A stretch of 64,000 bases of DNA. Origin: Alphaproteobacteria bacterium. GTDB lineage: Bacteria > Pseudomonadota > Alphaproteobacteria > RF32 > CAG-239. The stretch spans positions 688 through 64,687 of the forward strand of contig JAEEYV010000046.1 of assembly GCA_016288295.1 (NCBI GenBank). The letters run 5' to 3'. Numbering within the stretch: position 1 is the stretch's first letter; each line of letters starts with the position of its first letter. The position numbers and the translations under genes are program-made. Shown here piece after piece: positions 1 to 64,000 of the stretch. Under the pieces are notes generated by a model. It was given only the letters and a program-made list of their open reading frames with translations, was not told the DNA's origin and ran no database searches.

Positions 1-231
1 TAAAACCTCCTTGCATATCTCGGCAGGAAGCTCAAAAACCTTGGCCTCGGCCTTGGCATACAGGCAATAGCCCGCACTAATGTATGCAAGTAGTTTTTTC
101 TTAGCCTTATCCGGAGACAAATTAAACCATGAGAGTTGCTCTTTTTCTAATGCATGTTTCATAATTCAAATAGATAATAGTAATTAATAATGTTAATCAA
201 TGGCGCATCGTACTACCAATTAGTGATTATG

Positions 232-1194
232 TCAATTTATTTTTGTCAATTTTTCTAAAAACTCCCTTAAAGCACCTTCGTCTTTCCATCGTATTTCGAT
301 TTCCAGCACCTTAAAATTCGGCTTCAGCTTGTTAGGGATTTTTACAAAATCTTTAGCGGTGGTAACCAAGTCGGCACCAAGTTTTTTTGCCAACGCAATC
401 AAATCTTCCAACTCTTTAGGCGTATAATAGTGATGATCCGGAAAATCAAAAGTCTGCACCACATTAGCCCCGCACTCTCTCAACGAATTATAAAACTTCT
501 CCGGTCGCCCGATGCCGGCAAATGCAATAACTTTTGACCTCAAATCCGGCAAGGGCAGGGAACAAATTTGCCCCTCAAACACCGGCATTCTGCCCAATTT
601 TTCACGCAATCCGCATTTGTCCTCGCCAATAATAATTGCCGCATCGGCACGTTTTATTCCACTTTTAAAAAACTCACGTAACGGACCTGCCGGCACCGGC
701 AATCCGTTGCCGGTACCCACGCCGCCGTCAAACACCAAAAACGATAAATCTTTGTACAACGTCGGGTTTTGAAAACCGTCATCCATAACAATAACTTCCG
801 CCCCGTTGCTGATTGCCTTTTTGGCCGCTTCGGCACGATCAGCGTTGATAGAAACTTTTGCCTCCCTTGCCAACAACAAAGGCTCGTCCCCGACTTGTTG
901 CGGAGTATGTTTTTGCACGTCAACCATTACGCCGGACAATGTTCCGCCATATCCTCGTGATACAAAAAACGGCTCTTTTCCCAAAGATTTTATGATTTTT
1001 GCAATTGAAACCGCAGTCGGAGTTTTTCCGGTTCCGCCGGCTGTCAAATTGCCGATACAAATCACCGGCACATTGACCTTTGTCGGCTTTTTGAGTTTAA
1101 GTCTCAACGTGGTCATACCGGCATAAACACACCCCAAAGGCCACAAAGCCAATGCGCATAAGTTTTTATTTTTCCAATGTGAGGGCGTTCTCAT
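232..1194 (-). CDS. lpxK: tetraacyldisaccharide 4'-kinase (lipid A biosynthesis)
   Basis: 320 aa; P-loop ICIGNLTAGGTGKTP typical of LpxK; overlaps waaA stop by 4 nt (operon). Confidence 0.85.
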   Translation of the reverse strand: MRTPSHWKNKNLCALALWPLGCVYAGMTTLRLKLKKPTKVNVPVICIGNLTAGGTGKTPTAVSIAKIIKSLGKEPFFVSRGYGGTLSGVMVDVQKHTPQQVGDEPLLLAREAKVSINADRAEAAKKAISNGAEVIVMDDGFQNPTLYKDLSFLVFDGGVGTGNGLPVPAGPLREFFKSGIKRADAAIIIGEDKCGLREKLGRMPVFEGQICSLPLPDLRSKVIAFAGIGRPEKFYNSLRECGANVVQTFDFPDHHYYTPKELEDLIALAKKLGADLVTTAKDFVKIPNKLKPNFKVLEIEIRWKDEGALREFLEKLTKIN

Positions 1195-2459
1195 TCCGGC
1201 AAATAACTCCGTACCTTGTCCATAATACCGTCCAAAACTTTGGCCTCGGACATTGCCCAGTTATAGGCCAAACTGCGCTTGGCCTCCAACAGCTCCTTAT
1301 TGCTGAGCAATTGTCGTACATTATCGGTCAAATCCAACACATCATTAACCTGAATAACCGCATCAGCTTTTTTGGCACGATTGATTGCATCGGTAAAGTT
1401 ATGCATATGCGGACCGACAATCACCGCATCACGGCAGCGCGACGGTTCCATAAAGTTTTGCCCTCCGTGCGGAATAAGCGATCCGCCGATAAACACCAAC
1501 GGGCAGATGCCATACCAAATACCCAATTCTCCGATTGTATCGGCAATATAAACATCAGTATAAGGTCTTATTGGTTCTTCTTTTGAACGCAAAGAAGTTT
1601 TGAGCCCTAATTCTTTTGATAAACGCTCCTGAATTTCAACACCACGGTGCGGGTGGCGCGGGGCAATAATCAACAGCAAATCTGGAAAGTCTTTTTTTAA
1701 CTCATTATGAAATTTGCTGATTTTGAACTCCTCATCATCGTGAGTGGAGCTGGCCAACCAAACCGTACGCCCGTTAATCTGCTTTTCAATCTCGGCTTTT
1801 TTCTCCTCATCAACCGGTAATGGCAGACCGGCATATTTCACATTGCCCAGACAAATCGCTTCCTTTGCCCCCAACACGCGCAGGCGATAAGCATCTTCGT
1901 CAGACTGCCCCAAACAAAACGTAAAGCATGACAACAACTCTTTGCATATAAAATCAAACTGCTGCCAACGTTTGAACGATTTGTTTGAAATACGACCGTT
2001 GACCAAAATCAGCGGAATATTTTTGCGCTTGATTGAAGATAACATTGCCGGCCAAAAATCTGATTCGAACCACAAAATTGCATCAGGGTGCCAATGCTTT
2101 ACAAAACGCGTGGTAAATACCGGATTATCAATCGGGATATATTGGTGAAAAGCCCTTTCCGGCAGGCGTTTGTCCATCAATTCGGCAGAGGTCAGCGTGC
2201 CTGTTGTTACCATAACATGCGAGTCCGGATAAGTATCTAACACACGGTTAATCAACGGCAACATAGAAAGAGATTCGCCGACCGAAGCCCCATGAAACCA
2301 AAACAACTTTCCCTCTGGGCGTTCTTTTATCGGGCGACCGATTCTTTCATTAAAACGCTTCAAATCTTCTTTGCCACGCTCTTTGCGCTTTTTAATATAG
2401 CGACTGATAACAATCGGATACATAATCCTGATTAATGTGTTGTAGACTTTAATAAACAT
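1191..2459 (-). CDS. waaA: 3-deoxy-D-manno-octulosonic acid (Kdo) transferase
   Basis: 422 aa; KdtA/WaaA-type motifs (FWFHGASVGE, glycosyltransferase GT30 fold length); adjacent to lpxK as in many alphaproteobacteria. Confidence 0.85.
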   Translation of the reverse strand: MFIKVYNTLIRIMYPIVISRYIKKRKERGKEDLKRFNERIGRPIKERPEGKLFWFHGASVGESLSMLPLINRVLDTYPDSHVMVTTGTLTSAELMDKRLPERAFHQYIPIDNPVFTTRFVKHWHPDAILWFESDFWPAMLSSIKRKNIPLILVNGRISNKSFKRWQQFDFICKELLSCFTFCLGQSDEDAYRLRVLGAKEAICLGNVKYAGLPLPVDEEKKAEIEKQINGRTVWLASSTHDDEEFKISKFHNELKKDFPDLLLIIAPRHPHRGVEIQERLSKELGLKTSLRSKEEPIRPYTDVYIADTIGELGIWYGICPLVFIGGSLIPHGGQNFMEPSRCRDAVIVGPHMHNFTDAINRAKKADAVIQVNDVLDLTDNVRQLLSNKELLEAKRSLAYNWAMSEAKVLDGIMDKVRSYLPE

Positions 2460-3256
2460 TATTTTTGTTCCTTACGTTTTTTTGTTTTTGCGGTAACGCC
2501 TGGCTCAATTTTTGGTAGTTTAAGAACTTGATCTGCTCGCAATGTCAGTCCGTTCAATTCGTTTTCAATTTCTTGACGGTATTTTTCCAAATCCTCATCA
2601 GTTGCATCTGCCGGAATATAATATGGTTTTGTAACATGCACAATTCCGCGACAAAATGGCAATGGAATAAGCATTGCATCCCAACTTTTTGCAACAATAG
2701 AATGTTCAATAGAATATGTTGCTCCAAATAAGGGTTTTCCTGACTTTTTTGCAAAATATAGCGGACTCATATTCATTTTCATTCTTGGACCTCTCGGACC
2801 GTCGGGAATAATTGCTATGGCTTGATTTTTTTCCAAAGAGCGCAAAAGATTTATAGCTGCGGCGTTGGCGCCCTCGTTGGTAGAGCCGTCAATAATACCG
2901 AAACCGACTTTTTTCAAAAACGATGCGGCAATTCTCCCATCGTTATGCGGCGAAACCAGGGCATTGAGCGGTCTTTTTTTGTTCCAAAAATACGGAATCA
3001 TCAACACACGCCCATGCCAGATAGTAAGTATAAGAGATTTTTCTTTTTCCCATACTGGATAAAAACGATTTACGCCGAATATTTCCCAATGTGTGGTTTT
3101 CCACACCATTAAGCAATAATAATACATTGCTTTTCCGACAAAGGTGGTAAAAGCTTCAGATTTTGTTATATTTTTGATTAAATGTTTGATATTTTTGCGA
3201 ATTGTTTTAGCTATTTCAATAGCTTTTGTGCAAAAAATTTTAATCTCTTTTTTCAT
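2459..3256 (-). CDS. DUF374-type lysophospholipid acyltransferase-like protein
   Basis: 265 aa; WHG and PDGPRGP motifs of LPLAT/DUF374 proteins that commonly sit upstream of waaA. Confidence 0.6.
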   Translation of the reverse strand: MKKEIKIFCTKAIEIAKTIRKNIKHLIKNITKSEAFTTFVGKAMYYYCLMVWKTTHWEIFGVNRFYPVWEKEKSLILTIWHGRVLMIPYFWNKKRPLNALVSPHNDGRIAASFLKKVGFGIIDGSTNEGANAAAINLLRSLEKNQAIAIIPDGPRGPRMKMNMSPLYFAKKSGKPLFGATYSIEHSIVAKSWDAMLIPLPFCRGIVHVTKPYYIPADATDEDLEKYRQEIENELNGLTLRADQVLKLPKIEPGVTAKTKKRKEQK

Positions 3257-3407
3257 CGATATCTCTATAAAAAATATATATCATCACCCTTAATAGTCAT
3301 AGCTATATCACACTTTTTACAAAAACTAAAGTATTTTAATACTTATCAATATTTTTTTTGCTTGACAGTAAAAATGTTGTCATATATAAAACCTATCCAG
3401 ACAGATT

Positions 3408-3483
3408 GCCGACATAGCTCAGTTGGTAGAGCTACTGATTTGTAATCAGTGGGTCCGCGGTTCGAGTCCGTGTGTCGGCACCA
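3408..3483 (+). tRNA. tRNA-Thr (anticodon TGT)
   Basis: Cloverleaf read by hand: acceptor GCCGACA/TGTCGGC, D-arm GCTCAGTTGGTAGAGC, anticodon stem ACTGA/TCAGT with loop TTTGTAA, T-arm CGCGG-TTCGAGT-CCGTG, encoded CCA. Confidence 0.85.
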
Positions 3484-3487
3484 TTAA

Positions 3488-3515
3488 AAAACCTCCCTGA
3501 ATGGGAGGTTTTTTA
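3488..3515 (+). terminator. rho-independent terminator after tRNA-Thr
   Basis: Hairpin cctccc-tgaa-tgggagg followed by T-run. Confidence 0.7.
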
Positions 3516-3650
3516 ATGGTTGTGATATAAAAACTTCTCGAACCGCGGAAATAGTGGTTTGGGTTCAAGCGAAAGGCAGGCGGGAGCATGCCGGTCGATT
3601 TTTAGTCGATGAGCGCAGTAGAACGAGCATTGCGAAGCAATGTCGAGGAC

Positions 3651-3667
3651 AGTCCGTGTGTCGGCAC
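3651..3667 (+). repeat. 17-bp direct repeat of tRNA-Thr 3' end (att-like)
   Basis: agtccgtgtgtcggcac identical to tRNA positions 3465-3481; lies in GC-rich degenerate repeat. Confidence 0.7.
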
Positions 3668-3724
3668 GCCAACATAAATCCCTTTTTCTAAATTTTTAGA
3701 GTAACCCCATAATAAAAACAAAAT

Positions 3725-3975
3725 GTCATCTCTCGTTTTCGTTAGAAAACGTCCAGTGATCTACAACTTTTTTTAAAAATATTGAAGCAGTGCAAAGCAC
3801 TGAAGCCGAGATTCCTTGACGCACGGACGCGCCGCGCCATGCGAGGAATGACATTTCTAGACAGTCATCCCTCGTTTTGCCTGCAAAATCGTCCAGGGAT
3901 CTTCCTTGTTTTCTTTAAAAAATATTGAAGATGCCTTGACCTCGGACATTAGTCCTCGGAGGCGTGACAAGTTGT
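3725..3975. repeat. two tandem imperfect ~140-bp direct repeats
   Basis: Units beginning gtcatc(t/c)ctcgtttt...gtccag(t/g)gatct...aaaaatattgaag at 3725 and 3864; each with internal cgtttt/aaaacg stem-loop. Confidence 0.55.
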
Positions 3976-3986
3976 TTATTGTCATT

Positions 3987-4024
3987 TAAAAAACAGAAAG
4001 ACGGCACTATGTGTCGTCTTTCTG
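3987..4024 (-). terminator. rho-independent terminator for the 4038-4988 gene (bidirectional-looking)
   Basis: Hairpin cagaaagacg...cgtctttctg flanked by A-run and T-run. Confidence 0.65.
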
Positions 4025-4037
4025 TTTAATGGTGGGC

Positions 4038-4988
4038 TTACCAACCGCAAGATAAAGCTGTCCTTGCCCCGGTTTTATCTTCATATGAATAACGATTACC
4101 AGGGTACTTGTCTAAGAACTCCAGCATCTTTTGCCTGCTAGTTTCAGATAATTTGTAAAAGACCCTAGCCAGCGCACGATCCGGGCAGAACTTCTCCACA
4201 TGCTTGAGAGCTATTTCGTTGACGGTCTCGTTTTCAGGAGAGAACTTTTCAATAAGCTTCTCGAAAACATCATTACCCAAGCTGTGTCCTCTCCCAATAT
4301 GAGTTAACATCAGATCCCGGATGTCAGCTTCCTCAAACTCATCAACAATCATGAGCCAAACGCTGTTAAAAATTGAGCTGTACCAATACTTCATTAATAT
4401 TTCTTTGGCATCGGCGTGTTCAAAGAATTTGACAATGTTTGTTTGGGTTGACTCGTACAGCGTTTGTTGTCCATGAATGTTCTTCAAAATAGCAACTCGG
4501 TCAATCATAAATGAGCTGAAGAGCTTTTTCAAGATTGCTTCAGAAAGTGTGCGATTAGGAACGAGAGCTAACATCCATTCATTAGCCAAAGCGCGGTTCT
4601 TCCAATCCAAGATCTTGTTCCAGATAGTATCATCTACCCGATAGTTGTTACCATACGCCAGGAGAAGATCTTTGATTTCGTCTTCCGGGAAGTTAAACAC
4701 TCGCTCAAGTTTAACATCGGCGTCTTTGAGTGCAACAATGTAGATCCTTTTACGGATTGCCAGCGGGAGCTTGTCTACATCATCCCAGGACATAACTTGC
4801 TTCAGATCATAACTATTATTTGAATTGAATATCGCCTCAATGACGTCGACAACCTTGTCCCGTACAGTAGAATCGTTCGTTTTGAGTAAATCAACGATCA
4901 TGGAAAGTGTCAATTCACTAAGCTTAACACCACCTCTAATGAACTTGAGCATATTGTCAAGTTCGGAGAGAATTTGTTCGTTTGTCAT
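4038..4988 (-). CDS. hypothetical protein (316 aa), no recognisable family
   Basis: Long ORF with own upstream AT-rich region; C-terminal R-x5-H (RDLMLTH) motif noted; no homology recognised. Confidence 0.55.
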   Translation of the reverse strand: MTNEQILSELDNMLKFIRGGVKLSELTLSMIVDLLKTNDSTVRDKVVDVIEAIFNSNNSYDLKQVMSWDDVDKLPLAIRKRIYIVALKDADVKLERVFNFPEDEIKDLLLAYGNNYRVDDTIWNKILDWKNRALANEWMLALVPNRTLSEAILKKLFSSFMIDRVAILKNIHGQQTLYESTQTNIVKFFEHADAKEILMKYWYSSIFNSVWLMIVDEFEEADIRDLMLTHIGRGHSLGNDVFEKLIEKFSPENETVNEIALKHVEKFCPDRALARVFYKLSETSRQKMLEFLDKYPGNRYSYEDKTGARTALSCGW

Positions 4989-5101
4989 ATTAAAATGGTT
5001 TAATAATTTATATGTAATTGAGTTAACAAGCGCATACTAGCATATTATTTGTCAAGTGTCAATAGTTTTTGTCGAATCACTTTGTGCAAGTTCTTAAATA
5101 T

Positions 5102-5138
5102 AAACAAACGCTCGCCGGGTTAGGGCGAGCGTTTGTTT
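5102..5138 (-). terminator. rho-independent terminator after the 5149-5601 gene
   Basis: Hairpin aaacaaacgctcgcc...ggcgagcgtttgttt. Confidence 0.6.
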
Positions 5139-5148
5139 ATATGTACCG

Positions 5149-5601
5149 TCAGCGCTTGAACCGTTTTGGCGGTATCACATAATACGGCGTGGGCTTCGTC
5201 GCGCCGTTCAAAGCGGCATCATTAGCGGCTCGGAGTGCAGGATTGAGAAAATTCGGTAGATTGCCACTCCATTGGTCATCAGCGAAATTAGCAATCTGCT
5301 TCGCTTCTACATATTCCCAGCCTTTGGTAACTTTGGTGATCATGTAGACACTAGCCTCCTTGATTTCCAAGCTTCCGGTGTCGGAACAACGAGCTGTTGC
5401 GTAAATTACGTAATATCCTTCTGCGATTGGAACAATCGCATAATACGGCAACTTATTTTTAGGTGTCATATAAACGGCTTTGGGCTTACTACCATCTGCC
5501 TTGCAAATTACGACAACATCATCCCCTGAAATGTTACGGCATTCTGCTAATGCAGTGAGCCCGCTTCTTGTGATACGTGCACAAAGTTTTGGTGTTTCCA
5601 T
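5149..5601 (-). CDS. hypothetical protein (150 aa)
   Basis: ORF; no homology recognised. Confidence 0.5.
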   Translation of the reverse strand: METPKLCARITRSGLTALAECRNISGDDVVVICKADGSKPKAVYMTPKNKLPYYAIVPIAEGYYVIYATARCSDTGSLEIKEASVYMITKVTKGWEYVEAKQIANFADDQWSGNLPNFLNPALRAANDAALNGATKPTPYYVIPPKRFKR

Positions 5602-5941
5602 AATGTCTAAAATTTGTAAATAATTTGATTAATAGTTGTTTTGTTCTTCACAATATATCATATTTTTTTGGACATTGCAAGCAAAAATTTGTCAATTATT
5701 GTAAAAAATATCCAAAAAGGTAAAACGTATCATTTCTTATTAAGTTCGAAATTTTATTCAATCTCAGTTTCCGCAATAAAAAATATAATATGAAAAAGAG
5801 AGTAAATTTAATCTTGCAATCAAAACTATAAACACACTATAATACACTCAAATTTTAACAAAATCGGAGCAACAGAATGATGAATTTTCTTAATTAAGTG
5901 TACCTAATTTATAATAACAAAAGTAATTATATACAAAAATA

Positions 5942-5970
5942 TAGACATATTCTTCATTTTGTGTTACAAT
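5942..5970 (+). promoter_or_regulatory. sigma70-like promoter for the 611-aa gene
   Basis: -35 TAGACA, 17-bp spacer, extended -10 TGtTACAAT; RBS agagggg before ATG 6002. Confidence 0.5.
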
Positions 5971-6001
5971 CGTCGTTGTACATTTACATAGAGGGGAATT
6001 T

Positions 6002-7837
6002 ATGTTTGATTTTAAGAGTCAAGAATATCAATATAAGCAATATCAGAGATTGTTAGCCAACTGGGACTACATGTTTGCTCAAAGGTGGAAATCTTCTCAT
6101 CGCTACTTTGATGAGCAAGAAATAAAACTTATTGAAGATAGTGAGTTACCAACCTCCTCAATGATTGCAAAAAGGATTTATATAACCTTAAACACAGAAA
6201 AACGTTCAGCAGAATATCTTGAAATGCTTGGAAATTTGTCTTCGAGATCCGCACAAGAACTTGAAGAAGCAGAAAAACTATTGCCTGAGTTTACAAAATT
6301 TATAACCGATAATAATTTAGACGGTGAACAGACATTGAGATTAAAAACAGTTTTTCCGCATATTGTGGGCTGTTTTACCATCTTAAAAAGAGAAGAAAAA
6401 GACTTTCCCTCATTTACTGAATTTTTGATCCCGTTGAATAATATCTTACAAAATCTGGAACAAACACAATATAACAATCAAACACGTACCTTTGCAAACT
6501 ATTTGTTTGATCAGGAAAACATTAAGCCAAACAAAAACATTACGGCTTTCAAATTACAACTATTAAAGCATGCCAGCAAAAAAACAAATAATTGCTCAAT
6601 ATTAAACCATTTGTGCAATGATTTCAGATGTTATTTTAGGGTTTTTCCTGAAACAATCAATTCAGAGTTTTTAAACAATTATATCAATTATATAATTCCA
6701 CGTTTCGTAAAAGGAAATGATATTTTCGGCATACAAAGCAATAAATGGGGATGTGCGCGTGGTAAAGGAATTGCTTGCGGGGTTGGTGCTGCCACTTACG
6801 CTTATAAATGCTATGCAACACGAATTACTCCTTGTGGTATTAATGATTTATTGCAGATGTCTTATGAAGTTTTGGGTGGAAATCTGTCAAAGCATGAAAA
6901 AATCAGAAAAGACGCACTTCTGCTTAATAAATGGTTTCCTCGAGACCCTATACATGACAGCACCCCCGGGGTTAACGAAATCATCAATAAAATGGTTGCA
7001 TATTATGATGCCCCCGAGGATCAGAAAGATGTGGCTTTATCAGAATTAACAAAAGTCGGCCAAAGAATAAATATGTGGAAAACTATTTATGACTTGCCCA
7101 AATATGATGAAATTAGTTCAAGAAGTAATGAAAAACATATAGATATATTACGACGAATAAAAAATAATATGTCACAGAATAATGTAGAAGTTCCTATTAC
7201 CGAAAATGATGAAATTAATTTTTTAGCTCAAAAAGCAAATAAAAAAGATCATCCAACTCTGTCATCAATGCTTCCGCTCATTCAAGCACTTAATCATACA
7301 ATGTTAGAAGCAATTGATAAAAAACAAACCGGTTTTTCACCGGAAATGGTCAACATGATAGCCTGGGCAGATCGACAATTGGCTCAAGCCGTTAACAATA
7401 TGGATTTTGAAAAACAGATGGGCTTTTATAAAGAAAACGATTGTAAATGTGTTTTACTTTTTAGTGAATTGACACACTCTGCAAAAGAAGAATTTAATTG
7501 CCAAGAATTTGATGATTTTTATGAGCATAAAGTCAAACAAGCTTTCGATATGGAACAGGCGTATATAAATATTGCCAATCGTCAAAATCAAAACTTATTA
7601 GGCTTGTATGATCAGTATGACAGATACTGTCACGCCATGGACGATACAGATAATGCAAAGACTATGATATTAGCACGTAAAGAAAGAGCAGGATCAGGAA
7701 ATACACTTAAAGCTCTTCAAAATCTCACTCTATATAAAGAGCCTTCTACAATGGTAGGAAAAAGAGAAAAAGCTGAAAGAGAAAAAAGATTTCCATATAG
7801 AGATTTTTTAATGAGACCTTCTTCCAACCAAAGATAA
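6002..7837 (+). CDS. large hypothetical protein (611 aa), possible secreted effector or papain-like Cys peptidase
   Basis: Isolated by ~400 bp AT-rich spacer and own promoter/terminator; Cys/Gly motif QSNKWGCARGKGIACGVGAATYAYKCY; no family recognised. Confidence 0.6.
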   Translation: MFDFKSQEYQYKQYQRLLANWDYMFAQRWKSSHRYFDEQEIKLIEDSELPTSSMIAKRIYITLNTEKRSAEYLEMLGNLSSRSAQELEEAEKLLPEFTKFITDNNLDGEQTLRLKTVFPHIVGCFTILKREEKDFPSFTEFLIPLNNILQNLEQTQYNNQTRTFANYLFDQENIKPNKNITAFKLQLLKHASKKTNNCSILNHLCNDFRCYFRVFPETINSEFLNNYINYIIPRFVKGNDIFGIQSNKWGCARGKGIACGVGAATYAYKCYATRITPCGINDLLQMSYEVLGGNLSKHEKIRKDALLLNKWFPRDPIHDSTPGVNEIINKMVAYYDAPEDQKDVALSELTKVGQRINMWKTIYDLPKYDEISSRSNEKHIDILRRIKNNMSQNNVEVPITENDEINFLAQKANKKDHPTLSSMLPLIQALNHTMLEAIDKKQTGFSPEMVNMIAWADRQLAQAVNNMDFEKQMGFYKENDCKCVLLFSELTHSAKEEFNCQEFDDFYEHKVKQAFDMEQAYINIANRQNQNLLGLYDQYDRYCHAMDDTDNAKTMILARKERAGSGNTLKALQNLTLYKEPSTMVGKREKAEREKRFPYRDFLMRPSSNQR

Positions 7838-7849
7838 AAAACAAAAAGA

Positions 7850-7878
7850 CCACCGGATTTTACTCCGGTAGCCTTTTT
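7850..7878 (+). terminator. rho-independent terminator
   Basis: Hairpin accggattttactccggt then T-run. Confidence 0.6.
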
Positions 7879-7898
7879 GCAATTAGTGCATAATCGCG

Positions 7899-8333
7899 TT
7901 AGCAATACCCATCGTCGTCGTCCCATGGATCTTCTTTTTTTCCTCTGGGATCACGTAAGCCCATGCCTTCCATTTCCCTAGCAGTATAAATCCGTGGTCT
8001 TGTCCGGCGAGTCTTGGAGTTTTTTATTATTCCTAACCGTGATATAAGCACCCCCAATAAGGCAACCCCGAAAACAAACCACGATGCCGTTGTCGCGGTA
8101 CCAATGAGAGAATAGATAACCTCAATACCAGCAATCCAAATAAAAACCATAGTAACCGAAAGCTTCAACCGCCGCTGATATTTTTGCTTTAATTCCGGAT
8201 CTGTGGTTGAGGCGAATGTTTCTGGATGTTTCTTCCAGAAATAATACAACACACCCAACAGGTAAACCACAAACAGCACAGCCCAAATCACAAGATAAGG
8301 CTTTGCTTCTAAAGTTATTTCTTTCATACGCAA
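7899..8333 (-). CDS. hypothetical membrane protein (144 aa, ~3 TM)
   Basis: Hydrophobic segments; acidic C-terminus. Confidence 0.5.
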   Translation of the reverse strand: MRMKEITLEAKPYLVIWAVLFVVYLLGVLYYFWKKHPETFASTTDPELKQKYQRRLKLSVTMVFIWIAGIEVIYSLIGTATTASWFVFGVALLGVLISRLGIIKNSKTRRTRPRIYTAREMEGMGLRDPRGKKEDPWDDDDGYC

Positions 8334-8475
8334 TAATATTTTAGGTTGTTAATAATTTTTCTACAATAATCGTAACTTTCTAGAACAAACTTAAATAAAA
8401 AATCTGTTGGAGTCAAGTGCTATAGCCAAACAAAAAGCCGAGGATATCCTCGGCTTTTTCTACACAATCAATAAT

Positions 8476-8862
8476 TTAGTATCTGGAAGGAACCATTACG
8501 GTCGGACCATAGTATTTTTGAGCTCTCGGAGCATATCCGTTCATAGGAGCATATCCGTTTACGCTTTGTCTTTCATAAGCAACATTTTGGAAATGTCTCG
8601 GTTCATAAACAGTACCATAGGTAGTACGTTTATAAACAACTTCAACAGGCTCGCGAACAGTACGAATTTCCCCTTGGCAACCGCTAGGAGTATAATTACC
8701 GCAGTTATAAGAAGGTTGAGCAACAGCAACCGGAGCCGGAGCAGGAGCAACAACCTCTTCTTGGCAATCACCTTCCATATCGCAGTCGTAGCCATAAGCA
8801 CAAGCAGAAACTGCTAAAACAGCACCAAACAATACAAACAATTTATTCATTTTCATCCCCAT
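8476..8862 (-). CDS. Cys-rich lipoprotein (128 aa)
   Basis: Signal peptide with lipobox VSAC; PAPAP and NGYAP repeats; 6+ Cys. Confidence 0.5.
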   Translation of the reverse strand: MGMKMNKLFVLFGAVLAVSACAYGYDCDMEGDCQEEVVAPAPAPVAVAQPSYNCGNYTPSGCQGEIRTVREPVEVVYKRTTYGTVYEPRHFQNVAYERQSVNGYAPMNGYAPRAQKYYGPTVMVPSRY

Positions 8863-8947
8863 CTTGTAGTTAATGTTAAGTACAAACTAAAACAACTTTC
8901 TTAATTTAAACTTAACAAAGCACAAAATTTAAATATTTCTCAGGTAT

Positions 8948-10369
8948 TTAGCCGGCAATTAGGAAAGACTCCTTGCAAATTAAGTGATATTTAATTTTTT
9001 TAATTGTGTAAAAATATCCACAGGCTACCACAGCTGCCCCACCGATCCAAGCTAGAGGACTAGCTACGCACAAACCGACGAATCCGAATATTCGTGCCAG
9101 ATAAATAGCTGCAAAAACCCTCATTAAAAGCTCTACAATACTCGAAATCATCGGAATAACAGAGTTTCCCATGCCCTGGCAGGAATTGCGGAAAATAAAA
9201 ATCTGCCCCAAGAAAAAGTAAAAGATAACACTTATATTTAAATATGTTTGAGCCAAATTTATAATTTTATCTGTCAGCAATGGATTCTCATTCGGCAAGA
9301 ATATATTTATTACTTGTTTACCAAAGCAGAAGACTAATAAGGCCAATACAATGCTAAGCACTAAAGACACTGTTGAACACGCAAAAACGCCATGACGGAT
9401 TCTGGCGATTCGTCTGGCACCATAATTTTGAGCTACATAAGTAGACATGGCGACTCCGAAAGATACCATCGGCTGTGCCCCCATTTGTTCAACCCTCATT
9501 GCGGCAGTCATTGCGGCAATAGTTTCAAATCCGAATGAATTACATATTGATTGTGTTATTGCTGAGCCCAATGCAATAATTGAAAATTGGATTGCCATTG
9601 GAACGGCTATAATCAGATGTTTTTTACAAAAATCAATATCAATTTTCCAGTCTCCTTTTCTAGGACGCAGAATTGCAAACTTTTTACTCATATACAACAA
9701 GCACAAAATTACGGACAAAGTCATTGCTACCACTGTTCCACAGGCCGATCCTCTTACACCCAGGTGGCAATGATAAATAAAAAAGACGTTAAGTATTATG
9801 TTAGTTAGAGTCGTAAAAATTAAAAAGTACAATGGAGTCTTACTATCACCGAGAGCCCTCATAAGACCTGACAGAAGGTTAAAAGTTACAATCATAACCG
9901 CTCCAATACATATAATGGAAATAAACCCCTTAGTGTCAGAAAAGATTTCATCCGGGACATTCATGATTTTTAATAAATAATCAAGCAACAAATATATGGT
10001 AAAACTAAACAGCACTGTAAAGCTCATGCTTAATGTTACAGCTGTTGCAACAGACTTACGCATCTTTTTGTAATTCTTAGCTCCAAAGCTTTGCGCCGTA
10101 ATTACGGTCAAACCGTTGGTAAAACCTATGCTTACAACCACTAAAAAGAAAAACAGGGGTGCCGCAGCACCAACGGCAGCCAAGGCTTCCACGCCGATTA
10201 AGTTGCCAACTAATAAAATATCAGAAATACTGTAAAGTTGCTGAAAGCAATTACTAATCAGCAGTGGAATCGCGAATTTTATTATAAGTGCCAGCGGTTT
10301 GCCGGTTGTCATATTTTGCATTTTTACCTCAATCAGAGTAGGGTATAGAACATATTTTTGGATTGTCAA
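8948..10369 (-). CDS. MATE family efflux transporter
   Basis: 473 aa, ~12 TM, MATE/NorM-like N-terminal region; true start may be the internal Met (MQNMTTGKP...). Confidence 0.7.
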   Translation of the reverse strand: MTIQKYVLYPTLIEVKMQNMTTGKPLALIIKFAIPLLISNCFQQLYSISDILLVGNLIGVEALAAVGAAAPLFFFLVVVSIGFTNGLTVITAQSFGAKNYKKMRKSVATAVTLSMSFTVLFSFTIYLLLDYLLKIMNVPDEIFSDTKGFISIICIGAVMIVTFNLLSGLMRALGDSKTPLYFLIFTTLTNIILNVFFIYHCHLGVRGSACGTVVAMTLSVILCLLYMSKKFAILRPRKGDWKIDIDFCKKHLIIAVPMAIQFSIIALGSAITQSICNSFGFETIAAMTAAMRVEQMGAQPMVSFGVAMSTYVAQNYGARRIARIRHGVFACSTVSLVLSIVLALLVFCFGKQVINIFLPNENPLLTDKIINLAQTYLNISVIFYFFLGQIFIFRNSCQGMGNSVIPMISSIVELLMRVFAAIYLARIFGFVGLCVASPLAWIGGAAVVACGYFYTIKKIKYHLICKESFLIAG

Positions 10370-10443
10370 ATAAAATTAACTTGTAAATATTTTGAAATAT
10401 ATTATCATCCCATTTAACTAAGACAACAAAAAGGGTTAGAAAA

Positions 10444-11406
10444 ATGGCTATGATTAATGATGTCGATTTCTCCGACTTATACATTACTCCAGATAAACGT
10501 GCTTATATTTGGAGCGGCAAAACCGCGCACGGCTTACAGGAAACGATGTTTGATGACTATTTTAAATTTCTTCAGGCTGTTGAAGAAAATTATAAAAATA
10601 ATTCAAGTTATGCAGTTATTTATAACGATTATAATTATCGTATTGAGCGAACAATGTCGATGCATGGTCCGCAATTTTCCGTCCGTAAAATGCCTCGGTC
10701 TGTTCCAGAGATAAAAAATCTCGGTATGCCACTTCCGATAACCAAACACCTGCTTACATTGGGTAAAACATCAGGATTGATTTTGGTCGCAGGTGCTACC
10801 GGTTCCGGAAAATCAACAACTCTTGCAACTTTATTGAAAGAGTACCTGATCAGTGATGGCGGATTTGCCCTTACAATTGAAGATCCTATTGAATTACCGC
10901 TTGATGGTGTATATAAAAATCCTAAAACCGGCGAATTGGGTCTCTGCAAACAAACTGCCGTTGATAATGAATGTTGGCGCGAAAGCTTAAAATCAGCCCT
11001 GCGTAGCGCTCCTCGTTATATCATGCTTGGCGAGATTCGTTCTCCCGATGTTGCTGCAGAAGCTTTGCAGGCCGCAACTTCAGGGCACTTGGTGCTGTCT
11101 ACAATTCACGCTAACTCTGTTCCTGATGCGATCAGTTCATTGGTGAAATATGCCGCCGCTTCTAGCATTTCTGAAGATATGGGATACGAACTGGTAGCCT
11201 CAAGTATTTTAGCTTGTTTACACCAACGTTTGACAGGAGTTCCTAAAAAATTACAATTGAGCTATCTGTTTGCCAACCCAGTCGTAGAAGAAGCCTGCCA
11301 GGTACGTGGTGCAATCAAACTTGGCAAACTCAACTTTGCAACCATGATGGAACAACAGAGAATCAGATTAAATAATGGACAACCTTTATTTAGTGGAACT
11401 CGCTAA
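10444..11406 (+). CDS. PilT/VirB11-family secretion ATPase (orphan)
   Basis: Walker A GATGSGKSTTL, TIEDPIE box, Asp box GEIRS, His box TIHANS. Confidence 0.65.
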   Translation: MAMINDVDFSDLYITPDKRAYIWSGKTAHGLQETMFDDYFKFLQAVEENYKNNSSYAVIYNDYNYRIERTMSMHGPQFSVRKMPRSVPEIKNLGMPLPITKHLLTLGKTSGLILVAGATGSGKSTTLATLLKEYLISDGGFALTIEDPIELPLDGVYKNPKTGELGLCKQTAVDNECWRESLKSALRSAPRYIMLGEIRSPDVAAEALQAATSGHLVLSTIHANSVPDAISSLVKYAAASSISEDMGYELVASSILACLHQRLTGVPKKLQLSYLFANPVVEEACQVRGAIKLGKLNFATMMEQQRIRLNNGQPLFSGTR

Positions 11407-11864
11407 CCGTTATTACCTAAAAAACTGTCAATTCTGTATCGGACATATTCTTCAAACGAAGTTATGTCCGATATTTGATTCTGCAAATTTTCAATTTTTT
11501 GGTATCCGAATACAGCGCCGTCATTGATACGAACCATTACAACTTCAAGCGGTTGTTTCAAATCATACATTTCAATAAAATTATACTCTTCATCATTCTG
11601 ATAATTAATCAAAAACAAACTGTATTTGTTTGCATAATATTTTTGATAAATATCTTCCATTAAAGACATTGCCTGCGGGCAACCATAACAACCATTATTA
11701 TTAAAAAATACATAAATAATAGATTTATCATAATTTGCCGGTGATTCGGCAAAATATTCTTGTAAACTTTCAGATTGTCCAAATTCATCTTGATATGACA
11801 CAAATTGTGCCACGACCAAACTTGGTACGACACATACCACCAATGCAAATAAAAATTTCTTCAT
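11403..11864 (-). CDS. periplasmic thioredoxin-like protein (CxxC)
   Basis: Signal peptide; CYGC motif. Confidence 0.4.
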   Translation of the reverse strand: MKKFLFALVVCVVPSLVVAQFVSYQDEFGQSESLQEYFAESPANYDKSIIYVFFNNNGCYGCPQAMSLMEDIYQKYYANKYSLFLINYQNDEEYNFIEMYDLKQPLEVVMVRINDGAVFGYQKIENLQNQISDITSFEEYVRYRIDSFLGNNG

Positions 11865-11879
11865 ACATCCTCCGTTATT

Positions 11880-13595
11880 TTATAACGGGGAGCAGGCTTT
11901 TTGTAACCATTCACATTCCTGTTTGTTTAGATGCGGTGCAATAAACTTATATACCATGCGATGATATTCGTTCAGCCATTTTATCTCCCGTTCATTTAGA
12001 AGATATTTATCAATCAACCTAAAATCAATAGGCACTAGGGTTAATGGAACAAATTTCAGAAATCCGACTGCTGACGATTTGGCCACATATACCAAATTTT
12101 CTATTCTTATACCAAAAGTATTTTCTTGATAGTATCCTGGTTCAATTGACATCACCATATTTGATTTTATAGGGTAGTTGCTACCTGACATACTTATACT
12201 TTGAGGTCCTTCATGCACATTTAAAAAACATCCTACACCATGGCCGGTACCATGTTTATAATCCAATCCGTACTGCCACATTATACTACGACATATAGCG
12301 TCCAATCTTGGTCCGGATGTGTTCTCTGGAAATTGTTGCGAACTCAATGCAATATGCGCCTTTAGTACAAGCGTAAATTTTTCAATCATGTTTTTGTTAG
12401 GTTTTCCGACAGCAATTGTTCGTGTAATATCTGTTGTTCCATCCTGATATTGCCCTCCGCTGTCTAACAACAATACCGAATTATTTTTTATTTTTGAGCA
12501 TTGTTTTTCCGTTGGTTGGTAGTGAACAATGGCGGCATTTGCTCCACTTCCGGCAATGGTTCTGAAACTTACAGAATGAAAGAGTTCTTGTTGTTTGCGA
12601 AAACTCAAGACTTTGTTAACAATATCCATTTCATCTTTATTCTGATAATTTTTTTCAAACCATGCCAAAAATCTGCACATTGCCACACCGTCTTTTATAT
12701 GAGCGTTAATCATTCCTTTTAATTCCACGGAATTTTTTTCAGCTTTCATTGATGCACATAAGTCGACCTTATTAATTATCTTAATACCTTCCGTGCGGCA
12801 CGTTTCAACAATTGTGCTTGAAGTAGTTGTGAAATCGAGCATAATTTTTTTAATACCATGATCTTGAAATGCCGATTTTATTTTAGCCAAAGGTATTATT
12901 TCGATTTTAAAATCTTTTGGCAATACTAAATTATCTGCAAAAATTGTAACACTTCCTTTTTTTGTTACCAAAGCCATAGCACGTATAATGGGTGTTTCCG
13001 GTAAGGCATTTGATCTCAAATTTAATAGCCATGATACACTATCTGCCGCTCCTATAAATATTGCATCACAATCATCTTCTTTCATCTGTATTTTTAGAGC
13101 TTTTACCTTATCAACAACCTTTTTTCCGGCATATTTTAAGGGTTGCTCAAATACAGTTGCTCTTTTTGTAGTAATTATTTGCGGCTGCGATACAAATTCC
13201 GTTTTGGGCAACATTCTTTTCATTTTTTGCAACCTTGCTTCACTAATCTGCCAAGGATTATATGCAATTGATGCACATGACATATTTTCTTTTAGCCAGG
13301 TGTTTATGTTGTATTCAGAACTTTCTATAATTACGGTTACATTTTTACTATTAGTTTGTTTTTTGGCTTGAATTTCATATCTGCCGTCCACAAATAAAAA
13401 GGCTTTTTTCTTGGTTATGACCAAAGTTCCGGCAGAACCGCTAAATCCGGTAAGTTTCAAAATCTGATTTTCCTCTTTTAAAATATCCTGCCCCAAAAAT
13501 TGGTTATTGCGAAAGATAATTACAGCATCGGTTGACATTTGTTTTTGAACATCATCTATTGTCATATTATTTTCTCCATTAATGTTGCCCGCCAA
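11880..13595 (-). CDS. pepP: Xaa-Pro aminopeptidase (M24B)
   Basis: HGTGHGVG motif, M24 length; alternative start at 13565 gives ATGA overlap with prmA stop. Confidence 0.8.
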   Translation of the reverse strand: MAGNINGENNMTIDDVQKQMSTDAVIIFRNNQFLGQDILKEENQILKLTGFSGSAGTLVITKKKAFLFVDGRYEIQAKKQTNSKNVTVIIESSEYNINTWLKENMSCASIAYNPWQISEARLQKMKRMLPKTEFVSQPQIITTKRATVFEQPLKYAGKKVVDKVKALKIQMKEDDCDAIFIGAADSVSWLLNLRSNALPETPIIRAMALVTKKGSVTIFADNLVLPKDFKIEIIPLAKIKSAFQDHGIKKIMLDFTTTSSTIVETCRTEGIKIINKVDLCASMKAEKNSVELKGMINAHIKDGVAMCRFLAWFEKNYQNKDEMDIVNKVLSFRKQQELFHSVSFRTIAGSGANAAIVHYQPTEKQCSKIKNNSVLLLDSGGQYQDGTTDITRTIAVGKPNKNMIEKFTLVLKAHIALSSQQFPENTSGPRLDAICRSIMWQYGLDYKHGTGHGVGCFLNVHEGPQSISMSGSNYPIKSNMVMSIEPGYYQENTFGIRIENLVYVAKSSAVGFLKFVPLTLVPIDFRLIDKYLLNEREIKWLNEYHRMVYKFIAPHLNKQECEWLQKACSPL

Positions 13596-14437
13596 TTTTC
13601 GTCATTAACAATTTGAATAGTTTTCATTCCGTATTTTTCGTACTCTTGTTTAATCCATAAAATTTGATCATCAATAAAACCTGATAAAATTGCATATCCG
13701 CCTTTTTGCAGATTATTCGCCAAATTTTCAGCCATCTCGATTAAAGGTCTTGCTAAAATGTTGGCAAAGATTAGTTGATATGGTGACTTTTTAGTGATTT
13801 GCGGACTATTAAATCCATCGCTTTGTATTGCGTGAACTTGCTTGTCTAAATTGTTATCAGTAGCATTTTTAAGGGTAACAGCCACAGCTTCACCGTCAAT
13901 ATCAACGCCGAGAGCTTTTGCCTTATTCCATAGTTTACAAGCACTCAACGCCAATATTCCCGAACCACACCCCATATCTAGAATATTTGTAGCATAAAAT
14001 TTCTGCTTGTTCAGGTAACTGAGCAATTTAAGACAAAGTTTGGTTGTCTGATGTTGACCTGATCCGAAAGCCGTTGCAGCATAAATCTTTATCGCCAATT
14101 TTTGTGTTTCAGGTATTTTATTTTCATGTGTACCGTATATGAAAAAATCATTAGTTTCTAATGGTGGAAATTTTATGACATTTTTAGTTAGCCAATTTTG
14201 CGCCGGAATAAAACGAGATTCATATCTTGGTAGCTTTATTTTCCAAGCATCAGCAGTTTCTTGCATTTTTTTTTCATCAGGTTTGTGTGATAAACAACCA
14301 ATATATTGCAATCCTTTGCTGGTATAATCGACTGTTATTACTTCAAACAGGCATTGAAGCAATTCATCCAACGCTTGATTCTCCTGCAATAAAGGCTCAA
14401 AAACTATTTGCCAACTGCCACCAATTGATTCACTCAT
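13562..14437 (-). CDS. prmA: ribosomal protein L11 methyltransferase
   Basis: SAM motif ILDMGCGSGILA; PrmA length. Confidence 0.8.
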   Translation of the reverse strand: MSESIGGSWQIVFEPLLQENQALDELLQCLFEVITVDYTSKGLQYIGCLSHKPDEKKMQETADAWKIKLPRYESRFIPAQNWLTKNVIKFPPLETNDFFIYGTHENKIPETQKLAIKIYAATAFGSGQHQTTKLCLKLLSYLNKQKFYATNILDMGCGSGILALSACKLWNKAKALGVDIDGEAVAVTLKNATDNNLDKQVHAIQSDGFNSPQITKKSPYQLIFANILARPLIEMAENLANNLQKGGYAILSGFIDDQILWIKQEYEKYGMKTIQIVNDENWRATLMEKII

Positions 14438-14533
14438 AAAATTATCCTATAAGTTACAATCTGTTATTTACTAAATAAAGTTTATAGTATATAAAAGTTA
14501 AAAATTATAAAAACTTTTTGAAGAGATTATAGT

Positions 14534-15304
14534 ATGAGAGCTTTAAAACTGTTAGGTCTTGTTTTAGGTCTTAGTGGGTGTATTTATGCCGGAGAATTCA
14601 ATTTTCTTCCGGATAGAGTCAATTGGATTACTGAACTGACAACCTATCCGATTCAGTATATGAATACCACCGGCGAAAGACTTTTGGGTAGTGAAACTAT
14701 GCACGAGTCTAACTTTAAGGTTAACAAATTGCTCACGGCATATAAGGGTAACACGGTTGTTGATACCAAAATGTACAACAAAAACTACTATGTACAGGAA
14801 ACGCTTATTGCTCCCAGCAATGCAATGTTGAGTTCAGCAGTTAGCCCGTCTTTCATTGAGGGAGGCAGAAAATACGAACTGTTTGGAAAAACTCGTATTA
14901 AAGGCAAAGTATACTATCTTATTTCTTCAGACAGTCCGACCACAGTCTTTTTGGTTGACCAAAACTACACTTTGCAAAAATATGTTGGTTCCATCCGAGA
15001 GAACAAATTGGTCCTGCTGAGTGATACATTTACCATCACTCCGGAAGAATTTCAATTTGAACCGGTTACCAAGAGCCGCGTAATGCAGAGCGATATGGTT
15101 GGTGGCTTTGAGGTTAAATTTAATGGCGTAAAAAACAATATTATGACCTTTACTCTCATGGAATACGATTCTGGCGGTGCTACGGGCGAGTTTAAAAAAT
15201 ATAATTTTGAAAATGTGCCGGGAGTTATTAATATTGCCGGTGTTGATATAAAAGTATTCAGCGCAGATGACTCGCGAGTAGAGTATATGATTCTCGCCGA
15301 ATAA
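14534..15304 (+). CDS. hypothetical lipoprotein (256 aa)
   Basis: Signal peptide with lipobox LSGC. Confidence 0.5.
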   Translation: MRALKLLGLVLGLSGCIYAGEFNFLPDRVNWITELTTYPIQYMNTTGERLLGSETMHESNFKVNKLLTAYKGNTVVDTKMYNKNYYVQETLIAPSNAMLSSAVSPSFIEGGRKYELFGKTRIKGKVYYLISSDSPTTVFLVDQNYTLQKYVGSIRENKLVLLSDTFTITPEEFQFEPVTKSRVMQSDMVGGFEVKFNGVKNNIMTFTLMEYDSGGATGEFKKYNFENVPGVINIAGVDIKVFSADDSRVEYMILAE

Positions 15305-15346
15305 CTACAACAATAAAAAACAAAAAATATTGTAGGAGATTTTACA

Positions 15347-16102
15347 ATGTCTGGACATTCCCAGTTTAAGAATATTATGTACCGTAAAGGTGCCCAAGAT
15401 GCCAAAAAAGCCAAGGTTTTTGCCAAATTGGCTCGTGATATTACTCTTGCCGCCAAAACAGGTCTTCCCGATCCTGATAAAAACCCGCGCTTACGTCTAG
15501 CTATCCAGGCAGCTCGCGCTGAAAGTATGCCTAAAGATAATATTGAACGTGCTATTGCCAAAGCCACCCAAGTTGCCGGTGGAGATGACTATGTTTCAAT
15601 GCGTTATGAAGGATTCGGTCCCGGAAAAGTTGCTGTAATTGTTGAAGCTCTTACCGATAACAAAAATCGTACTGTCGGTAATATTCGTACTATATTTGGC
15701 AAGCGTGGTGGCGCTCTTGGTGAAAGTGGTTCAGTAGTTTTCAATTTTGAACATATCGGCTACATCAAATATCCTCTTGAAGCTGCAGATGCTGACAAGA
15801 TGTTTGAATGTGCTTTAGAAGCAGGTGCCAATGACGTAGCTACTGATGATGAATGCCACGAAATTGAAACCTTGCCTGATGATTTGAACACTGTTACCGA
15901 AAACTTGGAGAAACAGTTTGGTACGCCTTCAGCTTCACGCCTTGATTGGAAACCAACCGTCAAAGTCGATATTAATGATGTTGAGCAGGCTCGCAAATTT
16001 TTAGAGTTTATTGATGCATTAGAAGATGATGACGACGTTCAACACGTCTACCACAACGCAGAGTTTTCTGATGAAGTTCTCAAGGCTCTGGAAAGTGAAT
16101 AA
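15347..16102 (+). CDS. yebC: YebC/PmpR family transcriptional regulator
   Basis: N-terminus MSGHSQFKNIMYRKGAQDAKKAK.FAKL typical of YebC; acidic C-terminus. Confidence 0.9.
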   Translation: MSGHSQFKNIMYRKGAQDAKKAKVFAKLARDITLAAKTGLPDPDKNPRLRLAIQAARAESMPKDNIERAIAKATQVAGGDDYVSMRYEGFGPGKVAVIVEALTDNKNRTVGNIRTIFGKRGGALGESGSVVFNFEHIGYIKYPLEAADADKMFECALEAGANDVATDDECHEIETLPDDLNTVTENLEKQFGTPSASRLDWKPTVKVDINDVEQARKFLEFIDALEDDDDVQHVYHNAEFSDEVLKALESE

Positions 16103-16142
16103 AAATTTTATTATCAATAAAAGCTCCCTTTTGGGAGCTTTT

Positions 16143-17288
16143 TTATTGTTCCAGAAAATCAATTTTCTTATTTTTAGGATTGTAGCTGATAGATAGTTTT
16201 CCTTGCCTTAATTTTAGAGCTTTTTTTCCAAATATTTCATTTCGCCATCCTTCAAGTACCGGATTATCTCTATCTTGAAAAGCACCGAGTCGGTGTAAAT
16301 CTAAATCCGAAGCAATTAATCTTGGTACAACGTCTTGTTGCTGGCTCACAATTTTAAGTAGCAACTTAAATAGCTCTACTAATGACGGAATAAAATTTAT
16401 ATCTTCAATAGCCTGCTTTTTTGCAATTTTATTATCAACTTTTACTTTTTGCAAAACTTCTATAATTTCATCACCGAGCTTGCCGGAAGCCACGTCTTTG
16501 CGCATACCTCTGATTTTTTCCAACTCTTCCTTGCTTTTAGGAGCTGCTGTGGCAATCATGGTTAAAATGTCATCTTTAATAATACTTTGCCGCGGAGTAT
16601 TTTTTTCTTGCGCCCGATGTTCTCTCCATGCAGCCAAATCCCTCAAGTTTGAGAGCACTCTGCTGTTATGGGAACGGAATTTAATCTTTTGCCAAATTTC
16701 TTGTGTGTTAACAACATATGTCTGGGGCAATGTTGCCGATTCCAATTCTTCTTTAATCCAGTCTGAGCGCCCGTCTTTTTCAAGTTTTTGCTTAAAAAAT
16801 ATATATAAATTAACCAAATGCGTAACATCGCCACAGGCATATTCTAATTGATGTTCGTTTAAGGGACGTAATTGCCAGTTTGACAAACAATCTGTTTTAT
16901 CAAGTTCAATGTTCAGCACGGCTTTGACCAAACGTTCATATCCGACACTTTCACCAAAACCGCAGACCATCGCTGCAATTTGAGTATCAAACAACGGAGT
17001 CGGAACTTTACCGGACATATTATACAATATTTCCACATCTTGCCGACAGGAATGGAAAACCTTAACCACTTTGGGATTTTGCATTAGTTCAAAAAAACTA
17101 CTAAAGTTCATATCCGGCGCCAATGGATCAATAATCGCAGCTTCATCAGTCGATGCAATTTGAATTAGACACAAAATCGGATAATACGTTTTCTCGCGAA
17201 TAAATTCCAGGTCTACGGCCACAAAATCTTTTTTAGACAAGCGTAAACACAGCTCATTCAGCTCTTTAGTTTGACAGATAAGTTGCAT
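16143..17288 (-). CDS. rnd: ribonuclease D
   Basis: DEDDy 3'-5' exonuclease motifs (VDLEF, YACGDV) plus HRDC-length C-terminus. Confidence 0.8.
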   Translation of the reverse strand: MQLICQTKELNELCLRLSKKDFVAVDLEFIREKTYYPILCLIQIASTDEAAIIDPLAPDMNFSSFFELMQNPKVVKVFHSCRQDVEILYNMSGKVPTPLFDTQIAAMVCGFGESVGYERLVKAVLNIELDKTDCLSNWQLRPLNEHQLEYACGDVTHLVNLYIFFKQKLEKDGRSDWIKEELESATLPQTYVVNTQEIWQKIKFRSHNSRVLSNLRDLAAWREHRAQEKNTPRQSIIKDDILTMIATAAPKSKEELEKIRGMRKDVASGKLGDEIIEVLQKVKVDNKIAKKQAIEDINFIPSLVELFKLLLKIVSQQQDVVPRLIASDLDLHRLGAFQDRDNPVLEGWRNEIFGKKALKLRQGKLSISYNPKNKKIDFLEQ

Positions 17289-17422
17289 AATTTTCTTCCT
17301 TAATTTTCTTATAAATTAACAAAACATACTTAAGATTGTTTTAAATTTTGTTTTTAATGTTGATTTTCACACATTTTAGCATAATAATAACGCCCAGTTA
17401 ATAATTAGAATAAGGTGTTAAA

Positions 17423-19192
17423 ATGAACGAATATCGTAATTTTACTTGCGGACAGCTTAGAGCGTCCGATGCCGGAAAGCGGGTTAAACTTGCCGGCTGG
17501 ATTCATCGCAAACGTAATTTAGGCAACTTGTGCTTTGTCGATTTGCGAGATCATTACGGTATTACTCAGTGTGTCTTTGATAGTGCATCTCCTCTGTTTG
17601 CTCAGATACAGGATTTGCGTGTTGAATCAGTAATTGGCATTGAAGGTGAAGTAGTTATCAGAGAAAGCATAAATAAAAATCTCCCTACTGGAGAGATTGA
17701 GATTAAAGTTGATGTCTTAAACGTATATTCTAAAGCGGATGTATTGCCGTTCCAGATTGCTATTGAAGACGATGCTCCTGAAGAGATACGTCTTAAATAT
17801 CGCTTTTTGGATTTGCGTAAAGATCGTATCCACAAAAACATGCTTTTGCGCTCAGCAGTTATTGCCGAAATGCGTAAACTCATGGTCGAACAGGGTTTTA
17901 CAGAATATCAGACTCCGATTCTTACAGCATCATCTCCGGAAGGCGCCCGTGATTTTTTGGTACCTTCACGCCTAAATCCCGGCAAATTTTATGCCCTTCC
18001 GCAAGCTCCGCAACAATTTAAACAGTTGCTTATGGTTTCGGGCTTTGATCGCTATTTCCAAATAGCACCTTGTTTTCGTGATGAGGATCCTCGTGCCGAT
18101 CGTTCTCCCGGTGAGTTCTATCAACTTGATATGGAAATGAGTTTTGCTACTCAGGAGGATGTGTTTGCAGCAATTGAATATGCTATGGGCGGAGTATTTA
18201 ATAAATTTTCTAATGGCAAACAAGTTGACCAAGCTCCATATATACGTATCCCATTCCGTGAGGCTATGTTTAAATACGGCTCTGACAAGCCTGATTTACG
18301 CAATCCTCTCATTTTGCAGGATGCCACATCTTTCTTTGGTGAAAGTGGTTTCGGTGTATATGACGGTTTGGTAAAAGAAGGTAAAACCGTAAAAGCCATG
18401 GTCGTTAACGGTATAGCCGACAAACCACGCTCTTTCTTTGATAAGCTTGATGCCTATGCTAAAGAGGAGGGCATGGGTGGCATTGCTTATGTGGCATTTG
18501 CTTCATCTGGTGCCAAAGGAATTTCACGCTTTTTGACTGAAGATAAGATGAATGAACTCAAACAAGCATTTGTCTTAAGTGATGGCGACGTTGTAATCTT
18601 TATGGTCGGTTCTGGCATGAAATTTGATAAATTCAGCGGTCGTTTGCGCAACAAAGTTGGTGAAGAACTTGATTTATTGGATAAGAATTCGTTCAAACTT
18701 TGCTGGATTGTTGATTTTCCTTTTTATGAGGAAAATGAAGAAACCGGCGCAGTTGAATTTTCGCATAATCCATTTTCTATGCCTCAAGGAGGAATGTCTG
18801 CACTACTCAATAAAAATCCGCTAGATATTTTGGCCTATCAATACGACCTTGTTTGTAACGGTGTGGAATTAGCGTCAGGAGCTGTACGAAATCATGAACC
18901 TGAAATTATGTACAAGGCTTTTGAGATTGCCGGTTACGATAATTCGGTAGTTGATAACAAATTCGGCGGCATGATTAGCGCATTCAAATATGGCGCACCA
19001 CCGCACGCCGGCTGTGCTCCAGGGATTGATAGAACTATTATGCTCTTGCTTGATGAACCGATCATTCGTGATGTAATTCTGTTCCCATTGAACGGCAAAG
19101 CGCAAGATTTGATGATGCAGGCTCCTAACTATGTTACCGAGCAACAGAAGAAGGAACTGCATATCGAAGTAGTTGAAGACGAAAAGAAATAA
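17423..19192 (+). CDS. aspS: aspartate--tRNA ligase
   Basis: 589 aa; class II motifs; N-terminus ..[10 protein letters not shown]. Confidence 0.95.
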
Positions 19193-19247
19193 AAATATTA
19201 TTGACATCAAGACTGTTTTGGCATACAAAGCTTGCAGTTTTGATAAT

Positions 19248-19321
19248 TGCTTCATCGTCTAATGGTAGGACAGCGGACTCTGACTCCGTTAATCTTGGTT
19301 CGAATCCAGGTGAAGCAGCCA
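19248..19321 (+). tRNA. tRNA-Gln (anticodon CTG)
   Basis: U1:A72 acceptor TGCTTCA/TGAAGCA, anticodon stem GCGGA/TCCGT loop CTCTGAC, T-arm CTTGG-TTCGAAT-CCAGG, CCA encoded. Confidence 0.8.
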
Positions 19322-19323
19322 AT

Positions 19324-19352
19324 AAAAAATCCCCCACATGGGGGATTTTTTA
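19324..19352 (+). terminator. rho-independent terminator after tRNA-Gln
   Basis: Hairpin atcccccacatgggggat + T-run; a degenerate second copy at ~19508-19540. Confidence 0.7.
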
Positions 19353-19353
19353 T

Positions 19354-19560
19354 TGGCTATTTACCTAAGCTGAAGAACCAAGTGGTTCGAAGCTCGGCTT
19401 GCGAATTTTGCAAGCCGAGATGACGAGGTGGCGCAAGCCATCCGAGGTCTCGAGCCTTAGCGAGAGATGCGCAGTGCGAAAGCGCGCGCACCATCTAAGG
19501 TGAAGCTCTTTATTTATAATCCCCCATAGTGGTGTTTTTTTGTTGGCTGTTTATCTGAGC
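19354..19560. repeat. GC-rich structured degenerate element (tRNA-proximal repeat family)
   Basis: Perfect 8-bp stem cggcttgc/gcaagccg, T-arm-like ggttcgaagc, motif gcgcagtgcgaaagcgcgcgc shared with elements after the other two tRNAs. Confidence 0.5.
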
Positions 19561-19680
19561 TGCAGAGCCAAAGGATAAATTTACCCCCAATTTATTTTTT
19601 TGTCTAATTATGCTTGAATTATTAAAAAAAATATGATATCCTTAACTAAATTAAGGTGATATTAGCGGAGGAGTATTGAG

Positions 19681-20862
19681 ATGAGTCTAAAAAGTAGAAT
19701 TTTGGCCCTGACAGCAGCGTTAGGTATGTACGGAGGTGCTGCTTCTGCGCAGGAAGCCCCAAGGGACGATGATGCCGGAGCCAAAAACAAACAAACCGAG
19801 ATGACTACCACTCCGAAAAAACAGAGTGTCGATGTGTATGGCTTCTCTCAAGAACAAATAGAAAACAATCAAAAACTCTGGGAACACATAAAAAATAATC
19901 CAGATGCTCGGAAAAGGTTTTTAGATGCTTATGACAACAACTTTGAGGCTCATAAAGACAGTATTATGGCTGTTCGTTGGCAGAAGTTCAATAATGCTAA
20001 AGAATACATCGCTAATCTCATAGCTCAATTTGAGCATTTCCGCCCCCGTGCATACTGGGACCCTAAAGGTAAATGCTGGACGGTTGGCTATGGTAATACA
20101 ATCATGCCTGATGGTTCTAGAGTGACAGCTGCTTGTGTTATCACAACACCTGAACAAGGACTTAGTATGTTGTTGGGACACGTTGAAAAAGATGCTAACC
20201 GTATCCTTGAGCATATTCCTTTGGAACTCGCAAAATGTGATCAGGAAGTAGCAGCTATTTTTAGTGGATGTTACAATTTTGGTACAGGTCCGTTTGTCGG
20301 TAAAGATGGAAAACGTACTACCCTTACAGAAGATGCAATTTGCTTCTTTTCTCTAAGAACTGAAGGTGCCAAAGAAGCCTTTGCTGAAAGATTTAGAGCG
20401 CATTGTAAATCCAGTGGAAAAAGAGAGCAAGTTTTGTATAATCGTCGTTGCTTTGAGGAAGGACTTTTGGGATATATAGATCAAACAGGTGATTTTGTTA
20501 TTTGTACAGTGCCTCTGGAACAACTTAAATATAGCCAATTGGGATCGGTCTATGCAGCCAAGGGTGATCCATCTCTAATGGCTTCAATTTACCAGGATAA
20601 GTATTGCGGAGAAGGTGGAATGCGTCGTGCCGTTAATGAGCAATTATCTCAAATGGATAGACGTCATACATACGCTGCATCTAAACAAAGTGTTCGTAAG
20701 GCACAAGCAAAAGCTGAAAAATACGCTGCTAAGAAGAAAAACAAGTCTTCAGGGGCTAAATCTACAGCTAAGACGGGGAGTAAAGCTTCCAAACCAACAA
20801 ATAGCTCTGCGCCAAAATCTAAAATGCGTACTCAGGCTCGAGGTGGCAGGGGCGGAAGATAA
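19681..20862 (+). CDS. secreted GH24 (phage-type) lysozyme-like protein with polybasic C-terminal tail
   Basis: Signal peptide; W.VGYGNT and AIFSGCYNFG motifs; C-terminal K/R/S-rich tail ending RGGRGGR. Confidence 0.6.
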   Translation: MSLKSRILALTAALGMYGGAASAQEAPRDDDAGAKNKQTEMTTTPKKQSVDVYGFSQEQIENNQKLWEHIKNNPDARKRFLDAYDNNFEAHKDSIMAVRWQKFNNAKEYIANLIAQFEHFRPRAYWDPKGKCWTVGYGNTIMPDGSRVTAACVITTPEQGLSMLLGHVEKDANRILEHIPLELAKCDQEVAAIFSGCYNFGTGPFVGKDGKRTTLTEDAICFFSLRTEGAKEAFAERFRAHCKSSGKREQVLYNRRCFEEGLLGYIDQTGDFVICTVPLEQLKYSQLGSVYAAKGDPSLMASIYQDKYCGEGGMRRAVNEQLSQMDRRHTYAASKQSVRKAQAKAEKYAAKKKNKSSGAKSTAKTGSKASKPTNSSAPKSKMRTQARGGRGGR

Positions 20863-20905
20863 TCCTAGAAATTATCTGCCTTCATACTTTAAAGGCATAT
20901 CATTA

Positions 20906-20938
20906 CAAAAAAATCCCCTCAATTTGAGGGGATTTTTA
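20906..20938. terminator. bidirectional rho-independent terminator
   Basis: A-run, hairpin tcccctcaatttgagggga, T-run between convergent genes. Confidence 0.75.
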
Positions 20939-20959
20939 ATTTTGCTTCTAAAATATGAA

Positions 20960-21766
20960 TTAGAACAATACTTTCAGCTGAGCGCCGATTGTATATTCAT
21001 ATTTTGTATTGATTTCAGAATCATCACCACCGAGGTAGTAATCACCATGGATGCCCAAAGCAACATTGTCTGTCAAGAAGTAGTCAGCTTCCAACTGCCA
21101 GAAATATTGTTCTGTGCTGTCATTGTGGAAATAATTTCCAATCTTTCCATCATGGTCATATTCATAGCGCAGACCAGTATCAACAGCAAATTTGTCAAAT
21201 GTCTTATGAACACCGGCAAAAGCAGAATAGTTGATAGGTCTGTGATGTTCATCAATTACAGTATCGGCTGTCAACATAGCATAAGGTGTCCAACCATTAC
21301 CCATGTCATATCCGACTTGAACTTCTGCTTCAATCATTTTGCTCCAATCAGAGCTTACACCTTTATGTCCTGTCCAACTTGCAGGTTGAAATGTTTGATA
21401 GCTCAAACCTGCCTGTGTCAAAACTCTACCAAAATTGTGGTTGTATTTAGCACCAACTTCATAAGCAAAGTTGTGATCATTGTTGAAATATTTCTGATTA
21501 GAGAATTCGCCACCGTCAAATGCATTAACAATTGCACCGAAAATTGACAAGTTGTCTGTAACACCATAGGTCAATTCCTCACCGGCAACCAATATTTTAT
21601 CAATACCTGCGTATTTATCCTTAAGACGACCATGTTCAATACTTGTATTAGACAAGAGTTCGCCTTGAGAAGGCAAGAACAAAGAACCGGTAAAATCTTT
21701 TGCATTAGCAACGCCGGCAATCATTGTTACGGCAGCTGTAGTTAAAAGCATAGTTTTAAAGTTCAT
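20960..21766 (-). CDS. outer-membrane beta-barrel protein (porin/Omp-like)
   Basis: Signal peptide ending ANA; alternating amphipathic strands rich in Y/G/D; C-terminal aromatic residue (..LKVLF). Confidence 0.6.
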   Translation of the reverse strand: MNFKTMLLTTAAVTMIAGVANAKDFTGSLFLPSQGELLSNTSIEHGRLKDKYAGIDKILVAGEELTYGVTDNLSIFGAIVNAFDGGEFSNQKYFNNDHNFAYEVGAKYNHNFGRVLTQAGLSYQTFQPASWTGHKGVSSDWSKMIEAEVQVGYDMGNGWTPYAMLTADTVIDEHHRPINYSAFAGVHKTFDKFAVDTGLRYEYDHDGKIGNYFHNDSTEQYFWQLEADYFLTDNVALGIHGDYYLGGDDSEINTKYEYTIGAQLKVLF

Positions 21767-22005
21767 GAGATATCTCCTTTAAATAGTTTACTCACCGAAA
21801 TTTCATATTTCGGATGTCCACATCCTAGACCTATATTTCTTAATAAACAATTAAAGACTGTTTTAAGCCCGGTAACAATATATTGCAAATAAGAAACATT
21901 CAATTATGAGTCTTTGTTTTTGTAGCATTGCATAACACAAATTATACTTGCCGAGTGCCATGATTTCGTTTAATCTTAATCAAAGTTTATTACAAAGGAT
22001 TGCAC

Positions 22006-22653
22006 ATGATTGCTAAATTGAGGGGAATTATCGACAGCTTTGGTGACGATAGCGCGATTATTGATGTCAATGGTGTCGGCTATTTGGTTTATGTTTCTGC
22101 CCGTACCTTGTCGCGCCTGGTTAAAGGTGCCGAGGCGGTATTGTTTGTTGAAACCGTTGTGCGGGAAGACAGCATCAGTCTTTATGGTTTTGCCTCCGCT
22201 TTAGAAAAAGAGTGGTTTTTAACCCTGACCAAAGTGCAGGGTGTAGGTGCTAAAGTTTGCTTGAGTATTTTGTCGGTCTTAACTCCAACGCAGTTGGCAC
22301 AGGCAATATCCGCACAGGACAAAGCTTCTTTTTCCCGCGCTAATGGTGTCGGTCCCAAACTTGCCGCTCGCATTGTTACCGAATTAAACGGCAAAATGGT
22401 CGGTCTGCCTATCGGAGCTGACACTGCCGACTATGCCGCAGCACTTGAAGACAAAGAAAACGTTGCTGCTCCGAGTGTTGCCGAAATTCCGCAAAGTAAT
22501 GTTGAAGATGCCATTTCCGCACTTACCAACCTCGGATATCAACGCATTGATGCCTATCGCGTGGTTAATATTGCTGCCGGCAAAAATCCCGATGCTGATG
22601 TTTCAACCTTAATTAAATTGGCGCTTAAAGAATTCGCCTCAAAGGAGCTGTAA
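22006..22653 (+). CDS. ruvA: Holliday junction branch migration protein RuvA
   Basis: MIAKLRG..DSAIIDVNGVGY N-terminus; RBS aaagga 6 nt upstream; the ORF track start at 22000 is a TTG extension. Confidence 0.9.
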   Translation: MIAKLRGIIDSFGDDSAIIDVNGVGYLVYVSARTLSRLVKGAEAVLFVETVVREDSISLYGFASALEKEWFLTLTKVQGVGAKVCLSILSVLTPTQLAQAISAQDKASFSRANGVGPKLAARIVTELNGKMVGLPIGADTADYAAALEDKENVAAPSVAEIPQSNVEDAISALTNLGYQRIDAYRVVNIAAGKNPDADVSTLIKLALKEFASKEL

Positions 22654-22656
22654 AAC

Positions 22657-23706
22657 ATGGAACAACGAATTGTAACCCCCAAAGCCCTGCCTGAAGACGA
22701 AAACATCGTCAATGCACCGATTAATTTGCGCCCGAATGCCTTAAGTGAGTTTGTCGGTCAGCGTCAGGTCTGTGAAAATCTTAAAATCTTTATTGAAGCC
22801 GCCAAAAAACGCCACGAGGCTCTGGATCACGTCTTGCTTTTCGGCCCTCCGGGATTAGGCAAAACCACGCTGGCTTCAATCATAGCCAAAGAATTGGGAG
22901 TAAACTTTAAAGCCACATCGGCTCCGATGATTTCAAAATCCGGAGATTTGGCGGCGATTCTCACCAATCTTGAAGCCAATGATGTCTTGTTTATTGATGA
23001 AATCCACCGTCTTAATCCTGCAATTGAAGAAGTTCTTTATTCAGCAATGGAAGACTTTCAGCTCGATTTGATTATCGGTGAAGGACCATCAGCCCGTTCG
23101 GTAAAAATTGATTTGCAGCCGTTCACGTTGGTCGGTGCAACCACCCGTTCCGGTCTGCTTTCTACCCCGTTGCGCGAGCGTTTTGGTATTCCGTTGCGGT
23201 TAGATTTTTATTCTCCTGAAGATCTGCAAAAAATAGTTTTGCGTGGTGCTCGTTTGCTTAATGTTCCGATGACCGACGAGGGAGCACACGAAATTGCCAG
23301 TCGTTCTCGCGGCACCCCTCGTGTTGCTGGACGTTTGTTGCGTCGTGTTCGTGATTTTGGAGAGGTTGCTTCCGGCGGTAACATCGGCAGAGATATAGCC
23401 GATGAGGCCTTGCAACGACTTAATGTTGACAAACTCGGACTTGATGCCTTTGACAAACGCTATCTTACTTGCATTGCCAAAAATTATGGCGGAGGTCCAG
23501 TCGGCGCCGATACCTTGGCTGCCGCTCTATCAGAAGAACGCGATACCATTGAAGAAGTTATTGAGCCGTTTTTATTAAAACTCGGATTTTTGCAGCGCAC
23601 ACCACGCGGACGTGTCATTTCTGATTTGGGATGTGAATACTTAGGTATCCCAAAACTTCGCAAAAATGTAAAGCAATTCAACGAACAAGACGATTTGTTT
23701 GATTAA
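22657..23706 (+). CDS. ruvB: Holliday junction helicase RuvB
   Basis: AAA+ motifs [19 protein letters not shown]. Confidence 0.95.
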
Positions 23707-23716
23707 GGAGATTAAT

Positions 23717-24154
23717 ATGTCACAGATAACACCTCCGCAAGGTCGATTTGTTGATGATGTCTTTTATTTTCCGGCTCGGGTTTATTATGAGGATACCGAT
23801 GCCGGTGGTATAGTTTACTATGCAAATTATTTAAAATTTGCCGAACGTGCTCGTACCGAATTTTTGCGTGCATTGAACTTTAATCAACAACAAGGGCTTG
23901 AAGCCGATATTTGTGCAGGTTTCGTGGTTCGTCATTGCGAGATTGATTATCGCTCTCCGGCCGTACTTGACGATTCGCTGATTATTTCTTGCCAAATCAT
24001 TGAGATAGGCGGGGCATCTTGCACCATACATCAGGAAATTATGCGTGATGATAAAGCAATTGTTGTTTTAGATGTCAAAGTCGTTTATGTCAGCCTAAAA
24101 AACAAGCGTCCGGTTCGTATTCCGCCGGAACTTAAATCTCGGTTTCAAAAATAA
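23717..24154 (+). CDS. ybgC: tol-pal associated acyl-CoA thioesterase
   Basis: Hotdog-fold 4HBT thioesterase, position between ruvB and tolQ. Confidence 0.8.
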   Translation: MSQITPPQGRFVDDVFYFPARVYYEDTDAGGIVYYANYLKFAERARTEFLRALNFNQQQGLEADICAGFVVRHCEIDYRSPAVLDDSLIISCQIIEIGGASCTIHQEIMRDDKAIVVLDVKVVYVSLKNKRPVRIPPELKSRFQK

Positions 24155-24254
24155 TAATTTTTTTGCTAAAAATCAGTATAAATTAATTGATTCTTTAGGA
24201 ATTTAGTGTAGCTTACACTAAAATATTGCTCTTATATAAACTAATGAGGTAAAA

Positions 24255-24998
24255 ATGGATACACAAACTTTAGCAGATGTTGCTGACGGCAGCTCAATGT
24301 CAATGTGGAGCATGGTCTGGAGTTCGGACACTGTTACCAAAGTCGTAATGATTGGCCTTATTTTGGCTTCTGTCTGGTCGTGGGCTATCATCATTGATAA
24401 ACTTGCCACCTTGCGTGACGTAAAACAGCGTTCTCGCAGTTTTGAATCAAAGTTTTGGTCTGGTGGTTCTCTTGATAAACTCTATGATAGTATTGGTAAT
24501 CGTCCAGCTGATCCTATGTCAGCTATGTTTATGGCCGCTATGCGTGAATGGAAACGTACCAACATTATGAAATCTAAGACCGATCGCGGTTTGCGCGGTG
24601 TTTCCCTCCAACAACGTATTGAAAAAGCTATGGCGGTCTCAATGGATAAAGAAATCGACGGCCTTGATACCCGTATGGGCTTTTTAGCATCAACCGGTTC
24701 AGTTGCACCATTGGTCGGTTTGTTTGGTACTGTGTGGGGTATCATTAACAGTTTTAATGCTATTGCTGCTACTCAAAGCAACTCTTTGTCAGCAATTGCC
24801 CCCGGTATTGCTGAAGCTTTGTTTACAACAGCTTTCGGTTTGATTGCGGCGATTCCTGCAGTTGTTGCATACAACAAAATTTCTTCCGATATTGATCGTT
24901 ATGCCAATCGTCTGGAAAATTTTGCTGCAGAATTTTCAAGCATTCTTTCTCGTGAAATTGATGACACAACAATCAGAGCCGATATGGCAGGTGAATAA
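24255..24998 (+). CDS. tolQ: Tol-Pal system protein TolQ
   Basis: MotA/TolQ/ExbB family, 3 TM. Confidence 0.9.
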   Translation: MDTQTLADVADGSSMSMWSMVWSSDTVTKVVMIGLILASVWSWAIIIDKLATLRDVKQRSRSFESKFWSGGSLDKLYDSIGNRPADPMSAMFMAAMREWKRTNIMKSKTDRGLRGVSLQQRIEKAMAVSMDKEIDGLDTRMGFLASTGSVAPLVGLFGTVWGIINSFNAIAATQSNSLSAIAPGIAEALFTTAFGLIAAIPAVVAYNKISSDIDRYANRLENFAAEFSSILSREIDDTTIRADMAGE

Positions 24999-25000
24999 TA

Positions 25001-25450
25001 ATGGTTCAATTAAACACAAAAATTCGATCTTCTCGTCGTTCCAGTCGCCGCAATGCTGACATTAATATCACAAACCTCATGGACGTTATGATGGTGTTGC
25101 TGGTAGTGTTTATGGTTGCGGCACCGCTCATGACTTCGGGCATTGCTTTGGATCTGCCGAAAGTAGGAGGTAAAAACCTTACCGGTAAAGAAACATCACT
25201 CAACATCAGCGTTGATGAAAATGGTTATTATTACATTGGCAAAGAAGAAATTCCCGCTGACGAAATTGTTGCCAAAGTACAAGCCGTACGTGATGCCAAC
25301 CCAGAAATTAGTGTTATTATTTCTGGTGATACCGATGCTCAATATGGGCGTGTATTAGGACTTATGGCTTTATTAAAAAATGCCGGTTTTGAAAGAGTAG
25401 GATTAAAAACCGATCCGGCCCCAAATCAGTCAACTAAAGAAAAGAAGTAA
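25001..25450 (+). CDS. tolR: Tol-Pal system protein TolR
   Basis: ExbD/TolR family. Confidence 0.9.
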   Translation: MVQLNTKIRSSRRSSRRNADINITNLMDVMMVLLVVFMVAAPLMTSGIALDLPKVGGKNLTGKETSLNISVDENGYYYIGKEEIPADEIVAKVQAVRDANPEISVIISGDTDAQYGRVLGLMALLKNAGFERVGLKTDPAPNQSTKEKK

Positions 25451-25456
25451 CTAACT

Positions 25457-26413
25457 GTGAGAAAGTCGTCTATATATAAATCTTTAGCTTTGCACGGAAT
25501 CGCACTCTTGTTAGTGACGGTTGATATGTCGTGGCTGTGGCGCAAAGATATGACGCTTGATCAAGTTCCGATTATTGTTGATTTAAATGATGTAAAAATT
25601 TCTGAAATAACCAATCTTCCGACCAAGGCTGAATTCGCAGAAAAGGATAGCCCTGCTACGCGTGAAAAAATCGAAGAGATACATGCCAAGGATGAAACGC
25701 CTCCTCAGGAGATGAAGCCTAATGAAGCAGATGACAATCATGATACCGAAGAAGTTCCTGAAGATGAAACTCCGGTCGAGCCTAAACAAGACTTTATAGT
25801 TCCTCCTCAACCGAGCAAGCCTAAACTTCCGGAGAAAAAGCCAGAGCCTAAACGTCCGACACCTCCGCCACAACCCAAAAAACCGACCCCGCCCAAGAAA
25901 ACTCCTGAGCCTAAAAAGCCTGCGCCGAAAAATCAGCCGGTACTTGACAATCCATTGAAAGATTTGCTGGCTTCGGTTGACAATATGGAGAAAAAACTCG
26001 GTGAGCAAACAGCTAATGCTACCATAAAAGAAGGTACACAAGTTAACAATATGGGTATCGCCGGTGGAGTAGGTGGATCATACTTTAGCGACTTGTCAAT
26101 ATCAGAAGCCGACGCAATAGCCGGTCGTCTTCGTGCATGTTGGAATCTTGACCCCGGTGCAATGGGTATTGAAAATATGATTATTGAAATCAGAGCTCAC
26201 CTGAACAAGGATGGTACGGTTCGTGATGTCGATATTTTAGATAAAGGACGTTATAACAGCGACAGACATTTCCATTCAGTTGCCGATAGCGCTCGTCGTG
26301 CGGTCTATGTATGCCAACCGTATAACATATTAGCTGAAAAATATCCGCATAAATATGATATGTGGAAGACCATGCTGCTGCGCTTTAACCCAATGAGTCA
26401 CACCATTAATTAG
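25457..26413 (+). CDS. tolA: TolA-like protein
   Basis: GTG start; N-terminal TM, Pro/Lys/Glu-rich linker, TolA/TonB-like C-terminal domain. Confidence 0.7.
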   Translation: MRKSSIYKSLALHGIALLLVTVDMSWLWRKDMTLDQVPIIVDLNDVKISEITNLPTKAEFAEKDSPATREKIEEIHAKDETPPQEMKPNEADDNHDTEEVPEDETPVEPKQDFIVPPQPSKPKLPEKKPEPKRPTPPPQPKKPTPPKKTPEPKKPAPKNQPVLDNPLKDLLASVDNMEKKLGEQTANATIKEGTQVNNMGIAGGVGGSYFSDLSISEADAIAGRLRACWNLDPGAMGIENMIIEIRAHLNKDGTVRDVDILDKGRYNSDRHFHSVADSARRAVYVCQPYNILAEKYPHKYDMWKTMLLRFNPMSHTIN

Positions 26414-26425
26414 CAGGAAAATAAA

Positions 26426-27157
26426 ATGGCAGAAGGAAATAATACAATTTCACTCAAACGACTTTTCATGAACTCAATGCGTTATTGTGTGCGCAAGTGG
26501 CACGAGTTGTCGCTGTTTACAATAGTTCACGTCGTTTTGCTTATCATCGGTTTCAAGTTTATTAATGGCTGGCACGACAAACTGTTTTTATTATGGATTA
26601 TTCCATATTACGCATATTGGTGTTATTTTTTCCGTTTTTATTTTGATCGTAAACCTTATTTAATGACCAAAAAAATTTTTGATACCTTATTGCCGTCAAC
26701 TCGTATTTTGGTATTGAGTTTGGTCATCATTATATTACTTGCCTTTATTCCGTTGGCTATACCGTTTGTCAGTGGCAACAGTCCCTGGGTTGACAGCTAT
26801 ATTGACCATCTGCAAAAATATATTGATGATACCCAGACGATGAGCGTGGTTATTGCGGTTATTATGATGATTATCTCTCCGTTTATATTCTTCCGTCCGA
26901 TGATGGCTTGGATTGGTTCGCTCATTGGCCGCAGCAGTCGCATATCAACAGCTTTTACCAGAACAAAAGGTAACTATCTGCAGTTTTTATCGCTTGCAAT
27001 AATATTTATTTCACTAGATGTGCTGATTGAATACATTGATTATAAATTTTCTTTTGGAAAATGGCTTATTATGTTCTTCGGTTCATTTCTTGCGATTATA
27101 ATGAATGTAGTCCTGGCTAAAGCCTACGAGTACTTTTTTCTGGAGATAGATAAATGA
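26426..27157 (+). CDS. hypothetical polytopic membrane protein (243 aa)
   Basis: ~6 TM; co-directional with tolQRA and immediately downstream of it. Confidence 0.5.
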   Translation: MAEGNNTISLKRLFMNSMRYCVRKWHELSLFTIVHVVLLIIGFKFINGWHDKLFLLWIIPYYAYWCYFFRFYFDRKPYLMTKKIFDTLLPSTRILVLSLVIIILLAFIPLAIPFVSGNSPWVDSYIDHLQKYIDDTQTMSVVIAVIMMIISPFIFFRPMMAWIGSLIGRSSRISTAFTRTKGNYLQFLSLAIIFISLDVLIEYIDYKFSFGKWLIMFFGSFLAIIMNVVLAKAYEYFFLEIDK

Positions 27158-27837
27158 AAAAGAAAATAATCGATAATCTTTTTAATCTGTTTTGTATTTG
27201 GAATATTTTCTATATTCTGATTTTGCTTTACAGCCTTATCGATGAATATTTCTTAGACCATTTTTTCTATTGGGGATACCCTCAATGGGGACGTTTATAT
27301 TCCTCTCCGCGTTTTTTTCTTTGGTTTAACATCATTTTTATTTTGCTTCTGTCAGGCACAATGTTTATTGCCTGGAAAAAACGTCATCTAAATTTTCGCC
27401 ACAGTGTGATAATGGTTTTAGCAGTTGCCGTAATTTCAATAGCCAATATGCATGTTTCTGAATATAATCGCTATCATCAGTTCAAAATTTTTGAAGCCGA
27501 ACGTGGCAAAGACAGCAGTCGCATTCCTGGTGGAATATGGTTAGTCAGCCCTAAAACATTACAAAGCTATGCGGATCAGGGGCTGATGAATAAGATAAAA
27601 GGCTGGTGGGGCAGAGGTGATTGGCCCGGTGGTATTGATATTTGGGGAGAATATCGTATATGGTTAATTCCTCATGCTGATACTGATACCAAAAACCGCC
27701 GTGGTTTGGTTATACATGGCGGTGACACACGCAGTTCTCCATGGGGCATTGATATGGGACCTGAGATAGTAGGATTTGCTCAACGCCTGCAAGCCAGCGA
27801 TACTCCGTTGGAATTAGAAATCGACTACAACGACTAA
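27154..27837 (+). CDS. hypothetical membrane-anchored protein (227 aa)
   Basis: ATGA overlap with upstream gene; N-terminal TMs; C-terminal motif RGLVIHGGDTRSSPWGIDMG resembling the IHGG...S.GCI motif of DUF2778/L,D-transpeptidase-like folds but lacking the Cys. Confidence 0.45.
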   Translation: MKKKIIDNLFNLFCIWNIFYILILLYSLIDEYFLDHFFYWGYPQWGRLYSSPRFFLWFNIIFILLLSGTMFIAWKKRHLNFRHSVIMVLAVAVISIANMHVSEYNRYHQFKIFEAERGKDSSRIPGGIWLVSPKTLQSYADQGLMNKIKGWWGRGDWPGGIDIWGEYRIWLIPHADTDTKNRRGLVIHGGDTRSSPWGIDMGPEIVGFAQRLQASDTPLELEIDYND

Positions 27838-28538
27838 TAAATTACCTTGCAAATTGCATTTATTTTACCAAGGCATTTTAGCTTGCTGAAATCCTTTATT
27901 TCTATAGGCGGATATAGGGAATTATCTGATACTATACGTGCGGTATTTTCAAATTCATTAAAGACCAAACGTTTAATAAACAACTCTCCGTGCAAATCAA
28001 ACAAGAACAACCCATCATGATTTGGTTTTGTAACTGATGTATCGACTAAAACAACATCTCTGTCATTTATTGTTGGGCTCATAGCATCACCGCTGGCAAT
28101 AACCAGTTTTAGCTTTTTTCCTTTAAGCATAGGAGTGAGCTTTATAATATCGTCGGAAAAAGGTTGTTGAGCAAGAGGTGGAGCTTTAAGCCCACGTCCT
28201 TTAGCATTGGAAGCATCTACAACATCAACAAAAGTTATTTTTGATTGCTCAACTTCCTGTGGTAATTTACTGGCTTTTTCGGGAATTTTATTTGAAAAGT
28301 TAGAATTATACTTAGTCAGATCTTCAAGATTAAGATTAAAAAAACGTGCGGCCAGAAACACTTTATCTACAGGCAAGTCTCTTTTTCCGCACAACAATTC
28401 GGAAATACGTGTTTTTTTCCATTGTAAAGCTTCAGCTGCCTCGCCCTGGCTGATATTGTTCTGCTTCATATATTTTCGCAACCATTCCCACTTATTCATT
28501 TTATTACCTTTAGTGTTAAGTATACAAACCGATAACAA
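27834..28538 (-). CDS. phage repressor (cI/LexA-like)
   Basis: N-terminal XRE-type HTH, C-terminal S24 peptidase motif GDAMSP..VLVD. Confidence 0.85.
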   Translation of the reverse strand: MLSVCILNTKGNKMNKWEWLRKYMKQNNISQGEAAEALQWKKTRISELLCGKRDLPVDKVFLAARFFNLNLEDLTKYNSNFSNKIPEKASKLPQEVEQSKITFVDVVDASNAKGRGLKAPPLAQQPFSDDIIKLTPMLKGKKLKLVIASGDAMSPTINDRDVVLVDTSVTKPNHDGLFLFDLHGELFIKRLVFNEFENTARIVSDNSLYPPIEIKDFSKLKCLGKINAICKVIY

Positions 28539-28644
28539 ATATAAGACAATCCCTGCCTAAAAGCAAGAAAAAGTTACAATTTTTGTAAAAAACAAGTGTA
28601 TATTTACCAAAAGTGTATTGACTTGTTTTACATAAAATGTATCT
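28539..28644. promoter_or_regulatory. divergent repressor / early-gene control region
   Basis: Palindrome TTACAAtttTTGTAA (28575-28589), direct repeats aagtgtat(a/t), -35 ttgact, RBS ggagg before ATG 28645. Confidence 0.5.
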
Positions 28645-29157
28645 TTGGCGTTGGAGGTAGCAATGAATACAGAGACAGAATATACAAATAAACAGAAACT
28701 TGAATCGCAAGGCTTTATCCGAACACGACACGGCGTTTATAAACTAACAGCTCTAGAACAGATTTATCGCAAGGGCTGTCTTGAATATAGTGAAACCACC
28801 TACGGTGGCCAAGATCGACTTCGTGCAGGAGAAAAACTTTCCTCTGATTATGAAAAATCACATTTTTCGACAGTAAATTCGGGGTGGCAAAATGATAAGA
28901 TAGATTCAGGTCATTACAAATTATATGATTCAGACGTGAATTATATTCGTAGTCGCTATTTAACGGCAGTACGTTCCATTCCTCGAGAATTTTGGCCTGC
29001 AGTTCGCCAGATCTGTATAGAAAATAAAATTCCTAATTTTGAAAAAGAAACATCCTCTCGAAAACGAACTCAATACAGATATTTGTGGTATTGTGACTTG
29101 TGTAGGGGGTTGGATCGTCTGATTGATCATTATCGTCGTCATAAAATTCATATATAG
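28645..29157 (+). CDS. hypothetical phage early protein (170 aa)
   Basis: First gene divergent from repressor; Cys pairs near C-terminus (CDLC) may bind zinc. Confidence 0.45.
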   Translation: MALEVAMNTETEYTNKQKLESQGFIRTRHGVYKLTALEQIYRKGCLEYSETTYGGQDRLRAGEKLSSDYEKSHFSTVNSGWQNDKIDSGHYKLYDSDVNYIRSRYLTAVRSIPREFWPAVRQICIENKIPNFEKETSSRKRTQYRYLWYCDLCRGLDRLIDHYRRHKIHI

Positions 29158-29257
29158 AAACATAAAATATTATATATTTATTGACATTCATTTATTAATT
29201 GTGTAACAATATAAAAAACAATCTATAATTGTAAAAAGTCTTTAGGGGTTTATAAAC

Positions 29258-29572
29258 ATGACCAGACATCTTATCACAAGTTCATTGAATAATATTTCAC
29301 CACAAATAGCACGAGATAATCTGCAATTAATTATTGAAAAGCTGGCTAATTCAGACTTAAACAATTTACAAACAATATATTTGTATAATATATTATATAG
29401 TATACATCAAATTTTGATTAGATACGAAACCTTGTGCCGAGAGGTTATTTTTGCAACCGAATTTGATGACGATTCAGAAAAAATGCGCAAACATATAACC
29501 AGTCTTTGTAAAAATGCGCTTTATCAAAATTTACAAGTTATTCAGATAAGCCATGATAATATTAATGTTTAA
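29258..29572 (+). CDS. hypothetical phage protein (104 aa)
   Basis: ORF with RBS; no family recognised. Confidence 0.4.
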   Translation: MTRHLITSSLNNISPQIARDNLQLIIEKLANSDLNNLQTIYLYNILYSIHQILIRYETLCREVIFATEFDDDSEKMRKHITSLCKNALYQNLQVIQISHDNINV

Positions 29573-29754
29573 AAAAGTTATCCACAGGAATCAATTCTCA
29601 TTATTGACTTTTGCGTCGCTCCGTGCTATATGTTTTTCATAAACTGGAAGAGGTGGGTTCATAGAAGATCAACCTCTTTTTTTTTATAAAAAATATTGAC
29701 AATGTTCTATTTTTGTTCTACCTTTCATTTAAACTTATTTGAAAGGTAAACAAG

Positions 29755-29949
29755 ATGTCAAAAATAAAATTCTACAACATAATTATAATCATGTCAGTCA
29801 TCGCAACATTACTTTGTATATTAGGTATGATTGCTATCATTGATGTTTGTAAAACCAGGCATATTATATTTATGATATTTAACATGATTTTTATTGCAAC
29901 ATTTTGGGTTCTTACCATCAAAGAACATAAAGAACAAATGTCTTTATAA
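29755..29949 (+). CDS. small membrane protein (64 aa, 2 TM)
   Basis: RBS aaggtaaacaag; two hydrophobic helices. Confidence 0.4.
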   Translation: MSKIKFYNIIIIMSVIATLLCILGMIAIIDVCKTRHIIFMIFNMIFIATFWVLTIKEHKEQMSL

Positions 29950-29975
29950 TTTCCAAATAAAAAATATGGTTGTCG

Positions 29976-30047
29976 CAGAGAAGATGTTTTTATAAAACTC
30001 TTCTCTGTTTTTTGTATGCGGCAAATAACAATTTGCCGCATTTTTTG
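29976..30047 (+). terminator. two tandem stem-loops upstream of the terminase small subunit (possible late-operon terminator or antitermination target)
   Basis: cagagaag...cttctctg + T-run; gcggcaaat-aaca-atttgccgc (9-bp perfect stem) + T-run. Confidence 0.5.
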
Positions 30048-30057
30048 TGGAAAAAAT

Positions 30058-30558
30058 ATGAAACATCCCAAGGATTACAAAAAAGAATATGCTCAAAAAC
30101 TTATTGAATGGTTTCGCGATGCTCCGCTCTTCATTCAAGAAGAGCAAGAAGTTTATAACAAAAAATCCGATCGTCTGGAAACGGTGGTTAATAGGGTAGC
30201 GGCACCTTGCCCCAGCATTGTGCGTTTTGCCGATAGCCTGAATGTCAGCATCGAACGGGTTTTTTTATGGCGAGATACCGAGCCCGAATTTCGTAGTGCT
30301 TATGATCAGGCTATGCACTTTCAGGAAGAATGGTTGATGAACGCCGCCGGTCTTGGTTTTTATAACTCTTCAATGTCAATTATGGCTCTAAAAGCCAATC
30401 ATGGTTGGTCCGACAAGACCGACAAGCAAAGTTTAGATGACGAACTTAAACAAGTATTAGTGCAATTTGTTAGAACTAAAGGAGAAAACATTGAAAAAAG
30501 TAACAGCACAAATTCCGGAAATTTTTGCTCCTCTGATGACGCAGAAATACCGCATTAA
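30058..30558 (+). CDS. putative terminase small subunit
   Basis: Position immediately upstream of and overlapping TerL; size 166 aa. Confidence 0.45.
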   Translation: MKHPKDYKKEYAQKLIEWFRDAPLFIQEEQEVYNKKSDRLETVVNRVAAPCPSIVRFADSLNVSIERVFLWRDTEPEFRSAYDQAMHFQEEWLMNAAGLGFYNSSMSIMALKANHGWSDKTDKQSLDDELKQVLVQFVRTKGENIEKSNSTNSGNFCSSDDAEIPH

Positions 30559-31813
30559 ATTTTATTATGGCGGACGAGCCGGAGGCAAGAGTTATGCCTT
30601 TGCCGACAGCTTATTGTTTCTGGGCCGGCAGAAAAAATTATTGATTGCTTGTCTCCGCGAAATTCAGGACAGCATGAAAGATTCGGTTTATAAACTTCTT
30701 TGTGATCGTATCAGCCACTACGGACTTTCGGATTATAAAATTTTTGAAGACAGAATTGAAAATAAAATTACTGGTACTCGTTTTATTTTTAAAGGCTTGC
30801 GTGAGCAAGATATTCAAAAAATAAAATCCTTGGAAGGTGTAGATATTGCATGGATTGAGGAAGCCCAGACCATTACGGCATCATCGTGGAAAATACTTGA
30901 ACCGACAATTCGTAAAGACGGTTCCGAAATCTGGATTTCAATGAACCGCCTTTATGAAAATGATCCCTTGTGGAAAGCAATAGCAATTCACCCTGACAAA
31001 CGTACATTAGTTGTAAAAGTTAATTATTATGACAATCCTTTTTGTCCTGAAGAGATGAAGTTGCAAGCCGAAAAATGCCGCCGTGAACACCCTGAAAATT
31101 ACGGTCATATTTGGCTTGGTGAACCGTTATCTCAAAGCGGATGCCGTCTGATATCATCACAATCCGTCCAGCGGGCGTTTGAAAAAACTATAATATCAAC
31201 TACATCCCCGCTGGTTATAGGACTTGATATCGCTCGTTTTGGCGATGACCGTACGGTATTCTGCTTTCGTAAAGGTCGCTTATGTTATAAGTTTGAAAGT
31301 TTTGAAGCCCAGAGTAATGTTGATGTAGCCAACATTGCCACAAATTTTATTAATGAGTATAAGCCACGACGTATTTTTATGGATATTGGCGGGCAGGGTG
31401 CCGGAGTTTTTGATATTTTGAAAGACCGCGGATTTGGAGAGATAATCCGCGGTATTTATTTTGGTGAAAAGGCAATTAAGTCCGACCGTTATTTTAATCG
31501 TCGTGCCGAGATGTGGAACAAAATCGCTCATTGGCTTGAGGAAAGTCCACAACCACAGCTTGTCGAAGATGATGAGCTTTTTAATGAACTTATCAGCGTT
31601 GATAAAAAATACGACAACCGTGGTCGTTTGATGTTGGAAAATAAGGATGAAATCAAGAAAAAACTCGGTCGTTCACCGGATAAAGCCGATGCTTTGGCTC
31701 TGACTTTTGCCGAGCCGATATATGACTATGGAATTCCTAAATTATACAACAGCGGAACAATCAGCGTTGAAGACATTTTTAAGTATCAGGCACGCCGCCA
31801 CGAAGGCTGGTGA
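30467..31813 (+). CDS. terminase large subunit
   Basis: N-terminal ATPase YYGGRAGGKSYAF (Walker A) followed by nuclease-type C-terminal half; 448 aa. Confidence 0.85.
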   Translation: MLELKEKTLKKVTAQIPEIFAPLMTQKYRIKFYYGGRAGGKSYAFADSLLFLGRQKKLLIACLREIQDSMKDSVYKLLCDRISHYGLSDYKIFEDRIENKITGTRFIFKGLREQDIQKIKSLEGVDIAWIEEAQTITASSWKILEPTIRKDGSEIWISMNRLYENDPLWKAIAIHPDKRTLVVKVNYYDNPFCPEEMKLQAEKCRREHPENYGHIWLGEPLSQSGCRLISSQSVQRAFEKTIISTTSPLVIGLDIARFGDDRTVFCFRKGRLCYKFESFEAQSNVDVANIATNFINEYKPRRIFMDIGGQGAGVFDILKDRGFGEIIRGIYFGEKAIKSDRYFNRRAEMWNKIAHWLEESPQPQLVEDDELFNELISVDKKYDNRGRLMLENKDEIKKKLGRSPDKADALALTFAEPIYDYGIPKLYNSGTISVEDIFKYQARRHEGW

Positions 31814-31845
31814 GTTTTAATCATATTTATGAAAGGAAAAAAACA

Positions 31846-32103
31846 ATGATACAAGCGGTAACGGATCGGGTTTTTATCAAACTCCCGCCCCAAAAAGAAA
31901 CTACCGACGGAGGAATAATAATTCCTAATGACAGACCTAATGAACGCACAATCGGTGAGGTTATTTCGGTTGGCGAAAAAGTTCATTCGGTAAAAGTCGG
32001 AGATAAAGTATTTTTCCATGTTTTTGATGATCTTCCCGGACCGTCAGAAGATGTGATTGTAGTAAGAGAAAACAGTATTTTAGGAGTAATTGAAAATGAG
32101 TAA
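31846..32103 (+). CDS. phage-encoded GroES-like co-chaperonin
   Basis: RVFIKL..ETTDGGIIIP...GEVISVG...VKVGDKVFF...ILGVIE matches the Hsp10 mobile-loop and beta-barrel pattern. Confidence 0.6.
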   Translation: MIQAVTDRVFIKLPPQKETTDGGIIIPNDRPNERTIGEVISVGEKVHSVKVGDKVFFHVFDDLPGPSEDVIVVRENSILGVIENE

Positions 32104-33889
32104 CAAAACACAACGAGAGCAAGTAGATGCCTGGCTTGAAAAAATTGCCGCGGCAGAAAAAATTTACCAACCGTATTATGATCTAATTAATGAAACCCGT
32201 AGTTTCTACAAAGACAGTCGTCATCGTCGTGCCGGTAATTATAATATTTTCTGGTCAACGATAGAAACTTTAAAACCGTTTTTATATTTCAAACAGCCCC
32301 AATTTTATATTGAACGTCAAAATAAAAGTTCTGATGCAGTTGAAAGAGCTGCTTGCACCATATTGGAAAAAGCTCTGCTTTGGAATATGAGTCAATTTGA
32401 TTTTGATAGCGTAATTAAATATGCCCGTAATGATTTTTTGATTTCCGGAACCGGTCTGGTTTGGGAACAATATGTCCCCGAATTTGCCGAAGTTCCCAAT
32501 CCGGTAAATCCCGAAGAAAATATTTCCGTAAAAGTTGATGAGAATGTTGAAACAGTCTACGTTGATCCCAAAGACTTTTTGGCTGATTGTGATCAAAAAG
32601 GCGTGTGGGAAGATGTTGAATGGATTGCCCGCCGCATATACATGAGCGCAGACGACGTTGTTCAAACATTTAATGCACCGGATATCATACAGCAGGGAGA
32701 TATTTGCGTTTATGAAATTTGGGATAGAAAGACACGTACGGTTTATTGGCTTTCCAGAGCCTGTCCGAACCGTTTTCTAAAAATAAATTCCAATGTTCAA
32801 AGCACCAAAAATTTCTTTCCTTGCCCCAAACCTATCTGGTCAACCCAAACCAACGACAGCATTATTCCGACTCCGGATTATTGCCTGATAAAAGAAATGC
32901 TTAATGAACTAAACGGTATAAACAGCCGTATGCGTATGACCATGCAAGCCCTGAAAATCAGCGGCGCGTACGACAACTCTTTTCCCGAATTAGCAGATAT
33001 CTTAAGTAAAGATGTTACCCTTATTTCAGTCAATGACTTTTCACGTTTACGTGATAGCGGTGGTATTCGCGGTATTATTGATTTTGTTCCGCTTGAGCAA
33101 TATATATCAGCGCTTGAACAATTATCAGTACGTCGTCAGGAGGTAATTAATAGTATTTTTGAAATTACCGGCGTATCAGACATTATGCGTGGTAATTCTG
33201 ACGGTAACGAAACTGCTACCGCCATTGTCAAAAAAACAAATTTTGGAACATTGCGTAACCAAGATCGTCAGAATGATATGCAACGTTTTATACGCGATTT
33301 ATTGCGTATAAAGGCCGAAATAATTTGCGAATATTTTTCACCCGACAAATTAAAATCATTTTTACCCGAAGAAATAAAACAAAATGAAGAACTGGCTCAG
33401 GCTGCCGTCAGTCTGCTTAAGCAAGAAAAATTACGTGGTATGATGTTTAGTGTCGAAACTACCAACATCTTGAATCAAACCGAGGAAAATACCGCAACCA
33501 TATCAGCTGTTGAAAGTATAAGTCATCTTGTACAAGATGCTTTGATTAATGTTACCCAACAGCCCAAATTATTGCCACTTTACCGCAGTATGGTTGAGGC
33601 TGTAGTTTCAACCATGCCTCGTGCCCGTTGTTTTGAAACAGTTTTGGAGCGCGTTTTCACCGATATTGAACAAGAGTTGTCAGCACCGGAACCTTTGCCG
33701 CAATCTAATGAGCCGACAACCGATCAAATTATTGAACTTCAGAAAAACGCTCTCAAAGATAAGGAATTAAATATTAAGGCGGCAATCGAGGCTGACAAAC
33801 TTGATTTTTCTCGTCAGGAATTACAAACCCAATCACTTAATAAGGCAAGAGAAGCCGCTGTCGAAGCCAAAAAAGCCGTAATGAGGTAA
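32090..33889 (+). CDS. putative portal protein
   Basis: 599 aa immediately after terminase; synteny. Confidence 0.55.
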   Translation: MKMSNKTQREQVDAWLEKIAAAEKIYQPYYDLINETRSFYKDSRHRRAGNYNIFWSTIETLKPFLYFKQPQFYIERQNKSSDAVERAACTILEKALLWNMSQFDFDSVIKYARNDFLISGTGLVWEQYVPEFAEVPNPVNPEENISVKVDENVETVYVDPKDFLADCDQKGVWEDVEWIARRIYMSADDVVQTFNAPDIIQQGDICVYEIWDRKTRTVYWLSRACPNRFLKINSNVQSTKNFFPCPKPIWSTQTNDSIIPTPDYCLIKEMLNELNGINSRMRMTMQALKISGAYDNSFPELADILSKDVTLISVNDFSRLRDSGGIRGIIDFVPLEQYISALEQLSVRRQEVINSIFEITGVSDIMRGNSDGNETATAIVKKTNFGTLRNQDRQNDMQRFIRDLLRIKAEIICEYFSPDKLKSFLPEEIKQNEELAQAAVSLLKQEKLRGMMFSVETTNILNQTEENTATISAVESISHLVQDALINVTQQPKLLPLYRSMVEAVVSTMPRARCFETVLERVFTDIEQELSAPEPLPQSNEPTTDQIIELQKNALKDKELNIKAAIEADKLDFSRQELQTQSLNKAREAAVEAKKAVMR

Positions 33890-33891
33890 CT

Positions 33892-34143
33892 ATGACTTAT
33901 TTCAACAAACAATGGACGGAAGAACTTGTTCTTCCCGATGGAACTATTGCCGTCTGTGTTCAAGATGTTGACCGTTATTTACGTGCCAACAATCTGAGCG
34001 TTGCCGGTGATTATTCGGATGCCTTCCGCCGGACAGTAAGATATAACCGGGAACAGGCGCTTCGCAAAGATTTTTTTGCGGAATTTATCAATAATTATAA
34101 AAGGAGAATATGGAATGCAACAAACCACAAGAGAACTTCTTGA
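33892..34143 (+). CDS. hypothetical phage protein (83 aa)
   Basis: ORF between portal and scaffold. Confidence 0.4.
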   Translation: MTYFNKQWTEELVLPDGTIAVCVQDVDRYLRANNLSVAGDYSDAFRRTVRYNREQALRKDFFAEFINNYKRRIWNATNHKRTS

Positions 34144-34810
34144 ACAGGAGTTTGCCAAGCACAGCGATATGATTTCGCCGACAAACGAAATTCCCGCTGT
34201 TGTTGTTTCTGATGAGCAGTTTGCAGAAGCTCCCGAAGCATATGTTGGAGAAATTCGTGAACTGTTTAAAGGATTACCTCTGGAGGTTCGCAAATATCTG
34301 TATACCAGAGAGGGCGAATTTTCAAAGTCGCTTGAAGAACTTAACGCCGAGGTCAACGCCCGGCGTTTTATTGATGATGCCTTTAATTCAAAAGGCTCAA
34401 AAAGAGGTTTCAAAAACGCCCGAGAGTGGATTGAACACCTTATTTTGGCCGAAGATTTAATTGAGCAAAATCCGGCCGCTGTCTTGCAGTTTTTGGCTCG
34501 TGTATATGGTATTGATATGGGACAGACTGCTAATGCGGATACAGCACATTTCTGTGCTGAAACCAATGCCAAAACAGATGCAGTATTAAATGGCATAAAT
34601 ATGCTGATTGAAAGTGTATCAGCCTTGCACGCTGCATTTGAAGATAAAAATAAACACGAGGCGGAGCTTTTGGCAAAAGCCGAAGAAGCAAAGGCGGCAA
34701 AAGATGCCGCTTTTTCTGTAACCGGACATCGTAGTTCCGATGACGATTACAGTGGTCTTACTACAAGACAAATTCTTGAACGCCAATTTGCACAATTGGA
34801 TGAACAATAA
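34115..34810 (+). CDS. putative scaffolding protein
   Basis: Acidic, coiled-coil-prone, Ala/Glu/Lys-rich; RBS aaggag 8 nt before ATG 34115; located before the capsid gene. Confidence 0.5.
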   Translation: MQQTTRELLEQEFAKHSDMISPTNEIPAVVVSDEQFAEAPEAYVGEIRELFKGLPLEVRKYLYTREGEFSKSLEELNAEVNARRFIDDAFNSKGSKRGFKNAREWIEHLILAEDLIEQNPAAVLQFLARVYGIDMGQTANADTAHFCAETNAKTDAVLNGINMLIESVSALHAAFEDKNKHEAELLAKAEEAKAAKDAAFSVTGHRSSDDDYSGLTTRQILERQFAQLDEQ

Positions 34811-34833
34811 CCAGATCTAAAAGGAAAAAACAC

Positions 34834-35820
34834 ATGGCTAATAATGATTATAATGATATTTTTACAACCACACTCACCAGCCGCAGTGGTCAGCTTGCCG
34901 ATGCCGTTTCCAACAACAACGCATTGTTAAAACGTCTGCAGGAAAAAGGGCATAACCGCATGCTTGCCGGCGGTTCAAAAATTATTGAAGAACTCGAATA
35001 TGGCGAAGGAGATTTGTCATGGTATTCAGGATATGATACCATCACCTACACTCCCAAACAGTTGTTCAGTGCTGCCGAATATTCGTTGAAACTCTGCGCC
35101 GTTCCGGTAGCTATTTCCGGTGAAGAATTGCTTAAAAACTCTGGTCAATATCAGATGATTGACTTGTTTGAAAAACGCATTGAAAACGCTGTCAAAACCA
35201 TGAGCAATAAAATGGCCGAAGCTGTTTATAGCGATGGTACCGGATCTAATGGTAAATCAATCGGCGGTTTAAGTTTGTTGGTAGCCGATTTCCCGAGCAG
35301 CGGTACTGTCGGTAACATCAACCGTGCTACTGCGGGTAACGAATTTTGGCGTAACAAAGCCACAGAACTTACCGGAACCATTACTTCAGACAGCTTGCGT
35401 TCGGCAATGGATTCAATGTATATGTCATTGACCCGTGGTATTGATAAACCTGATTTGATTGTTACTGGCAATGATTGGTATTCATTGTTTGAACAATCAT
35501 TGACAGCTCAACAGCGTTTTGTTGATACCAGATTGGCTGATGCCGGTTTTGAGGCTTTGCGCTTTAAAGGTGCGGATGTTGTTTGTGACGGCGGACAAGG
35601 CGGTTGTTGCCCCGACGGCAAAATGTATTTTCTCAACACCAATTATCTGTATTTGCGTACTCATAAAGACCGCAATATGAAAGTAATCGGCGGTGAGAGA
35701 ATGTCAGTTAACCAAGATGCCATCTACAAAATCATTGGTTGGGCCGGTAACTTAACAATGTCCAATGCAGCTTTGCAAGGCGTTGTATTTACTGATACTA
35801 CTTCGTCAGAAGGTGAATAA
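34834..35820 (+). CDS. putative major capsid protein
   Basis: 328 aa after scaffold; followed by a strong GNRA-loop terminator. Confidence 0.55.
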   Translation: MANNDYNDIFTTTLTSRSGQLADAVSNNNALLKRLQEKGHNRMLAGGSKIIEELEYGEGDLSWYSGYDTITYTPKQLFSAAEYSLKLCAVPVAISGEELLKNSGQYQMIDLFEKRIENAVKTMSNKMAEAVYSDGTGSNGKSIGGLSLLVADFPSSGTVGNINRATAGNEFWRNKATELTGTITSDSLRSAMDSMYMSLTRGIDKPDLIVTGNDWYSLFEQSLTAQQRFVDTRLADAGFEALRFKGADVVCDGGQGGCCPDGKMYFLNTNYLYLRTHKDRNMKVIGGERMSVNQDAIYKIIGWAGNLTMSNAALQGVVFTDTTSSEGE

Positions 35821-35828
35821 TTAAGCAG

Positions 35829-35855
35829 GCGGCGTCAGCAATGACGCCGCTTTTT
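35829..35855 (+). terminator. rho-independent terminator (GCAA tetraloop)
   Basis: 9-bp stem gcggcgtca/tgacgccgc, loop gcaa, T5. Confidence 0.75.
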
Positions 35856-35870
35856 ACTAAGGAGACAGCA

Positions 35871-36455
35871 ATGGATTTTTCAACATTTGAAAAAGTAATA
35901 CATAACAACCAATCGGAAGAAGGGGTAATTGCCCGTTTTTATGATCAAGCAGTAAAAACCTCTCAAATAACCAAAGACGGTCTACCCAAATTTAAATTGG
36001 TTTGTTTTTGTGAAATACGCATAAAAGATAATAGTTCCGAAGTTTATAATCAACCGGCGACACCAGATAAAATCAGACGTTTTCCAAATGAATATGCTCG
36101 TTATAAACAGGCTAAAAAATGTGCGGAAGAAGGTACACCGCTGGAGCAATTTGCATTTTTAGATGCAGCTGAAATTGCCGGTCTGAAAGTGCGTGGAATT
36201 TACACGGTTGAACACCTTACAAAACTTGATGCCGCCCATGCCGAAGAGCTCGGTATTACTAAAGAACGAGAATTGGCAATTAAATTTGTTGAACAGGCCA
36301 AAGGCAATGCATTGCTGGTAGAATGGCAGAAAAAAGAACAAGAATACCAAAAGCGCATTAAAGAACTTGAAGCAAAAGTTGAAAATCTGCAACAACCCAA
36401 AAAAATAAGGAGCAAAGATGAAAAACATACTCGAAATATGTCAAGACGCAGCTAA
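35871..36455 (+). CDS. hypothetical phage structural protein (195 aa)
   Basis: RBS taaggag; coiled-coil C-terminus; the track start at 35841 lies inside the terminator stem. Confidence 0.45.
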   Translation: MDFSTFEKVIHNNQSEEGVIARFYDQAVKTSQITKDGLPKFKLVCFCEIRIKDNSSEVYNQPATPDKIRRFPNEYARYKQAKKCAEEGTPLEQFAFLDAAEIAGLKVRGIYTVEHLTKLDAAHAEELGITKERELAIKFVEQAKGNALLVEWQKKEQEYQKRIKELEAKVENLQQPKKIRSKDEKHTRNMSRRS

Positions 36456-37125
36456 TTTGGCGTGCGTTCAAGAGCCGCAAAGTTTATTCAACAACAGCAG
36501 CCAAAACAATCGTGTTTTTTTGAGTATTGCTAAGGATGCGTTGAATGGACTTTTACGTTACGGAGATTGGCAAGAACTAACTAAAGACGGTGAATTGGTA
36601 ACCGCCAAGGATAAAACCGACTATCTTATCAGAAGCTTTTGTCCCGACTTTTTTCAACTGTTGAACAATACCGTATATATTAAAGATGCACATGAAAAAG
36701 TAATCGGTTCAATCCGTCCAGAACAATGGCAGCATGAAAAATATTTTCATAGCGATGATAACACTATCAAATTTAAAATTCAAAATTCGATGTTTCGTTT
36801 TCTAACGCCACCACCCGAAGGCATAAAAATTGTTTTTCAATATCGCTCATCAGTAGTTGCATATGAAGAAGGAATGTTTACCGAAAAAACCGAAATAACG
36901 AAAGATACCGATATTCCGGTTTTTGATGAATATTTAGTAAAGCTTGCTATTCGTTGGCGTCTTCAGGCCCGTAATGGTTTGGCATATCAAGAAGAATTTT
37001 TGGAATACGAAAATGAATGTCGCAAACGTTTCGGTTCAACTCTTGCCACTAAAGATATACACCTGGGCGGAGGCATTGATTGTATGTCAGATGGAGGAAT
37101 AGCCTATGTTAAACAGAGCATTTAG
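36418..37125 (+). CDS. hypothetical phage structural protein (235 aa)
   Basis: Overlapping operon architecture. Confidence 0.45.
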   Translation: MKNILEICQDAANLACVQEPQSLFNNSSQNNRVFLSIAKDALNGLLRYGDWQELTKDGELVTAKDKTDYLIRSFCPDFFQLLNNTVYIKDAHEKVIGSIRPEQWQHEKYFHSDDNTIKFKIQNSMFRFLTPPPEGIKIVFQYRSSVVAYEEGMFTEKTEITKDTDIPVFDEYLVKLAIRWRLQARNGLAYQEEFLEYENECRKRFGSTLATKDIHLGGGIDCMSDGGIAYVKQSI

Positions 37126-38653
37126 TCGTTCACAAAATTATATTTTACCGGCTCCTGTCGGAGGACTAAACTGTCGCGACAGCCTTGATAATATGTCCGA
37201 AACTGATGCCATTATAATGGATAATTATTATCCATCGGAAACCAATGTTTGTCTACGTGGCGGTTATAAAATATACGCTTTAGAGGGACTAGGACTAAAG
37301 GTCGAAAGCCTTATAACTTTTTCCTCTCCTCAAAATAAACGTATGTTTGCTGCCGCCAATGGCAAAATTATTGATATAACATCTGATAATTATACTGTCG
37401 ATGTTGATAATCTTTATGCAAATAATTGGAATTATGTTCAATTTCGCAATCGTCTTCTTTTGGTCAACGGTATGGACAATCCCTTAACTTATTTCAAAGA
37501 CGGAAACGATGTTTGGACATGGCAACAAACCAATATTGCCGGCGAAGGACTTAATATACGTAATTTATCTAATGTAGCTGTTTCTAAGCAACGTGTTTTT
37601 TATGTTGAAAAAGGTTCTTTAACTTATTGGTATTCATCCAATGTCGGAGAAGTCGAAGGCGTTCTTAATAGTGTTGATCTGTCATCACTAATCAGTCGCG
37701 GTGGCAGCCTTGCTGCCATAGCCTGTTGGACACAGGACGGCGGACAGGGAATAGACGATTTAACAGTTTTTATTACTACTGAAGGAGAAGTTTTGGTGTA
37801 TTCGGGAACTAATCCCGGTAATGCCGATAACTGGTCTTTGCGGGGCAAATATTTTATCAGCCGTCCAATAGGCAATCATTGTGTGATGCAATATCAGGGC
37901 GACATAATTGTAATCTGTGAAGACGGGTATCTTCCTTTGTCATCTGTACTTCCGTTGGGTGAAAGTTCTATAGGCAAAACCGCTTATAGTGATAAGATAA
38001 GAGGATTAGTTCTATCTCGTGTTAGAACAGGAAAAAATATTGCTGGTTGGCAAAGTATCATTTACCCTCGTGGCGGTTATGTTTTATTCAATGTTCCAGT
38101 TGGTGGACAGTTTGAACAACATGTAATTAATATGAGCTCCGGCGCTTGGTGCAGATTTACCAATATATATTCACTTTGTTGGTGCTTGTTTGAAGGCCGT
38201 CTATACTTTGGCTCTGATGGTGGTGTCTATTTGTTTGATGAAGGTCACTCCGACAACGGTGTTGCAATTTGTGGTAATGTTCACCAAGCCTATTGTTCGT
38301 TGGGTACATTAAATCTCAAAAAGATTCAAATGCTCAATCCTCGAACCAAAAGTTCAGCAATCTTCGGATTAAACATTTATACCAATATGGATTTTGATGA
38401 TAAAGAGCAAGATTATTCCGAGAATATTGGCGAAAGCGCAGGCACCAAGTGGAACAAAAGTAAATGGAGCAGTCTTGAACATCCTATAGGAACCAAATGG
38501 TCAACCCTCAAAGGTATTGTGCGCAGTCAATGGATATCCAATAATGCCACGGGATTTAAGGCCTCTCTTGTATTCAAAACCAAAACTAAAGGCAATCTTA
38601 TTGAGTGGTATAATACCGGTTTTCGTTTTGAGCAAGGAGCAGGCATTGTCTAA
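37106..38653 (+). CDS. putative tail/adaptor protein (515 aa)
   Basis: Largest structural gene after the capsid module; no tape-measure-sized gene in the cluster, suggesting a short-tailed morphology. Confidence 0.4.
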   Translation: MLNRAFSRSQNYILPAPVGGLNCRDSLDNMSETDAIIMDNYYPSETNVCLRGGYKIYALEGLGLKVESLITFSSPQNKRMFAAANGKIIDITSDNYTVDVDNLYANNWNYVQFRNRLLLVNGMDNPLTYFKDGNDVWTWQQTNIAGEGLNIRNLSNVAVSKQRVFYVEKGSLTYWYSSNVGEVEGVLNSVDLSSLISRGGSLAAIACWTQDGGQGIDDLTVFITTEGEVLVYSGTNPGNADNWSLRGKYFISRPIGNHCVMQYQGDIIVICEDGYLPLSSVLPLGESSIGKTAYSDKIRGLVLSRVRTGKNIAGWQSIIYPRGGYVLFNVPVGGQFEQHVINMSSGAWCRFTNIYSLCWCLFEGRLYFGSDGGVYLFDEGHSDNGVAICGNVHQAYCSLGTLNLKKIQMLNPRTKSSAIFGLNIYTNMDFDDKEQDYSENIGESAGTKWNKSKWSSLEHPIGTKWSTLKGIVRSQWISNNATGFKASLVFKTKTKGNLIEWYNTGFRFEQGAGIV

Positions 38654-39071
38654 CATAATTTATGATTGTAGCGGGCGGATTGCTCGTTATGTTGCTGGTG
38701 GTTTAAGGCTTGAACCTGACGAACTGTTGAAAGGTTTTTCATTTGCAATTTTACACAATAATAAACTTGTCGGAGGTGTAGCATTTAGTGATTATCATCC
38801 CGATGATTCAGCATGGATAAGTATTTATACAACAGACAAACATTGGTGTACGGCAATTTGTTTAAAGCAAATTTTCGGCATAGCTTTTAATGTTTTAAAT
38901 TGTCGTCGTATCAATGCTCTTATACGTTCGGATAACCATGCCTCAATTTCATTAGCAACCAGATGCGGTTTTGTTTTTGAAGGCAAAATGCGCAAATATT
39001 TTTCAACCGGTCAAGATGCCTTAATTTTAGGTATGTTGGCTTCAGAATGTAAATTTATCAATCATCAATAA
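38647..39071 (+). CDS. GNAT family N-acetyltransferase (moron)
   Basis: Conserved GNAT core (..LVGGVAFSDY.., ..RINALIRSDNHASISLATRCGF..); likely non-ATG start overlapping upstream stop. Confidence 0.55.
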
Positions 39072-39083
39072 CAGGAGAAAATC

Positions 39084-39992
39084 ATGTCTAGTGGATTTAA
39101 AGCAGTGGGAAAACTCTTAGGTGCAGGTAATGCCAGTACATCCCCTTACAAATCAGAAAGCAATATTTTAAATTATTTACAAAATTATAATACATCTAAT
39201 TATGATAATACGGTGCAAAATTTGCTCAATAATGCTTATGATATGAGCAAAAATGTCAATCAGATGAGCAATTATACATATAATATTGATGGCTCTGACG
39301 CAGCCCGTCAACGCGCTGAAAATGCAACATATCAATCATATGTTAATCGTCTTCAACCGCAGTTTGCTCAACAAACAAGTGATCTTGAAACTCGCCTTCA
39401 AAACCAGGGTATAACAGTTGGCAGTGATGCCTACAATCGCGCTATGAGCAATTTGCAGAACAGTCAAAATAATGCGTATAATCAGGCGGCGTATCAGTCT
39501 GTTCTTAATGGTCAAAATGCATTTTCTCAAAGCTTAAATAATGCTGCATTGGCAGCAAATTTCGGCAACAATGCGAAAAACAATTACCTGAGTCAAATTA
39601 TTTCTCAACTGCAATTAGGTCATTCCGGCTATGACAATGCTATGAATATCTACAATGTTCAACATGGTGTTGACAGTAGAATTAGTGCTGCCAAAGAAAA
39701 TAATGCCAACGCTCAAATTCAGGCCGGAAGAGATGCTTTGGGGACGGCAGCTCAAGTTGGAATGTTACTGTTTTCGGATGTTCGTCTGAAGGAAAATCTA
39801 AAACCCGTTGGAAAACTTGATAACGGCCTGACGGTTTATTGTTTCAATTTCAAAGGTAGTAAAACTCCGCAAATCGGTTTGCTGGCACAAGAAGTTATAG
39901 ACGTTATTCCTGAAGCTGTTTATGAAGGTGAAGACGGTTATTTAATGTTACGCTATGATGTGGCGTGCGGTTTACCAACCACAAAGGAGTAA
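39084..39992 (+). CDS. Q/N-rich tail fibre protein with C-terminal S74 intramolecular chaperone domain
   Basis: C-terminal SDVRLKENLKPVG motif typical of Peptidase_S74 autoprocessing chaperone. Confidence 0.6.
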   Translation: MSSGFKAVGKLLGAGNASTSPYKSESNILNYLQNYNTSNYDNTVQNLLNNAYDMSKNVNQMSNYTYNIDGSDAARQRAENATYQSYVNRLQPQFAQQTSDLETRLQNQGITVGSDAYNRAMSNLQNSQNNAYNQAAYQSVLNGQNAFSQSLNNAALAANFGNNAKNNYLSQIISQLQLGHSGYDNAMNIYNVQHGVDSRISAAKENNANAQIQAGRDALGTAAQVGMLLFSDVRLKENLKPVGKLDNGLTVYCFNFKGSKTPQIGLLAQEVIDVIPEAVYEGEDGYLMLRYDVACGLPTTKE

Positions 39993-39996
39993 TACA

Positions 39997-40344
39997 ATGA
40001 CAGGTATGATGACACCGAACGGAATTTTGGTTCGTCAAGGCGACAGTTTTGACATTGCCATGCGTTTTAAGCATAAAGATGGAACACCACTGGATATTTC
40101 TGGTTCACAAGTTTGCCTAGATGTAAAAGATGACGAGGACAACATTATTCTGCATATCAACGGTGATATTACGGATGCAACTAATGGATATGTTGTTATC
40201 AAAATAACTCCACAGCATTCAAATCTAAATGTCGGAACTTATGAAGCCAATATCAAAATTACTTTTGCTAATGGCGATGTACATACGGTGTTTCCGCAAG
40301 ATTTGAGCCAAAATGCAGTATTTCAAATAAGTGAAGGGGTATGA
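39997..40344 (+). CDS. hypothetical tail-associated protein (115 aa)
   Basis: RBS aaggag before ATG 39997. Confidence 0.4.
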   Translation: MTGMMTPNGILVRQGDSFDIAMRFKHKDGTPLDISGSQVCLDVKDDEDNIILHINGDITDATNGYVVIKITPQHSNLNVGTYEANIKITFANGDVHTVFPQDLSQNAVFQISEGV

Positions 40345-40345
40345 T

Positions 40346-41035
40346 ATGACTGAAATCAATATTTTTGAAAATTATGCATCCAAAGAATTTGATGTTTGCT
40401 TTCAAGACGAAGCAGCTCTTAATACCACCGCTGATCTCAAATATGTAAAATATGGGCAAGATGAGATAGATAATTATGTTGCCTCGGTCAGTAAACCTGA
40501 ATTATCAAATTATGTTGATGACCAAAAGCAAGTAATTAATATTGAAACCAATCAATCTATAACATCTATCAGTAATGCCGTTCAGCAAGGAATTGATGAC
40601 ATCAATACAGTCATTGCCGAGTATGATCAGAGTTATATAACCATAGATACCGAGCAAGTCATCACTGGTGATAAAACATTTGAAGGTTCATTGCAAGCAG
40701 TAACTCCTGATGCCGATGATTTATCTCCTTGTGTTGCAACTACAGCTTTTGTTAATGGTGGCAATATTGTCAGTCAGGGAACAAATCATGTCCAATATTC
40801 AGGTGGACTTATTATGCAATGGGGAACAATTGAAGTGAGCAATAGTGCCGGAGAAAATTGTGTTTATGAAATTCCGTTTACATCAAATTCATACGCTATA
40901 TCACTTACACATATCGCTGATGCAGTAACTCCGATAACTTTCTCTACGGCCTCTGTCGTTTCTCACTCATTGACCGGTTTTAGTGTGGGTAGCAACGATT
41001 TAGGAACGTGGTTTTGGTTAGCAATTGGCTTTTAA
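40346..41035 (+). CDS. putative tail fibre / receptor-binding protein
   Basis: 229 aa; position between fibre and lysis genes. Confidence 0.4.
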   Translation: MTEINIFENYASKEFDVCFQDEAALNTTADLKYVKYGQDEIDNYVASVSKPELSNYVDDQKQVINIETNQSITSISNAVQQGIDDINTVIAEYDQSYITIDTEQVITGDKTFEGSLQAVTPDADDLSPCVATTAFVNGGNIVSQGTNHVQYSGGLIMQWGTIEVSNSAGENCVYEIPFTSNSYAISLTHIADAVTPITFSTASVVSHSLTGFSVGSNDLGTWFWLAIGF

Positions 41036-41074
41036 TTAGGGGCAGCAATGCCCCTTTTTTTTACGGAGGAAAAC

Positions 41075-41359
41075 ATGGATTTTATCAATACAATCGGCGG
41101 CATATCAGGCATTGCCGCCTTGGCCGGAATGTTGTGGAACTTGGTCAAATTAGGTTCATGGAAAGGTCGCTTGGAAGAACGTATGGAAGGTGTGCTGCAA
41201 CGCATAGATAAAGCTGATAAAGAAACAGCCTCGGCAATCATGATGCAGAATCAGCAAAACATAATGTTGGCAAAACTTGAAAGCAAATTTGATAGTTTTG
41301 AAACCAAACTTGATCTTTTGTTAAATTGCAAACATAAAGGAGGCAAAAATGTCTCCTGA
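41075..41359 (+). CDS. putative holin
   Basis: Single TM (IGGISGIAALAGMLWNLV) + charged C-terminus; immediately upstream of endolysin; preceded by GCAA-loop terminator (41038-41062) and RBS ggagg. Confidence 0.55.
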   Translation: MDFINTIGGISGIAALAGMLWNLVKLGSWKGRLEERMEGVLQRIDKADKETASAIMMQNQQNIMLAKLESKFDSFETKLDLLLNCKHKGGKNVS

Positions 41360-41789
41360 TGATTGGGATGATTTGCACATAATGGCCGCTACACTATGGG
41401 GAGAGGCGCGGGGCGATGGTATTGAAGGTATGGAAGCGGTTGCCTGTGTGATTGTAAACCGCTTCAATGCCCGCAAATGGTTTACCGGTTATCGTCTTGA
41501 TGACGGCATTAAAATACCCGATGTCAAGCAAACATGCCTAAAAAAATACCAATTCAGCTGTTGGAACAAGACCGATCCAAATTTTTCAAAAATTCTCAAA
41601 TTAAATTCAAGTGATAAAATGTTTTGTTTATGCCTAAAAATTGCTGATAAAGCTATTAGCGGAAAACTTACAGACTTTACCAATAACGCAACCTTTTATC
41701 ACACCCGCAGCATATTTCCAATATGGGCAAAACATCATAGTCCTTGCTATGAAACTACCCATCATCTGTTCTATAATGACATCAAATAA
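41349..41789 (+). CDS. SleB-type cell wall hydrolase (endolysin)
   Basis: ATLWGEARGDG..GMEAVACVIVNR...QFSCW motifs of Hydrolase_2/SleB. Confidence 0.75.
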   Translation: MSPDDWDDLHIMAATLWGEARGDGIEGMEAVACVIVNRFNARKWFTGYRLDDGIKIPDVKQTCLKKYQFSCWNKTDPNFSKILKLNSSDKMFCLCLKIADKAISGKLTDFTNNATFYHTRSIFPIWAKHHSPCYETTHHLFYNDIK

Positions 41790-41801
41790 TAGGAGATCTA
41801 A

Positions 41802-41945
41802 ATGGAAGAACATAAAAACTGCCGTTATCGTTTTTTGAAATGGATAATACGTATGGCGCTGCGTCACCGAAAAATATATTGGCTTCTTTGGGGAATGATT
41901 GCCGTAATGTTTGCAGTCGGTATAAACATAAAGGAACTCTGGTAA
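41802..41945 (+). CDS. small TM peptide (47 aa)
   Basis: RBS aggag; one TM; could be antiholin or a lysis accessory protein. Confidence 0.3.
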   Translation: MEEHKNCRYRFLKWIIRMALRHRKIYWLLWGMIAVMFAVGINIKELW

Positions 41946-41946
41946 A

Positions 41947-42153
41947 ATGGCAAAGACAGCATTGATACTCTGTATCTGTATAACAATATCTGTTTTTTCA
42001 TATTTACTGGGACGCTCTCATGCTCGCACAGAAATCGTAACCAAACAAGTAGAGGTCATCAAATATGTTGAAAAGAAAAAATCTGCCATATATTCTAGCC
42101 CCCATGCTGGGCGCGATGCTTTGCTTGAGCTCATGCGCCAAAACAGATTATAA
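41947..42153 (+). CDS. i-spanin (Rz-like)
   Basis: N-terminal TM then charged periplasmic domain. Confidence 0.55.
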   Translation: MAKTALILCICITISVFSYLLGRSHARTEIVTKQVEVIKYVEKKKSAIYSSPHAGRDALLELMRQNRL

Positions 42154-42292
42154 CTTTTGTCCGTCTTATCCTACAGCAGGCCCTGAAGTTGCTAAAGAGC
42201 TTGAAAATATTGATTATAGTCGATATTCGCGTTTTTGGGAATGGTTGGCCAGAATAGATAAACTTCGTCAAGAGCTAGAGCTTTGTAAATAA
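42065..42292 (+). CDS. o-spanin (Rz1-like lipoprotein), overlapped in +1 frame with the i-spanin
   Basis: Lipobox LSSC, Pro-rich short periplasmic peptide; starts inside the Rz-like ORF in a different frame and extends past it. Confidence 0.55.
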   Translation: MLKRKNLPYILAPMLGAMLCLSSCAKTDYNFCPSYPTAGPEVAKELENIDYSRYSRFWEWLARIDKLRQELELCK

Positions 42293-42366
42293 AATAATAA
42301 AACTACTTGGCAAAATACACAAAATCAGCTAATATCACGCTAAAGTTAATTTTAGCGAAGAAAATA

Positions 42367-44130
42367 ATGTTTAAGAAACTTATACAAAAGATTATGTCGA
42401 CTAATCTTGTGGTCAATTATCGCAAGATATTACCGTATGTCAAACCATATTGGATTAGAGCTTTGATTTCGGTTCTAATCACTATTCCGATTGGTTCGAT
42501 GGACGCAGTCATCGCTTGGTCACTCAAACCATACATGGATGTGGTTATGGTTGAAAAATCAACCAATGTTGCCAACTATATTCCGTTGCTGATTATTGTA
42601 TTCAGCTGTTTGCAAAGCTCACTTAACTATGCTGCTACGTATCTCAACACTTGGGTAGGGCGCAAAATTGCCAATGATGTCAAAATGGATTTGTTTGACA
42701 AGTTGATGTTGAACGATGCCCATTATTTTGATACCACTACTTCCGGCAATGTCATGATGCGCTACAATCACGATGTTGATACTGCATGTAACGGCCTGCT
42801 TGCCAATTTAAAATTATTTACTACCCGAGTTTTCTCATCAGTATCATTAATTGCTGTTTTGTTTTATAATTCGTGGCAGTTGGCATTAATTGCCGTAGCA
42901 ATATTATTTGGAGCATTATATCCGCTGACCACTGTACGCAGGCGCATCAAATCGGTTATGGACAAGACTATATTTTCCGGTGCGGCGGTTATGAGCCATT
43001 ATAACGAAACATATAACGGCAATCGTATTATTACCTCATATAATCTGTATGATTATCAGCGCAAGCGTTTTCATGATACACTAAAACAGGTTTTTAAACT
43101 CGGTATAAAAATGGTTCAACGTACCGGTATGATGTCACCGCTGATGCACTTTATTGTATCTTTAGGTATTGCGTTGGTAATCTGGACAGGGAGCTATCTG
43201 ATTGTCCATCATGAAATTACAGCCGGAAACTTTGTTTCGTTTATCACCGCTTTAATCATGCTCTACAATCCGATTAAATCAATCGGTAACAACTACAACA
43301 ATGTCCAGATGTCTTTAATGGCCATGGAACGCATATTTGAGCAGTTGGAAAGAGTTCCATCTATCCATAACTGCGCAAATCCTATAATGTTGAATGGCGT
43401 TAAAGATCAAATTGACTACAAAAACGTATCTTTTTCTTACGTAAAAAACAAACCGGTTCTTAAAAACATCAACTTGTCAATCAAAGTAGGGCAAACGGTT
43501 GCATTTGTTGGCAATTCAGGTGGTGGTAAAACTACATTAGTAAATCTTCTGCCACGATTTTATGATGTCAAATCTGGAGAAGTCCAAATTGACGGTGTTG
43601 ATATTCGCCAATACGATCTCAACTCGTTACGCGATAAAATTGCCATTGTATTTCAGGACAATTTTTTGTTTGATGGTTCAATCCGTGACAATATTTTGCT
43701 TGGCAAAGAAGACGCTACAGAGGAAGAAATCAGCTATGCTGTCAGATCAGCCTGCCTTGAGGAGTTTATATCAAGCCTTGAGAAAGGTCTTGATACCCAA
43801 ATTGGCGAGCGAGGAGTTTTGCTCTCCGGCGGTCAAAAACAGCGTATAGCTATCGCCCGCGCCTTTATCAAAAACGCTCCGATTGTTATTTTGGACGAGG
43901 CTACATCAGCCCTTGATAACAAGTCAGAAGCGGTGGTCCAACAAGCTATCGATAATCTCATGAAAGATCGTACCGTGCTGATTATTGCCCACCGCTTGTC
44001 TACGGTTCGCAATGCTGATAGAATTGTAGTTGTTAACTATGGTGAGATTGTTGAAGAAGGTACGCATGATGAGCTTATTGCTAAAGAAGACGGCGTATAT
44101 TCTTCACTATACCGTAGCCAGATAAAATAG
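42367..44130 (+). CDS. ABC transporter permease/ATP-binding protein (MsbA-like exporter)
   Basis: 6 TM + NBD with Walker A GNSGGGKTT and signature LSGGQKQR. Confidence 0.8.
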   Translation: MFKKLIQKIMSTNLVVNYRKILPYVKPYWIRALISVLITIPIGSMDAVIAWSLKPYMDVVMVEKSTNVANYIPLLIIVFSCLQSSLNYAATYLNTWVGRKIANDVKMDLFDKLMLNDAHYFDTTTSGNVMMRYNHDVDTACNGLLANLKLFTTRVFSSVSLIAVLFYNSWQLALIAVAILFGALYPLTTVRRRIKSVMDKTIFSGAAVMSHYNETYNGNRIITSYNLYDYQRKRFHDTLKQVFKLGIKMVQRTGMMSPLMHFIVSLGIALVIWTGSYLIVHHEITAGNFVSFITALIMLYNPIKSIGNNYNNVQMSLMAMERIFEQLERVPSIHNCANPIMLNGVKDQIDYKNVSFSYVKNKPVLKNINLSIKVGQTVAFVGNSGGGKTTLVNLLPRFYDVKSGEVQIDGVDIRQYDLNSLRDKIAIVFQDNFLFDGSIRDNILLGKEDATEEEISYAVRSACLEEFISSLEKGLDTQIGERGVLLSGGQKQRIAIARAFIKNAPIVILDEATSALDNKSEAVVQQAIDNLMKDRTVLIIAHRLSTVRNADRIVVVNYGEIVEEGTHDELIAKEDGVYSSLYRSQIK

Positions 44131-44139
44131 GATATTGTA

Positions 44140-46404
44140 ATGAAACCAGAACTTCTTGCTCCCGCCGGTGATATTGAGGCCGGATATGCTGCTCTCTATT
44201 ATGGTGCAGATGCCGTATATCTTGGGCTTAAGCATTTTTCTGCTCGTGCCACGGCTACCAATTTTGATGCTGCGGAACTCAATAACTTTGTCGGCTATGC
44301 TCATCATTTGAAACGTCGTGTCTATGTAACTATTAACACCCTTGTGCAAGAAAACGAATTGCCGTCGCTGATTGACAGCCTTGATACTTGTTCAAATTGC
44401 GGCGTTGACGGCATTATTTTGCAGGATTTAGGCGTTGCGAGAATTATCAAATCCCAATATCCAGAACTCGAATTGCATGCCAGCACTCAAATGGCTGTTC
44501 ACAACAAACAAGGCGCATTGGCTTTGCAAAAACTGGGTTTTAAGCGTGTTGTTTTAGCACGAGAGCTCTCTCTTGCCGAAATCAAGGATATCGCCTCAAT
44601 TCCGAACTTAGAAACTGAGGCATTTATCCATGGCGCGCTCTGTTATTCATATAGCGGATTATGTATGTTTTCATCTCTGGAAAGTGGTCGCAGTGCCAAC
44701 CGTGGCAAATGTTTGTATCCCTGTCGTTCGGTTTTCAGCGGCAAAAGTGGTAACAAACACTATTTTTCAATGAAAGACATGGCTTTGCAGGACGAAGTCC
44801 GCAAAATGCCGGTTACATCTCTCAAAATTGAAGGACGTAAAAAGAACGCATTATATGTAGCTGCTGTTACTGATTATTACCGCAATATTTTGGACGGCAA
44901 GGGAGCCATTGCTCAAAAAGAAGAAAACATCAAACAAATTTTTTCACGTCCTTGGTGCAAATTTATGCTTCACGGCAAAGACAAGAGTGTGGTTGATCGT
45001 GACTTTGTAGGCCACCGCGGGCTTCCGATCGGCAAAGTACTACAGATTGTAAACGGAAAACTTATTTTTAAGCCCAATCATAAAATTGCCCGTCATGACG
45101 GTTTGCAAATCGATATTGCCGGACAGGAAAAACCTTTTGGCTTTTCTATCCAAAATATGTCCGTCAACGGGCGCAGAGTTTTTGAGGCTAATGCCAAAGA
45201 CGAAGTGTCAATTAGTTTGCCCCCGAAAAGTCCGGACATTGCTAAAGGACAAAACATCTACCTTGCATCGTCAAGCGAAGTCAAAGGCGGATATAACTAT
45301 GCTCATCCCAAAGACGGAGAATACATTCGCCGCCATGATATAGAGGTTGAAGTTAAAGTAACATCAGATAACATTTCAGCTTTTTGCGGGAATTTCTCTG
45401 CCGAAATAGAAGGCAATTTTGCTAAAGCCGAAGATGCTAGCAAGACTAATGATGCCGCCACTAAAGCCTTTAATAAAACCGGCGATACCGAATTGAGCCT
45501 AAAAGAATTGCACCTCATCAATCCTGACGGTTTATTTGTTCCGGCTTCAATGTTCAATGAGTTGCGCCGCAAGTTATATGCAAAAATCAGTTTTGACGGC
45601 AAACACGGAAATCTGCCTCCGGCTATCAAAGCATGTGCCCATCAACAATCAAAATGGATAGTCCGCACTGATAACGCCGAAAATTTAGCCCTCTTGGACT
45701 TTGATAAACTTGCTGAGATAGAATTTTTGCTCAGCCGTGAAACTAAGGTTGCGGATATCAACAATTTCCCCAAAAATAAGGTCAGATTAGTTTTACCGGC
45801 ATTGGCTCGAGATGCGGCTGCGTGGAAAAATTCTATATCTGCTTTTCTGTCTGCCGGATATAAAAAATGGACTATCGGCAACTGGTGGGGGCTTGATTTA
45901 TTGCCGGAGCAGGGGATAGACTTGAGCTTTGATACCAGCCTTTATACGCTGAATACTCAGGCAATCTCTATGGCCAAAGAGATAGGCGCCAATCGTGTTT
46001 GTCTGTCTTTTGAAGATACATTAAATAATATGCGTACTGTTGCACAAGAGTCGCCATTGCCGGTCGTTTTGCCGGTTTATAGCGATGTGCCGTTGTTCAG
46101 TAGTGCGGTGTGCATTCGTGATAATCCCTGTTCTCAATGCCCCAAGGGTAGCCGTTGGATTGAACTTCATCAAGAAAAGACAACATACTGGGCATTATCA
46201 CGAAATTGTCAAACTTTTGTATTTGATGATCGTCCGCTGTGTTTTGCTGCTGAGGCTGGAGAGATCAAAGCCGACTTCTTGCGAGCCGATTTTTGTTATA
46301 AAAACTATTCTGCACAACAAGTACTGCAAATTTTTGAGCAAATAAGTGCTTTCAAAGATGTTGCGGACTGTGCCAAAGGCAATATAAACAGCTTGGTAAT
46401 ATGA
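44140..46404 (+). CDS. peptidase U32 family protein
   Basis: N-terminal ELLAPAG..AA..GADAVY motif and conserved E..GRKK region of U32 (PrtC-like). Confidence 0.75.
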   Translation: MKPELLAPAGDIEAGYAALYYGADAVYLGLKHFSARATATNFDAAELNNFVGYAHHLKRRVYVTINTLVQENELPSLIDSLDTCSNCGVDGIILQDLGVARIIKSQYPELELHASTQMAVHNKQGALALQKLGFKRVVLARELSLAEIKDIASIPNLETEAFIHGALCYSYSGLCMFSSLESGRSANRGKCLYPCRSVFSGKSGNKHYFSMKDMALQDEVRKMPVTSLKIEGRKKNALYVAAVTDYYRNILDGKGAIAQKEENIKQIFSRPWCKFMLHGKDKSVVDRDFVGHRGLPIGKVLQIVNGKLIFKPNHKIARHDGLQIDIAGQEKPFGFSIQNMSVNGRRVFEANAKDEVSISLPPKSPDIAKGQNIYLASSSEVKGGYNYAHPKDGEYIRRHDIEVEVKVTSDNISAFCGNFSAEIEGNFAKAEDASKTNDAATKAFNKTGDTELSLKELHLINPDGLFVPASMFNELRRKLYAKISFDGKHGNLPPAIKACAHQQSKWIVRTDNAENLALLDFDKLAEIEFLLSRETKVADINNFPKNKVRLVLPALARDAAAWKNSISAFLSAGYKKWTIGNWWGLDLLPEQGIDLSFDTSLYTLNTQAISMAKEIGANRVCLSFEDTLNNMRTVAQESPLPVVLPVYSDVPLFSSAVCIRDNPCSQCPKGSRWIELHQEKTTYWALSRNCQTFVFDDRPLCFAAEAGEIKADFLRADFCYKNYSAQQVLQIFEQISAFKDVADCAKGNINSLVI

Positions 46405-46511
46405 TATTTTCGATGCGATTCGCGGCACATCTTGCGCGATTTTGCAAAAAATATAAAAAAGTTGTTGCAAAAAAAAAGTTAGCAGTCTATATTCCTGCAC
46501 AGGTAGATTAT

Positions 46512-46588
46512 GGGTGCGTAGCTCAGTTGGCTAGAGCAACTGACTCTTAATCAGTGGGTCCAGGGTTCGAATCCCTGCGCGCCTACCA
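46512..46588 (+). tRNA. tRNA-Lys (anticodon CTT)
   Basis: Acceptor GGGTGCG/CGCGCCT, anticodon stem ACTGA/TCAGT loop CTCTTAA, T-arm CAGGG-TTCGAAT-CCCTG, CCA encoded. Confidence 0.75.
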
Positions 46589-46596
46589 ATAAAAAT

Positions 46597-46622
46597 AACC
46601 GTCCTTTGGGGCGGTTTTTTTA
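46597..46622 (+). terminator. rho-independent terminator after tRNA-Lys
   Basis: aaccgtcc-tttg-gggcggtt + T-run. Confidence 0.7.
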
Positions 46623-46625
46623 TTG

Positions 46626-46660
46626 GTGTAGAAGCGGATGGGATTTGAACCCTGGAACAA
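46626..46660 (-). repeat. inverted partial copy of the tRNA-Lys T-arm/3' region
   Basis: gggatttgaaccctgg (46640-46655) is the reverse complement of tRNA 46560-46575 at 15/16 positions. Confidence 0.6.
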
Positions 46661-46931
46661 GGGCGTGAGGATAAAAACAACCTCAAAATGTTGTTTTTAC
46701 CGCAAACGGCGAAGTTTGTTTATTGAGCAAGTGAGCATACGCGACCGCGGTGAAATTAACAAACGAGTGACCGAAGCGAGTTGGCGATTGCCCCGCAGTG
46801 CGAGGGCAGAGCCTAGGAGCAAGATGACTACAAGCGAAAGAACATATACTATGGCTGGAACATTGTGTTTCAGCTTTTTTTTATTAACCCGCCGCCCTGT
46901 AACGAGCGGATTTTTTAATGGAGAAAGTCAA

Positions 46932-47663
46932 ATGCCTGACACAACTTATGAATATTTACAAGGTGTTTTTAACGGAGAACACCCGATACAAAGACAAAAC
47001 CCTCAACCAGAGGAAAGTGAATATTATTATATTAATCCTAATCAAAATCCTACCAAGTCTGTAAATGAATTACAAACCACAGATATATCTAATAATATTC
47101 TACAAACATCCGAAGGATTAACAAGTGCCGCCCTAAACGGTCTTTCTGCCGGTTTTGCCGATGAGATTGAAGGCGGAATAAATGGGGCAGGGTATGCGGT
47201 AGGTAATATGTTTGGCAATAATAAACAAGAAAGCATCGGGGAAGCTTTTAGTCGTGGATATAAAGAAGCGCGTGACTATAGACGCAATATCCTAAAACAA
47301 ACCCGCAAAGAGCATCCGATAGCATACGGCATTGCGGAGGGAGTTGGTTCAATAGCTAACCGTGTTCCCCTATTCAAATATTCCAAAACCGCACCATGGT
47401 GGGTAAAATCATCACAAATATATAAAAATAATATTGCAATGTCGGCATTAGACGGATATGGTAATAATGAGAATAACAATGCCAAAGATGTTATTGTTGA
47501 TGCATCGCTAGGCGGAATTAGTGGCGGATTAGGTACATATGGAGGAATGAAAGCTTTTGGCAACAATGTTGAACGTCCTATAATACGCTCAATAATCAAT
47601 AAATTAGCGGGAGAAGGCAAGAATCTTCTACATAATTCTATAAGCAACTACAGAAAGAAATAA
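46932..47663 (+). CDS. hypothetical Gly/Asn-rich protein (243 aa)
   Basis: Start MPDTTYEY after hairpin-RBS cassette; the ORF-track N-terminal extension runs through the GC-rich repeat and is rejected. Confidence 0.5.
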   Translation: MPDTTYEYLQGVFNGEHPIQRQNPQPEESEYYYINPNQNPTKSVNELQTTDISNNILQTSEGLTSAALNGLSAGFADEIEGGINGAGYAVGNMFGNNKQESIGEAFSRGYKEARDYRRNILKQTRKEHPIAYGIAEGVGSIANRVPLFKYSKTAPWWVKSSQIYKNNIAMSALDGYGNNENNNAKDVIVDASLGGISGGLGTYGGMKAFGNNVERPIIRSIINKLAGEGKNLLHNSISNYRKK

Positions 47664-47699
47664 TAAATTGTTAAATCACTCATTTACACAGGGACACCA

Positions 47700-48056
47700 A
47701 TGAAATTTTTTAAAAAAGATAAAAGTATAGTTTTTAGAAATTTTATAAGAGATGCTAGATGTGTCTTATGGATAAATAATATATTCCTAATTATTTATCA
47801 AATAGAATTACATCATCAAAATAATGTGTGGGATACATTCTTTTATTTTTTTGATTTTATGTTAATCGGTTCTTGTTTGACCAAATTTATATATCGCAAA
47901 TTCAAAATCAGAAGACTAAAAAGATACTATGTCTTATTTAGTCAGGTACTCATGTTATTATCAATAATAGGTTTTATACTTTACTGCAAACATACATTAT
48001 CATACCTTACTTATTCCAAACTAGATAATAGATACGTTCCTCTTTTTGATGAATAA
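47700..48056 (+). CDS. hypothetical membrane protein (118 aa)
   Basis: 3 TM, very AT-rich. Confidence 0.4.
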   Translation: MKFFKKDKSIVFRNFIRDARCVLWINNIFLIIYQIELHHQNNVWDTFFYFFDFMLIGSCLTKFIYRKFKIRRLKRYYVLFSQVLMLLSIIGFILYCKHTLSYLTYSKLDNRYVPLFDE

Positions 48057-48153
48057 ATAATTTTATTAAACCCCTGGCGGAAACGATAAGTTTCCGCTTT
48101 TTTATTAACCTGCCGCCCGTAAAATGGGCGGTTTTTTTATTGGAGAAAATCAC

Positions 48154-48972
48154 ATGCCTTTTGATTCACAAGGAAAATTTACCAGACTTCATAACTGGGA
48201 ACAAGATCGTCTTAATGACATCGACATTGTTTCAGACCACGCTGATGAGGAGGATGATAACTTTGCTTCCGGCTTTAATGAAACTTTTTTGCGTGACGGA
48301 CGTGTTGCCATGCAAGGCGATATCAACATGGGAGGACATCGTATAAAAAATGTTGGCAACGCATTGTTGAGCGGCGATGTTGTTACCAAAAGTCAAGCCG
48401 ACAGCATGAGCAACCAGGTCGGAACAAATATCATAACTTTAATTAATGCTCTTCAGCCGGTCGGGGATATCAAGGCCTCGGCATGTTCTTCCAATCATGG
48501 CAATTGGCTGTTGTGTGACGGACAAGAAGTCGAGCGAGAAAATTATCCGGAGTTGTATGAATTAATAGGCACTAAATTTGGTGCCGGCAACGGAGTAACA
48601 ACTTTTAACGTTCCTGACTATCGTGGTAAATTTTTAAGAGGTTTGGGCGGAAATTCAGCTATTAATATTGAAACCACACAGGCCGAAAGTCTACCTGCTG
48701 TTCCCAATCACTACCACCTTATTGCCGGTGCAAAAAGTGGTGATTCTGACACTGTAAGTATTACTGCCAGCAACTATCTATGCCAAGAAGGTGGTGCTTC
48801 CGGTACTCACGCAGTTGCATACCGTCTTAACGGATCTACGACCACGCCGACCAAAGGTCGTACCAGTTCAACTAGTGTATCCAGCGGATTATACAATGGT
48901 TCTCACGTAACCCCGATTAACCAAGCGGTTTATTTCTTTATTAAAGCCAAGTCTGAAGTATTATCCGCCTAA
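48154..48972 (+). CDS. phage tail collar domain protein
   Basis: W.LCDGQ....YPELYELIGTKFGAGNG.TTFNVPDYRGKFLRG = Phage_tail_collar signature. Confidence 0.75.
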   Translation: MPFDSQGKFTRLHNWEQDRLNDIDIVSDHADEEDDNFASGFNETFLRDGRVAMQGDINMGGHRIKNVGNALLSGDVVTKSQADSMSNQVGTNIITLINALQPVGDIKASACSSNHGNWLLCDGQEVERENYPELYELIGTKFGAGNGVTTFNVPDYRGKFLRGLGGNSAINIETTQAESLPAVPNHYHLIAGAKSGDSDTVSITASNYLCQEGGASGTHAVAYRLNGSTTTPTKGRTSSTSVSSGLYNGSHVTPINQAVYFFIKAKSEVLSA

Positions 48973-49094
48973 CAGTAATCCGGCAGTCCTTATGAACTGC
49001 CGGAATTTTATGTGCCTTATTATAAAATATTATTGGTAAAAAAAAGAATGTTTGTGTACTATACAATATATATAATTTTTTGATGGAGGACGAT

Positions 49095-49712
49095 ATGGGC
49101 AAGACCATAATTTCAATTTTAGTGATATGTGCCATGGTCATTGGTTTTGGAATAGGTGTGCATCTTTATCGTGTTTCTCAAAAAAACAAACACGAAATGT
49201 CAAAATATACATCATCAGTTAAACTTAATGCTAAAACCGGTCGTACATTGGTTGTTTATTATTCCTTAAGCGGGCATACAAAGGCTATTGCTGAAAAAAT
49301 TGCTCGCTACACCAAAGCTGATCTGTATGAGATTAAGACAGCTGAAAAATTTGAACTCAATACCGCATTTTATCTCAAAGCCAGACACCAGCTTTATTCT
49401 AAACAATATCCTAAACTCAGTGGTAAAATGCCTAATTTTTCAAGATACAATACCATATTTGTCGGTGGTCCAGTATGGTGGTACGCTCCTGCCACGCCGT
49501 TATTGTCGTTTTTAGAAAAAGCAGACTTCAAAACTCGCAAAGTCGTTCCTTTCTCTACGCAAGGAAGCAACTATGGCAGCTTTTTTGTTGATTTTAAACG
49601 CATGGCCAAAAATGCTAAACTTCGTCCTCATGCATCATTCAACAATATTCCGGCTCAATATTCCAAAGAAGAAGAAAACAAAATAATTCATTGGATTAAT
49701 TCAATTCATTAA
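49095..49712 (+). CDS. membrane-anchored flavodoxin-like protein
   Basis: N-terminal TM; TLVVYYSLSGHTK and FVGGPVWW flavodoxin motifs. Confidence 0.7.
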   Translation: MGKTIISILVICAMVIGFGIGVHLYRVSQKNKHEMSKYTSSVKLNAKTGRTLVVYYSLSGHTKAIAEKIARYTKADLYEIKTAEKFELNTAFYLKARHQLYSKQYPKLSGKMPNFSRYNTIFVGGPVWWYAPATPLLSFLEKADFKTRKVVPFSTQGSNYGSFFVDFKRMAKNAKLRPHASFNNIPAQYSKEEENKIIHWINSIH

Positions 49713-50188
49713 TCTTCTTCCATTTTGCAATGCTTAGCAATTTCTTTGCATATAGTATCACGATCTTTTTTCTTCATAGCGTACAGAGGAATAGAAAACG
49801 CAGTGAACTTTGTTGATTGGCAAAAACTCTGCATAAGTGTTAACGGATAAACTTTGCCCGGTTTCAAATCAAAAACGATGATATTTCTTTTGCATAAGTG
49901 GTTGCTTACAATTTTTCTGGCTTTAGCAACATCTTTCCACATCAAAGGAACCGCACGGTCAATTTGAATAGAATTATTGTCGATATGAGCCAATCTTCTC
50001 GGAAACATCCACAAAAAATATGATACCAAGACGAACAAAATCGGACAGAATACAATCACCGTTGTAACGCCGGAACTCATGTTTAGAAAACGAGCTACAC
50101 AGGCAGCAACAGCCAATACAATCAAACTGACTATAAATAACGCAAACAATTTTTTACGACTATAATAGAAATCCATTTCATCCCCCAA
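49709..50188 (-). CDS. hypothetical membrane protein (2 TM + PH-like domain?)
   Basis: ORF, two hydrophobic helices. Confidence 0.4.
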   Translation of the reverse strand: MGDEMDFYYSRKKLFALFIVSLIVLAVAACVARFLNMSSGVTTVIVFCPILFVLVSYFLWMFPRRLAHIDNNSIQIDRAVPLMWKDVAKARKIVSNHLCKRNIIVFDLKPGKVYPLTLMQSFCQSTKFTAFSIPLYAMKKKDRDTICKEIAKHCKMEED

Positions 50189-50288
50189 TTATAATTTATA
50201 CTACGAAAAATTATATCTATTGCTAAAAAATTATATCTACATTAAACTGCAAATAGTTTTAATTTTTAATTAAGAGGACAGCACAAAA

Positions 50289-51050
50289 ATGAAAAAAATA
50301 CTTATCGTCTTAGCCATAATCCTTCTAATTATTGCCGGAGGTGTTTTTTATTTGGTTCATAACCTGGAAGGTATAGTTAAAAACGCCGTTACCAAATATG
50401 GAAGTCCGATTACGGGAACGGAAGTCAAACTCGGAGGATTTCATATTTCTCCATTTAATGGAGATATCAAATTGAGTAACATTACTATTGGTAATCCTAA
50501 AGAATATGCTCAGCCATATGTAATCAGTATTGAAAAAGTATCAGCAAAAGTTGACATAAAATCAATTACAAAGCCGGTTATCGTTATCAATCACATTCAA
50601 GTTGATAAGCCACAAATTACATATGAATTGCGCAATGTTACTTATAATAATATTTCTGATTTGTTGAAAAATATTATGGGCGGAAACAAACCTAAAGCCG
50701 ATTCCAGTAAAAAAGATTCGGGCAAGAAGGTTGTCGTTGATCTGGTTAATGTCGATGACGGTAAAGTCAATCTTGCTGCTTCGGTAGCAGGTCAGGGAGC
50801 TGCTGCAGGGATACCTCTACCGGCCATAAAAATTACAGATATCGGTCGTGATAAAGGCAAGAATGGAACCAGCCTTGCTGAAACAGTTTCAATCATTATC
50901 AAAAAGATATTGACTGCATCTTACCAAGCTGTAGTTGAAAAAGGCTTGGCAAACGTTAAAGATGCTGCTGTTGATGGAGTTAAAGCCGTTGGCGATACAG
51001 CAGAAGGTGTTGTCGACAGTACCAAAGGTTTCTTCAAAAAACTTTTCTGA
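50289..51050 (+). CDS. hypothetical N-terminally anchored envelope protein (253 aa)
   Basis: Single N-terminal TM, beta-rich; followed by terminator ~51076-51100. Confidence 0.4.
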   Translation: MKKILIVLAIILLIIAGGVFYLVHNLEGIVKNAVTKYGSPITGTEVKLGGFHISPFNGDIKLSNITIGNPKEYAQPYVISIEKVSAKVDIKSITKPVIVINHIQVDKPQITYELRNVTYNNISDLLKNIMGGNKPKADSSKKDSGKKVVVDLVNVDDGKVNLAASVAGQGAAAGIPLPAIKITDIGRDKGKNGTSLAETVSIIIKKILTASYQAVVEKGLANVKDAAVDGVKAVGDTAEGVVDSTKGFFKKLF

Positions 51051-51094
51051 TCAGACCTTCTTACAACAAAAAGCCTCCCACAAGGGAGGTTTTT

Positions 51095-51814
51095 TTATTT
51101 GCTTACTTTTGCAAAATCTAAAAATACCGGCTTTCGTCCTTCACGGATTGCTTTACGCTGATATTTTGTTTCTACCCAATCTGCTGGTTCATGTTTCCAG
51201 TCATTACCGCAAGTTGCCGTCCACTCAAAAAACGGACAGTCTTTCATTTGCCGTAAGGTCCAGGTTTTATAAACCATATGATCTGTTGCTACTCTTAAAA
51301 TACCATTTGGTTTTAAAATTCTTGCCAATGTCTTCAGATTTTCCGGATTAATAAAACGCCTTGATGCATGCCGCTTTTTGGGCCACGGATCGGGAAATAA
51401 CAAAAACACCATATCCAAGCATTCATCCGGCAACAACGGAAAGAGCAGTCGAATATCATCATCCCAAATTCGTAGGTTATCACTACGTTCATTCAAGAGT
51501 TTTATATCATCACCGATTTCATCATTTTGTTTTATTTCGGTAATTAAGCTCAATAAATTAGCAATTCCGTTTTTGAAAACTTCTGCCCCTATATAGGCGA
51601 TATCCTTATGTTTAAGAGAATGTCCTGCCAAATGGTCACCATCACCAAAACCGATTTCCAAATAAATTTTTTGCGGATGAAAAGGAAAATCAAGCGGATT
51701 GTCAGCATTTAATTTAACCGTAGGCAAAAAACTCTCCATTAATACAGATTTTGCCTTTCTCAAACGTCTTCCTTGCCTACGCCCATAAAAATGTGGTTTA
51801 TCATCTATTTGCAT
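51095..51814 (-). CDS. trmB: tRNA (guanine46-N7)-methyltransferase
   Basis: EIGFGDG and LLFPDPWPKKRH motifs. Confidence 0.85.
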   Translation of the reverse strand: MQIDDKPHFYGRRQGRRLRKAKSVLMESFLPTVKLNADNPLDFPFHPQKIYLEIGFGDGDHLAGHSLKHKDIAYIGAEVFKNGIANLLSLITEIKQNDEIGDDIKLLNERSDNLRIWDDDIRLLFPLLPDECLDMVFLLFPDPWPKKRHASRRFINPENLKTLARILKPNGILRVATDHMVYKTWTLRQMKDCPFFEWTATCGNDWKHEPADWVETKYQRKAIREGRKPVFLDFAKVSK

Positions 51815-52947
51815 TGTTGCAAATCCTTAGCCAAATTCATGTTTTCCCAACTGAAATGTCCATCTGCATCCCATTTTCTTCCAAAATGTCCGTAAGCCGC
51901 CGTTGGCAAATAAATTGGGCGCTTTAGTTGCAATGTTCTGATAATGCCTTTTGGAGTTAAATCAATATTTTTATTTATAAATGCCAATATTTTGTTTTTA
52001 TCAACTTTTTCAGTACCTTTACAGTCAATATACAACGACAGCGGTTCTGCTTTACCGATTGCATATGACACTTGTAACAAACATTCATCAGCCAGTTCTG
52101 CAGCCACAATATTTTTAGCCAACCAACGGAGCATATACGCCGCTGATCGATCAACCTTACTTGGGTCTTTCCCCGAAAAAGCACCACCACCATGAGGAGC
52201 GGCTCCACCATATGTATCAACTACAATCTTACGCCCAGTCAGACCTGCATCTCCATCAGGGCCACCAATCACAAATTGTCCTGCGGGATTAATCATTAAT
52301 TCTGCAGATTTTGGTTTTAGTTTGGAAGGAACAGTATCCAATATAACTTGTTTGACAACATTTCTCACTTCATCAAGAGAAAAATCTTTTTTATGTTGGG
52401 TTGAAACAATAATTTTTTTAACCGCTACAGCATGTCCTTTATCATTATACTCAACAGTTACTTGGCTTTTTGCATCCGGTAACAAACCTTCAGATTTTGT
52501 ATCATGCAGATTTAATAATATTCTGTTTGCTAAAAACACTGTTAATGGCATAAATTCGGTCTCAAAACCAATTTCCTTTTTTGCATATCCGAACATAATT
52601 CCTTGGTCGCCGGCACCAAAATCTTTTATTCCGTCAGCAATATCTGCGGATTGGCGATGGAGCAGGTTAGTAATCTCGACTTTTTTCCAGTCAAAACCTT
52701 TCTGTTCATAGCCGATATTTTTAATCAAATCTCTAATTGTATCTTCAATTTTTTCTTTTGATATTCTGGCTTTGCTTAAGGTTTCTCCAGCCACAATCAC
52801 ACTATTTGTCGTTGCCATGGTTTCAATAGCAGTATGCGCATCAGGATCTTTTGTAAGATAAAGATCAAGCACGGCATCAGATATTTGATCACAAATTTTA
52901 TCCGGATGCCCATTTGATACAGCTTCACTGGTAAATAAATAAGTCAT
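51805..52947 (-). CDS. metK: S-adenosylmethionine synthetase
   Basis: ..YLFTSE.VS.GHPDK N-terminus, GGGAFSGKDPSKVDRSAAY; start trimmed to the conserved Met. Confidence 0.9.
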   Translation of the reverse strand: MTYLFTSEAVSNGHPDKICDQISDAVLDLYLTKDPDAHTAIETMATTNSVIVAGETLSKARISKEKIEDTIRDLIKNIGYEQKGFDWKKVEITNLLHRQSADIADGIKDFGAGDQGIMFGYAKKEIGFETEFMPLTVFLANRILLNLHDTKSEGLLPDAKSQVTVEYNDKGHAVAVKKIIVSTQHKKDFSLDEVRNVVKQVILDTVPSKLKPKSAELMINPAGQFVIGGPDGDAGLTGRKIVVDTYGGAAPHGGGAFSGKDPSKVDRSAAYMLRWLAKNIVAAELADECLLQVSYAIGKAEPLSLYIDCKGTEKVDKNKILAFINKNIDLTPKGIIRTLQLKRPIYLPTAAYGHFGRKWDADGHFSWENMNLAKDLQQCK

Positions 52948-53034
52948 ACTTCCCTCCGTAATCGATATAATAAAAGCTGACACACAAAAATGCCAGCTTT
53001 ATTTTTCTTATTACACAGCAAGTCAAATAAAAAG

Positions 53035-53547
53035 TTAATCCATTTTTTGTACAGCATTTGATTTTGATAACGCAATAATCAGATCATACAAAATTTTTGC
53101 TGTCTTGCGATTATTGATTTTATAGTATGCTTTGACCAATTCTAGTGTTTCTTGTCTTTTCATCGGATCCATATCAATATCATCAGAAATTTCATTCAAC
53201 CTTAACGGTTCTGTTTCTGACGAACTGAATACACGTGGACTTTGTGAAGCAACATTTTTATCCATATCTTCAAAAAAGAAATTAATCGGAACATTCATGA
53301 CATTGCCGATATCCCACAAACGGCTAGCACCGACACGGTTACTTCCACGTTCATACTTTTGGACTTGTTGAAATGTCAACCCCAACATTGCTGCCAATTT
53401 TTCCTGACTCCATCCCAAAATACTGCGACGCAGACGAATTCTATTTCCGACGTGAATATCTATAGGGTTAGGTTGCCCACTTGGGGTACGTCCACGACTT
53501 GATTTTTTTGACTTCTGTAATGTCATATTATATAACTCCAACAACAT
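53035..53547 (-). CDS. XRE-family HTH transcriptional regulator
   Basis: HTH LRRSILGWSQEKLAAMLGLTFQQVQKYERG. Confidence 0.65.
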   Translation of the reverse strand: MLLELYNMTLQKSKKSSRGRTPSGQPNPIDIHVGNRIRLRRSILGWSQEKLAAMLGLTFQQVQKYERGSNRVGASRLWDIGNVMNVPINFFFEDMDKNVASQSPRVFSSSETEPLRLNEISDDIDMDPMKRQETLELVKAYYKINNRKTAKILYDLIIALSKSNAVQKMD

Positions 53548-53637
53548 ATCACTACTACCAAAATGCTACTTTTAGTAGTACTTGTCAATCATATTTTTTA
53601 ATAACATTGTATATCAGATTTTGCTTATATATTAAGG

Positions 53638-55161
53638 TTATTTATTCGTTTTTACCGATATTCCTAAGGCCATAAATAACAGCAACAACATAATTACAGT
53701 TGGAATTGTATTTCCGTATTTTGAATATAATGTTTCAACATCCAAATTTTGAGGTAACATTACATCCAAATTTCCACGTTCATGCAATCCTATTAATTTT
53801 ATAATTTTCCCACTCCGGGAAATTATTGCAGATATTCCTGAATTTGCCGCTCTAACTACGGTAAGACCTTCCTCTACTGCACGCAATTGAGCCGACACTA
53901 AATGTTGATATGGACCTGAACTTTTACCGTACCACCCATCATTAGTCAGATTTATCAACCATTGCGGTCTATCGCTTTTATTTGCAACCTGATGCGGAAA
54001 AATAACTTCATAGCACACCAAAATTCCGAATGGTGGCAATTTATCTGTATGTATAGTTCTTACGCCACTACCGGCCTTAAAATCAGCAATAACTTTTGTT
54101 ATTGGGCGCAATTTTGCCGGAATAAAACGTCTTAACGGAATATATTCTCCAAACGGAACCAAATGCGATTTAGCATATGTTTCAACAATACCTTTACCAT
54201 GTTGCAATATAATACCTGCATTAACCGGTAACCAACGATCATCGCTGTCTGGGAAATAATCAATGCTTCCTGTAATTAAAAATCCATCATCAGGTATTGC
54301 CGGTAACAACTGATAAAGATGCTCTCTGTCCATGGAAATTGGAAAAGTGCTTGCCGTTTCTCCCCAAATTACTACATTTGTATCGGCAAAACCTTCTTCC
54401 TGAGACATCTCAATATAATCTTCAAAATTATGTTCAAGCTGGCTGTAATTCCACTTCATACTTTGAGGAATACTTGGTTGCACAATTCTTATTTTAATGT
54501 CTGATGATTCATTATTATCAAGTTTTTGTGCACGATACATACCAAATATAAGCAATATTAAAATTAACACAACCGCCACAATACTTATCCAAAAAGCATT
54601 TCTTTTTTTAGTTTTAACCACCATTAACGGTAATGTAGAGATTATAATTACCAGCATTGATAAAGTATATGTTCCTGCAACAGATGCCAACTGCAACAAT
54701 CTATGGTCAAAGGCAAGTGCTGATCCCAAGAGATTCCACGGAAAACCGGTTAATAAAAAAGAACGCAACCATTCTCCACCCCCCCATAATGCGGCAAAAG
54801 CAACAGTTTTAGCTCCGATACCTCTGAAGAAATAGCTTCCCCATGCCGACAATGCTACAAAAAGCCCAAAAAAAGCACCGCTTGCAGATAGTGCAATTGG
54901 CATTAACCACCAAAAACTTTTTAAATCCATAGCCAGAGCATGTGTAATCCACGACAATCCTACTGCAAAAAATCCGAAACCAAACCAATATCCCAAAGCA
55001 AAAGCTTGCTTGGAACTGTTTGCATTAGCCAACATACTAATCAAACCCCCGAAGCATATAAACAATATCCATATTTGATAATATGGAGGCATAGCAAAAG
55101 TAGCTCCTATTCCAAGAGCCAATGCTATTGTCTTTTTATATTGTAGCCATTGCTTATTCAT
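53638..55161 (-). CDS. lnt: apolipoprotein N-acyltransferase
   Basis: N-terminal polytopic domain + CN-hydrolase domain (VCYEVIFP). Confidence 0.85.
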   Translation of the reverse strand: MNKQWLQYKKTIALALGIGATFAMPPYYQIWILFICFGGLISMLANANSSKQAFALGYWFGFGFFAVGLSWITHALAMDLKSFWWLMPIALSASGAFFGLFVALSAWGSYFFRGIGAKTVAFAALWGGGEWLRSFLLTGFPWNLLGSALAFDHRLLQLASVAGTYTLSMLVIIISTLPLMVVKTKKRNAFWISIVAVVLILILLIFGMYRAQKLDNNESSDIKIRIVQPSIPQSMKWNYSQLEHNFEDYIEMSQEEGFADTNVVIWGETASTFPISMDREHLYQLLPAIPDDGFLITGSIDYFPDSDDRWLPVNAGIILQHGKGIVETYAKSHLVPFGEYIPLRRFIPAKLRPITKVIADFKAGSGVRTIHTDKLPPFGILVCYEVIFPHQVANKSDRPQWLINLTNDGWYGKSSGPYQHLVSAQLRAVEEGLTVVRAANSGISAIISRSGKIIKLIGLHERGNLDVMLPQNLDVETLYSKYGNTIPTVIMLLLLFMALGISVKTNK

Positions 55162-56038
55162 TTACAGCCTGAGCCTCAGTATTTGTAGGCAAAATAATCA
55201 TAATTTTTTTTATTCGGCTAGGATTGACATCAATTATCTTAAACTTGACACCTTCGTGTCCTTCAATAATCTCACCCTTGTTAGGAATACGTTGTGCCAA
55301 CTCAAAGACGTATCCTCCAATAGTATCTACTTCATTTTCTTCCTCGTTTTCCTCACCAAAAGCTAAGCCTGTAACCTCCCGTACTTCATCAAGATAAGCC
55401 TTGGCATCAGCAATAAAAGCACCTTGTCCTTGCAGAGTAATAATATGATTTTCTTCCAAATCATATTCGTCTTCAATATCTCCGACAATTTCTTCTAACA
55501 AGTCCTCAATTGTAACCAAACCGCAAACCCCGCCATAATCATCAACCACGACGGCCATATGAGTTTTGCTTTGTTGCATTTCTTTCAACAAATCAAGTAC
55601 CGACACCTCCGGCGAAGCCAACTTTATATGATTAGCTTCAATTGAAGCAACTGACATTTTATCTTGCCCACGGAGCAAACACGTTGCTAAATCAATGATG
55701 TGTAAAAAACCGGTAACATCATCTAGAGATTCTCCGTAAATAGGAATTCTTGAGTGCCCTTTTTCAACCATAAGCTTGGCCAAATCTTCAACAGTTCCAT
55801 CTTTTTGAAAAGCAATAATATCAGCACGTGGTATCATAACCCGACATACTTTTTTATCTTTAATACCCAACACATTACTCAGCAATTGCTGTTCATGTTC
55901 ACTAAACTCGTCGTTTCCAGTATCATCGACAGCTTCTTCAATCATATCTTCGATTGTTTCGCGCACATCTTCTTCTTTTGGGGCAAAAATGTTCTTAACA
56001 AAATTTAACAAACTATGACTTTGGTTGTCATCACTCAT
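55154..56038 (-). CDS. CBS-domain hemolysin-like/CorC family protein
   Basis: Tandem CBS + CorC_HlyC C-terminal domain. Confidence 0.8.
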   Translation of the reverse strand: MSDDNQSHSLLNFVKNIFAPKEEDVRETIEDMIEEAVDDTGNDEFSEHEQQLLSNVLGIKDKKVCRVMIPRADIIAFQKDGTVEDLAKLMVEKGHSRIPIYGESLDDVTGFLHIIDLATCLLRGQDKMSVASIEANHIKLASPEVSVLDLLKEMQQSKTHMAVVVDDYGGVCGLVTIEDLLEEIVGDIEDEYDLEENHIITLQGQGAFIADAKAYLDEVREVTGLAFGEENEEENEVDTIGGYVFELAQRIPNKGEIIEGHEGVKFKIIDVNPSRIKKIMIILPTNTEAQAVNE

Positions 56039-56041
56039 ATC

Positions 56042-56584
56042 TTACTCACTCTCCTCATAGGGATTATCAATGTTAAAAAGTTTCAACAATATTATTTCTT
56101 CACTTTCCATTTCTTTTGCTTCCTCTGCTTCCATATGGTCATATCCCAGCAGATGCAAGATTCCATGGATAAGAATATGGCAATAATGGTCATGCAGACT
56201 TAATTCTTGGTCCTTACTCTGGTTTATCATCGTTTCCAAAGCAATTATTATATCGCCAAGTTCAATCTCATCATTACGTACCAAATAAGCTTCAAATTCC
56301 TCATCATCAATATTGGCAAACGATAAGACATTTGTTGGTTTATCAAGTTGTCTGAATTCGGCATTAAGCTGTCTGATCTCTTCATCATTATTCAATGACA
56401 AGTTTATAATAACATTTTTTTTATTGTTTAACCAGTCAGGCTGTAATGTCGATATCACCTTATCAAACACCTCTGCGGATAGTTTTTCAACTTCCGGCAA
56501 TTCTTTTAGCCAATTGTCGTCGGCAATATCAATATTAAGCTGAGTTTTAATCATGCTCTTCCTTGTTACGTTGTTCATAAGCAC
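56042..56584 (-). CDS. ybeY: rRNA maturation endoribonuclease YbeY
   Basis: HGILHLLGYDH zinc motif. Confidence 0.9.
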   Translation of the reverse strand: MLMNNVTRKSMIKTQLNIDIADDNWLKELPEVEKLSAEVFDKVISTLQPDWLNNKKNVIINLSLNNDEEIRQLNAEFRQLDKPTNVLSFANIDDEEFEAYLVRNDEIELGDIIIALETMINQSKDQELSLHDHYCHILIHGILHLLGYDHMEAEEAKEMESEEIILLKLFNIDNPYEESE

Positions 56585-57506
56585 AGACTATTTTGGCTAC
56601 CAAACCATGACGAACGACATCTTCAGCCCCAAAAGTAACTGAGGTTATACCTTTAATATTCTTCAAAGTAGCCAATGCATCTTTTAAACCCGAAATTGTC
56701 CCTCTTGGCAAGTCAACCTGACTTAAGTCGCCGTTGACTACCATGCGTGAGTTTTCTCCCAGACGGGTTAAAAACATTTTCATCTGCATTGGGGTTGTAT
56801 TTTGAGCCTCGTCCAAAATAACAAACGCATTTGATAATGTACGTCCGCGCATAAAAGCTAAGGGGGCAATTTCAATTTCTCCGGCGGCCAATTTTTTATC
56901 GACCTGTTCAGCTGGTAACATCTCATACAAAGCATCATATAACGGGCGCAGGTAAGGATCTACTTTATCTTTCAAATCACCCGGTAAAAAACCTAAATTT
57001 TCGCCGGCCTCAACTGCGGGACGTGATAAAATAATTTTATCAATTGATCCTTCCAACATCATAGAAACAGCCAAAGCAACAGCCAAATAAGTTTTACCGG
57101 TACCGGCAGGTCCCAGACCAAACACCAACTCATTGTCCATCATTTCCAAAATATACTTTGCTTGGTTTTGTGAACGTGGATAGATATGGCGTTTTTTTGT
57201 TTTGAGAACAATGTTATTTAGATCAACCTGTTTTTTATCATCAATATTAGCACCACTCATCCTGACAGCGGCTTTTACTTCTTGTGAACCAATATTAATT
57301 CCTCGGCTTGCTTTTGAATACAAAGCATCAATAGCTTCCTTAGCTTTGGCACAATTTTCTTCATCACCTTTAATAGTTAGACGATTGCCAAACGTAGCAA
57401 TTTCGACTCCGATTGTTTCTTCAATAATTTTCAAATTTTCGTCATTAGCTCCTACGAGTTGTTGAAGAAATTGGTTATTAAAAAGTTCAAATTCTATTTC
57501 TGCCAT
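56547..57506 (-). CDS. phoH: PhoH-like ATPase
   Basis: GPAGTGKTYLAVA Walker A; conserved phoH-ybeY-corC order. Confidence 0.9.
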   Translation of the reverse strand: MAEIEFELFNNQFLQQLVGANDENLKIIEETIGVEIATFGNRLTIKGDEENCAKAKEAIDALYSKASRGINIGSQEVKAAVRMSGANIDDKKQVDLNNIVLKTKKRHIYPRSQNQAKYILEMMDNELVFGLGPAGTGKTYLAVALAVSMMLEGSIDKIILSRPAVEAGENLGFLPGDLKDKVDPYLRPLYDALYEMLPAEQVDKKLAAGEIEIAPLAFMRGRTLSNAFVILDEAQNTTPMQMKMFLTRLGENSRMVVNGDLSQVDLPRGTISGLKDALATLKNIKGITSVTFGAEDVVRHGLVAKIVCAYEQRNKEEHD

Positions 57507-57518
57507 AATTTATTGCCT

Positions 57519-58856
57519 TTACTTAATTACACCATTCAGCGAATTCATTCCGCCGGAAGTTATTTCAACATTTTTAATTTTATTCAAATTTTCTAATCCA
57601 CCCTTTGCTACTAATGTCTGCATATAAGGTGTACGACCGAAAATTTCACCGTTTTTACGCCCCTTACTTTCAAACAGTACTGGCATTATCTTACCAACAC
57701 ATTCTTTATTAAAGTTTAATTGTCGTGAAAATAAATCATCTTGCAAAACAGCCAAACGTTTTTGTTTTACTTTTTCTTCTACCTGGTTTGGATAAACCGC
57801 CGCTGGAGTTCCGGCTCTGCGGCTGTATTTAAAGGAAAAAGCTTGAATATAATTTACTTTTTCTACCATATCCATAGTGGCTCTAAAATCATCATCCGTT
57901 TCACCGGGAAAACCGACTATAAAATCAGATGACAGTCCGATTCGCGGATTGGCATTCTTCAATTTTTCAACAATATTCAAATATTGCCCGCTGGTATGGC
58001 GGCGATTCATAGCTTTCAAAATCTTATCCGAACCGGACTGTAGGGGCAAATGTAAATATGGCATTAATTTGCTCAAATCTTTATGGCAGGCAATCAGTTC
58101 ATCGTTCATATCTGCGGGGTATGATGTCGTATATCTCAACCGTTTCAGACCGTCAATTTCTGACAATTTATTCAACAAATAAGCCAAATTGCGTTCTTTG
58201 CCGTTTGCATCTTCTCCATGATAAGAATTAACATTTTGCCCCAGAAGGTTAATTTCCAGAGTTCCTCCCTCAACCAGACGTTTTGCTTCGGCAATTATGT
58301 CCTCAATCGGGCGCGAAGTTTCAACTCCGCGGGTGTATGGCACAATACAATATGTACAAAAATTATTGCAACCTTCTTGTATAGCCAAATAAGAACACCC
58401 TCCGGAGCATTTATTCTGCGGTAAAAAGTCAAATTTGCTTTCTGCTGGAAAATCGGTATCAATTACACAAATATTCTTTTCTGCGGCAATTCTTTGCAAA
58501 ATTTCGGGGATACGATAATAAGTCAGAGGACCGGTAGCAAAGTTTACATAAGGAGCTCTCACGGCAATTTGTTCATTTTCGGCCTGTACAACGCAACCTA
58601 CGACACCGATAATCGTTTCAAGCCCACGTTCTGCACGTTCATTTTTTATAATTTCGATTCTTCCAAGGTCAGAGAATAGCTTTTCAGCTGCCTTCTCGCG
58701 AATATGGCATGTATTAAATATAATCAAATCAGCTTCTTCAACTTTAGAAGCTGCTTTATATCCCATATTTTCTAAAATAACGGCGATTCTTCCTGAATCA
58801 TAGACATTCATCTGACAGCCGAAAGTCTTTATAAAATAGTTCACGACAATGAACAC
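57519..58856 (-). CDS. miaB: tRNA-i6A37 methylthiotransferase
   Basis: FGCQMN N-terminal, radical SAM C..C..C, TRAM C-terminus. Confidence 0.9.
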   Translation of the reverse strand: MFIVVNYFIKTFGCQMNVYDSGRIAVILENMGYKAASKVEEADLIIFNTCHIREKAAEKLFSDLGRIEIIKNERAERGLETIIGVVGCVVQAENEQIAVRAPYVNFATGPLTYYRIPEILQRIAAEKNICVIDTDFPAESKFDFLPQNKCSGGCSYLAIQEGCNNFCTYCIVPYTRGVETSRPIEDIIAEAKRLVEGGTLEINLLGQNVNSYHGEDANGKERNLAYLLNKLSEIDGLKRLRYTTSYPADMNDELIACHKDLSKLMPYLHLPLQSGSDKILKAMNRRHTSGQYLNIVEKLKNANPRIGLSSDFIVGFPGETDDDFRATMDMVEKVNYIQAFSFKYSRRAGTPAAVYPNQVEEKVKQKRLAVLQDDLFSRQLNFNKECVGKIMPVLFESKGRKNGEIFGRTPYMQTLVAKGGLENLNKIKNVEITSGGMNSLNGVIK

Positions 58857-59000
58857 CCTTAAAAGTTAAGATTTTCACAATATACTAGACTATTTATAGC
58901 TATTTTCAAGCATTTTTTCTACGTTTGACGCTTTCTTTATTGTTGCCAAATTTTATATATTTTGGTATTCTAAATTCAGAGTTAATATCGGAGAAAATCA

Positions 59001-59432
59001 ATGAATAAACAATTTAATGCAATTATGAGCCTTAGTGATGAAGAAAAAATCGCATATTTGTGTGCTTTTACACGTTTGGCCAAAACAGATGGACGGTTTG
59101 ATGATATTGAAAAACAATATATTCAATCCATCGCCAAACAATATGATGTTCCCTCGACCAGGATTGAGGAAATTTTCGAAGAACACAGTGATGATGAAAT
59201 CTTAAAAAATCTGTCAAAGATAAAAAATCGCCGTGTAGCTCTTGAGTTGATTAAAGATCTTTGTTTTTTGGCTCACGTTGATGATGAGTTGAGCGATGAA
59301 GAAACATTGTTTATCGGTCGTGTCGGACAAGCAATGAATGTAGAACTTGAAAAAATCGAACAAATCAGTAGTTGGGTAATCGAAAGAATTATTTCTGAAG
59401 AAGAGGCAAAACTTATTTTTGATGAAATCTAA
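59001..59432 (+). CDS. TerB-like (DjlA N-terminal-like) domain protein
   Basis: Two helical repeats with conserved acidic positions (..TDGRFDDIEKQYI.., ..HVDDELSDEE..). Confidence 0.45.
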   Translation: MNKQFNAIMSLSDEEKIAYLCAFTRLAKTDGRFDDIEKQYIQSIAKQYDVPSTRIEEIFEEHSDDEILKNLSKIKNRRVALELIKDLCFLAHVDDELSDEETLFIGRVGQAMNVELEKIEQISSWVIERIISEEEAKLIFDEI

Positions 59433-59455
59433 TACCGGATACAAGGAGTAGGGTA

Positions 59456-60532
59456 ATGGAAAACAATATTTCAGAAGAAGCATTGGCAACAAGACAACGA
59501 GCAAAGCTTACCCGTCTGCGTTTAATTCAGCAGAGCAAGCAGTTACGCCCGCAAAGTGTTGTCAGCCCCCACATTATTGTGTCTCAGGCAGTAAAAAGGT
59601 CTTATCCGAATATTTCGTATGAAGAAGCTCAAAAAGTAACTCGTTCATTGGTTACTACCCCTCCGAATGAAAAAGTAAAAGTTGGAGACAAAGAAGTTAA
59701 AATCGAGGATTTGCAGTTTAAAGTTGCAGAGTCGATTGAAGTACTTAACTCTGAAACTAACTCTGTACAAGAATATTTCAGCTGGTTTGAAGATTGTGCC
59801 AAAATAATACGTAATATGAATGATGGATACATCACCGATTCGGATTTGATGGAACGTAATGAATGGTTAGACGATTCGTATACCCGTGAAGCAGAACTTA
59901 TGGTTTGCTTGGGATTGTACCGCAACAGCTCGTTTCCTGAAGCTCAGCAAAAGTATAATCAGATATATAACAAACTGGTTAAACTCCGCCAACTGCGTAA
60001 TGCTATAAAAGAATGTACAGGTAATGCCAGTGATGAAACCAGAGAACGCATTGAACATGACATTTATGTTGTAGATCCCCAAACAGCTATTCAATACTTA
60101 AGAGTGATACAGCTTTTTCAACAACATCAGCAATATTGGAACATGTCAAAGGCTCAGTTACGCAAAATGCATATGTTTCGTGGTTATGATGATGATCTTG
60201 ATGGAGAATATGATTATTTTTATGGTCAATATGAACCAGACTACAATCCTAACGTTATTCCCACCAGAGAAAAATACTCATTTATGAGCAGACTGAGAGA
60301 GCTTATTCTGTCTGGTCTAGATGAAGATTACAGCTCTTCAAGAAGCTATGGTGAGCACTTGAGAGAAATTTTCGAGAGCATAAATTCTGGTCACGAAAGT
60401 GGTAGCGAACTCCAAGAACGGATTGCATCCTTGAAAGAACGTCGTCATAATCCGGCAAATGGTACTGAAAGACGTATTAAGTCATTTTTAGCATCGCGCT
60501 TTAGAGAACTTTCGAACAATCTTCCTAAATAG
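59456..60532 (+). CDS. hypothetical protein (358 aa)
   Basis: RBS aaggagtagggtaatgg; 24-nt gap after the TerB-like gene (likely co-transcribed). Confidence 0.5.
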   Translation: MENNISEEALATRQRAKLTRLRLIQQSKQLRPQSVVSPHIIVSQAVKRSYPNISYEEAQKVTRSLVTTPPNEKVKVGDKEVKIEDLQFKVAESIEVLNSETNSVQEYFSWFEDCAKIIRNMNDGYITDSDLMERNEWLDDSYTREAELMVCLGLYRNSSFPEAQQKYNQIYNKLVKLRQLRNAIKECTGNASDETRERIEHDIYVVDPQTAIQYLRVIQLFQQHQQYWNMSKAQLRKMHMFRGYDDDLDGEYDYFYGQYEPDYNPNVIPTREKYSFMSRLRELILSGLDEDYSSSRSYGEHLREIFESINSGHESGSELQERIASLKERRHNPANGTERRIKSFLASRFRELSNNLPK

Positions 60533-60626
60533 CTGTAAAAAGTGAATATAAATAACTGGACAATTAAAAAAAAATAGATAATAATTTATGCAGATTTGTA
60601 ATTAAACATTCGCAAAGGAGTTTCAA

Positions 60627-60896
60627 ATGGGTTTAGTTGGATTAATTTTTATTATTTACGCATTAATCGTTTTGTTTGACATCATTGTTGAGTTGCTTAA
60701 GACTTGCAATGTTGTTGACTTATCTAAGAATGATGGCACAAAGAAAGCCGTTGAGCTTTGCAACAAACTCACAGCTCCTGTATACGCCAAGGTTTCCGAA
60801 GTGCTTCCCGAAAAATGGCGCAAACTTGGTGAATTTGAGACAGCTCCGTTATTGATCTTCATTGTTCTGTCAATTCTTGGTCAGATGATGCTGTAA
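60627..60896 (+). CDS. YggT family membrane protein
   Basis: ~90 aa, 2 TM; followed by GC hairpin terminator 60912-60941. Confidence 0.5.
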   Translation: MGLVGLIFIIYALIVLFDIIVELLKTCNVVDLSKNDGTKKAVELCNKLTAPVYAKVSEVLPEKWRKLGEFETAPLLIFIVLSILGQMML

Positions 60897-60945
60897 TTTG
60901 CACTACAGAATAAGGGCGGCGGTTTTTTACCGCCGTTTTTTGTTA

Positions 60946-61254
60946 ATGATTTTTAATATTAATGCCTCTGACATTACCTTGTTTGTAAAAATAACCCCCA
61001 ATGCTTCTGAAAGAGGTATAAAAGGCGTTGTAACCTCCGCCGATGGGATAGATTTTTTACGCATAAGTATCATCAGCGTTCCCGAAAAAGGTAAGGCCAA
61101 TAAAGAACTGATAAAATTTTTGAGCAAAGAACTTGACGTAACTAAAAGTGATATTGAAATTATCAGCGGTGAAACTAATCATTTTAAAAAGCTTCAGATT
61201 AAAAATATATCACCACATATAATCAAAAAATTGCAAGAGTGGAGTACATTATGA
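60946..61254 (+). CDS. DUF167 (YggU) family protein
   Basis: VKITPNASE...ISVPEKGKANKELIKFL motif; the upstream part of the track ORF is the terminator hairpin. Confidence 0.65.
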   Translation: MIFNINASDITLFVKITPNASERGIKGVVTSADGIDFLRISIISVPEKGKANKELIKFLSKELDVTKSDIEIISGETNHFKKLQIKNISPHIIKKLQEWSTL

Positions 61255-62105
61255 CGGCACAAATAATTGATGGAAAAATTATGGCGCAAAATTTGCGTGA
61301 TGAGTTGGCACAAAAGGTTGCCCATTTGCCGACATCTCCATATTTGGCGGTTGTTCTGGTTGGCAACGACGAGGCCAGTATTATTTATGACCGCAACAAA
61401 CAAAAAGCAGCCGAAGCAATAGGGATGAAATGTAAAATCCACCATTTGCCTGAAGAAACTACACAAAACGATCTTTTACAACTTATTGATAACCTGAATC
61501 ATGATGTATTGGTCAATGGTATCATTGTTCAGATGCCCCTTCCAAAGCATCTTAATTCCAATGAGATTGTTGAAAGTATTGATCACGCTAAAGATGTTGA
61601 CGGATTCGGAATTTACAATTTAGGATTGTTGCATGCTAACGATTCTTCGGCCATGGTTGCGGCTACTCCCCAAGGTGTATTATATATGTTGCAACACACA
61701 CTTGGTAACCTTACAGGCAAGCACGCTGTAATAATCGGTCGTTCCAACATTGTCGGTCGTCCGTTGGCTTCGTTGTTACTAAACAATCATTGCACAGTTA
61801 CAATCGCTCACAGCAAAACAGTTGATCTTCCTTCCATTGTTTCCAAGGCTGATATTGTGGTTGCCGCCTGTGGTGTAGCAAAGATGGTTAAAAAAGAATG
61901 GATAAAAGAAGGTGCAACAGTAATTGATGTAGGTATTAATCGTGTTGACGGCAAAATTTGTGGTGATGTCGATTTTGATAATGTAAAAGAGGTCGCATCA
62001 TATATTACGCCAGTTCCGGGCGGAGTAGGGCCTATGACGGTTACAATGCTCTTAAACAATACTTTACGTGCTTACCTAAACCAAAATAGCAGTTTGAAAA
62101 AATAA
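61251..62105 (+). CDS. folD: bifunctional methylenetetrahydrofolate dehydrogenase/cyclohydrolase
   Basis: AQIIDGK start, GRSNIVGRP, PVPGGVGPMT motifs. Confidence 0.95.
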   Translation: MTAQIIDGKIMAQNLRDELAQKVAHLPTSPYLAVVLVGNDEASIIYDRNKQKAAEAIGMKCKIHHLPEETTQNDLLQLIDNLNHDVLVNGIIVQMPLPKHLNSNEIVESIDHAKDVDGFGIYNLGLLHANDSSAMVAATPQGVLYMLQHTLGNLTGKHAVIIGRSNIVGRPLASLLLNNHCTVTIAHSKTVDLPSIVSKADIVVAACGVAKMVKKEWIKEGATVIDVGINRVDGKICGDVDFDNVKEVASYITPVPGGVGPMTVTMLLNNTLRAYLNQNSSLKK

Positions 62106-62155
62106 AATCATTAATTACATCAAAATTCTATCGGCACTTATCAGGGGATATTGCT

Positions 62156-62764
62156 ATGAGTAGAGTTTTTATAATTGATGATAAACATGCTGACCTTAAT
62201 ATTTTTCATAACGCACTTGAAAATGTTGAAACTGACGTTTTTTTTACTGAAAACGCCTATAAGTTTGTGCGCTATGCGCAAGAACTTTCACCTGATTTAT
62301 ATATTGTCAATACCAATATGAAAAACACTAACAGTCGTGCGGTTATTGAATATTTGATCAGTCAGAAGTTAACTGCAAAAGCGCCTCTGGTTGCAATTTC
62401 AGATAATCCGCAGACCATAACATATGACGGTATTTCTCACTATCTTAAAAGCGAGGAAATTTCAAGGATTTTGCCGGAACTTGTACGCAGTTATTGCGAG
62501 GGAGGACGACATTATGATGTTTTACTAGTTGAAAAAGACTTGTCGTCACCTCTTTCTATTACAGACAATAACAACCTATCATGTTTTAAGGTTAACGATT
62601 CCCGAGGAGCTCAAATTTTTCTTGGTAAGAATCATACTAAAGTGGTGGCAATCCATTGTTGTCCGACACAATATAAAATACTCAAGCGACAGCTCAAGAA
62701 TGACAATGCTATATATATTGAAAATGTTGTATATCTCAATAAATTAGTTTCTTTTATCAAATAA
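62156..62764 (+). CDS. orphan receiver(REC)-like domain protein
   Basis: VFIIDDKHADLN...LYIVNTNM resembles a CheY-like beta1/beta3 pattern; no output domain. Confidence 0.35.
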   Translation: MSRVFIIDDKHADLNIFHNALENVETDVFFTENAYKFVRYAQELSPDLYIVNTNMKNTNSRAVIEYLISQKLTAKAPLVAISDNPQTITYDGISHYLKSEEISRILPELVRSYCEGGRHYDVLLVEKDLSSPLSITDNNNLSCFKVNDSRGAQIFLGKNHTKVVAIHCCPTQYKILKRQLKNDNAIYIENVVYLNKLVSFIK

Positions 62765-62802
62765 TATATTACAATCTCCCTAAATTTTATTGAGAGCTGT
62801 TA

Positions 62803-63381
62803 ATGACTAAAAAGATATATCAATGGATGGTAGATTCTGCCGCTAAAAAAAACGCCTTGTGGATATTGGCGGCAATTTCTTTTATTGAAAGTTCTTTTTT
62901 CCCCATTCCCCCGGATATTATGTTGATTCCCATGGTAATTGCTGCTCCTAACAAAGCTTGGAAAATAGCTTTTGTTGCTACACTTGCCAGTGTTATTGGT
63001 GGTTACTTTGGCTATGCAATCGGTTTTTGGGGCTATGATTTGATAGCCAAACCATTATTGGAATTTTACGGTTATGTTGATAAATTTGACATATTTAAGC
63101 AATATTATAATGAATATGGAGCTTGGATAGTGTTTGCTGCCGGAATAACACCTTTCCCGTACAAAGTTATAACTATCGCCAGTGGCGCAGTTGGCTTAAA
63201 CCTTATGGTGTTTGGCATAGCCTCGGTATTTGCACGTGGGTTACGCTTTTTTATAATTGCCGGATTGTTATATTATTTTGGAGCGCCCATAAAAAACTTT
63301 ATAGAAAAACATTTTGGTCTTCTATCAATCCTGTTTTTAATATTGCTTATCGGCGGGTTTGTTTTGCTAAAATATTTATAG
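62803..63381 (+). CDS. YqaA/DedA-family membrane protein
   Basis: SSFFPIPPDIMLIPM motif. Confidence 0.65.
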   Translation: MTKKIYQWMVDSAAKKNALWILAAISFIESSFFPIPPDIMLIPMVIAAPNKAWKIAFVATLASVIGGYFGYAIGFWGYDLIAKPLLEFYGYVDKFDIFKQYYNEYGAWIVFAAGITPFPYKVITIASGAVGLNLMVFGIASVFARGLRFFIIAGLLYYFGAPIKNFIEKHFGLLSILFLILLIGGFVLLKYL

Positions 63382-63384
63382 AAA

Positions 63385-63606
63385 CTAGTCCTTATGGCGA
63401 AAAGTTATACGCCCTTTTGTCAGGTCATAAGGTGTCATCTCAATATCAACTTTGTCGCCGACCATAACTCTGATGCGGAATTTGCGCATCTTTCCTGCGG
63501 TCATTGCCAAGATTTCAACGCCGTTTTCTAATTTTACTCTAAACATAGCGTTAGGAAGCTTTTCAATAACTTCTCCGGTCAGCTCTAACAGTTCTTCTTT
63601 CATCAA
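63385..63606 (-). CDS. infA: translation initiation factor IF-1
   Basis: S1-like fold sequence typical of IF-1. Confidence 0.95.
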
Positions 63607-63760
63607 TTTTCCTTAAAATTTTGGTACCATTGCCATAGTGTATAATACTTAAAATTTATTTTGGCAAATTATTTCTTTTAATTATTGCGCAAAAATATGT
63701 ATGTGTTAGCCAATATTTAACCAACAACATGTAAAATATGTCCCATATAGGAGAGTTATT

Positions 63761-63985
63761 ATGTCAGATACATTTTGGTTTTCATCATCGCAAAAACACG
63801 ATTTTAATTCTTTTTTGGAACTTAATTGCGCACCTATAGTTTTTATAAAACCAGCAAAAGTTTCAAATAGTGATGTTTGGCGACTTTATTCTGCCGATGG
63901 TAAAGAATTGGCCGTCGCTGACAGCCGTGATATGGCTTTTATTTTAGCTCGCCAAAATAACTTTATACCATATAGTGTGCATTAA
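63761..63985 (+). CDS. small hypothetical protein (74 aa; DUF1150-like?)
   Basis: ORF with RBS aggagag. Confidence 0.35.
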   Translation: MSDTFWFSSSQKHDFNSFLELNCAPIVFIKPAKVSNSDVWRLYSADGKELAVADSRDMAFILARQNNFIPYSVH

Positions 63986-64000
63986 TCATAAATGCTGTTC

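Follow-up and report, generated by a model that had tools for sequence, protein, structure and literature searches.

The DNA directly behind the tRNA-Thr gene in the 64-kb stretch analysed here (the window) is probably one tRNA-linked repeat (TLR) unit, at about 3521–3667, and the genes O1–O4 beyond it probably form a separate, recombination-prone accessory patch. The tRNA gene, its terminator and the parts of the unit are as follows.

3408..3483, + strand: tRNA-Thr(UGU) gene (ARAGORN; 71 bits with Rfam tRNA); its last 19 nt are repeat-defining
3480..3520, + strand: terminator hairpin with 18-nt perfect arms, beginning inside the ACCA end of tRNA-Thr (inverted repeat)
3521..3667, + strand: one TLR unit (model R1, family alignment, covariation, direct and inverted repeats)
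3537–3549: 13 exact nt of the decayed antisense copy of the tRNA 3' half that opens the unit
3540–3546 with 3554–3560: hairpin H1
3569–3571 with 3614–3616: closing helix of the core
3575–3581, loop GGGA, 3586–3592: core hairpin H2
3596–3599 with 3607–3610: core hairpin H3
3627–3643: variable hairpin
3651–3667: tRNA-identical 17-mer closing the unit (T-loop to tRNA 3' end)

The duplication of the tRNA-Thr 3' end described in the initial annotation was borne out, as the 17-mer AGTCCGTGTGTCGGCAC occurs exactly at 3465–3481 and again at 3651–3667 against 0.01 matches expected by chance. No third copy was found in the 64-kb window at up to three mismatches, and a dispersed repeat was rejected as its nature, with two occurrences in the window and one per relative. 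The pair had been taken for the footprint of an integration event bounding an island, a reading that fails because no more than 169 bp lies between the two copies and all five ORFs lie beyond the distal one. Between them, placed directly behind the tRNA-Thr terminator and on the same strand, is the rest of the unit; there the 5' half of the tRNA-Thr T-arm recurs exactly, in inverted orientation, over 13 nt (3454–3466 versus 3537–3549), a feature that the initial annotation does not mention. At the end of H1 the 5' strand of the T-stem recurs in sense orientation, followed by UUCGA-like T-loop bases, and the conserved core of about 95 nt is a three-way junction in which two hairpins covary and the third is variable. 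Given this order of parts, we regard the 17-mer as the built-in tRNA-identical tail of the unit. Model R1, whose alignment included the window unit itself, matches the window exactly once, at 3525–3624 (86 bits, E 2e-22); units at locus L039 score 78–86 bits.

Among 100 metagenome loci scanned with R1, 33 contain strong copies (59 bits or more), at least 42 in all. Where the upstream sequence permits a measurement, the core starts 75–93 nt past the end of a same-strand tRNA gene, with 229 nt at one locus. Of the 27 loci besides the window with the tRNA in view, 22 have a tail that repeats the last 16–19 nt of the tRNA, mostly 19. Units also occur in tandem, two or three together at a spacing of 174–189 bp (L051, L054, L069/L039, L075, L114, L144 and L152), as in the three 181-bp units behind tRNA-Pro in L039. 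A pattern scan of metagenome contigs found the element behind tRNAs for His, Glu (CTC, TTC), Val (GAC, TAC), Lys, Ser (TGA, CGA), Gly (GCC, CCC), Met and Asn. Across uncultured bacteria sampled from gut and rumen, the family is associated with at least 14 tRNA kinds. Most units have no recombinase nearby, and no protein family, recombinases included, recurs beside TLR units across different genomes; a conserved protein partner was therefore rejected, as was a link with O3, which adjoins a TLR only in L039/L069.

The family alignment supports a common fold. In it 87% of cells are paired, versus 25–47% in slid controls, and at ten pairs, over 45 cells, both partners have changed, a result matched by 0 of 500 shuffles. 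RNAalifold independently returned the same four helices, and the G-U pairs are located on the tRNA-sense strand. Covariation in H1 could be trivial because both of its arms are copied from whichever tRNA lies upstream, and independent support for a selected fold comes from H2 and H3 only. Pairing between the antisense copy and the tail has a modest cognate advantage (−12.4 versus −9.7 kcal/mol for non-cognate pairs, p = 0.003). Other identities for 3521–3667 were tried and rejected. ARAGORN finds no two-piece or permuted tmRNA, for which the order of parts would also be wrong; GAUGAG and CGAAA motifs raised a hammerhead or other small ribozyme, yet no Rfam ribozyme matches at E up to 10 and the junction strands are incompatible with a hammerhead core; and a search for any Rfam family returned nothing but tRNA.

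The closest known counterparts are in E. coli, in which TLRs have been known since 1978 according to the work cited in PMC8144298 (Egan & Landy 1978, Rudd 1999). That paper defines a TLR by 18–19-bp identity with an upstream tRNA or rRNA gene, counts 1–5 units per locus, gives function and origin as having no accepted answer, and shows transcription and processing to a discrete RNA only for rtT and RrA/B/F of E. coli. The E. coli tyrT/tyrV repeats consist of antisense GGGGAAGGATGAGAAGCTTCG, sense AAGGTTCGAC, a core and a 19-nt tRNA tail, three times over. Like the E. coli TLRs (tyrT 178-bp repeats/RtT RNA, rttR, RF00391), the present units lie directly behind a tRNA gene on the same strand, end in the last 18–19 nt of that tRNA (17 in the window), measure about 175–190 bp, are often tandem (1–5 per locus in E. 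coli), and keep one order of parts: an antisense 3' half (GAUUCGAAC → GAUGAGAAC-like), a sense T-stem 5' strand with UUCGAC, the core, and ..GUAAUCC with the tail. They differ in the sequence of the core and in the range of the window's family (at least 14 tRNA species), while the window copy, in an uncultured alphaproteobacterium of gut or rumen, lacks both CCA and terminator. Homology of the cores by covariance model was rejected as not significant in either direction: Rfam RtT (RF00391) has no match in window 3380–4100 or in L051 at E up to 5–10, although the three E. coli units score 134–138 bits with it (gathering score 45 bits), and R1 on E. coli gave a non-significant E of 0.44. Because these covariance alignments are non-significant, the proposed kinship with E. 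coli TLRs rests on common anatomy and short motifs.

If the E. coli precedent (PMC8144298) holds here, the unit would be transcribed by read-through past the tRNA terminator, and tRNA-finishing enzymes would trim its tRNA-like 3' end to leave a small stable RNA. RrA/RrB/RrF, TLR-family small RNAs behind E. coli 5S rRNA, may serve as a model for such expression; they bind Hfq and CsrA via GGA motifs, and the tRNA-operon TLRs of E. coli score <0.01 for CsrA binding (PMC8144298). The window copy itself looks partly decayed. Its 17-nt tail, identical to tRNA-Thr, lacks the terminal CA of the tRNA and its own terminator and breaks after GGCAC, the exact start point of foreign sequence, and the homologous copy is internally deleted in L001 (a sister species) and L043–46, by 82 bp in the near-identical strains, leaving truncated R1 matches of 30 bits. 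The window copy may be functionless, given its 3' truncation and this internally deleted homologue.

The DNA around the tRNA and beyond the unit has the following features.

junction 3343..3346, no strand: hydF-hydE (2.3 kb in L001–L003) missing between DUF374 and tRNA-Thr
3721..3862, + strand: u1, structured non-coding unit with closing stem GUCAUC../..GAUGAC (fold z, conservation)
3863..3985, + strand: u2, structured non-coding unit (fold z −4.6), akin to u1 over the first ~69 nt
3991..4027, no strand: hairpin resembling a bidirectional terminator that separates u2 from the O1 3' end (inverted repeat)
4038..4988, − strand: O1, 316 aa, modelled as an armadillo/HEAT-like helical solenoid
5149..5601, − strand: O2, 150 aa, small fast-diverging family with the motif IC[KA]ADGS ... 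PYYV
5708..8430, no strand: AT-rich segment with O3 and O4, no counterpart in L001
6002..7837, + strand: O3, 611 aa, all-helical, unannotated family
7899..8333, − strand: O4, 144-aa predicted membrane protein
8476..8862, − strand: O5, 128-aa lipoprotein-like protein

Two tandem repeats of about 140 bp had been described in front of the ORFs. Two related units do exist, of 142 and about 123 nt, but they share only the first ~69 nt, at 75% identity, and TRF makes no tandem-repeat call for 3721–3985. Fold z for u1 is −3.1 (+ strand) and −5.3 (− strand). Identity is 97–99% for u1 in L001/L043–46 and 96–98% for u2 in relatives, and L002 has u2 once, at a different locus.

The block of five ORFs is flanked by DUF374/WaaA/LpxK on one side and a MatE transporter on the other, in agreement with the placement between lipid A genes and a MATE transporter, and all five ORFs lack a recognisable family as claimed, with no meaningful match in Pfam, NCBIfam, PHROGs or PADLOC. 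The stretch behind tRNA-Thr is a plasticity zone and O1–O4 are a patch of ordinary kind that varies with the strain: the genes between tRNA-Thr and the conserved lipoprotein O5 differ in sister species. Comparison of synteny was double-edged for an island, as O1–O4 are absent from L002/L003 and O3–O4 from L001, whereas the near-identical strains L043–45 carry the whole layout in the same order at the same place. In those strains O3, O4 and O5 are 99–100% identical, O1 is 78% identical and O2 is swapped. Indeed, O1 is an allele unlike theirs, with only three homologues found (78% identity), and O2 is replaced in L001/L043 by a 129-aa relative. O4 matches its L043 counterpart at 99% identity, has largely been lost from L044 and is absent from L001–L003; together with O3 it makes up an AT-rich insertion/deletion difference relative to L001 (~5708–8430). 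The O3 family comprises 217 clusters with homologues at unrelated loci in other genomes, and the confident all-helical model of O3 has no structural relative in the PDB. O5, proposed as novel cargo, is instead a core gene, since it is kept beside the MatE gene in all close relatives. We envisage a patch with conserved sequence at either edge, tRNA-Thr/TLR and O5–MatE, that was probably assembled from an allelic O1–O2 cassette and an AT-rich O3–O4 insertion.

Composition agrees with an AT-rich island only in part. O3 (33% GC) and the 5602–6001 spacer (~27%) are AT-rich against 38.5% for the window, but O1 (41%), O2 (46%) and O4 (43%) lie slightly above that value and deviate mildly in codon use (z −1.7 to −1.9), the core genes lpxK and waaA are likewise atypical in GC3, and the composition is not clearly deviant overall. 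Long spacers reduce to that one of 400 bp, the remainder not being long, and the individual promoters and terminators are present as sites, yet neither is clearly enriched (24 promoter-like sites versus 17.1 ± 4.0 in shuffles; 8 terminator-like versus 4.4 ± 2.1). The lack of an integrase held up, with none detected by Pfam among the ORFs scanned (2.4–11.9 kb), and tblastn with two serine recombinase queries found no large serine recombinase anywhere in the window. Taken as a whole, the island description is partly supported, by the variable zone and the O3–O4 indel but not by the tRNA-tail repeat, O5 or the overall composition.

Many tRNA-targeting integrases leave a duplicated segment that runs from the T-loop to the 3' end, and the 17-mer pair spans just such a segment. 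It could accordingly be attL and attR of a tyrosine-integrase island in tRNA-Thr with the five ORFs as cargo and the mobility genes lost. What the locus has in common with tRNA-anchored islands is an edge formed by a tRNA, a second copy of the tRNA 3' segment, and a neighbourhood of variable accessory genes whose content differs between species. An O3 homologue also resides in a recombinase-bearing element beside tRNA-Trp. The geometry largely refutes this reading, however, because the repeats bound 169 bp rather than the genes, with no third copy. What they do enclose is a conserved structured element found behind at least 14 tRNA types without integrases, and O5 is core, the layout is common to near-identical strains and the composition is mixed; we consider an attL/attR pair very unlikely. 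A one-off local duplication or chance match of no wider meaning is barely credible: the window has only two copies and the second is absent from the closest relatives, but 0.01 matches are expected by chance, the unit scores 86 bits with R1, whose alignment draws on units behind other tRNAs as well as on the window unit, and the 30-bit truncated matches in relatives record a deletion, not a primitive state.

TLRs might alternatively act as DNA, as the minimal or left-over attachment region of tRNA-integrating elements or as mimics of the tRNA tail that offer extra landing sites, with the accessory genes arriving via the unit. One core fitted to many tRNAs must have spread between tRNA loci, and the break in the window tail coincides exactly with the start of foreign sequence. 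In relatives, tRNA 3' ends are indeed used as integration sites by serine-recombinase elements. L036 has, next to tRNA-Trp, a 12.5-kb element that carries a large serine recombinase, a Rep-like protein and an O3 homologue. On the far side of this element is a TLR-like unit whose tail and ~125 nt downstream repeat the tail of tRNA-Trp and the sequence that follows it (145 nt at 81%). In L094 a 3.6-kb DUF2924 and serine-recombinase element separates tRNA-Glu from a TLR, with a 7-nt ATCACCA junction repeat, and the same 25-nt sequence follows the tRNA-Glu CCA there and the TLR-tail CCA in L058. These elements use a site of the kind seen in the window, right after CCA, and bring unannotated cargo, an O3 homologue among it; unlike them the window has neither a recombinase nor a junction repeat. 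Moreover, the L094 element clearly used the genuine tRNA end with the TLR as bystander, and most units stand apart from recombinases. An overlap of 2 bp suffices for serine recombinases, which leaves 19-nt tails and an antisense copy unexplained, and covarying hairpins with G-U pairs suit RNA better. We therefore judge a role as DNA unlikely, though worth keeping in view. A bolder proposal, which we hold to be quite doubtful, makes TLRs widespread self-propagating, tRNA-programmed elements and no mere peculiarity of E. coli, with antisense and sense copies of the host tRNA's 3' half around a conserved folded core and a tail that acts as an extra landing site for integrative elements, seeding plasticity zones of which the O1–O4 patch would be one; the core would sit at the T-loop split, and the unit would move between tRNA genes by being copied through a mechanism that recognises the universal T-loop. 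On balance the evidence favours one TLR unit behind tRNA-Thr, beside a separate accessory patch.

The protein part of the locus is of ordinary interest, a strain-variable patch of unannotated genes in which O3 comes from a sizeable unannotated family. The tRNA side carries a caution, in that a duplicated tRNA tail alone is no proof of an integration event. An E. coli-like anatomy, built around a different, covarying core, is now seen in distant uncultured gut and rumen bacteria, which suggests that the thing maintained is the TLR design and not one enterobacterial sequence. With its conserved junction and variable tRNA-matched arms, the family provides a comparative data set for attacking TLR structure and mechanism.

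[quoted passage not shown] The parts relevant here are:

3408-3483, tRNA-Thr(UGU)
3454-3466, 5′ half of the tRNA-Thr T-arm
3465-3481, 17-mer within tRNA-Thr, starting in the T-loop and stopping one base short of CCA
3537-3549, exact 13-nt inverted copy of the T-arm 5′ half
3651-3667, second copy of the 17-mer

A perfect 18-bp terminator hairpin follows tRNA-Thr, beginning within its ACCA end, and no third copy of the 17-mer was found in the 64-kb window with up to three mismatches allowed. The repeat is real and meaningful, yet it is the mark of a tRNA-linked repeat (TLR) unit and not an integration scar around the downstream ORFs.

BLAST with the window spacer recovered three tandem sites in metagenome contigs L039/L040, adjoining a homologue of O3, the third of the five ORFs (O1-O5) between tRNA-Thr and the MatE gene. 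At these sites, three units of 181 bp stand behind tRNA-Pro(CGG). Each is made up of the tail of tRNA-Pro and the terminator of this tRNA, the 5′ half of the T-arm in inverted orientation, and a core that is 75-81% identical to window 3539-3619. Comparison with the window indicates that the parts matching the tRNA are re-tailored for each tRNA while the core is common. A scan of metagenome contigs for the core pattern left, after filtering, ~40 loci with genuine units. In every case with sufficient upstream sequence, the core lies behind a tRNA gene on the same strand and begins 75-93 nt downstream of it (229 nt at one locus); the tRNAs concerned are His, Glu(CTC), Glu(TTC), Val(GAC), Val(TAC), Lys(CTT), Pro(CGG), Ser(UGA), Ser(CGA), Gly(GCC), Gly(CCC), Met and Asn, with Thr in the window. 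Tandem arrays of two or three units, spaced by 174-189 bp, are common, and at most loci the unit ends in exactly the last 19 nt of the upstream tRNA, followed by a copy of the terminator. The order of parts is fixed: a decayed antisense copy of the tRNA 3′ half, a short loop, the sense T-stem 5′ strand with UUCGA(C), the ~95-nt core, and finally AAUC with the T-stem 3′ strand, the acceptor 3′ strand and CCA. The core occupies a split in the T-loop, after the fifth base of the loop. Across different genomes, no protein family is a recurrent neighbour of the units; O3 adjoins them only in L039.

Two variations on this arrangement were seen. Behind tRNA-Thr in two close relatives (L002 7270-7400 and L003 7275-7400), both a degenerate antisense stretch, CCGAACCGCAG, and the junction on the right, GCACGCCAAC, are kept, and a different ~135-nt sequence lies between them at the expected place of the TLR core; it could represent a further type of core or a replacement. 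A ~60-nt segment, GCAAGGAAAGCGACAGC.ACCGC.GCGA..., is common to L058 and L133, which are different genomes, and is inserted within or beside TLR units, between tRNA-Lys and the core in L058 (reverse strand) and downstream of the TLR in L133.

To evaluate the fold, four helices were tested on 27 distinct units. Overall, 87% of helix cells are paired and ten pairs are changed on both sides, in 45 cells, which none of 500 shuffles reached; when the partner strand was slid as a control, pairing fell to 25-47%. RNAalifold, run unaided, gave the same helices, and G-U pairs fall on the tRNA-sense strand. The "covariation" of hairpin H1 could merely reflect how units form, because this hairpin joins antisense and sense copies of the local tRNA. 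Variation in hairpins H2 (GGCR-GRC-GNRA-GWA-YGCC) and H3 is independent of the tRNA, and it is these two that genuinely testify to a selected fold. From this alignment we built a covariance model (R1), which detects one unit in the window (3525-3624, 86 bits) and none near its other two tRNAs; among 100 metagenome loci, 33 contained matches scoring 59 bits or more, 42 in total.

The closest parallel in anatomy is provided by the 178-bp repeats that sit behind E. coli tyrT. The tyrT units run antisense GGGGAAGGATGAGAAGCTTCG, sense AAGGTTCGAC, core, GAGUAAUCC and a 19-nt tRNA-Tyr tail, the same order of parts as in the new family, and the Rfam model RtT (RF00391) matches all three of them at 134-138 bits. 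The class has been named tRNA-linked repeats; it has 22 units, distributed over ten E. coli loci with between one and five at each, and every unit closes with 18-19 bp shared exactly with the tRNA or rRNA gene upstream; those in tRNA operons have no known function (PMC8144298), and a 2024 preprint describes the mode of action of rttR as likewise unknown. The window unit agrees with TLRs in every aspect of position and anatomy by which they are recognised. Unlike the tyrT units, it is not matched by the RtT model, and R1 run on E. coli gave no significant match (E 0.44). Since the anatomy fits and neither model is significant on the other's units, the window unit is classed as a TLR by definition and as a new sequence family within the kind, not as a member of RF00391.

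The initial annotation had read the 17-mer pair as the footprint of integration into the tRNA, and integrative elements do occur at such loci. In L094 (7612-11250), tRNA-Glu(CTC) and its TLR, 87 nt apart in sibling loci without the insert, are parted by 3.6 kb of inserted DNA with genes for DUF2924, a large serine recombinase and a 271-aa ORF; a 7-nt ATCACCA repeat lies at both junctions, and this element used the true tRNA end. In L036 (1690-14411), tRNA-Trp and a TLR-like unit have between them a 12.5-kb element with genes for a large serine recombinase, a REP_ORF2-G2P (Rep-like) protein and an O3 homologue; the tail of the unit and ~125 nt downstream repeat the tRNA-Trp tail and the sequence after it, and this flanking direct repeat (145 nt, 81% identity) begins at the T-loop-derived AAUC. 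The 25 nt after the CCA of tRNA-Glu in L094 also follow the CCA of a TLR tail in L058. Such cases account for the variability of these loci, and TLR tails might act at the DNA level as landing sites. They do not make the window pair an island boundary; neither a recombinase nor a further copy of the tail was found in the window, and the pair marks the TLR unit instead.

Relatives allowed the surrounding genes to be assessed. Using the neighbouring DUF374 protein as query and one genome per species, we obtained 35 loci, labelled as metagenome-assembled genomes of uncultured Alphaproteobacteria, Rhodospirillales or "Azospirillum" and derived, where a source is recorded, from rumen, animal gut or human gut. 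The three closest (L001-L003) share the order PepP, thioredoxin-like gene, PilT-like ATPase, MatE, O5, gap, tRNA-Thr, hydE, hydF, DUF374, WaaA, LpxK, which identifies O5 (65-89% identity) as a conserved core gene. The species differ in the genes that they carry from the tRNA to O5: L001 contains nothing but an O1 homologue (77%) and an O2 relative of 129 aa, L002 a glycosyltransferase and a small membrane protein, and L003 additionally LuxS, a PHP-domain protein and a 168-aa ORF. Relative to L001, O3 and O4 (~5708-8430) constitute a separate AT-rich difference. The [FeFe]-hydrogenase maturase genes hydF and hydE (HydF domains; Radical_SAM+BATS), present between DUF374 and tRNA-Thr in L001-L003 (L001 7585-9912) and further relatives, are cleanly missing from the window at 3343-3346 and from the near-identical L043/44/46, and no copy lies elsewhere in the 64-kb window.

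Exact-protein look-up yielded the contigs L043-L046, which share the window layout, with 99.8% DNA identity in the right flank and 99% in O3. Their O1 is only 78% identical to that of the window in protein, and the L001-type 129-aa protein occupies the O2 position; these differences between near-identical strains define two alleles of the TLR-to-O2 stretch, a window type and an L001/L043 type. In the near-identical strains O3 and O4 are separated by an additional O2-like gene of 144 aa (L043 6933-7367; 42% identity to O2), which is missing from the window, and most of O4 is lost in L044. Locally, the O2 family seems to gain and lose members. Divergence from L043, within one species-level group, is mosaic, with 95.8% DNA identity in the left flank (lpxK-DUF374, window 232-3256; LpxK protein 94%, WaaA and DUF374 100%) versus 99.8% in the right, whereas against L001 the order is reversed (89.6% left, 74.6% right). 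The tRNA-Thr locus looks like a recombination breakpoint. In these relatives, the non-coding DNA after tRNA-Thr, at 95-97% identity over 374 nt, is much more conserved than the genes beside it; O1 is 77-78% identical in protein. Within it, 82 bp (window 3583-3664) are missing from L001 and L043-46. These hold most of the second 17-mer, which is absent from those contigs; R1 gives truncated 30-bit matches there.

Further non-coding structure was observed at 3721-3985, where two adjacent units (fold z -3 to -5) are each closed by a GUCAUC/GAUGAC stem and contain a hairpin that covaries between copies (UUUUC/GAAAA versus UUUUGC/GCAAAA). These had been described as tandem 140-bp repeats; two units do exist, but they measure 142 and ~123 nt and resemble each other only over the first ~69 nt (75% identity). 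They are 96-99% conserved in L001/L043-46, where the next gene is 78% identical, and a single copy stands alone at another L002 locus (14862-14938); possible identities are a small RNA and a miniature mobile element. Unrelated loci (window 3808-3852, L057 2101-2145, L160 135-179, L039 101-144) share a hairpin element, GAUUCCUUGACG...CGAGGAAUGAC, whose outer stem covaries (AUUCC/GGAAU versus AUUU/AAAU).

The five ORFs indeed lack a recognisable family, with no match in Pfam, NCBIfam, PHROGs or PADLOC. The AT-richness ascribed to the whole block holds for O3 (33% GC) and the 400-bp spacer before it (~27%), but the GC content of O1, O2 and O4 is 41-46%, compared with 38.5% in the window, and the promoter- and terminator-like sites attributed to the spacers do not clearly exceed shuffled expectation. 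O1, for which only three homologues were found, is modelled as an armadillo/HEAT-like solenoid (pLDDT 83), and Foldseek returned designed armadillo repeats (E ~4e-5) with low TM scores. O2 belongs to a small, fast-diverging family, and inspection of O1, O2 and O3 by eye revealed no obvious signal peptide. The O1/O2 pair changes together between near-identical strains, a pattern that by inference would suit antagonistic or self/non-self systems.

What was called an "island" is an accessory patch prone to recombination, in which the O3-O4 part behaves like mobile cargo and the O5 part is core. The TLR family is a structurally supported new variant of an old, unexplained kind of element, and the lasting value of the finding lies in this family itself.

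Follow-up and report, generated by a model that had tools for sequence, protein, structure and literature searches.

The phage-like cluster at positions 27834-42292 (14.5 kb) of the window, by which we mean the entire 64-kb stretch of DNA analyzed, probably derives from a temperate short-tailed phage like Mx8, ppBjS10J-1, or pCB2047-C and is now a domesticated, vertically inherited, and non-autonomous remnant that may yield particles similar to gene transfer agents (GTAs). Since it occupies one chromosomal site and has co-diverged with its hosts, it seems to be phage material that the host has retained. Judged by its gene content, integrase and early/replication region are gone, as are most of the large tail or ejection genes of related phages. 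What is left comprises the immunity repressor and late regulator, genes for packaging, head, short tail, and fibres, and the lysis cassette. If this is true, the locus is a host-maintained source of DNA-filled short-tailed particles, i.e., a GTA-like system, and possibly a new GTA.

Gene content and phage relatives

The cluster contains genes for a repressor, TerS, TerL, a GroES-like protein, portal, scaffold, capsid, short-tail and fibre proteins, holin, SleB endolysin, and spanins, all except the repressor gene on the + strand. Nearly all genes listed in a preliminary description were recovered in place by Pfam and PHROGs searches, or by position and sequence features in the case of scaffold, holin, and spanins. 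The small terminase gene terS (30059..30558; called as 166 aa) is of the P22 gp3 type, with a GP3_package score of 29.4 bits, exactly the curated cutoff. TerL (30467..31813, probably starting near 30536) is a Terminase_3 protein of the PBSX/P22-like, headful type (Pfam, E = 1e-34), and is 34% identical to its nearest phage counterparts, those of the P22-like phages Sf101 and CUS-3 among them. The GroES-like co-chaperonin gene (31810..32103; Cpn10, E = 5e-14) was found in every related locus covering its position. The portal protein (32090..33889; phrog_12082, E = 6e-109) showed 27 to 29% identity to the Mx8 and ppBjS10J-1 portals, and the major capsid protein (34834..35820; phrog_9953, E = 8e-104) showed 44 to 46% identity to those of Mx8, Mx9, ppBjS10J-1, and BUCT555. 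Between them lie a small ORF of 83 aa (33892..34143), kept in every locus covering this position and with an equivalent small gene 3' of the portal gene in pCB2047-C, and an ORF without a family match in Pfam or PHROGs (34076..34810; called 34115-34810, 231 aa). By position, the latter is probably the scaffold gene, its slot matching the annotated pCB2047-C scaffold.

Downstream, a virion/tail gene (35841-36455; phrog_20268) and genes for two tail proteins (36418-37125, phrog_6013; 37106-38653, phrog_5107, 515 aa) follow one another as they do in pCB2047-C and ppBjS10J-1, whose counterparts of the 515-aa protein share 30% identity with it (E = 1e-48 and 1e-56, respectively). A GNAT acetyltransferase gene (38517..39071, called 38646-39071, 141 aa; Acetyltransf_3/1/4, phrog_4470), which was absent from the earlier gene list, occupies a slot that is filled in both reference phages. 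The fibre module (39084..41035) encodes an S74-chaperone fibre (39084-39992), a BppU_N protein (39955-40344), and a Gp53-like_C fibre (40331-41035), all recognized by Pfam; it is the most variable part of the cluster across loci, with other fibre genes inserted. The lysis cassette (41048..42292), which is conserved beside the ABC exporter in loci retaining the right flank, comprises a putative holin gene (41048-41359; position and one predicted transmembrane segment), a SleB-type endolysin gene (41349-41789; Hydrolase_2, E = 1e-13), and overlapping i- and o-spanin-like genes (41947-42153 and 42065-42292; position, and an LSSC lipobox in the second). Holin, SleB, and spanins would lyse the producer cell.

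The nearest phages were Mx8, ppBjS10J-1, and pCB2047-C, with genomes of 40 to 50 kb, and Brucella Tb-like phages were also among the closest. Mx8, pCB2047-C, and the Tb-like phages are short-tailed, and no tape measure, tube, or sheath genes were found in the cluster, in line with its earlier description as podovirus-like and lacking a recognizable tape measure. In contrast to the cluster, the reference phages have an integrase, a recombination/replication module, and 7 to 8 kb of extra tail genes.

We propose that the P22-type TerS and the Terminase_3 TerL perform headful packaging from the unexcised, unreplicated chromosome, so that the particles would carry host DNA. Since TerS is of the full-length P22 gp3 type, packaging could depend on a pac site instead of being random. 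The genomes of the closest phages measure 39 to 53 kb. A head of ancestral size would therefore accommodate the cluster (14.5 kb) in full, which may leave it outside the classical size definition of a GTA. The virome data set whose records include the locus abounds in chromosomal DNA, and these records are therefore uninformative on packaging.

Packaged DNA would be irrelevant if the cluster made killer particles like PBSX, or if it were a device for lysis that benefits the host in another way, such as competitor killing, release of DNA or public goods, or exclusion of related phages. An immunity-type repressor combined with only packaging, head, tail, and lysis genes at one conserved site follows PBSX-like logic, and the fibre module diversifies fast and is swapped between strains, as expected for targeting. 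We nevertheless regard this explanation as rather improbable: as the cluster has no contractile sheath, tube, or tape measure, it is unlikely to kill by means of a tail machine, and purifying selection peaks at the capsid and terminase genes (dN/dS of 0.01 to 0.02 for capsid and 0.016 for TerL), which are unneeded for pure killing or lysis.

Chromosomal setting and boundaries

The cluster is flanked by ordinary chromosomal genes, as described previously: ruvAB-ybgC-tolQ-tolR-probable tolA on the left (tolA was called by position, the ORF having no Pfam match), and an ABC exporter and a U32 peptidase gene on the right. Also in agreement with that description, no integrase, recombinase, or replication families were detected by Pfam and PHROGs in the ORFs between 14.5 and 51.8 kb, no att-like direct repeats were present at the junctions, and no tRNA gene is adjacent, the nearest being tRNA-Lys at 46512, 4.2 kb off. 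Base composition is host-like (GC of 0.383 for the cluster and 0.386 for the host; tetranucleotide r = 0.983).

The left boundary of the cluster may be at 27154 or 26426 instead of 27834. Two + strand ORFs without Pfam or PHROGs matches separate probable tolA from the cluster, a membrane ORF of 243 aa (26426..27157) and an ORF of 227 aa (27154..27837), both possibly part of the element. Their products are 69% and 71% identical, respectively, to those of the related locus L001 (loci from other genomes are given L numbers), compared to 96 to 98% for tolQ, tolR, and probable tolA; thus, the membrane ORF evolves like the accessory genes of the cluster. Furthermore, homologues of 27154..27837 were found inside rearranged clusters: in L013 at 2577, immediately 5' of terL, and in L016 at 7631, with terL on one side and the homologue of the ORF at 33892 on the other.

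Alternatively, the cluster could be an active temperate phage that relies on outside functions for integration and replication, provided by an unlinked integrase, by Xer recombinases of the host, or by a helper prophage. Complete relatives with an integrase exist: prophage L113 shares the regulator-terS-terL arrangement, and its TerL is 59% identical to that of the cluster. Strain-level replacement (L036/L037, see below) and the cargo insertions that separate the endolysin gene from the spanin genes in L030, L031, L033, and L036 would also fit. However, the site is unchanged across species with saturated synonymous sites, att repeats were not found, neither the 13 kb on the left side nor the 9 kb on the right side contained an integrase, none of 9 informative metagenome loci was an empty site, and every compact locus lacks an early region between repressor and late regulator. 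An active phage is thus very unlikely.

Repressor, late regulator, and terminators

The immunity-type repressor (HTH_3 and Peptidase_S24 fold; Pfam, E = 4e-15) is encoded on the - strand at 27834..28499; its ORF was listed as 27834-28538, and the true start at 28499 gives 221 aa, as called in identical contigs. Alignment of its ASGDAMS motif with ASGDSMI of UmuD revealed that the catalytic Ser is replaced by Ala. The Ala variant is present in the window, L001, L002, L004, L009, and L026; Ser is retained in L011, L024, L113, and L116, and Lys in all. This replacement makes SOS self-cleavage doubtful: in the lineage with Ala it is probably impossible, and the trigger is probably not classical RecA-mediated cleavage. 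Control by a single cI/LexA-type repressor, as proposed in the preliminary description and implying SOS induction, is not supported, and a second regulator had been missed. That the locus retains its own phage-type repressor speaks against a GTA reading.

The second regulator is encoded divergently by the ORF beside the repressor gene (28663..29157, +). It belongs to the DUF6456 superfamily, the family of the RcGTA activator GafA, and its structure model has a sigma-region-4/Q-like fold, suggesting a late-gene regulator. A homologue is located immediately 5' of terS in the complete related prophage L113, so a DUF6456 regulator is not a GTA hallmark. The intervening control region (28500..28662) harbors two TACA-N5-TGTA palindromes (28575-28587 and 28629-28641) as well as TTGACT-16-TATCTT (28618-28645), which resembles a promoter. 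The palindrome motif matches three times in the window, twice inside these 163 bp, with about one match expected window-wide, and L002 and L004 each carry it twice, at a spacing of 24 bp. We infer that the repressor binds these palindromes, which overlap the DUF6456 promoter, and would thereby keep the DUF6456 gene off.

Between the DUF6456 gene and terS, the + strand leader carries two small ORFs and three terminators. The first ORF (29258..29572, 104 aa; no Pfam or PHROGs match) has homologues at the same position in L001, L002, L004, L009, and L025, with a dN/dS of 0.16 to 0.20 versus L001, L002, and L004 and 0.59 versus L009. It is followed by a terminator-like hairpin with a U-tract, T1 (29646..29680; scan, and -12.6 kcal/mol for the RNA fold of 29640-29692). 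The second, a small membrane ORF of 64 aa (29755..29949), was recognized by conservation (66 to 70% identity in L001 and L002, 36% in L004) and a gene call in L109. Tandem terminators T2 (29974-30009) and T3 (30016-30041) follow, with folds of -16.4 and -15.6 kcal/mol, respectively. T3, with 11 pairs, was the top + strand terminator of the scan, and it ends approximately 17 nt from the terS start, leaving no space for a promoter. A hairpin with a U-tract at -40 to -17 of terS was also detected in L001, L002, and L006-L010, where the stems differ in sequence. A further terminator-like hairpin on the + strand (41038..41055; 7 pairs including 5 G-C, then a T8 run; -13.2 kcal/mol) separates the fibre genes from the lysis cassette.

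Three terminators ahead of terS suggest control by antitermination, the published mode of control of CcGTA (PMC11150451) and BaGTA (10.1101/2024.11.20.624540). We propose that RNA polymerase picks up newly made DUF6456 protein at a leader promoter and then reads through the three terminators into terS and, in the same way, through the terminator before the holin gene.

Conservation, selection, and recombination

The cluster was found in 24 species-level genomes of uncultured gut and rumen Alphaproteobacteria. The host of the window is itself such a bacterium and not Bartonella. Among the variable ORFs scanned in the 24 related loci, each covering up to 10 kb on either side of the capsid gene, none had mobility or replication functions. 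The same flanking genes (tolQRA and ABC exporter) were observed across a clade with up to about 30% protein divergence; the tolA side is shared by L001, L002, L004, L009, L011, and L026, and the exporter side by L001, L002, L004, L006-8, L011, L016, L018, L023, L027-31, L036, and L038. Distances of the ABC exporter, a gene physically linked to the cluster, correlated with those of capsid, TerL, and portal across 11 taxa (Mantel r = 0.96, 0.95, and 0.94, respectively; 0/2000 permutations reached the observed r). Neighbor-joining trees of exporter and cluster genes agree, and the capsid, TerL, and portal distances were about 1.1 to 1.5 times the exporter distance. Every cluster gene with estimable dS had a dN/dS of 0.01 to 0.28 versus L001/L002, portal and a few other genes with saturated dS being left out, and the dS range was similar to that of tolQ, tolR, and tolA.

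Comparison of synteny and of dN/dS had been suggested previously, and both argue for the domesticated locus within the earlier alternative of cryptic prophage or GTA-like element, as do the co-divergence and the lack of att repeats and of a nearby integrase. Conservation is not absolute, however: several species have other flanks, the gene order is rearranged in L014-L023, and L036 and L037, which share 99.9% identity in the right flank, are unrelated upstream of it, a module replacement in one strain pair. An inert cryptic prophage undergoing decay would explain the lack of integrase and replication genes and the mutated protease site of the repressor, but it is hardly credible, given that all genes are intact in more than 20 species, that dN/dS stays far below 1 even where dS is saturated, and that control elements (operators, and terminators with different stems) keep their position.

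Up to approximately 41.0 kb, the window shows 100% identity to L108-110, and past it 92 to 98%, while identity to L001 is 63 to 88% up to 41.0 kb and 94 to 100% past it; likewise, dS versus L001 is 0.02 to 0.16 past 41.0 kb and above 0.7 elsewhere. Both shifts, at about 41.0 to 41.1 kb, coincide with the hairpin at 41038..41055, which by this comparison is also a recombination breakpoint.

Such recent recombination tracts, which begin in the cluster and extend into the right flank, could point to a selfish element anchored in the chromosome. If packaging started from a chromosomal pac site within or close to terS and proceeded rightward, the first headful would contain the cluster and downstream host genes, and a recipient would install this DNA by homologous recombination through the flanks, as in lateral transduction. 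In related recipients, the element would thus spread and swap alleles without integrase or replicon. The full-length P22-type TerS, the headful-type TerL, ancestral-type heads of 40 to 50 kb that would contain the cluster, and the L036/L037 replacement between near-identical strains are consistent with this. We consider it unlikely, however, as the overall co-divergence with a host gene would confine any such transfer to close relatives. Moreover, there are only two or three tracts, the short flanks leave left/right asymmetry unestablished, the 41-kb breakpoint could reflect a strain-chimeric metagenome assembly, and no pac site was identified.

Outside the cluster, a tail-collar-domain protein is encoded at 48124..48972 (+; Collar PF07484, E = 2e-20; phrog_523). 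Its homologues (41 to 44% identity) are located within the cluster, in the S74/BppU interval, in L027, L028, L030, L031, L036, and L038, suggesting a possible accessory fibre gene linked to the cluster.

Gene content, chromosomal setting and phage relatives

ORF mapping combined with Pfam and PHROG family scans recovered the gene list that the preliminary description had given for positions 27834-42292 of the window. The cluster opens with a repressor gene on the reverse strand (27834-28499; HTH_3 plus Peptidase_S24, Pfam), followed by the regulator gene and by terS of the P22-gp3 type (30059-30558; Pfam), terL (30467-31813; Terminase_3, Pfam), a Cpn10/GroES-like gene (31810-32103; Pfam) and the portal gene (32090-33889; phrog_12082, E 6e-109). 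Behind these lie a small ORF conserved in position, o33892 (33892-34143), a probable scaffold gene assigned by position only (34076-34810), the major capsid gene (34834-35820; phrog_9953, E 8e-104), three virion or tail genes (35841-38653; PHROGs) and a GNAT acetyltransferase gene (38517-39071; Pfam and PHROG). An S74-chaperone protein, a BppU_N protein and a Gp53-like fibre (39084-41035; Pfam) precede a putative holin (41048-41359; position and one transmembrane segment), a SleB-type hydrolase (41349-41789; Pfam) and two spanin-like genes (41947-42292; mutual overlap and an LSSC lipobox). The map agrees with separate gene calls on three metagenome contigs that carry an identical capsid, and several start codons were refined. 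The capsid has no Pfam match and the portal only a weak one to SPP1_portal (E 0.003); the PHROG families of the cluster are those of Mx8-like phages. The Pfam and PHROG scans revealed no protease or tape-measure gene in the cluster, and PDB sequence searches with the regulator profile, portal, capsid and 515-aa tail protein gave nothing useful.

On the left, the cluster is preceded by ruvA, ruvB, a ybgC-like thioesterase gene, tolQ, tolR, a probable tolA (assigned by position only) and two ORFs without assigned function. On the right it is followed by an ABC exporter gene, a U32 peptidase gene and tRNA-Lys. No tolB-pal follows the probable tolA; at 25457-27837 the two faster-evolving ORFs stand instead, 69-71% identical to their counterparts in the related locus L001, in which tolQ, tolR and tolA are 96-98% identical. 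The cluster may thus sit inside what is elsewhere the tol-pal operon. Its composition is that of the surrounding chromosome, with a GC content of 0.383 versus 0.386 and a tetranucleotide correlation of 0.983 (host-versus-host control, 0.988).

Among the ORFs scanned in the window (14.5-51.8 kb), no integrase, recombinase or replication families were found. Direct repeats had been reported as not visible at the junctions; a search there yielded chance-level imperfect repeats and none resembling att sites. An integrated temperate prophage would be expected to show an integrase or recombinase and att repeats, often at a tRNA target; neither was found in the ORFs scanned or at the junctions. A satellite of the cf-PICI type was also considered. 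Such elements have an integrase and a regulator/primase-replication module and no tail genes; no integrase or primase was found among the ORFs scanned, and the cluster has tail, fibre and lysis genes, features that do not fit this class.

The capsid is 44-46% identical to those of the Myxococcus phages Mx8 and Mx9, Bradyrhizobium ppBjS10J-1 and Stenotrophomonas BUCT555, and 27% identical to that of the Brucella Tb-like phages. In comparison with phages of the Mx8/ppBjS10J-1/pCB2047-C kind, the portal is 27-29% and the 515-aa tail protein 30% identical. Short tails are characteristic of Mx8, the Brucella Tb-like phages and pCB2047-C. The window shares with pCB2047-C and ppBjS10J-1 the order terL, portal, small ORF, scaffold, capsid, tail genes, 515-aa protein, GNAT and S74-like protein. 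However, pCB2047-C has an integrase as well as a repressor, whereas the cluster has no integrase, and both phages carry recombination/replication genes and 7-8 kb of additional large tail or ejection genes. Their scaffolds are also longer (312-361 aa versus 231 aa in the cluster), and ppBjS10J-1 adjoins tRNA-Asp. The genomes of the closest cultured phages measure 38-53 kb, those of pCB2047-C, ppBjS10J-1 and Mx8 being 40-50 kb and those of the phages with a capsid at 44-46% identity 39-53 kb.

Site, descent and selection in related loci

Low GC content and the 14-kb size had raised the suspicion that the cluster is the Bartonella gene transfer agent (GTA), BaGTA; this was abandoned, since the capsid relatives are metagenome-assembled genomes (MAGs) of uncultured gut and rumen Alphaproteobacteria. 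A capsid-peptide scan of one genome per GTDB species returned 24 species-level genomes with a capsid at 66-98% identity. With few exceptions they are MAGs that come from rumen, deer, yak and human gut and bear the label Alphaproteobacteria, Rhodospirillales or "Azospirillum"; the few labelled Bacteroidaceae or Ruminococcus gnavus are taken to be bin mislabels. Capsid peptides had no match in IMG/VR.

A tblastn comparison of all window proteins with the related loci located the entire cluster in L001-L011, with its genes ordered as in the window. On the left, tolA and the two ORFs without assigned function recur in L001, L002, L004, L009 and L011, and the exporter on the right in L001, L002, L004, L006-8 and L011. 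The exporter also adjoins the cluster in the distant loci L016, L018 and L023, in which it is only 70% identical. Flanks other than those of the window were seen in L013, L014, L017, L019-22 and L024. Gene order is rearranged in L014-L023; in L014 and L016-L023, the most distant species, it runs regulator, cpn10, portal, fibres, holin, SleB and terL, then scaffold, capsid, tail genes and S74. Because many exporter homologues at 59-79% identity lie in unrelated contexts, synteny marks a clade and not the whole group.

An exporter-seeded metagenome scan returned 80 loci. All nine that were informative, with the exporter-U32 pair and enough upstream sequence, contained the spanin genes and phage-like genes beyond them, and no empty tolA-to-exporter junction was seen among the exporter-seeded loci. 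The preliminary description had set strain-specific patchiness against domestication. The cluster was present in some form in nine of nine informative loci, and one strain pair, L036 and L037, carries different modules. As for synteny, the site is kept within the clade that has the exporter flank, with L036/L037 and the loci with other flanks as exceptions.

Across 11 taxa, protein distances of the capsid, TerL, portal and two tail proteins followed those of the physically linked exporter (Mantel r 0.94-0.96; none of 2000 permutations reached the observed r), and neighbor-joining trees of the cluster proteins and the exporter had nearly identical topology. Toward the nearest species, dS was 0.7-3 in the cluster and 0.8-1.5 in tolQ, tolR and tolA, that is, saturated. 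Dating by dS was dropped, since silent sites are saturated even between the closest species. The dN/dS ratios, for which the preliminary description had called, were computed against L001 and L002 for genes with an estimable dS and were low: 0.01-0.02 for the capsid, 0.016-0.02 for TerL and 0.02-0.05 for the tail genes. The remaining cluster genes were at or below 0.28 against the same two loci, except o33892 (0.23-0.36). Genes for head, short tail, packaging and lysis form a complete set, intact and under purifying selection.

Among the variable ORFs scanned in the 24 loci, up to 10 kb on either side of the capsid gene, there were no integrase or replication genes. The matches were mostly to fibre domains, an SAA domain, a Tlde1/YkuD-like domain and flank genes, and many ORFs had no match. 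The cluster, in which no integrase or replication gene was found, has remained whole at a single site over divergences that saturate synonymous positions, and we conclude that it is being kept rather than decaying. BaGTA was told apart from Bartonella prophages by the same criteria (PMC6899734).

Repressor, leader and regulator

In the window repressor, the nucleophile position of the S24 peptidase domain is occupied by Ala (ASGDAMS, versus ASGDSMI in UmuD), and the Lys is kept. The Ser-Lys catalytic dyad of self-cleaving repressors of the LexA/cI type is therefore incomplete. The UmuD alignment served as an independent check on a comparison with LexA and lambda cI. Ala is found at this position in the window, L001, L002, L004, L009 and L026, and Ser is kept in L011 and L024, in L116, a second compact integrase-less version with another left flank, and in the complete prophage L113. 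Judged by these residues, the repressor is probably not SOS-cleavable in the window lineage. The window has three TACA-N5-TGTA palindromes, against an expectation of about one for 64 kb. Two of the three fall in the 163-bp spacer between the repressor and regulator genes, and one of these two is flanked by the hexamers of a promoter-like site. In L002 and L004 the palindrome occurs twice each, 24 bp apart.

Three terminator-like elements, each a hairpin followed by a U-tract, were predicted in the leader between the regulator gene and terS: T1 (29646-29680; predicted fold, -12.6 kcal/mol), T2 (29974-30009; -16.4 kcal/mol) and T3 (30016-30041; -15.6 kcal/mol). The end of T3 and the start of terS are separated by about 17 nt, so that no room is left for a promoter between them. 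A hairpin at the T3 position was found in L001, L002 and L006-L010, with differing stems (GCGGCAAAT, CGGCAGA, ACCGCT, ATCGCTC and GAGCC); the MAFFT covariation alignment was out of register, stem and loop lengths differing, and folds were calculated for each sequence. According to these predictions, it is the structure and not the sequence of the hairpin before terS that is conserved. A further strong terminator (41038-41055) separates the fibre genes from the holin gene. Antitermination read-through is the simplest reading of these terminators. The predicted read-through parallels the action of GafZ of Caulobacter (PMC11150451) and of BrrG of BaGTA (10.1101/2024.11.20.624540).

The regulator ORF (28663-29157, plus strand; 164 aa) has a match to DUF6456 that, at 20.6 bits, is below the Pfam cutoff; 15 of 17 regulator homologues match the family. 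GafA, the direct activator of RcGTA, is annotated as DUF6456 (PMC9638019, PMC9765227). A profile of the regulator family retrieved only 154 proteins from 1.84 billion representatives. True DUF6456 members were among them, namely P0161 (148 bits to Pfam), P0156, P0152 and P0089, and hhalign aligned the regulator family with P0161 at 97.4% probability (E 1e-11). No PHROG family matched the regulator, and in a collection of 50,697 phage records it was absent apart from one mislabelled chromosomal record. Its structural model has a predicted fold resembling sigma region 4; a Foldseek search of the model against the PDB returned nothing significant.

The complete-looking metagenomic prophage L113 (1-20510; partly sampled) offers a comparison for this control region. 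In order, it carries an integrase gene, small genes and Bro-N; an S24 repressor gene facing a cro-like gene; genes for GapR and a methyltransferase and two ORFs, of 184 and 386 aa; and a homologue of the regulator (32% identical), a 43-aa ORF, terS and terL. The TerL proteins of L113 and the window are 59% identical, and the portal is of a different type (Head-tail_con). Like the window, L113 has an S24 repressor, a DUF6456 regulator, terS and terL. Unlike the window, it carries an integrase and early, recombination or replication genes, and its repressor has the catalytic Ser. In the window the repressor gene directly faces the regulator gene, and the early/replication block and the integrase arm of L113 are absent. 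L113 is the best "before" state, an ancestor-like comparator for the compact cluster, and the two form a before-and-after pair for the passage from a prophage to a particle locus kept by its host. In the compact form the integrase and the early/replication regions are gone, and one sub-clade has lost the protease site of its repressor.

The position of its homologue in L113, together with the modelled fold, points to a role of the regulator as a late-gene activator or antiterminator. Since a DUF6456 regulator lies just upstream of terS in a true prophage, GafA-type activators of GTAs may have descended from phage late regulators, as the L113 protein suggests; such descent fits the recent proposal that antitermination is a common control principle of alphaproteobacterial GTAs. 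The regulator is of a phage-derived type common to GTAs and is no proof of GTA status.

Packaging, known gene transfer agents and exchange among relatives

With a full-length TerS of the P22 type, packaging may begin from a pac site. A headful-type terminase in a locus with no excision or replication functions implies that host DNA would be packaged. Head capacity, as judged by capsid homology, may be 40-50 kb and would then exceed the 14.5 kb of the cluster. The classical size criterion for GTAs may therefore fail, because a head of ancestral size would exceed the cluster. Two GenBank records entered under "UNVERIFIED: Bacteriophage sp." at first suggested DNA of virus-like particles: MT835830.1 (L025), which contains the cluster, and MT837095.1 (L026), which contains ruvB, tolQ, tolR, the probable tolA and the repressor gene; their source is a gut alphaproteobacterium, and PMC8361208 is the probable origin, a link that we infer. 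They were discarded as evidence for packaging, as the record series also contains aspS, metK, an msbA-like gene and many housekeeping genes.

We compared the locus with known GTAs. Genes for self-excision or self-replication were not found in the window ORFs at 14.5-51.8 kb or among the variable ORFs scanned in the 24 loci, and vertical inheritance, co-divergence with the host and purifying selection were found within the exporter-flank clade. BaGTA (bgtA-K) likewise belongs to an animal-associated alphaproteobacterial host and has a cluster of about 14 kb. By gene sizes and order it has, arranged as here, a TerL gene of 1344 bp (1347-bp ORF here), a portal gene, a scaffold-sized gene, a capsid gene and a tail gene of about 1.5 kb (PMC3610622). 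It also has tail-collar and endosialidase/S74-type fibre genes (PMC5496983). Its chromosomal position is fixed and it co-diverges with its hosts (PMC6899734), and a long leader and a Q21-like processive antiterminator control its structural operon (10.1101/2024.11.20.624540). The likeness in architecture and predicted control appears striking. In contrast to BaGTA, the regulator adjoins the cluster here and belongs to the DUF6456 superfamily, and the hosts are uncultured gut and rumen bacteria rather than Bartonella. BaGTA is coupled to a phage-derived origin of run-off replication (ROR, with brr genes); for comparison, phage replication and exonuclease genes were sought in the window ORFs at 14.5-51.8 kb, with libraries lacking brr models, and none was found. 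The TerL of pCB2047-C was reported to be nested among BaGTA TerLs (PMC9662315); it is only 28% identical to the window TerL, in the N-terminal half.

Like RcGTA and CcGTA, the locus is a cluster of head, tail and packaging genes that is passed on vertically and has no integrase or replication genes. The regulator belongs to GafA's Pfam superfamily DUF6456 (PMC9638019, PMC9765227), with a remote similarity of 20.6 bits. Terminators precede the cluster, and GafZ-type antitermination acts on terminators within the CcGTA cluster (PMC11150451). The structural genes, however, are unrelated, and membership in the RcGTA type (Rhodogtaviriformidae) was ruled out on that ground: there is no match to HK97 Phage_capsid, Phage_portal, a prohead protease or a tape-measure protein, the tail is short and not siphovirus-like, a scaffold takes the place of the protease, and the cluster includes lysis genes and its own phage-type repressor.

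PBSX of Bacillus subtilis and FpGTA of Faecalibacterium are also defective, site-fixed clusters, which make particles and package host DNA. They belong to other phyla and their genes are unrelated; packaging was measured in both. The tail of PBSX is contractile, and the TerS encoded in the 10.5-kb FpGTA operon has no DNA-binding domain. In the cluster, no sheath, tube or tape-measure families of a long or contractile tail were found, and a phage-tail killer particle like PBSX is unlikely for that reason.

According to a 2019 review, only two GTA lineages, the RcGTA type and BaGTA, were known in Alphaproteobacteria (PMC6899734), and a single GTA-like element, FpGTA of Faecalibacterium, was found in the human gut microbiome (PMC12946183). 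Full-text searches of the literature revealed no GTA described in gut Alphaproteobacteria. Comparative genomics gives good support to the proposal of the preliminary description that this is a domesticated locus for particle production, and we regard the full mechanism as somewhat favored; the GTA label that it had put forward is retained as a hypothesis. If true, a third independently domesticated short-tailed element would add a route of gene exchange in gut and rumen communities, where its hosts are widespread uncultured Alphaproteobacteria.

Relatedness between loci was uneven along the window. Compared with L108-110, identity was 100% from 24.8 to about 41.0 kb and 92-98% thereafter; compared with L001 the pattern was reversed, about 63-88% up to about 41.0 kb and then 94-100%, with a dS of 0.02-0.16. 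The change is sharp, at about 41.0-41.1 kb, and coincides with the terminator that precedes the holin gene. The breakpoint reflects either recombination in the very recent past or an assembly that joins two strains. L036 and L037 are 99.9% identical rightwards from a point just upstream of the spanin genes and unrelated to the left, where tail-like genes of another kind, a gene for tail-fibre assembly and a different endolysin are found in L037. The exact L037 protein occurs on one contig only, of 6.5 kb, and the upstream genes of that contig match nothing. Insertions of 2-8 kb between the endolysin and the spanins were found in L033 (513-7490), L036 (6450-8673) and L030/L031 (about 6.6-8.8 kb); they contain large ORFs without Pfam match, and the gap looks like a cargo hotspot. 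Recombination tracts, module swaps and cargo fit frequent homologous module exchange among relatives.

These patterns bear on another reading, in which the element is an anchored phage, neither a selfless GTA nor a dead prophage: without integrase or replicon of its own, it would package itself in situ by the headful mechanism, together with tens of kilobases of downstream chromosome, and re-enter the genomes of relatives purely by homologous recombination through the conserved flanks. This would explain the fixed address, the overall co-divergence with the host, and the recent recombination tracts and module swaps, which start within the cluster and extend to the right. We consider it unlikely and prefer the domesticated locus.

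Several further genes in and near the cluster deserve mention. The U32 peptidase gene (44140-46404) has a dS of 0.14-0.16 toward L001 and L002, whose other genes exceed 0.8, a difference that suggests recent transfer or a sweep among species. Immediately after tRNA-Lys, a 341-aa ORF (46638-47663) has no Pfam match and a weak match to a PHROG without known function; the position directly after a tRNA gene is the classical place of an integrase. Eight kilobases upstream of the cluster, a 393-aa ORF with a Phage_lysozyme domain (19681-20862) adjoins tRNA-Gln. Six kilobases downstream, past tRNA-Lys and in a low-GC stretch, a tail-collar-domain protein is encoded (48124-48972); in L027, L028, L030, L031, L036 and L038, all human-gut loci, its homologues are situated within the cluster, and it may be an accessory fibre gene encoded apart from the main cluster. 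Finally, ORFs with an SAA (serum amyloid A) domain (E 3e-20), an odd domain for a bacterial phage-like locus, are located in or beside the cluster in L009 (20274-20957), L007 (6242-6658), L008 (6347-6763) and L116 (10775-12306).

Follow-up and report, generated by a model that had tools for sequence, protein, structure and literature searches.

A putative effector, immunity and fibre locus beside tRNA-Lys that may serve a defective Mx8-like prophage in a gut alphaproteobacterium

MuF toxins of temperate phages form a polymorphic group whose genes lie in the morphogenesis region of tailed (pro)phages, where a conserved virion-related N-terminal part is followed by variable C-terminal toxins and the immunity genes are adjacent (Zhang et al., 2012, PMC3482391; Jamet et al., 2017, PMC5576092). 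The same arrangement is found in a family that we describe here from a 64,000-nt stretch of an Alphaproteobacteria bacterium genome (GCA_016288295.1, contig JAEEYV010000046.1), hereafter called the window. However, the window family has no MuF domain according to Pfam, its shared N-domain comprises just ~55 aa, its host is a Gram-negative gut/rumen alphaproteobacterium instead of a Firmicute, and its toxins, as judged from their domains (Tlde1, GH108, lysozyme, VgrG3-C-like), target the envelope. Moreover, the phage is defective, and the toxin array is partly detached from the phage cluster and travels with a fibre gene. The Bxa family of Bacteroidaceae is likewise prophage-encoded, occurs in gut bacteria and has cognate immunity genes, and its N-terminal domain is dispensable for toxicity and fused to diverse toxins (Alexei et al., 2024, PMC11699363). 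Bxa differs from the window family in its N-domain, its toxins (Bxa is an ADP-ribosyltransferase) and its phylum, and no sequence in common between the two families was found.

Domesticated phage particles provide further points of comparison. RcGTA resembles the window in having a phage-derived structural cluster without replication and integration genes at a conserved chromosomal site and fibre genes away from the main cluster, its tail-fibre and head-spike genes being located at separate loci. In contrast, the structural genes in the window are those of an Mx8-like podovirus and a CI/LexA-like repressor is present; to our knowledge, RcGTA has no toxin cargo. PBSX-type particles and tailocins, whose specificity is determined by exchangeable fibres, combine domesticated phage structures, a phage-type repressor and the killing of non-immune relatives, and a similar combination can be proposed for the window system. 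However, they kill via the particle itself, without separate polymorphic effector-immunity cassettes, and tailocins have no capsid, whereas the window cluster retains terminase, portal and capsid genes. Effector-immunity pairs of T6SS include the same toxin domains as the window family (Tlde1, VgrG3 C-terminal domain), and orphan arrays of CDI/Rhs systems are similar in their truncated toxins, orphan immunity genes and strain variation; however, no PAAR, VgrG, Rhs or CdiA carrier is encoded here, the recombination homology is at the 5' end (cassette and N-domain) and not in a pre-toxin motif, and the genomic partner is a phage cluster. Finally, T4 gp12 (1ocy) and a long tail fibre (8kec), the PDB matches of the tail-collar protein in the window, align with its collar domain and the following His-containing region, although the window protein is short (272 aa), has 60 N-terminal residues specific to this phage lineage and is encoded outside the structural operon.

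Table 1. Phage-derived, tRNA-associated and effector-like features of the window (positions within the 64,000-nt stretch)
Feature	Position	Strand	Basis
CI/LexA-type repressor (HTH_3 and Peptidase_S24), divergent from cluster	27834..28538	-	Pfam
170-aa protein, candidate late-gene activator	28645..29157	+	Weak DUF6456 (GafA-family) match
Mx8-like podovirus structural and lysis cluster	30016..41789	+	PHROGs; Pfam; Mx8 synteny
Cluster genes: small terminase, large terminase (30467), portal (32090), scaffold-like (34076), major head (34834), gene at 35841, tail (36418), 515-aa p52-like (37106), acetyltransferase (38517), S74-chaperone fibre (39084-39992), gene at 39955, fibre (40331), endolysin (41349)			
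tRNA-Lys (anticodon CTT)	46512..46588	+	ARAGORN; Rfam RF00005, 69.8 bits
tRNA-Lys terminator hairpin	46597..46626	.	Terminator scan; repeat family D3
Small structured non-coding element	46627..46840	-	Insertion in alignment with L001, L002, L003
Conserved structured core of the element	46662..46790	-	Covariance model R1
Cassette copy 1	46852..46937	+	Repeat families D1, D2, D4; terminator scan
243-aa effector-like protein	46932..47663	+	Common N-terminus and variable C-termini in relatives; hhalign
118-aa small membrane protein	47700..48056	+	Hydropathy; paralogue position in L001
Cassette copy 2	48075..48159	+	Repeat families D1, D3, D4; terminator scan
272-aa tail-collar fibre	48154..48972	+	PF07484; tail-fibre PHROGs; PDB matches
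Bidirectional terminator-like hairpin closing the module	48979..49004	.	Terminator scan, both strands

The three genes downstream of tRNA-Lys are as predicted originally, encoding a Gly/Asn-rich, a membrane and a Phage_tail_collar protein, and none of the three products matches a PADLOC family. The prediction also held that no other phage genes are nearby, which is contradicted by the terminase, portal, major head, tail, fibre and endolysin genes at 30.0-41.8 kb (Table 1). The gene order of this cluster is syntenic with the Mx8 annotation, the relatives of its major capsid protein (MCP) are Mx8, ppBjS10J-1, BUCT555 and Brucella podophages, and the S74 domain of its fibre is identified by Pfam; it contains neither a homologue of Mx8 p57 nor a collar gene. 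The cluster stops 4.7 kb upstream of tRNA-Lys, with msbA, the U32 peptidase gene and tRNA-Lys in between. It is found beside msbA-U32 in genomes with 62-99% U32 identity, and the U32 gene adjoins tRNA-Lys in relatives too, constituting a conserved neighbourhood. Neither PHROGs nor Pfam detected an integrase or replication genes at 27.8-41.8 kb; the more distant relatives L090 and L093 retain phage early genes. Upstream of the large terminase gene, homologues of the repressor are encoded in the IMG/VR relatives L087 and L089, and the 170-aa protein keeps this position in L087-L089. The latter protein matches DUF6456 weakly (E 5e-4, 20.6 bits, under the Pfam cut-off of 26.3), a possible likeness to the RcGTA/GafA system in that GafA homologues are annotated as DUF6456 (PMC9638019). 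Having structural genes only and a conserved chromosomal site across diverged hosts is a feature that the cluster shares with gene transfer agents of any type; an agent of the RcGTA type was rejected, as the MCP and gene order match Mx8-type podoviruses. A 17-kb faecal scaffold labelled 'Bacteriophage sp.' (MT835830.1) is just the cluster, and is uninformative on the packaging of random host DNA.

The tail-collar protein matches the Collar family PF07484 with E 2e-20 (72.9 bits, cut-off 24) over residues 104-161 and is widespread in the clade, with 655 homologues. Its homologues are encoded between the S74 fibre gene and the homologue of the gene at 39955 in L004-L007, L011, L028, L032, L082-L085, L087, and L088; in the first seven of these related loci, where U32 is 62-70% identical, the cluster is likewise located beside msbA-U32. 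Among 116 homologues, conservation is 63-78% in residues 1-60 and 14-15% in residues 181-240, which on this alignment is the pattern of an anchor plus a variable tip, as in receptor-binding proteins. The description of the collar protein as stand-alone is thus not tenable, given this conservation and the homologue inside the phage cluster in seven related genomes. Orthologues in the clusters of relatives, a common N-terminal anchor and the absence of a second copy anywhere in the window point to it as a cluster component; in the related locus L003 the module is missing, as is the cluster from the 8 kb of sequence read 5' of msbA. Because the clusters of relatives hold a collar gene and that of the window does not, the gene is most simply interpreted as the displaced receptor-binding fibre of the phage-derived cluster, its product presumably being present in the particles. 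The gene may have been acquired horizontally rather than relocated.

The 243-aa protein (11.5% Gly, 11.5% Asn) consists of two parts. Residues 1-55 are the N-domain common to the toxin family, for which no Pfam family was matched. The window protein is 91-94% identical to two L001 proteins over residues 1-53 and divergent after them; L001 encodes three proteins that share this segment and differ afterwards, one of them being a Tlde1/YkuD protein, and P0124-P0126 similarly have a common N-terminus and different C-termini. In databases, relatives of the N-domain are fused to Tlde1, GH108, lysozyme, VgrG3-C-like, and SAA-like domains. Residues ~58-243 form an all-alpha domain rich in Gly, with homology to the N-terminal part of the Mx8 virion protein p57 (96% hhalign probability, E 4.6e-9), whose gene ends the syntenic structural module of Mx8, and also to phage proteins of 450-950 aa. 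This domain also matches phrog_5880 (E 7e-7), whereas the 243-aa protein matches no Pfam family at E <= 0.01, including MuF (Phage_Mu_F). The AF2 model has a pLDDT of 74.8; Foldseek found matches to the C-terminal domain in BFVD, and the fold of the protein has no match among solved structures. This C-terminal domain was probably derived from a virion structural protein and is putatively membrane-active.

The family has a common N-region with unrelated C-domains, strain-level variation, and arrays with truncated toxins and orphan immunity genes, as is characteristic of polymorphic toxins sensu Zhang et al. (2012). For example, L001 carries a deleted toxin and L002 a frameshifted one, L106 has six paralogous immunity-like genes, and L110/L111, L112, and L113 encode an identical collar protein yet differ in array content. 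The comparison across strains that had been proposed for the locus thus reveals variation in both presence and content, with the module missing from L003. A downstream immunity gene that co-varies with the toxin domain is indicated by gene arrangement only: in this family, a small ORF for a membrane or signal-peptide protein comes after each toxin gene, and in L001 a 42%-identical paralogue of the 118-aa protein is encoded after a variant of the same toxin domain. The 118-aa protein has one strong hydrophobic segment at residues 75-101 (Kyte-Doolittle) and two weaker ones by eye. Like the 243-aa protein (6 clusters), it is near lineage-specific, with 3 homologue clusters in 5.8 billion proteins. 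The original suggestion of an immunity-like partner for the collar protein therefore has to be modified, since the L001 paralogue pairs the 118-aa protein with the 243-aa protein instead. From these arrangements, the two look like an effector-like member of the polymorphic toxin family and its immunity-like partner, their predicted activities being toxicity and immunity, respectively.

The homology to the p57 N-terminus and to large phage proteins also fits another pair of roles, in which the 243-aa protein is a phage ejection (pilot) protein and the 118-aa protein a superinfection-exclusion membrane protein that blocks it, so that the locus would serve infection and exclusion, not killing. 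The exclusion protein SieA of phage P22 acts on ejection proteins. It is described as a protein of the inner membrane (PMC10461980), and in L106 a homologous effector gene is followed by six paralogous immunity-like genes for similar small 3-TM proteins. However, the N-domain is also fused to peptidoglycan-attacking enzymes with periplasmic immunity-like partners, a pattern of interbacterial effectors, and the element in the window has no replication or integration genes, hence no infection cycle to exclude; we consider exclusion improbable. Even more remote is the option that the small genes are alternative lysis cassettes (endolysin and holin) of the prophage, to which we give hardly any weight. 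Arrays in relatives do include small membrane proteins encoded after GH108, SLT, and lysozyme domains, but the cluster already has a Hydrolase_2-type endolysin with small membrane ORFs upstream, the signal peptides or lipoprotein signals on the proteins that follow GH108 toxins do not suit holins, and neither Tlde1 nor the p57-like domain is a lysin. In addition, we know of no endolysins with a common 55-aa N-domain of this kind.

The chromosomal positions of the arrays bear on how the predicted effectors are exported. In relatives, arrays are located on either side of tRNA-Lys or within the phage cluster. The effectors could be ordinary polymorphic toxins that use another export route, such as T6SS or an unknown system recognising the 55-aa N-domain, while the fibre gene would merely have landed in a recombination hotspot beside tRNA-Lys and would still serve the particle, with no relation between the two functions. 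T6SS cargo typically includes Tlde1 and VgrG3-C-like domains, and the collar gene remains in the cluster in L005 and L007, while their toxin arrays are found between U32 and tRNA-Lys. Moreover, the homologous effector P0130, which has the N-motif, is encoded beside housekeeping genes and the 10 kb upstream contain no phage gene, so that linkage of effectors to the cluster is not universal. However, toxin-immunity modules are part of the structural operon in L082-L084 and L086 and adjoin the 3' side of the endolysin gene in L081, the 243-aa protein has a domain homologous to a virion protein, and the N-domain matches, all 72-341 aa long, include no fusion to PAAR, VgrG or Rhs. A further objection comes from the 5' cassettes described below, and we regard separate export as unlikely.

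The start of the 243-aa gene and that of the collar gene, both encoding MP, are preceded by copies of one cassette. The original prediction of a duplicated hairpin-RBS cassette is confirmed as to its two copies and the MP starts, while its length is ~85 nt and not ~60 nt. The pattern TTTATTAACCNGCCGCC occurs exactly twice in the 64 kb, against an expectation of 0.03. Each copy contains two tandem terminator-like hairpins (46852-46880/48075-48103 and 46876-46937/48098-48159). Copy 1 comprises hairpin A (46853-46875), a T-run, ATTAACC, a degenerate hairpin B, a T-run, the RBS GGAGAAA (46920-46926), and ATGCCT; in copy 2, hairpin A (48076-48098) and hairpin B (48112-48132) precede the T-run, RBS, and ATGCCT. 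Between the copies, hairpin A has undergone a compensatory T-A to G-C change. The source of hairpin B is, judging from repeat identity, the tRNA-Lys terminator, the 3' half of which (GGGCGGTTTTTTTATTGG) is its apparent prototype: in repeat family D3, positions 46609-46626 are 100% identical to 48126-48143 and 83% identical to 46904-46921, and in L001 the tRNA-Lys terminator itself is hairpin B, directly 5' of the first toxin gene. The same cassette precedes the toxin and collar genes of L001 and L002. In the L082 lineage, a different hairpin-RBS-start cassette of ~110 nt is common to a toxin gene and the S74 fibre gene. Thus, in two lineages with unrelated cassette sequences, toxin and fibre genes have a common 5' cassette, which argues against the unrelated functions that separate export implies. 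The proposal of a bacteriocin-like locus with a common regulatory signal is upheld in spirit by this recurrence, although its roles were given to the wrong proteins. Absence of the cassette elsewhere and universal conservation of all three genes had been named as signs against the prediction, and the outcome is split: the cassette does occur elsewhere and the first two proteins are near lineage-specific, whereas the collar protein is widely conserved.

The region between tRNA-Lys and the first cassette has a different content. Both tRNA-Lys and its terminator are present as predicted; the hairpin proper (46597-46616, with a T-run) has an A-run on one side and a T-run on the other and is therefore usable in both directions, and the module as a whole has 9 terminator-like sites against 2.1 expected. 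The reported inverted tRNA fragment is also real, with 46559-46575 and 46640-46656 matching over 17 nt (94% complementary) and, if one gap is allowed, over 29 nt (23 identical) up to the acceptor end, CTAC..CCAAT. It belongs to an element of ~210 nt, the limits of which were set from the flanks of related copies, and whose end at 46627-46661 repeats the 3' end of tRNA-Lys in inverted, diverged form. The adjoining GC-rich stretch had been taken for a degenerate repeat; TRF found none there, and a repeat search revealed no internal family. Instead, it contains a core with a long-range helix and a 14-bp terminal hairpin that scores 128.8 bits with covariance model R1, at least 13 further copies of which occur in relatives, each ~100 nt from the 3' end of a tRNA gene. 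The R1 alignment, itself fitted to the model, has 93.6% paired cells, compared with ~50% after sliding of the partners, and 23 of the 26 pairs have compensatory changes. No Rfam 15 family is significant for 46627-46840, the best overlapping matches having less than half their gathering scores. Thus, the inverted tRNA fragment and the GC-rich stretch are one minus-strand structured element of a family outside Rfam that is found beside tRNA genes.

A separate mobile element integrated at tRNA-Lys, with the three genes as its remnant cargo, was the first origin proposed originally, and three features speak for it: the module lies directly 3' of the tRNA gene, an inverted copy of the tRNA 3' end is present, and L003 lacks the module. 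Relatives of the ~210-nt element at other tRNA genes likewise end in a copy of the tRNA 3' end, and the element occurs at many tRNA genes without toxin or fibre cargo. Conversely, L001 has the module without the element, and in L002 it is reduced to the first ~38 nt. The ORFs at 46.5-52 kb include no integrase or recombinase, direct repeats of the 3' end of tRNA-Lys do not flank the three genes, the one tRNA-like copy present being inverted and on the side next to the tRNA, arrays occur elsewhere in relatives, the neighbouring cluster has the collar homologues as vertically conserved members, and none of 115 loci contains an intact element with an integrase, these genes and such repeats. The idea of a tRNA-associated element thus suits the ~210-nt element only, and as an origin of the three genes it is very improbable.

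On balance, we favour the reading that the module at 46.85-49.0 kb, with its effector, immunity and fibre genes, is accessory to the defective Mx8-like prophage of 27.8-41.8 kb. This reading draws on domain homologies, gene positions in relatives, polymorphism between contigs with identical collars, and the structure and copies of the cassette. Upon induction, the cluster would produce capsid-tail particles into which N-domain proteins would be built; the collar fibre would choose the target cells, the effector would be ejected into the envelope of the target, and the membrane immunity protein would shield kin. The fibre gene would have moved here from the place that it normally occupies, flanked by the S74 fibre gene and the following cluster gene, and the cassette would provide homology for swapping, adding and deleting modules and may also give common read-through or antitermination control. 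Besides the P0130 locus and the chance that the collar gene was acquired horizontally, three observations weigh against this reading. Several terminators are located 5' of the fibre gene, which is odd for a structural gene unless antitermination exists, and no antitermination system was identified for it; Tlde1 and VgrG3-C-like are, by their Pfam names, classic T6SS effector domains; and msbA, U32, and tRNA-Lys separate the module from the cluster.

These results suggest that a gut bacterium may arm a phage-like particle with swappable toxins. As a more tentative extension, which we consider less likely than not, a domesticated Mx8-like podovirus particle with capsid, short tail and fibres may be a contact-independent effector delivery device of gut/rumen Alphaproteobacteria, with a ~55-aa loading domain, an exchangeable fibre, cassette shuffling, a CI-like repressor, and perhaps a GafA-like activator. 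Small toxins directed at the envelope would be loaded into the particle through this domain and ejected into rivals. If so, it would be the first capsid-bearing phage relic, as opposed to a tailocin, eCIS or T6SS, to act as a vehicle for polymorphic toxins in Gram-negatives.

The source organism of the window is an alphaproteobacterium of the gut or rumen that has not been cultured. The U32 peptidase encoded beside its tRNA-Lys gene is 98-99% identical to counterparts in two rumen MAGs, RUG10691 ('Rhodospirillales', locus L001) and ruminal_MAG_253 (locus L002), and 57-79% identical to those of about 78 further gut 'Alphaproteobacteria/Azospirillum sp.' MAGs. The U32 values alone would suggest that L001 and L002 are strains of the same species; this is ruled out by their flanking DNA, which is 76-87% identical to the window, thus both represent related species. 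The window msbA and U32 proteins share 94-99% identity with L001/L002 and the products of the neighbor genes on either side 62-91%, reflecting either very strong conservation of both genes or a recent exchange of this segment.

The original prediction placed the tail-collar gene downstream of tRNA-Lys in a region with no other phage genes nearby. This proved wrong, as phage structural and lysis genes occupy 30.0-41.8 kb of the window (see the table). The gene order of this cluster is that of the structural module of the Myxococcus phage Mx8, from p44 to p57, and its major head protein, encoded at 34834-35820, shares 27-47% identity with the counterparts in Mx8, ppBjS10J-1 (Bradyrhizobium), BUCT555 (Stenotrophomonas) and Brucella podophages. 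Upstream lie genes for a CI/LexA-type repressor and for a protein with a sub-threshold match to DUF6456, an annotation found on homologs of GafA, the activator of RcGTA (PMC9638019); in IMG/VR relatives, too, both genes are located ahead of the one for the large terminase. The region at 22.0-25.5 kb, upstream of the repressor, carries the host genes ruvAB and tolQR, and the three ORFs between 25.5 and 27.8 kb match no family; since ruvAB/tolQR fall within 22-27.8 kb, the phage-derived part begins at about 27.8 kb. The GafA-like and small terminase genes are separated by a kilobase of strongly AT-rich DNA (GC 27.6%) in which promoter-like sites are numerous, and a strong terminator-like hairpin extends over the start listed for the small terminase ORF. 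Among the proteins of the cluster several, and all three encoded after tRNA-Lys, have no matches in PADLOC and NCBIfam.

We identified neither integrase nor replication genes in the phage-derived region (27834-41789). An intact prophage integrated at tRNA-Gln (19.2 kb) was considered and rejected, as the 393-aa ORF directly after this tRNA gene has a lysozyme domain and not an integrase domain; it is followed by a small beta-barrel-like ORF on the opposite strand. In L001, L002, L004-L007, L011, L028 and L032, relatives whose U32 identity to the window ranges from 62 to 99%, the cluster likewise sits immediately upstream of msbA-U32, and the identities of its proteins in these loci are comparable in magnitude to those of MsbA and U32, encoded by the host genes beside it. 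No cluster was found in L003 (U32 79% identical) within the 8 kb read upstream of msbA. The lack of integrase and replication genes and the fixed chromosomal site point to a GTA-like or PBSX-like domesticated element. In the more distant IMG/VR contigs L090 and L093 a phage early region has been retained, with genes for a CI repressor, HNH, a methylase and a resolvase, which argues that true phages of this lineage exist and that the window copy is defective or domesticated. An unverified 17-kb scaffold, L085 (MT835830.1, 16998 bp, 'Bacteriophage sp.', human feces, Mexico), contains little beyond the cluster (small terminase to endolysin); the collar gene occupies its usual slot, and there are also a second collar-like gene and a 2.3-kb insertion separating the large terminase and portal genes.

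Features of the window and of related loci (L numbers, from related genomes or contigs)
Feature	Locus	Position	Strand	Remark
tRNA-Gln	window	19248-19321		
393-aa ORF	window	19681-20862		Phage_lysozyme, E 2e-12
CI/LexA-type repressor	window	27834-28538	−	
170-aa protein	window	28645-29157	+	sub-threshold DUF6456 match
AT-rich kilobase	window	29000-30041		
Terminator-like hairpin	window	30016-30041		
Small terminase, large terminase, portal, scaffold-like gene, major head protein	window	within 30.0-41.8 kb	+	
204-aa protein, tail protein, 515-aa protein, acetyltransferase	window	within 30.0-41.8 kb	+	515-aa protein: PHROG 'amidase'
S74-chaperone-domain fiber, 129-aa protein, second fiber, endolysin	window	within 30.0-41.8 kb	+	
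msbA and U32	window	42307-46404		
tRNA-Lys(CTT)	window	46512-46588		
tRNA-Lys terminator	window	46597-46616		
Structured element	window	46627-46840	minus	insertion at about 46627-46850 relative to L001
243-aa protein	window	46932-47663		
118-aa protein	window	47700-48056		
Collar protein	window	48154-48972		
Structured cores, ~130 nt	L007	18044-18173		
	L012	8159-8290		
	L013	10765-10897		
	L014	8282-8418		
	L016	1607-1735, 1766-1900		
	L018	65-198		
	L025	6339-6468		
SAA Pfam matches	L001	13317-13889		toxin-position domain
	L081	2783-3466		toxin-position domain
	L084	875-1657		toxin-position domain
Toxin-immunity slots	L082-L084	2283-3960, 7032-8953		in structural operon
	L086	~5300		in structural operon
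Effector homolog and paralog series	L106	10001-13696		

The predicted collar domain of the third ORF after tRNA-Lys was confirmed (PF07484, E 2e-20), and the relatives of the cluster show where such a gene usually resides. Homologs that are 47-61% identical lie between the S74 fiber gene and the homolog of the window gene at 39955-40344 in L004-L007, L011, L028 and L032, and the same in-cluster slot is filled in L082-L085, L087 and L088. In the window these two genes abut with no collar gene between them, and the only collar copy detected by tblastn is the one after tRNA-Lys, a location shared only with L001 and L002; L003, which lacks the cluster, also lacks the tRNA-Lys module and has U32, tRNA-Lys and then directly a flavodoxin gene. 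Across 116 homologs, conservation is 63-78% in residues 1-60 and 76-83% in residues 141-180, and only 14-15% in residues 181-240, and the closest relatives show no change ahead of residue 80 or 92. The conserved N-terminus and variable 181-240 segment follow the pattern of a fiber with a conserved anchor and a variable receptor-binding tip, and the PDB relatives are a long tail fiber (8kec) and T4 gp12 (1ocy). Thus, the collar gene is very likely the fiber gene of the cluster, either relocated or re-acquired.

The two genes preceding the collar gene were found as originally described, encoding a 243-aa protein with 11.5% Gly and 11.5% Asn and a 118-aa membrane protein with one strong and two weaker hydrophobic segments. 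In L001 the interval from tRNA-Lys to the collar gene encodes, in order, a deleted variant of the 243-aa protein and a 112-aa membrane protein, a 190-aa protein and a 118-aa protein (98% identical to that of the window), and a 222-aa protein and a 100-aa membrane protein. Residues 1-53 of the three larger proteins are 91-94% identical to the window 243-aa protein and the remainders diverge; the 222-aa protein belongs to Tlde1/YkuD (PF10908, E 6e-9). A 42%-identical paralog of the 118-aa protein lies 3' of the variant toxin in L001, and homologs of the 118-aa protein form three clusters in the whole database. Its homology to immunity-like proteins of L081 and L106 was rejected as not significant, resting on a weak round-2 jackhmmer hit in a tiny database. 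We conclude that the 243-aa and 118-aa genes probably form an effector-immunity-type pair of a polymorphic family.

A word-indexed search of 5.8 billion proteins returned six relatives of the 243-aa protein, all with the same N-terminus, and an exhaustive HMMER search returned 127. One group among the latter matches residues 1-55 only (N-domain, ~45-50% identity), followed by SAA-like, Tlde1, GH108, phage-lysozyme or VgrG3-C-like C-terminal domains. A second group matches residues ~55-240 and comprises proteins of 200-340 aa, several with the same N-motif ..FNG..PIKRxNPxxGxSxYYY, and of 450-950 aa, in which the match lies in the N-terminal part and one of which ends in an ADP-ribosyltransferase domain. 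The recognizable toxin domains in the arrays are all predicted to act on the cell envelope. Matches to SAA (serum amyloid A) in toxin-position domains, including those of the database proteins P0185 and P0186, are mostly at or below the cut-off and depend on a motif like D(K/N)Y.H..(G/I)N(Y/C).A(A/Q)(Q/R)G; this may be an uncharacterized bacterial effector domain.

The AlphaFold2 model of the 243-aa protein is all-alpha (pLDDT 74.8) and has no significant PDB match (best E 1.3), which leaves a colicin-like or other known pore-former fold unsupported; Gly-zipper-like motifs and the membrane partner are the basis on which the protein may be called membrane-active. In BFVD the model matches uncharacterized phage proteins of 650-750 aa (E 9e-4) and the Mx8 'virion structural protein' Q94MR2 (probability 0.82). 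The family profile matches Mx8 p57, which has the same length and name as Q94MR2, with a probability of 96% and E 4.6e-9, in an alignment that takes in the invariant motif G-x-s-x-G-x-x-D-E-I-x-G. The Mx8 structural module ends with p57, which has no counterpart in the window cluster. Thus, the p57-like and collar homologies place two functions expected of the particle at the tRNA-Lys locus.

Similar arrays occur in other lineages. In L005, GH108 or SLT domains are joined to a shared N-terminus of another kind, each protein being followed by a signal-peptide or membrane protein. An array of at least five such proteins, which also includes the collar gene, begins immediately behind the endolysin gene in L081. 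In L082-L084, two toxin families are embedded in the structural operon, and their content varies among contigs with identical collar proteins. The two fixed toxin-immunity slots of these contigs and of L086 lie either after the homolog of the window gene at 35841-36455 or between the portal and scaffold genes (slot 1), and in the interval from the acetyltransferase gene to the S74 fiber gene (slot 2). Array content differs among contigs encoding the identical collar protein P0001, and several assemblies break exactly at the 5' cassette of the collar gene; strain-level polymorphism is shown by these P0001 contigs and not by L001/L002. In L106, six paralogous proteins of ~100-113 aa, each with three hydrophobic segments, are encoded after the distant effector homolog P0130 and have the look of an immunity-gene array, within which the contig ends; the P0130 gene adjoins H+-pyrophosphatase and Lpt genes. 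No phage gene was found within 10 kb upstream.

The duplicated hairpin-RBS cassette preceding the 243-aa and collar genes is real, its core pattern occurring twice in 64 kb against 0.03 expected; the described elements stood, but the cassette is larger, with two tandem terminator-like hairpins (A and B) followed by the T-run, GGAGAAA and ATGCCT. The stem of hairpin A is kept by a T-A to G-C exchange between the copies (sequences compared by eye), and hairpin B has the same 3' half as the tRNA-Lys terminator, GGGCGGTTTTTTTATTGG. In L001, one copy of the cassette stands before the Tlde1 toxin gene and another before the collar gene, and the tRNA-Lys terminator itself serves as hairpin B ahead of the first toxin gene; L002 has copies before its first toxin gene and its collar gene. 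The L082 lineage has an unrelated ~110-nt cassette, duplicated before a toxin gene and the S74 fiber gene, that is made up of two hairpins and an RBS and takes in the first 11 codons (MSKSIGKLLGG). Recurrence of the same design with different sequences argues for a function of the cassettes. They offer homology for inserting or deleting modules just upstream of the fiber gene, and, through read-through or antitermination, may also place the genes under joint control; no antiterminator was found.

The tRNA-Lys(CTT) gene and its terminator were confirmed, as was the inverted match to the T-arm (17 nt, 94% complementary, or 29 nt with one gap, up to the acceptor end). The GC-rich degenerate repeat claimed to follow was not recovered, as no tandem or internal repeats were found in 46.66-46.85 kb. 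Instead, the stretch holds a structured element on the minus strand, only the first 38 nt of which are present in L002 and the middle of which has 71-74% identical counterparts in L013, L016 and L018. A covariance model built on these four copies revealed at least 13 copies in other relatives, nearly all ~100 nt from the 3' end of a tRNA-Val, tRNA-Lys or tRNA-Asn gene, co-directional or convergent with it and at times in tandem. The terminal part of each copy duplicates the 3' end of the adjoining tRNA, and the 'inverted copy' noticed at tRNA-Lys is this tRNA-Lys-like terminal segment. In the alignment fitted to the model, 93.6% of cells are paired versus ~50% with partners slid, and compensatory changes occur in 23 of 26 pairs; an unfitted RNAalifold analysis of the four sequences gave 9 of 34 compensatory pairs. 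A tmRNA was rejected, since the Rfam permuted-tmRNA score (21.5 bits, gathering score 47) rests on the tRNA-Lys T-arm, ARAGORN found no tmRNA in the stretch, and inspection of four homologs found no conserved tag frame. With no Rfam match, the element is a candidate new RNA or mobile-element family, and could be an sRNA gene spreading with tRNA 3' ends or a miniature element using a tRNA-targeting integrase.

We tentatively propose, with somewhat less than even confidence, that particles encoded by the cluster would take up effectors via the N-domain and eject them into the envelopes of target cells. Against such a step, P0130 is encoded far from any phage gene on its contig, and Tlde1 and VgrG3-C-like domains are of T6SS type. 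Among known systems, the MuF toxins, for which transport in phage heads has been predicted (PMC3482391; PMC5576092), come closest in concept, and the Bxa toxins from prophages of Bacteroidaceae (PMC11699363) are similar as well. Both families are prophage-encoded polymorphic toxins, and their carriage by virions to other cells is still a prediction in PMC11699363 and PMC5576092. The window locus lacks a MuF domain, and differs from both families in its different, very short N-domain with putatively envelope-directed toxins, in its defective phage element at a fixed chromosomal site, and in the modular link to fiber genes, which goes unmentioned in the consulted abstracts and passages of the related papers. 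Like GTAs, the cluster keeps only structural genes and has its fiber encoded away from the main cluster; unlike RcGTA, its genes are of another type. No description of this system was found in the literature searched, and it is best placed, as a new form, among the polymorphic toxin systems associated with prophages.

This lineage provides an unusually clean test of virion toxin carriage, as its phage element is confined to genes for structure, lysis and regulation, the N-domain is short and recognizable, one effector domain is homologous to a virion protein, and the effectors travel with the receptor-binding fiber; the terminator-RBS cassettes constitute a simple, testable module-exchange device. 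If particle delivery were shown, a capsid-bearing relic would join the list of bacterial weapons, there would be a selective reason for keeping such relics, and the variation among strains of Alphaproteobacteria that are abundant in gut and rumen but uncultured would be explained.
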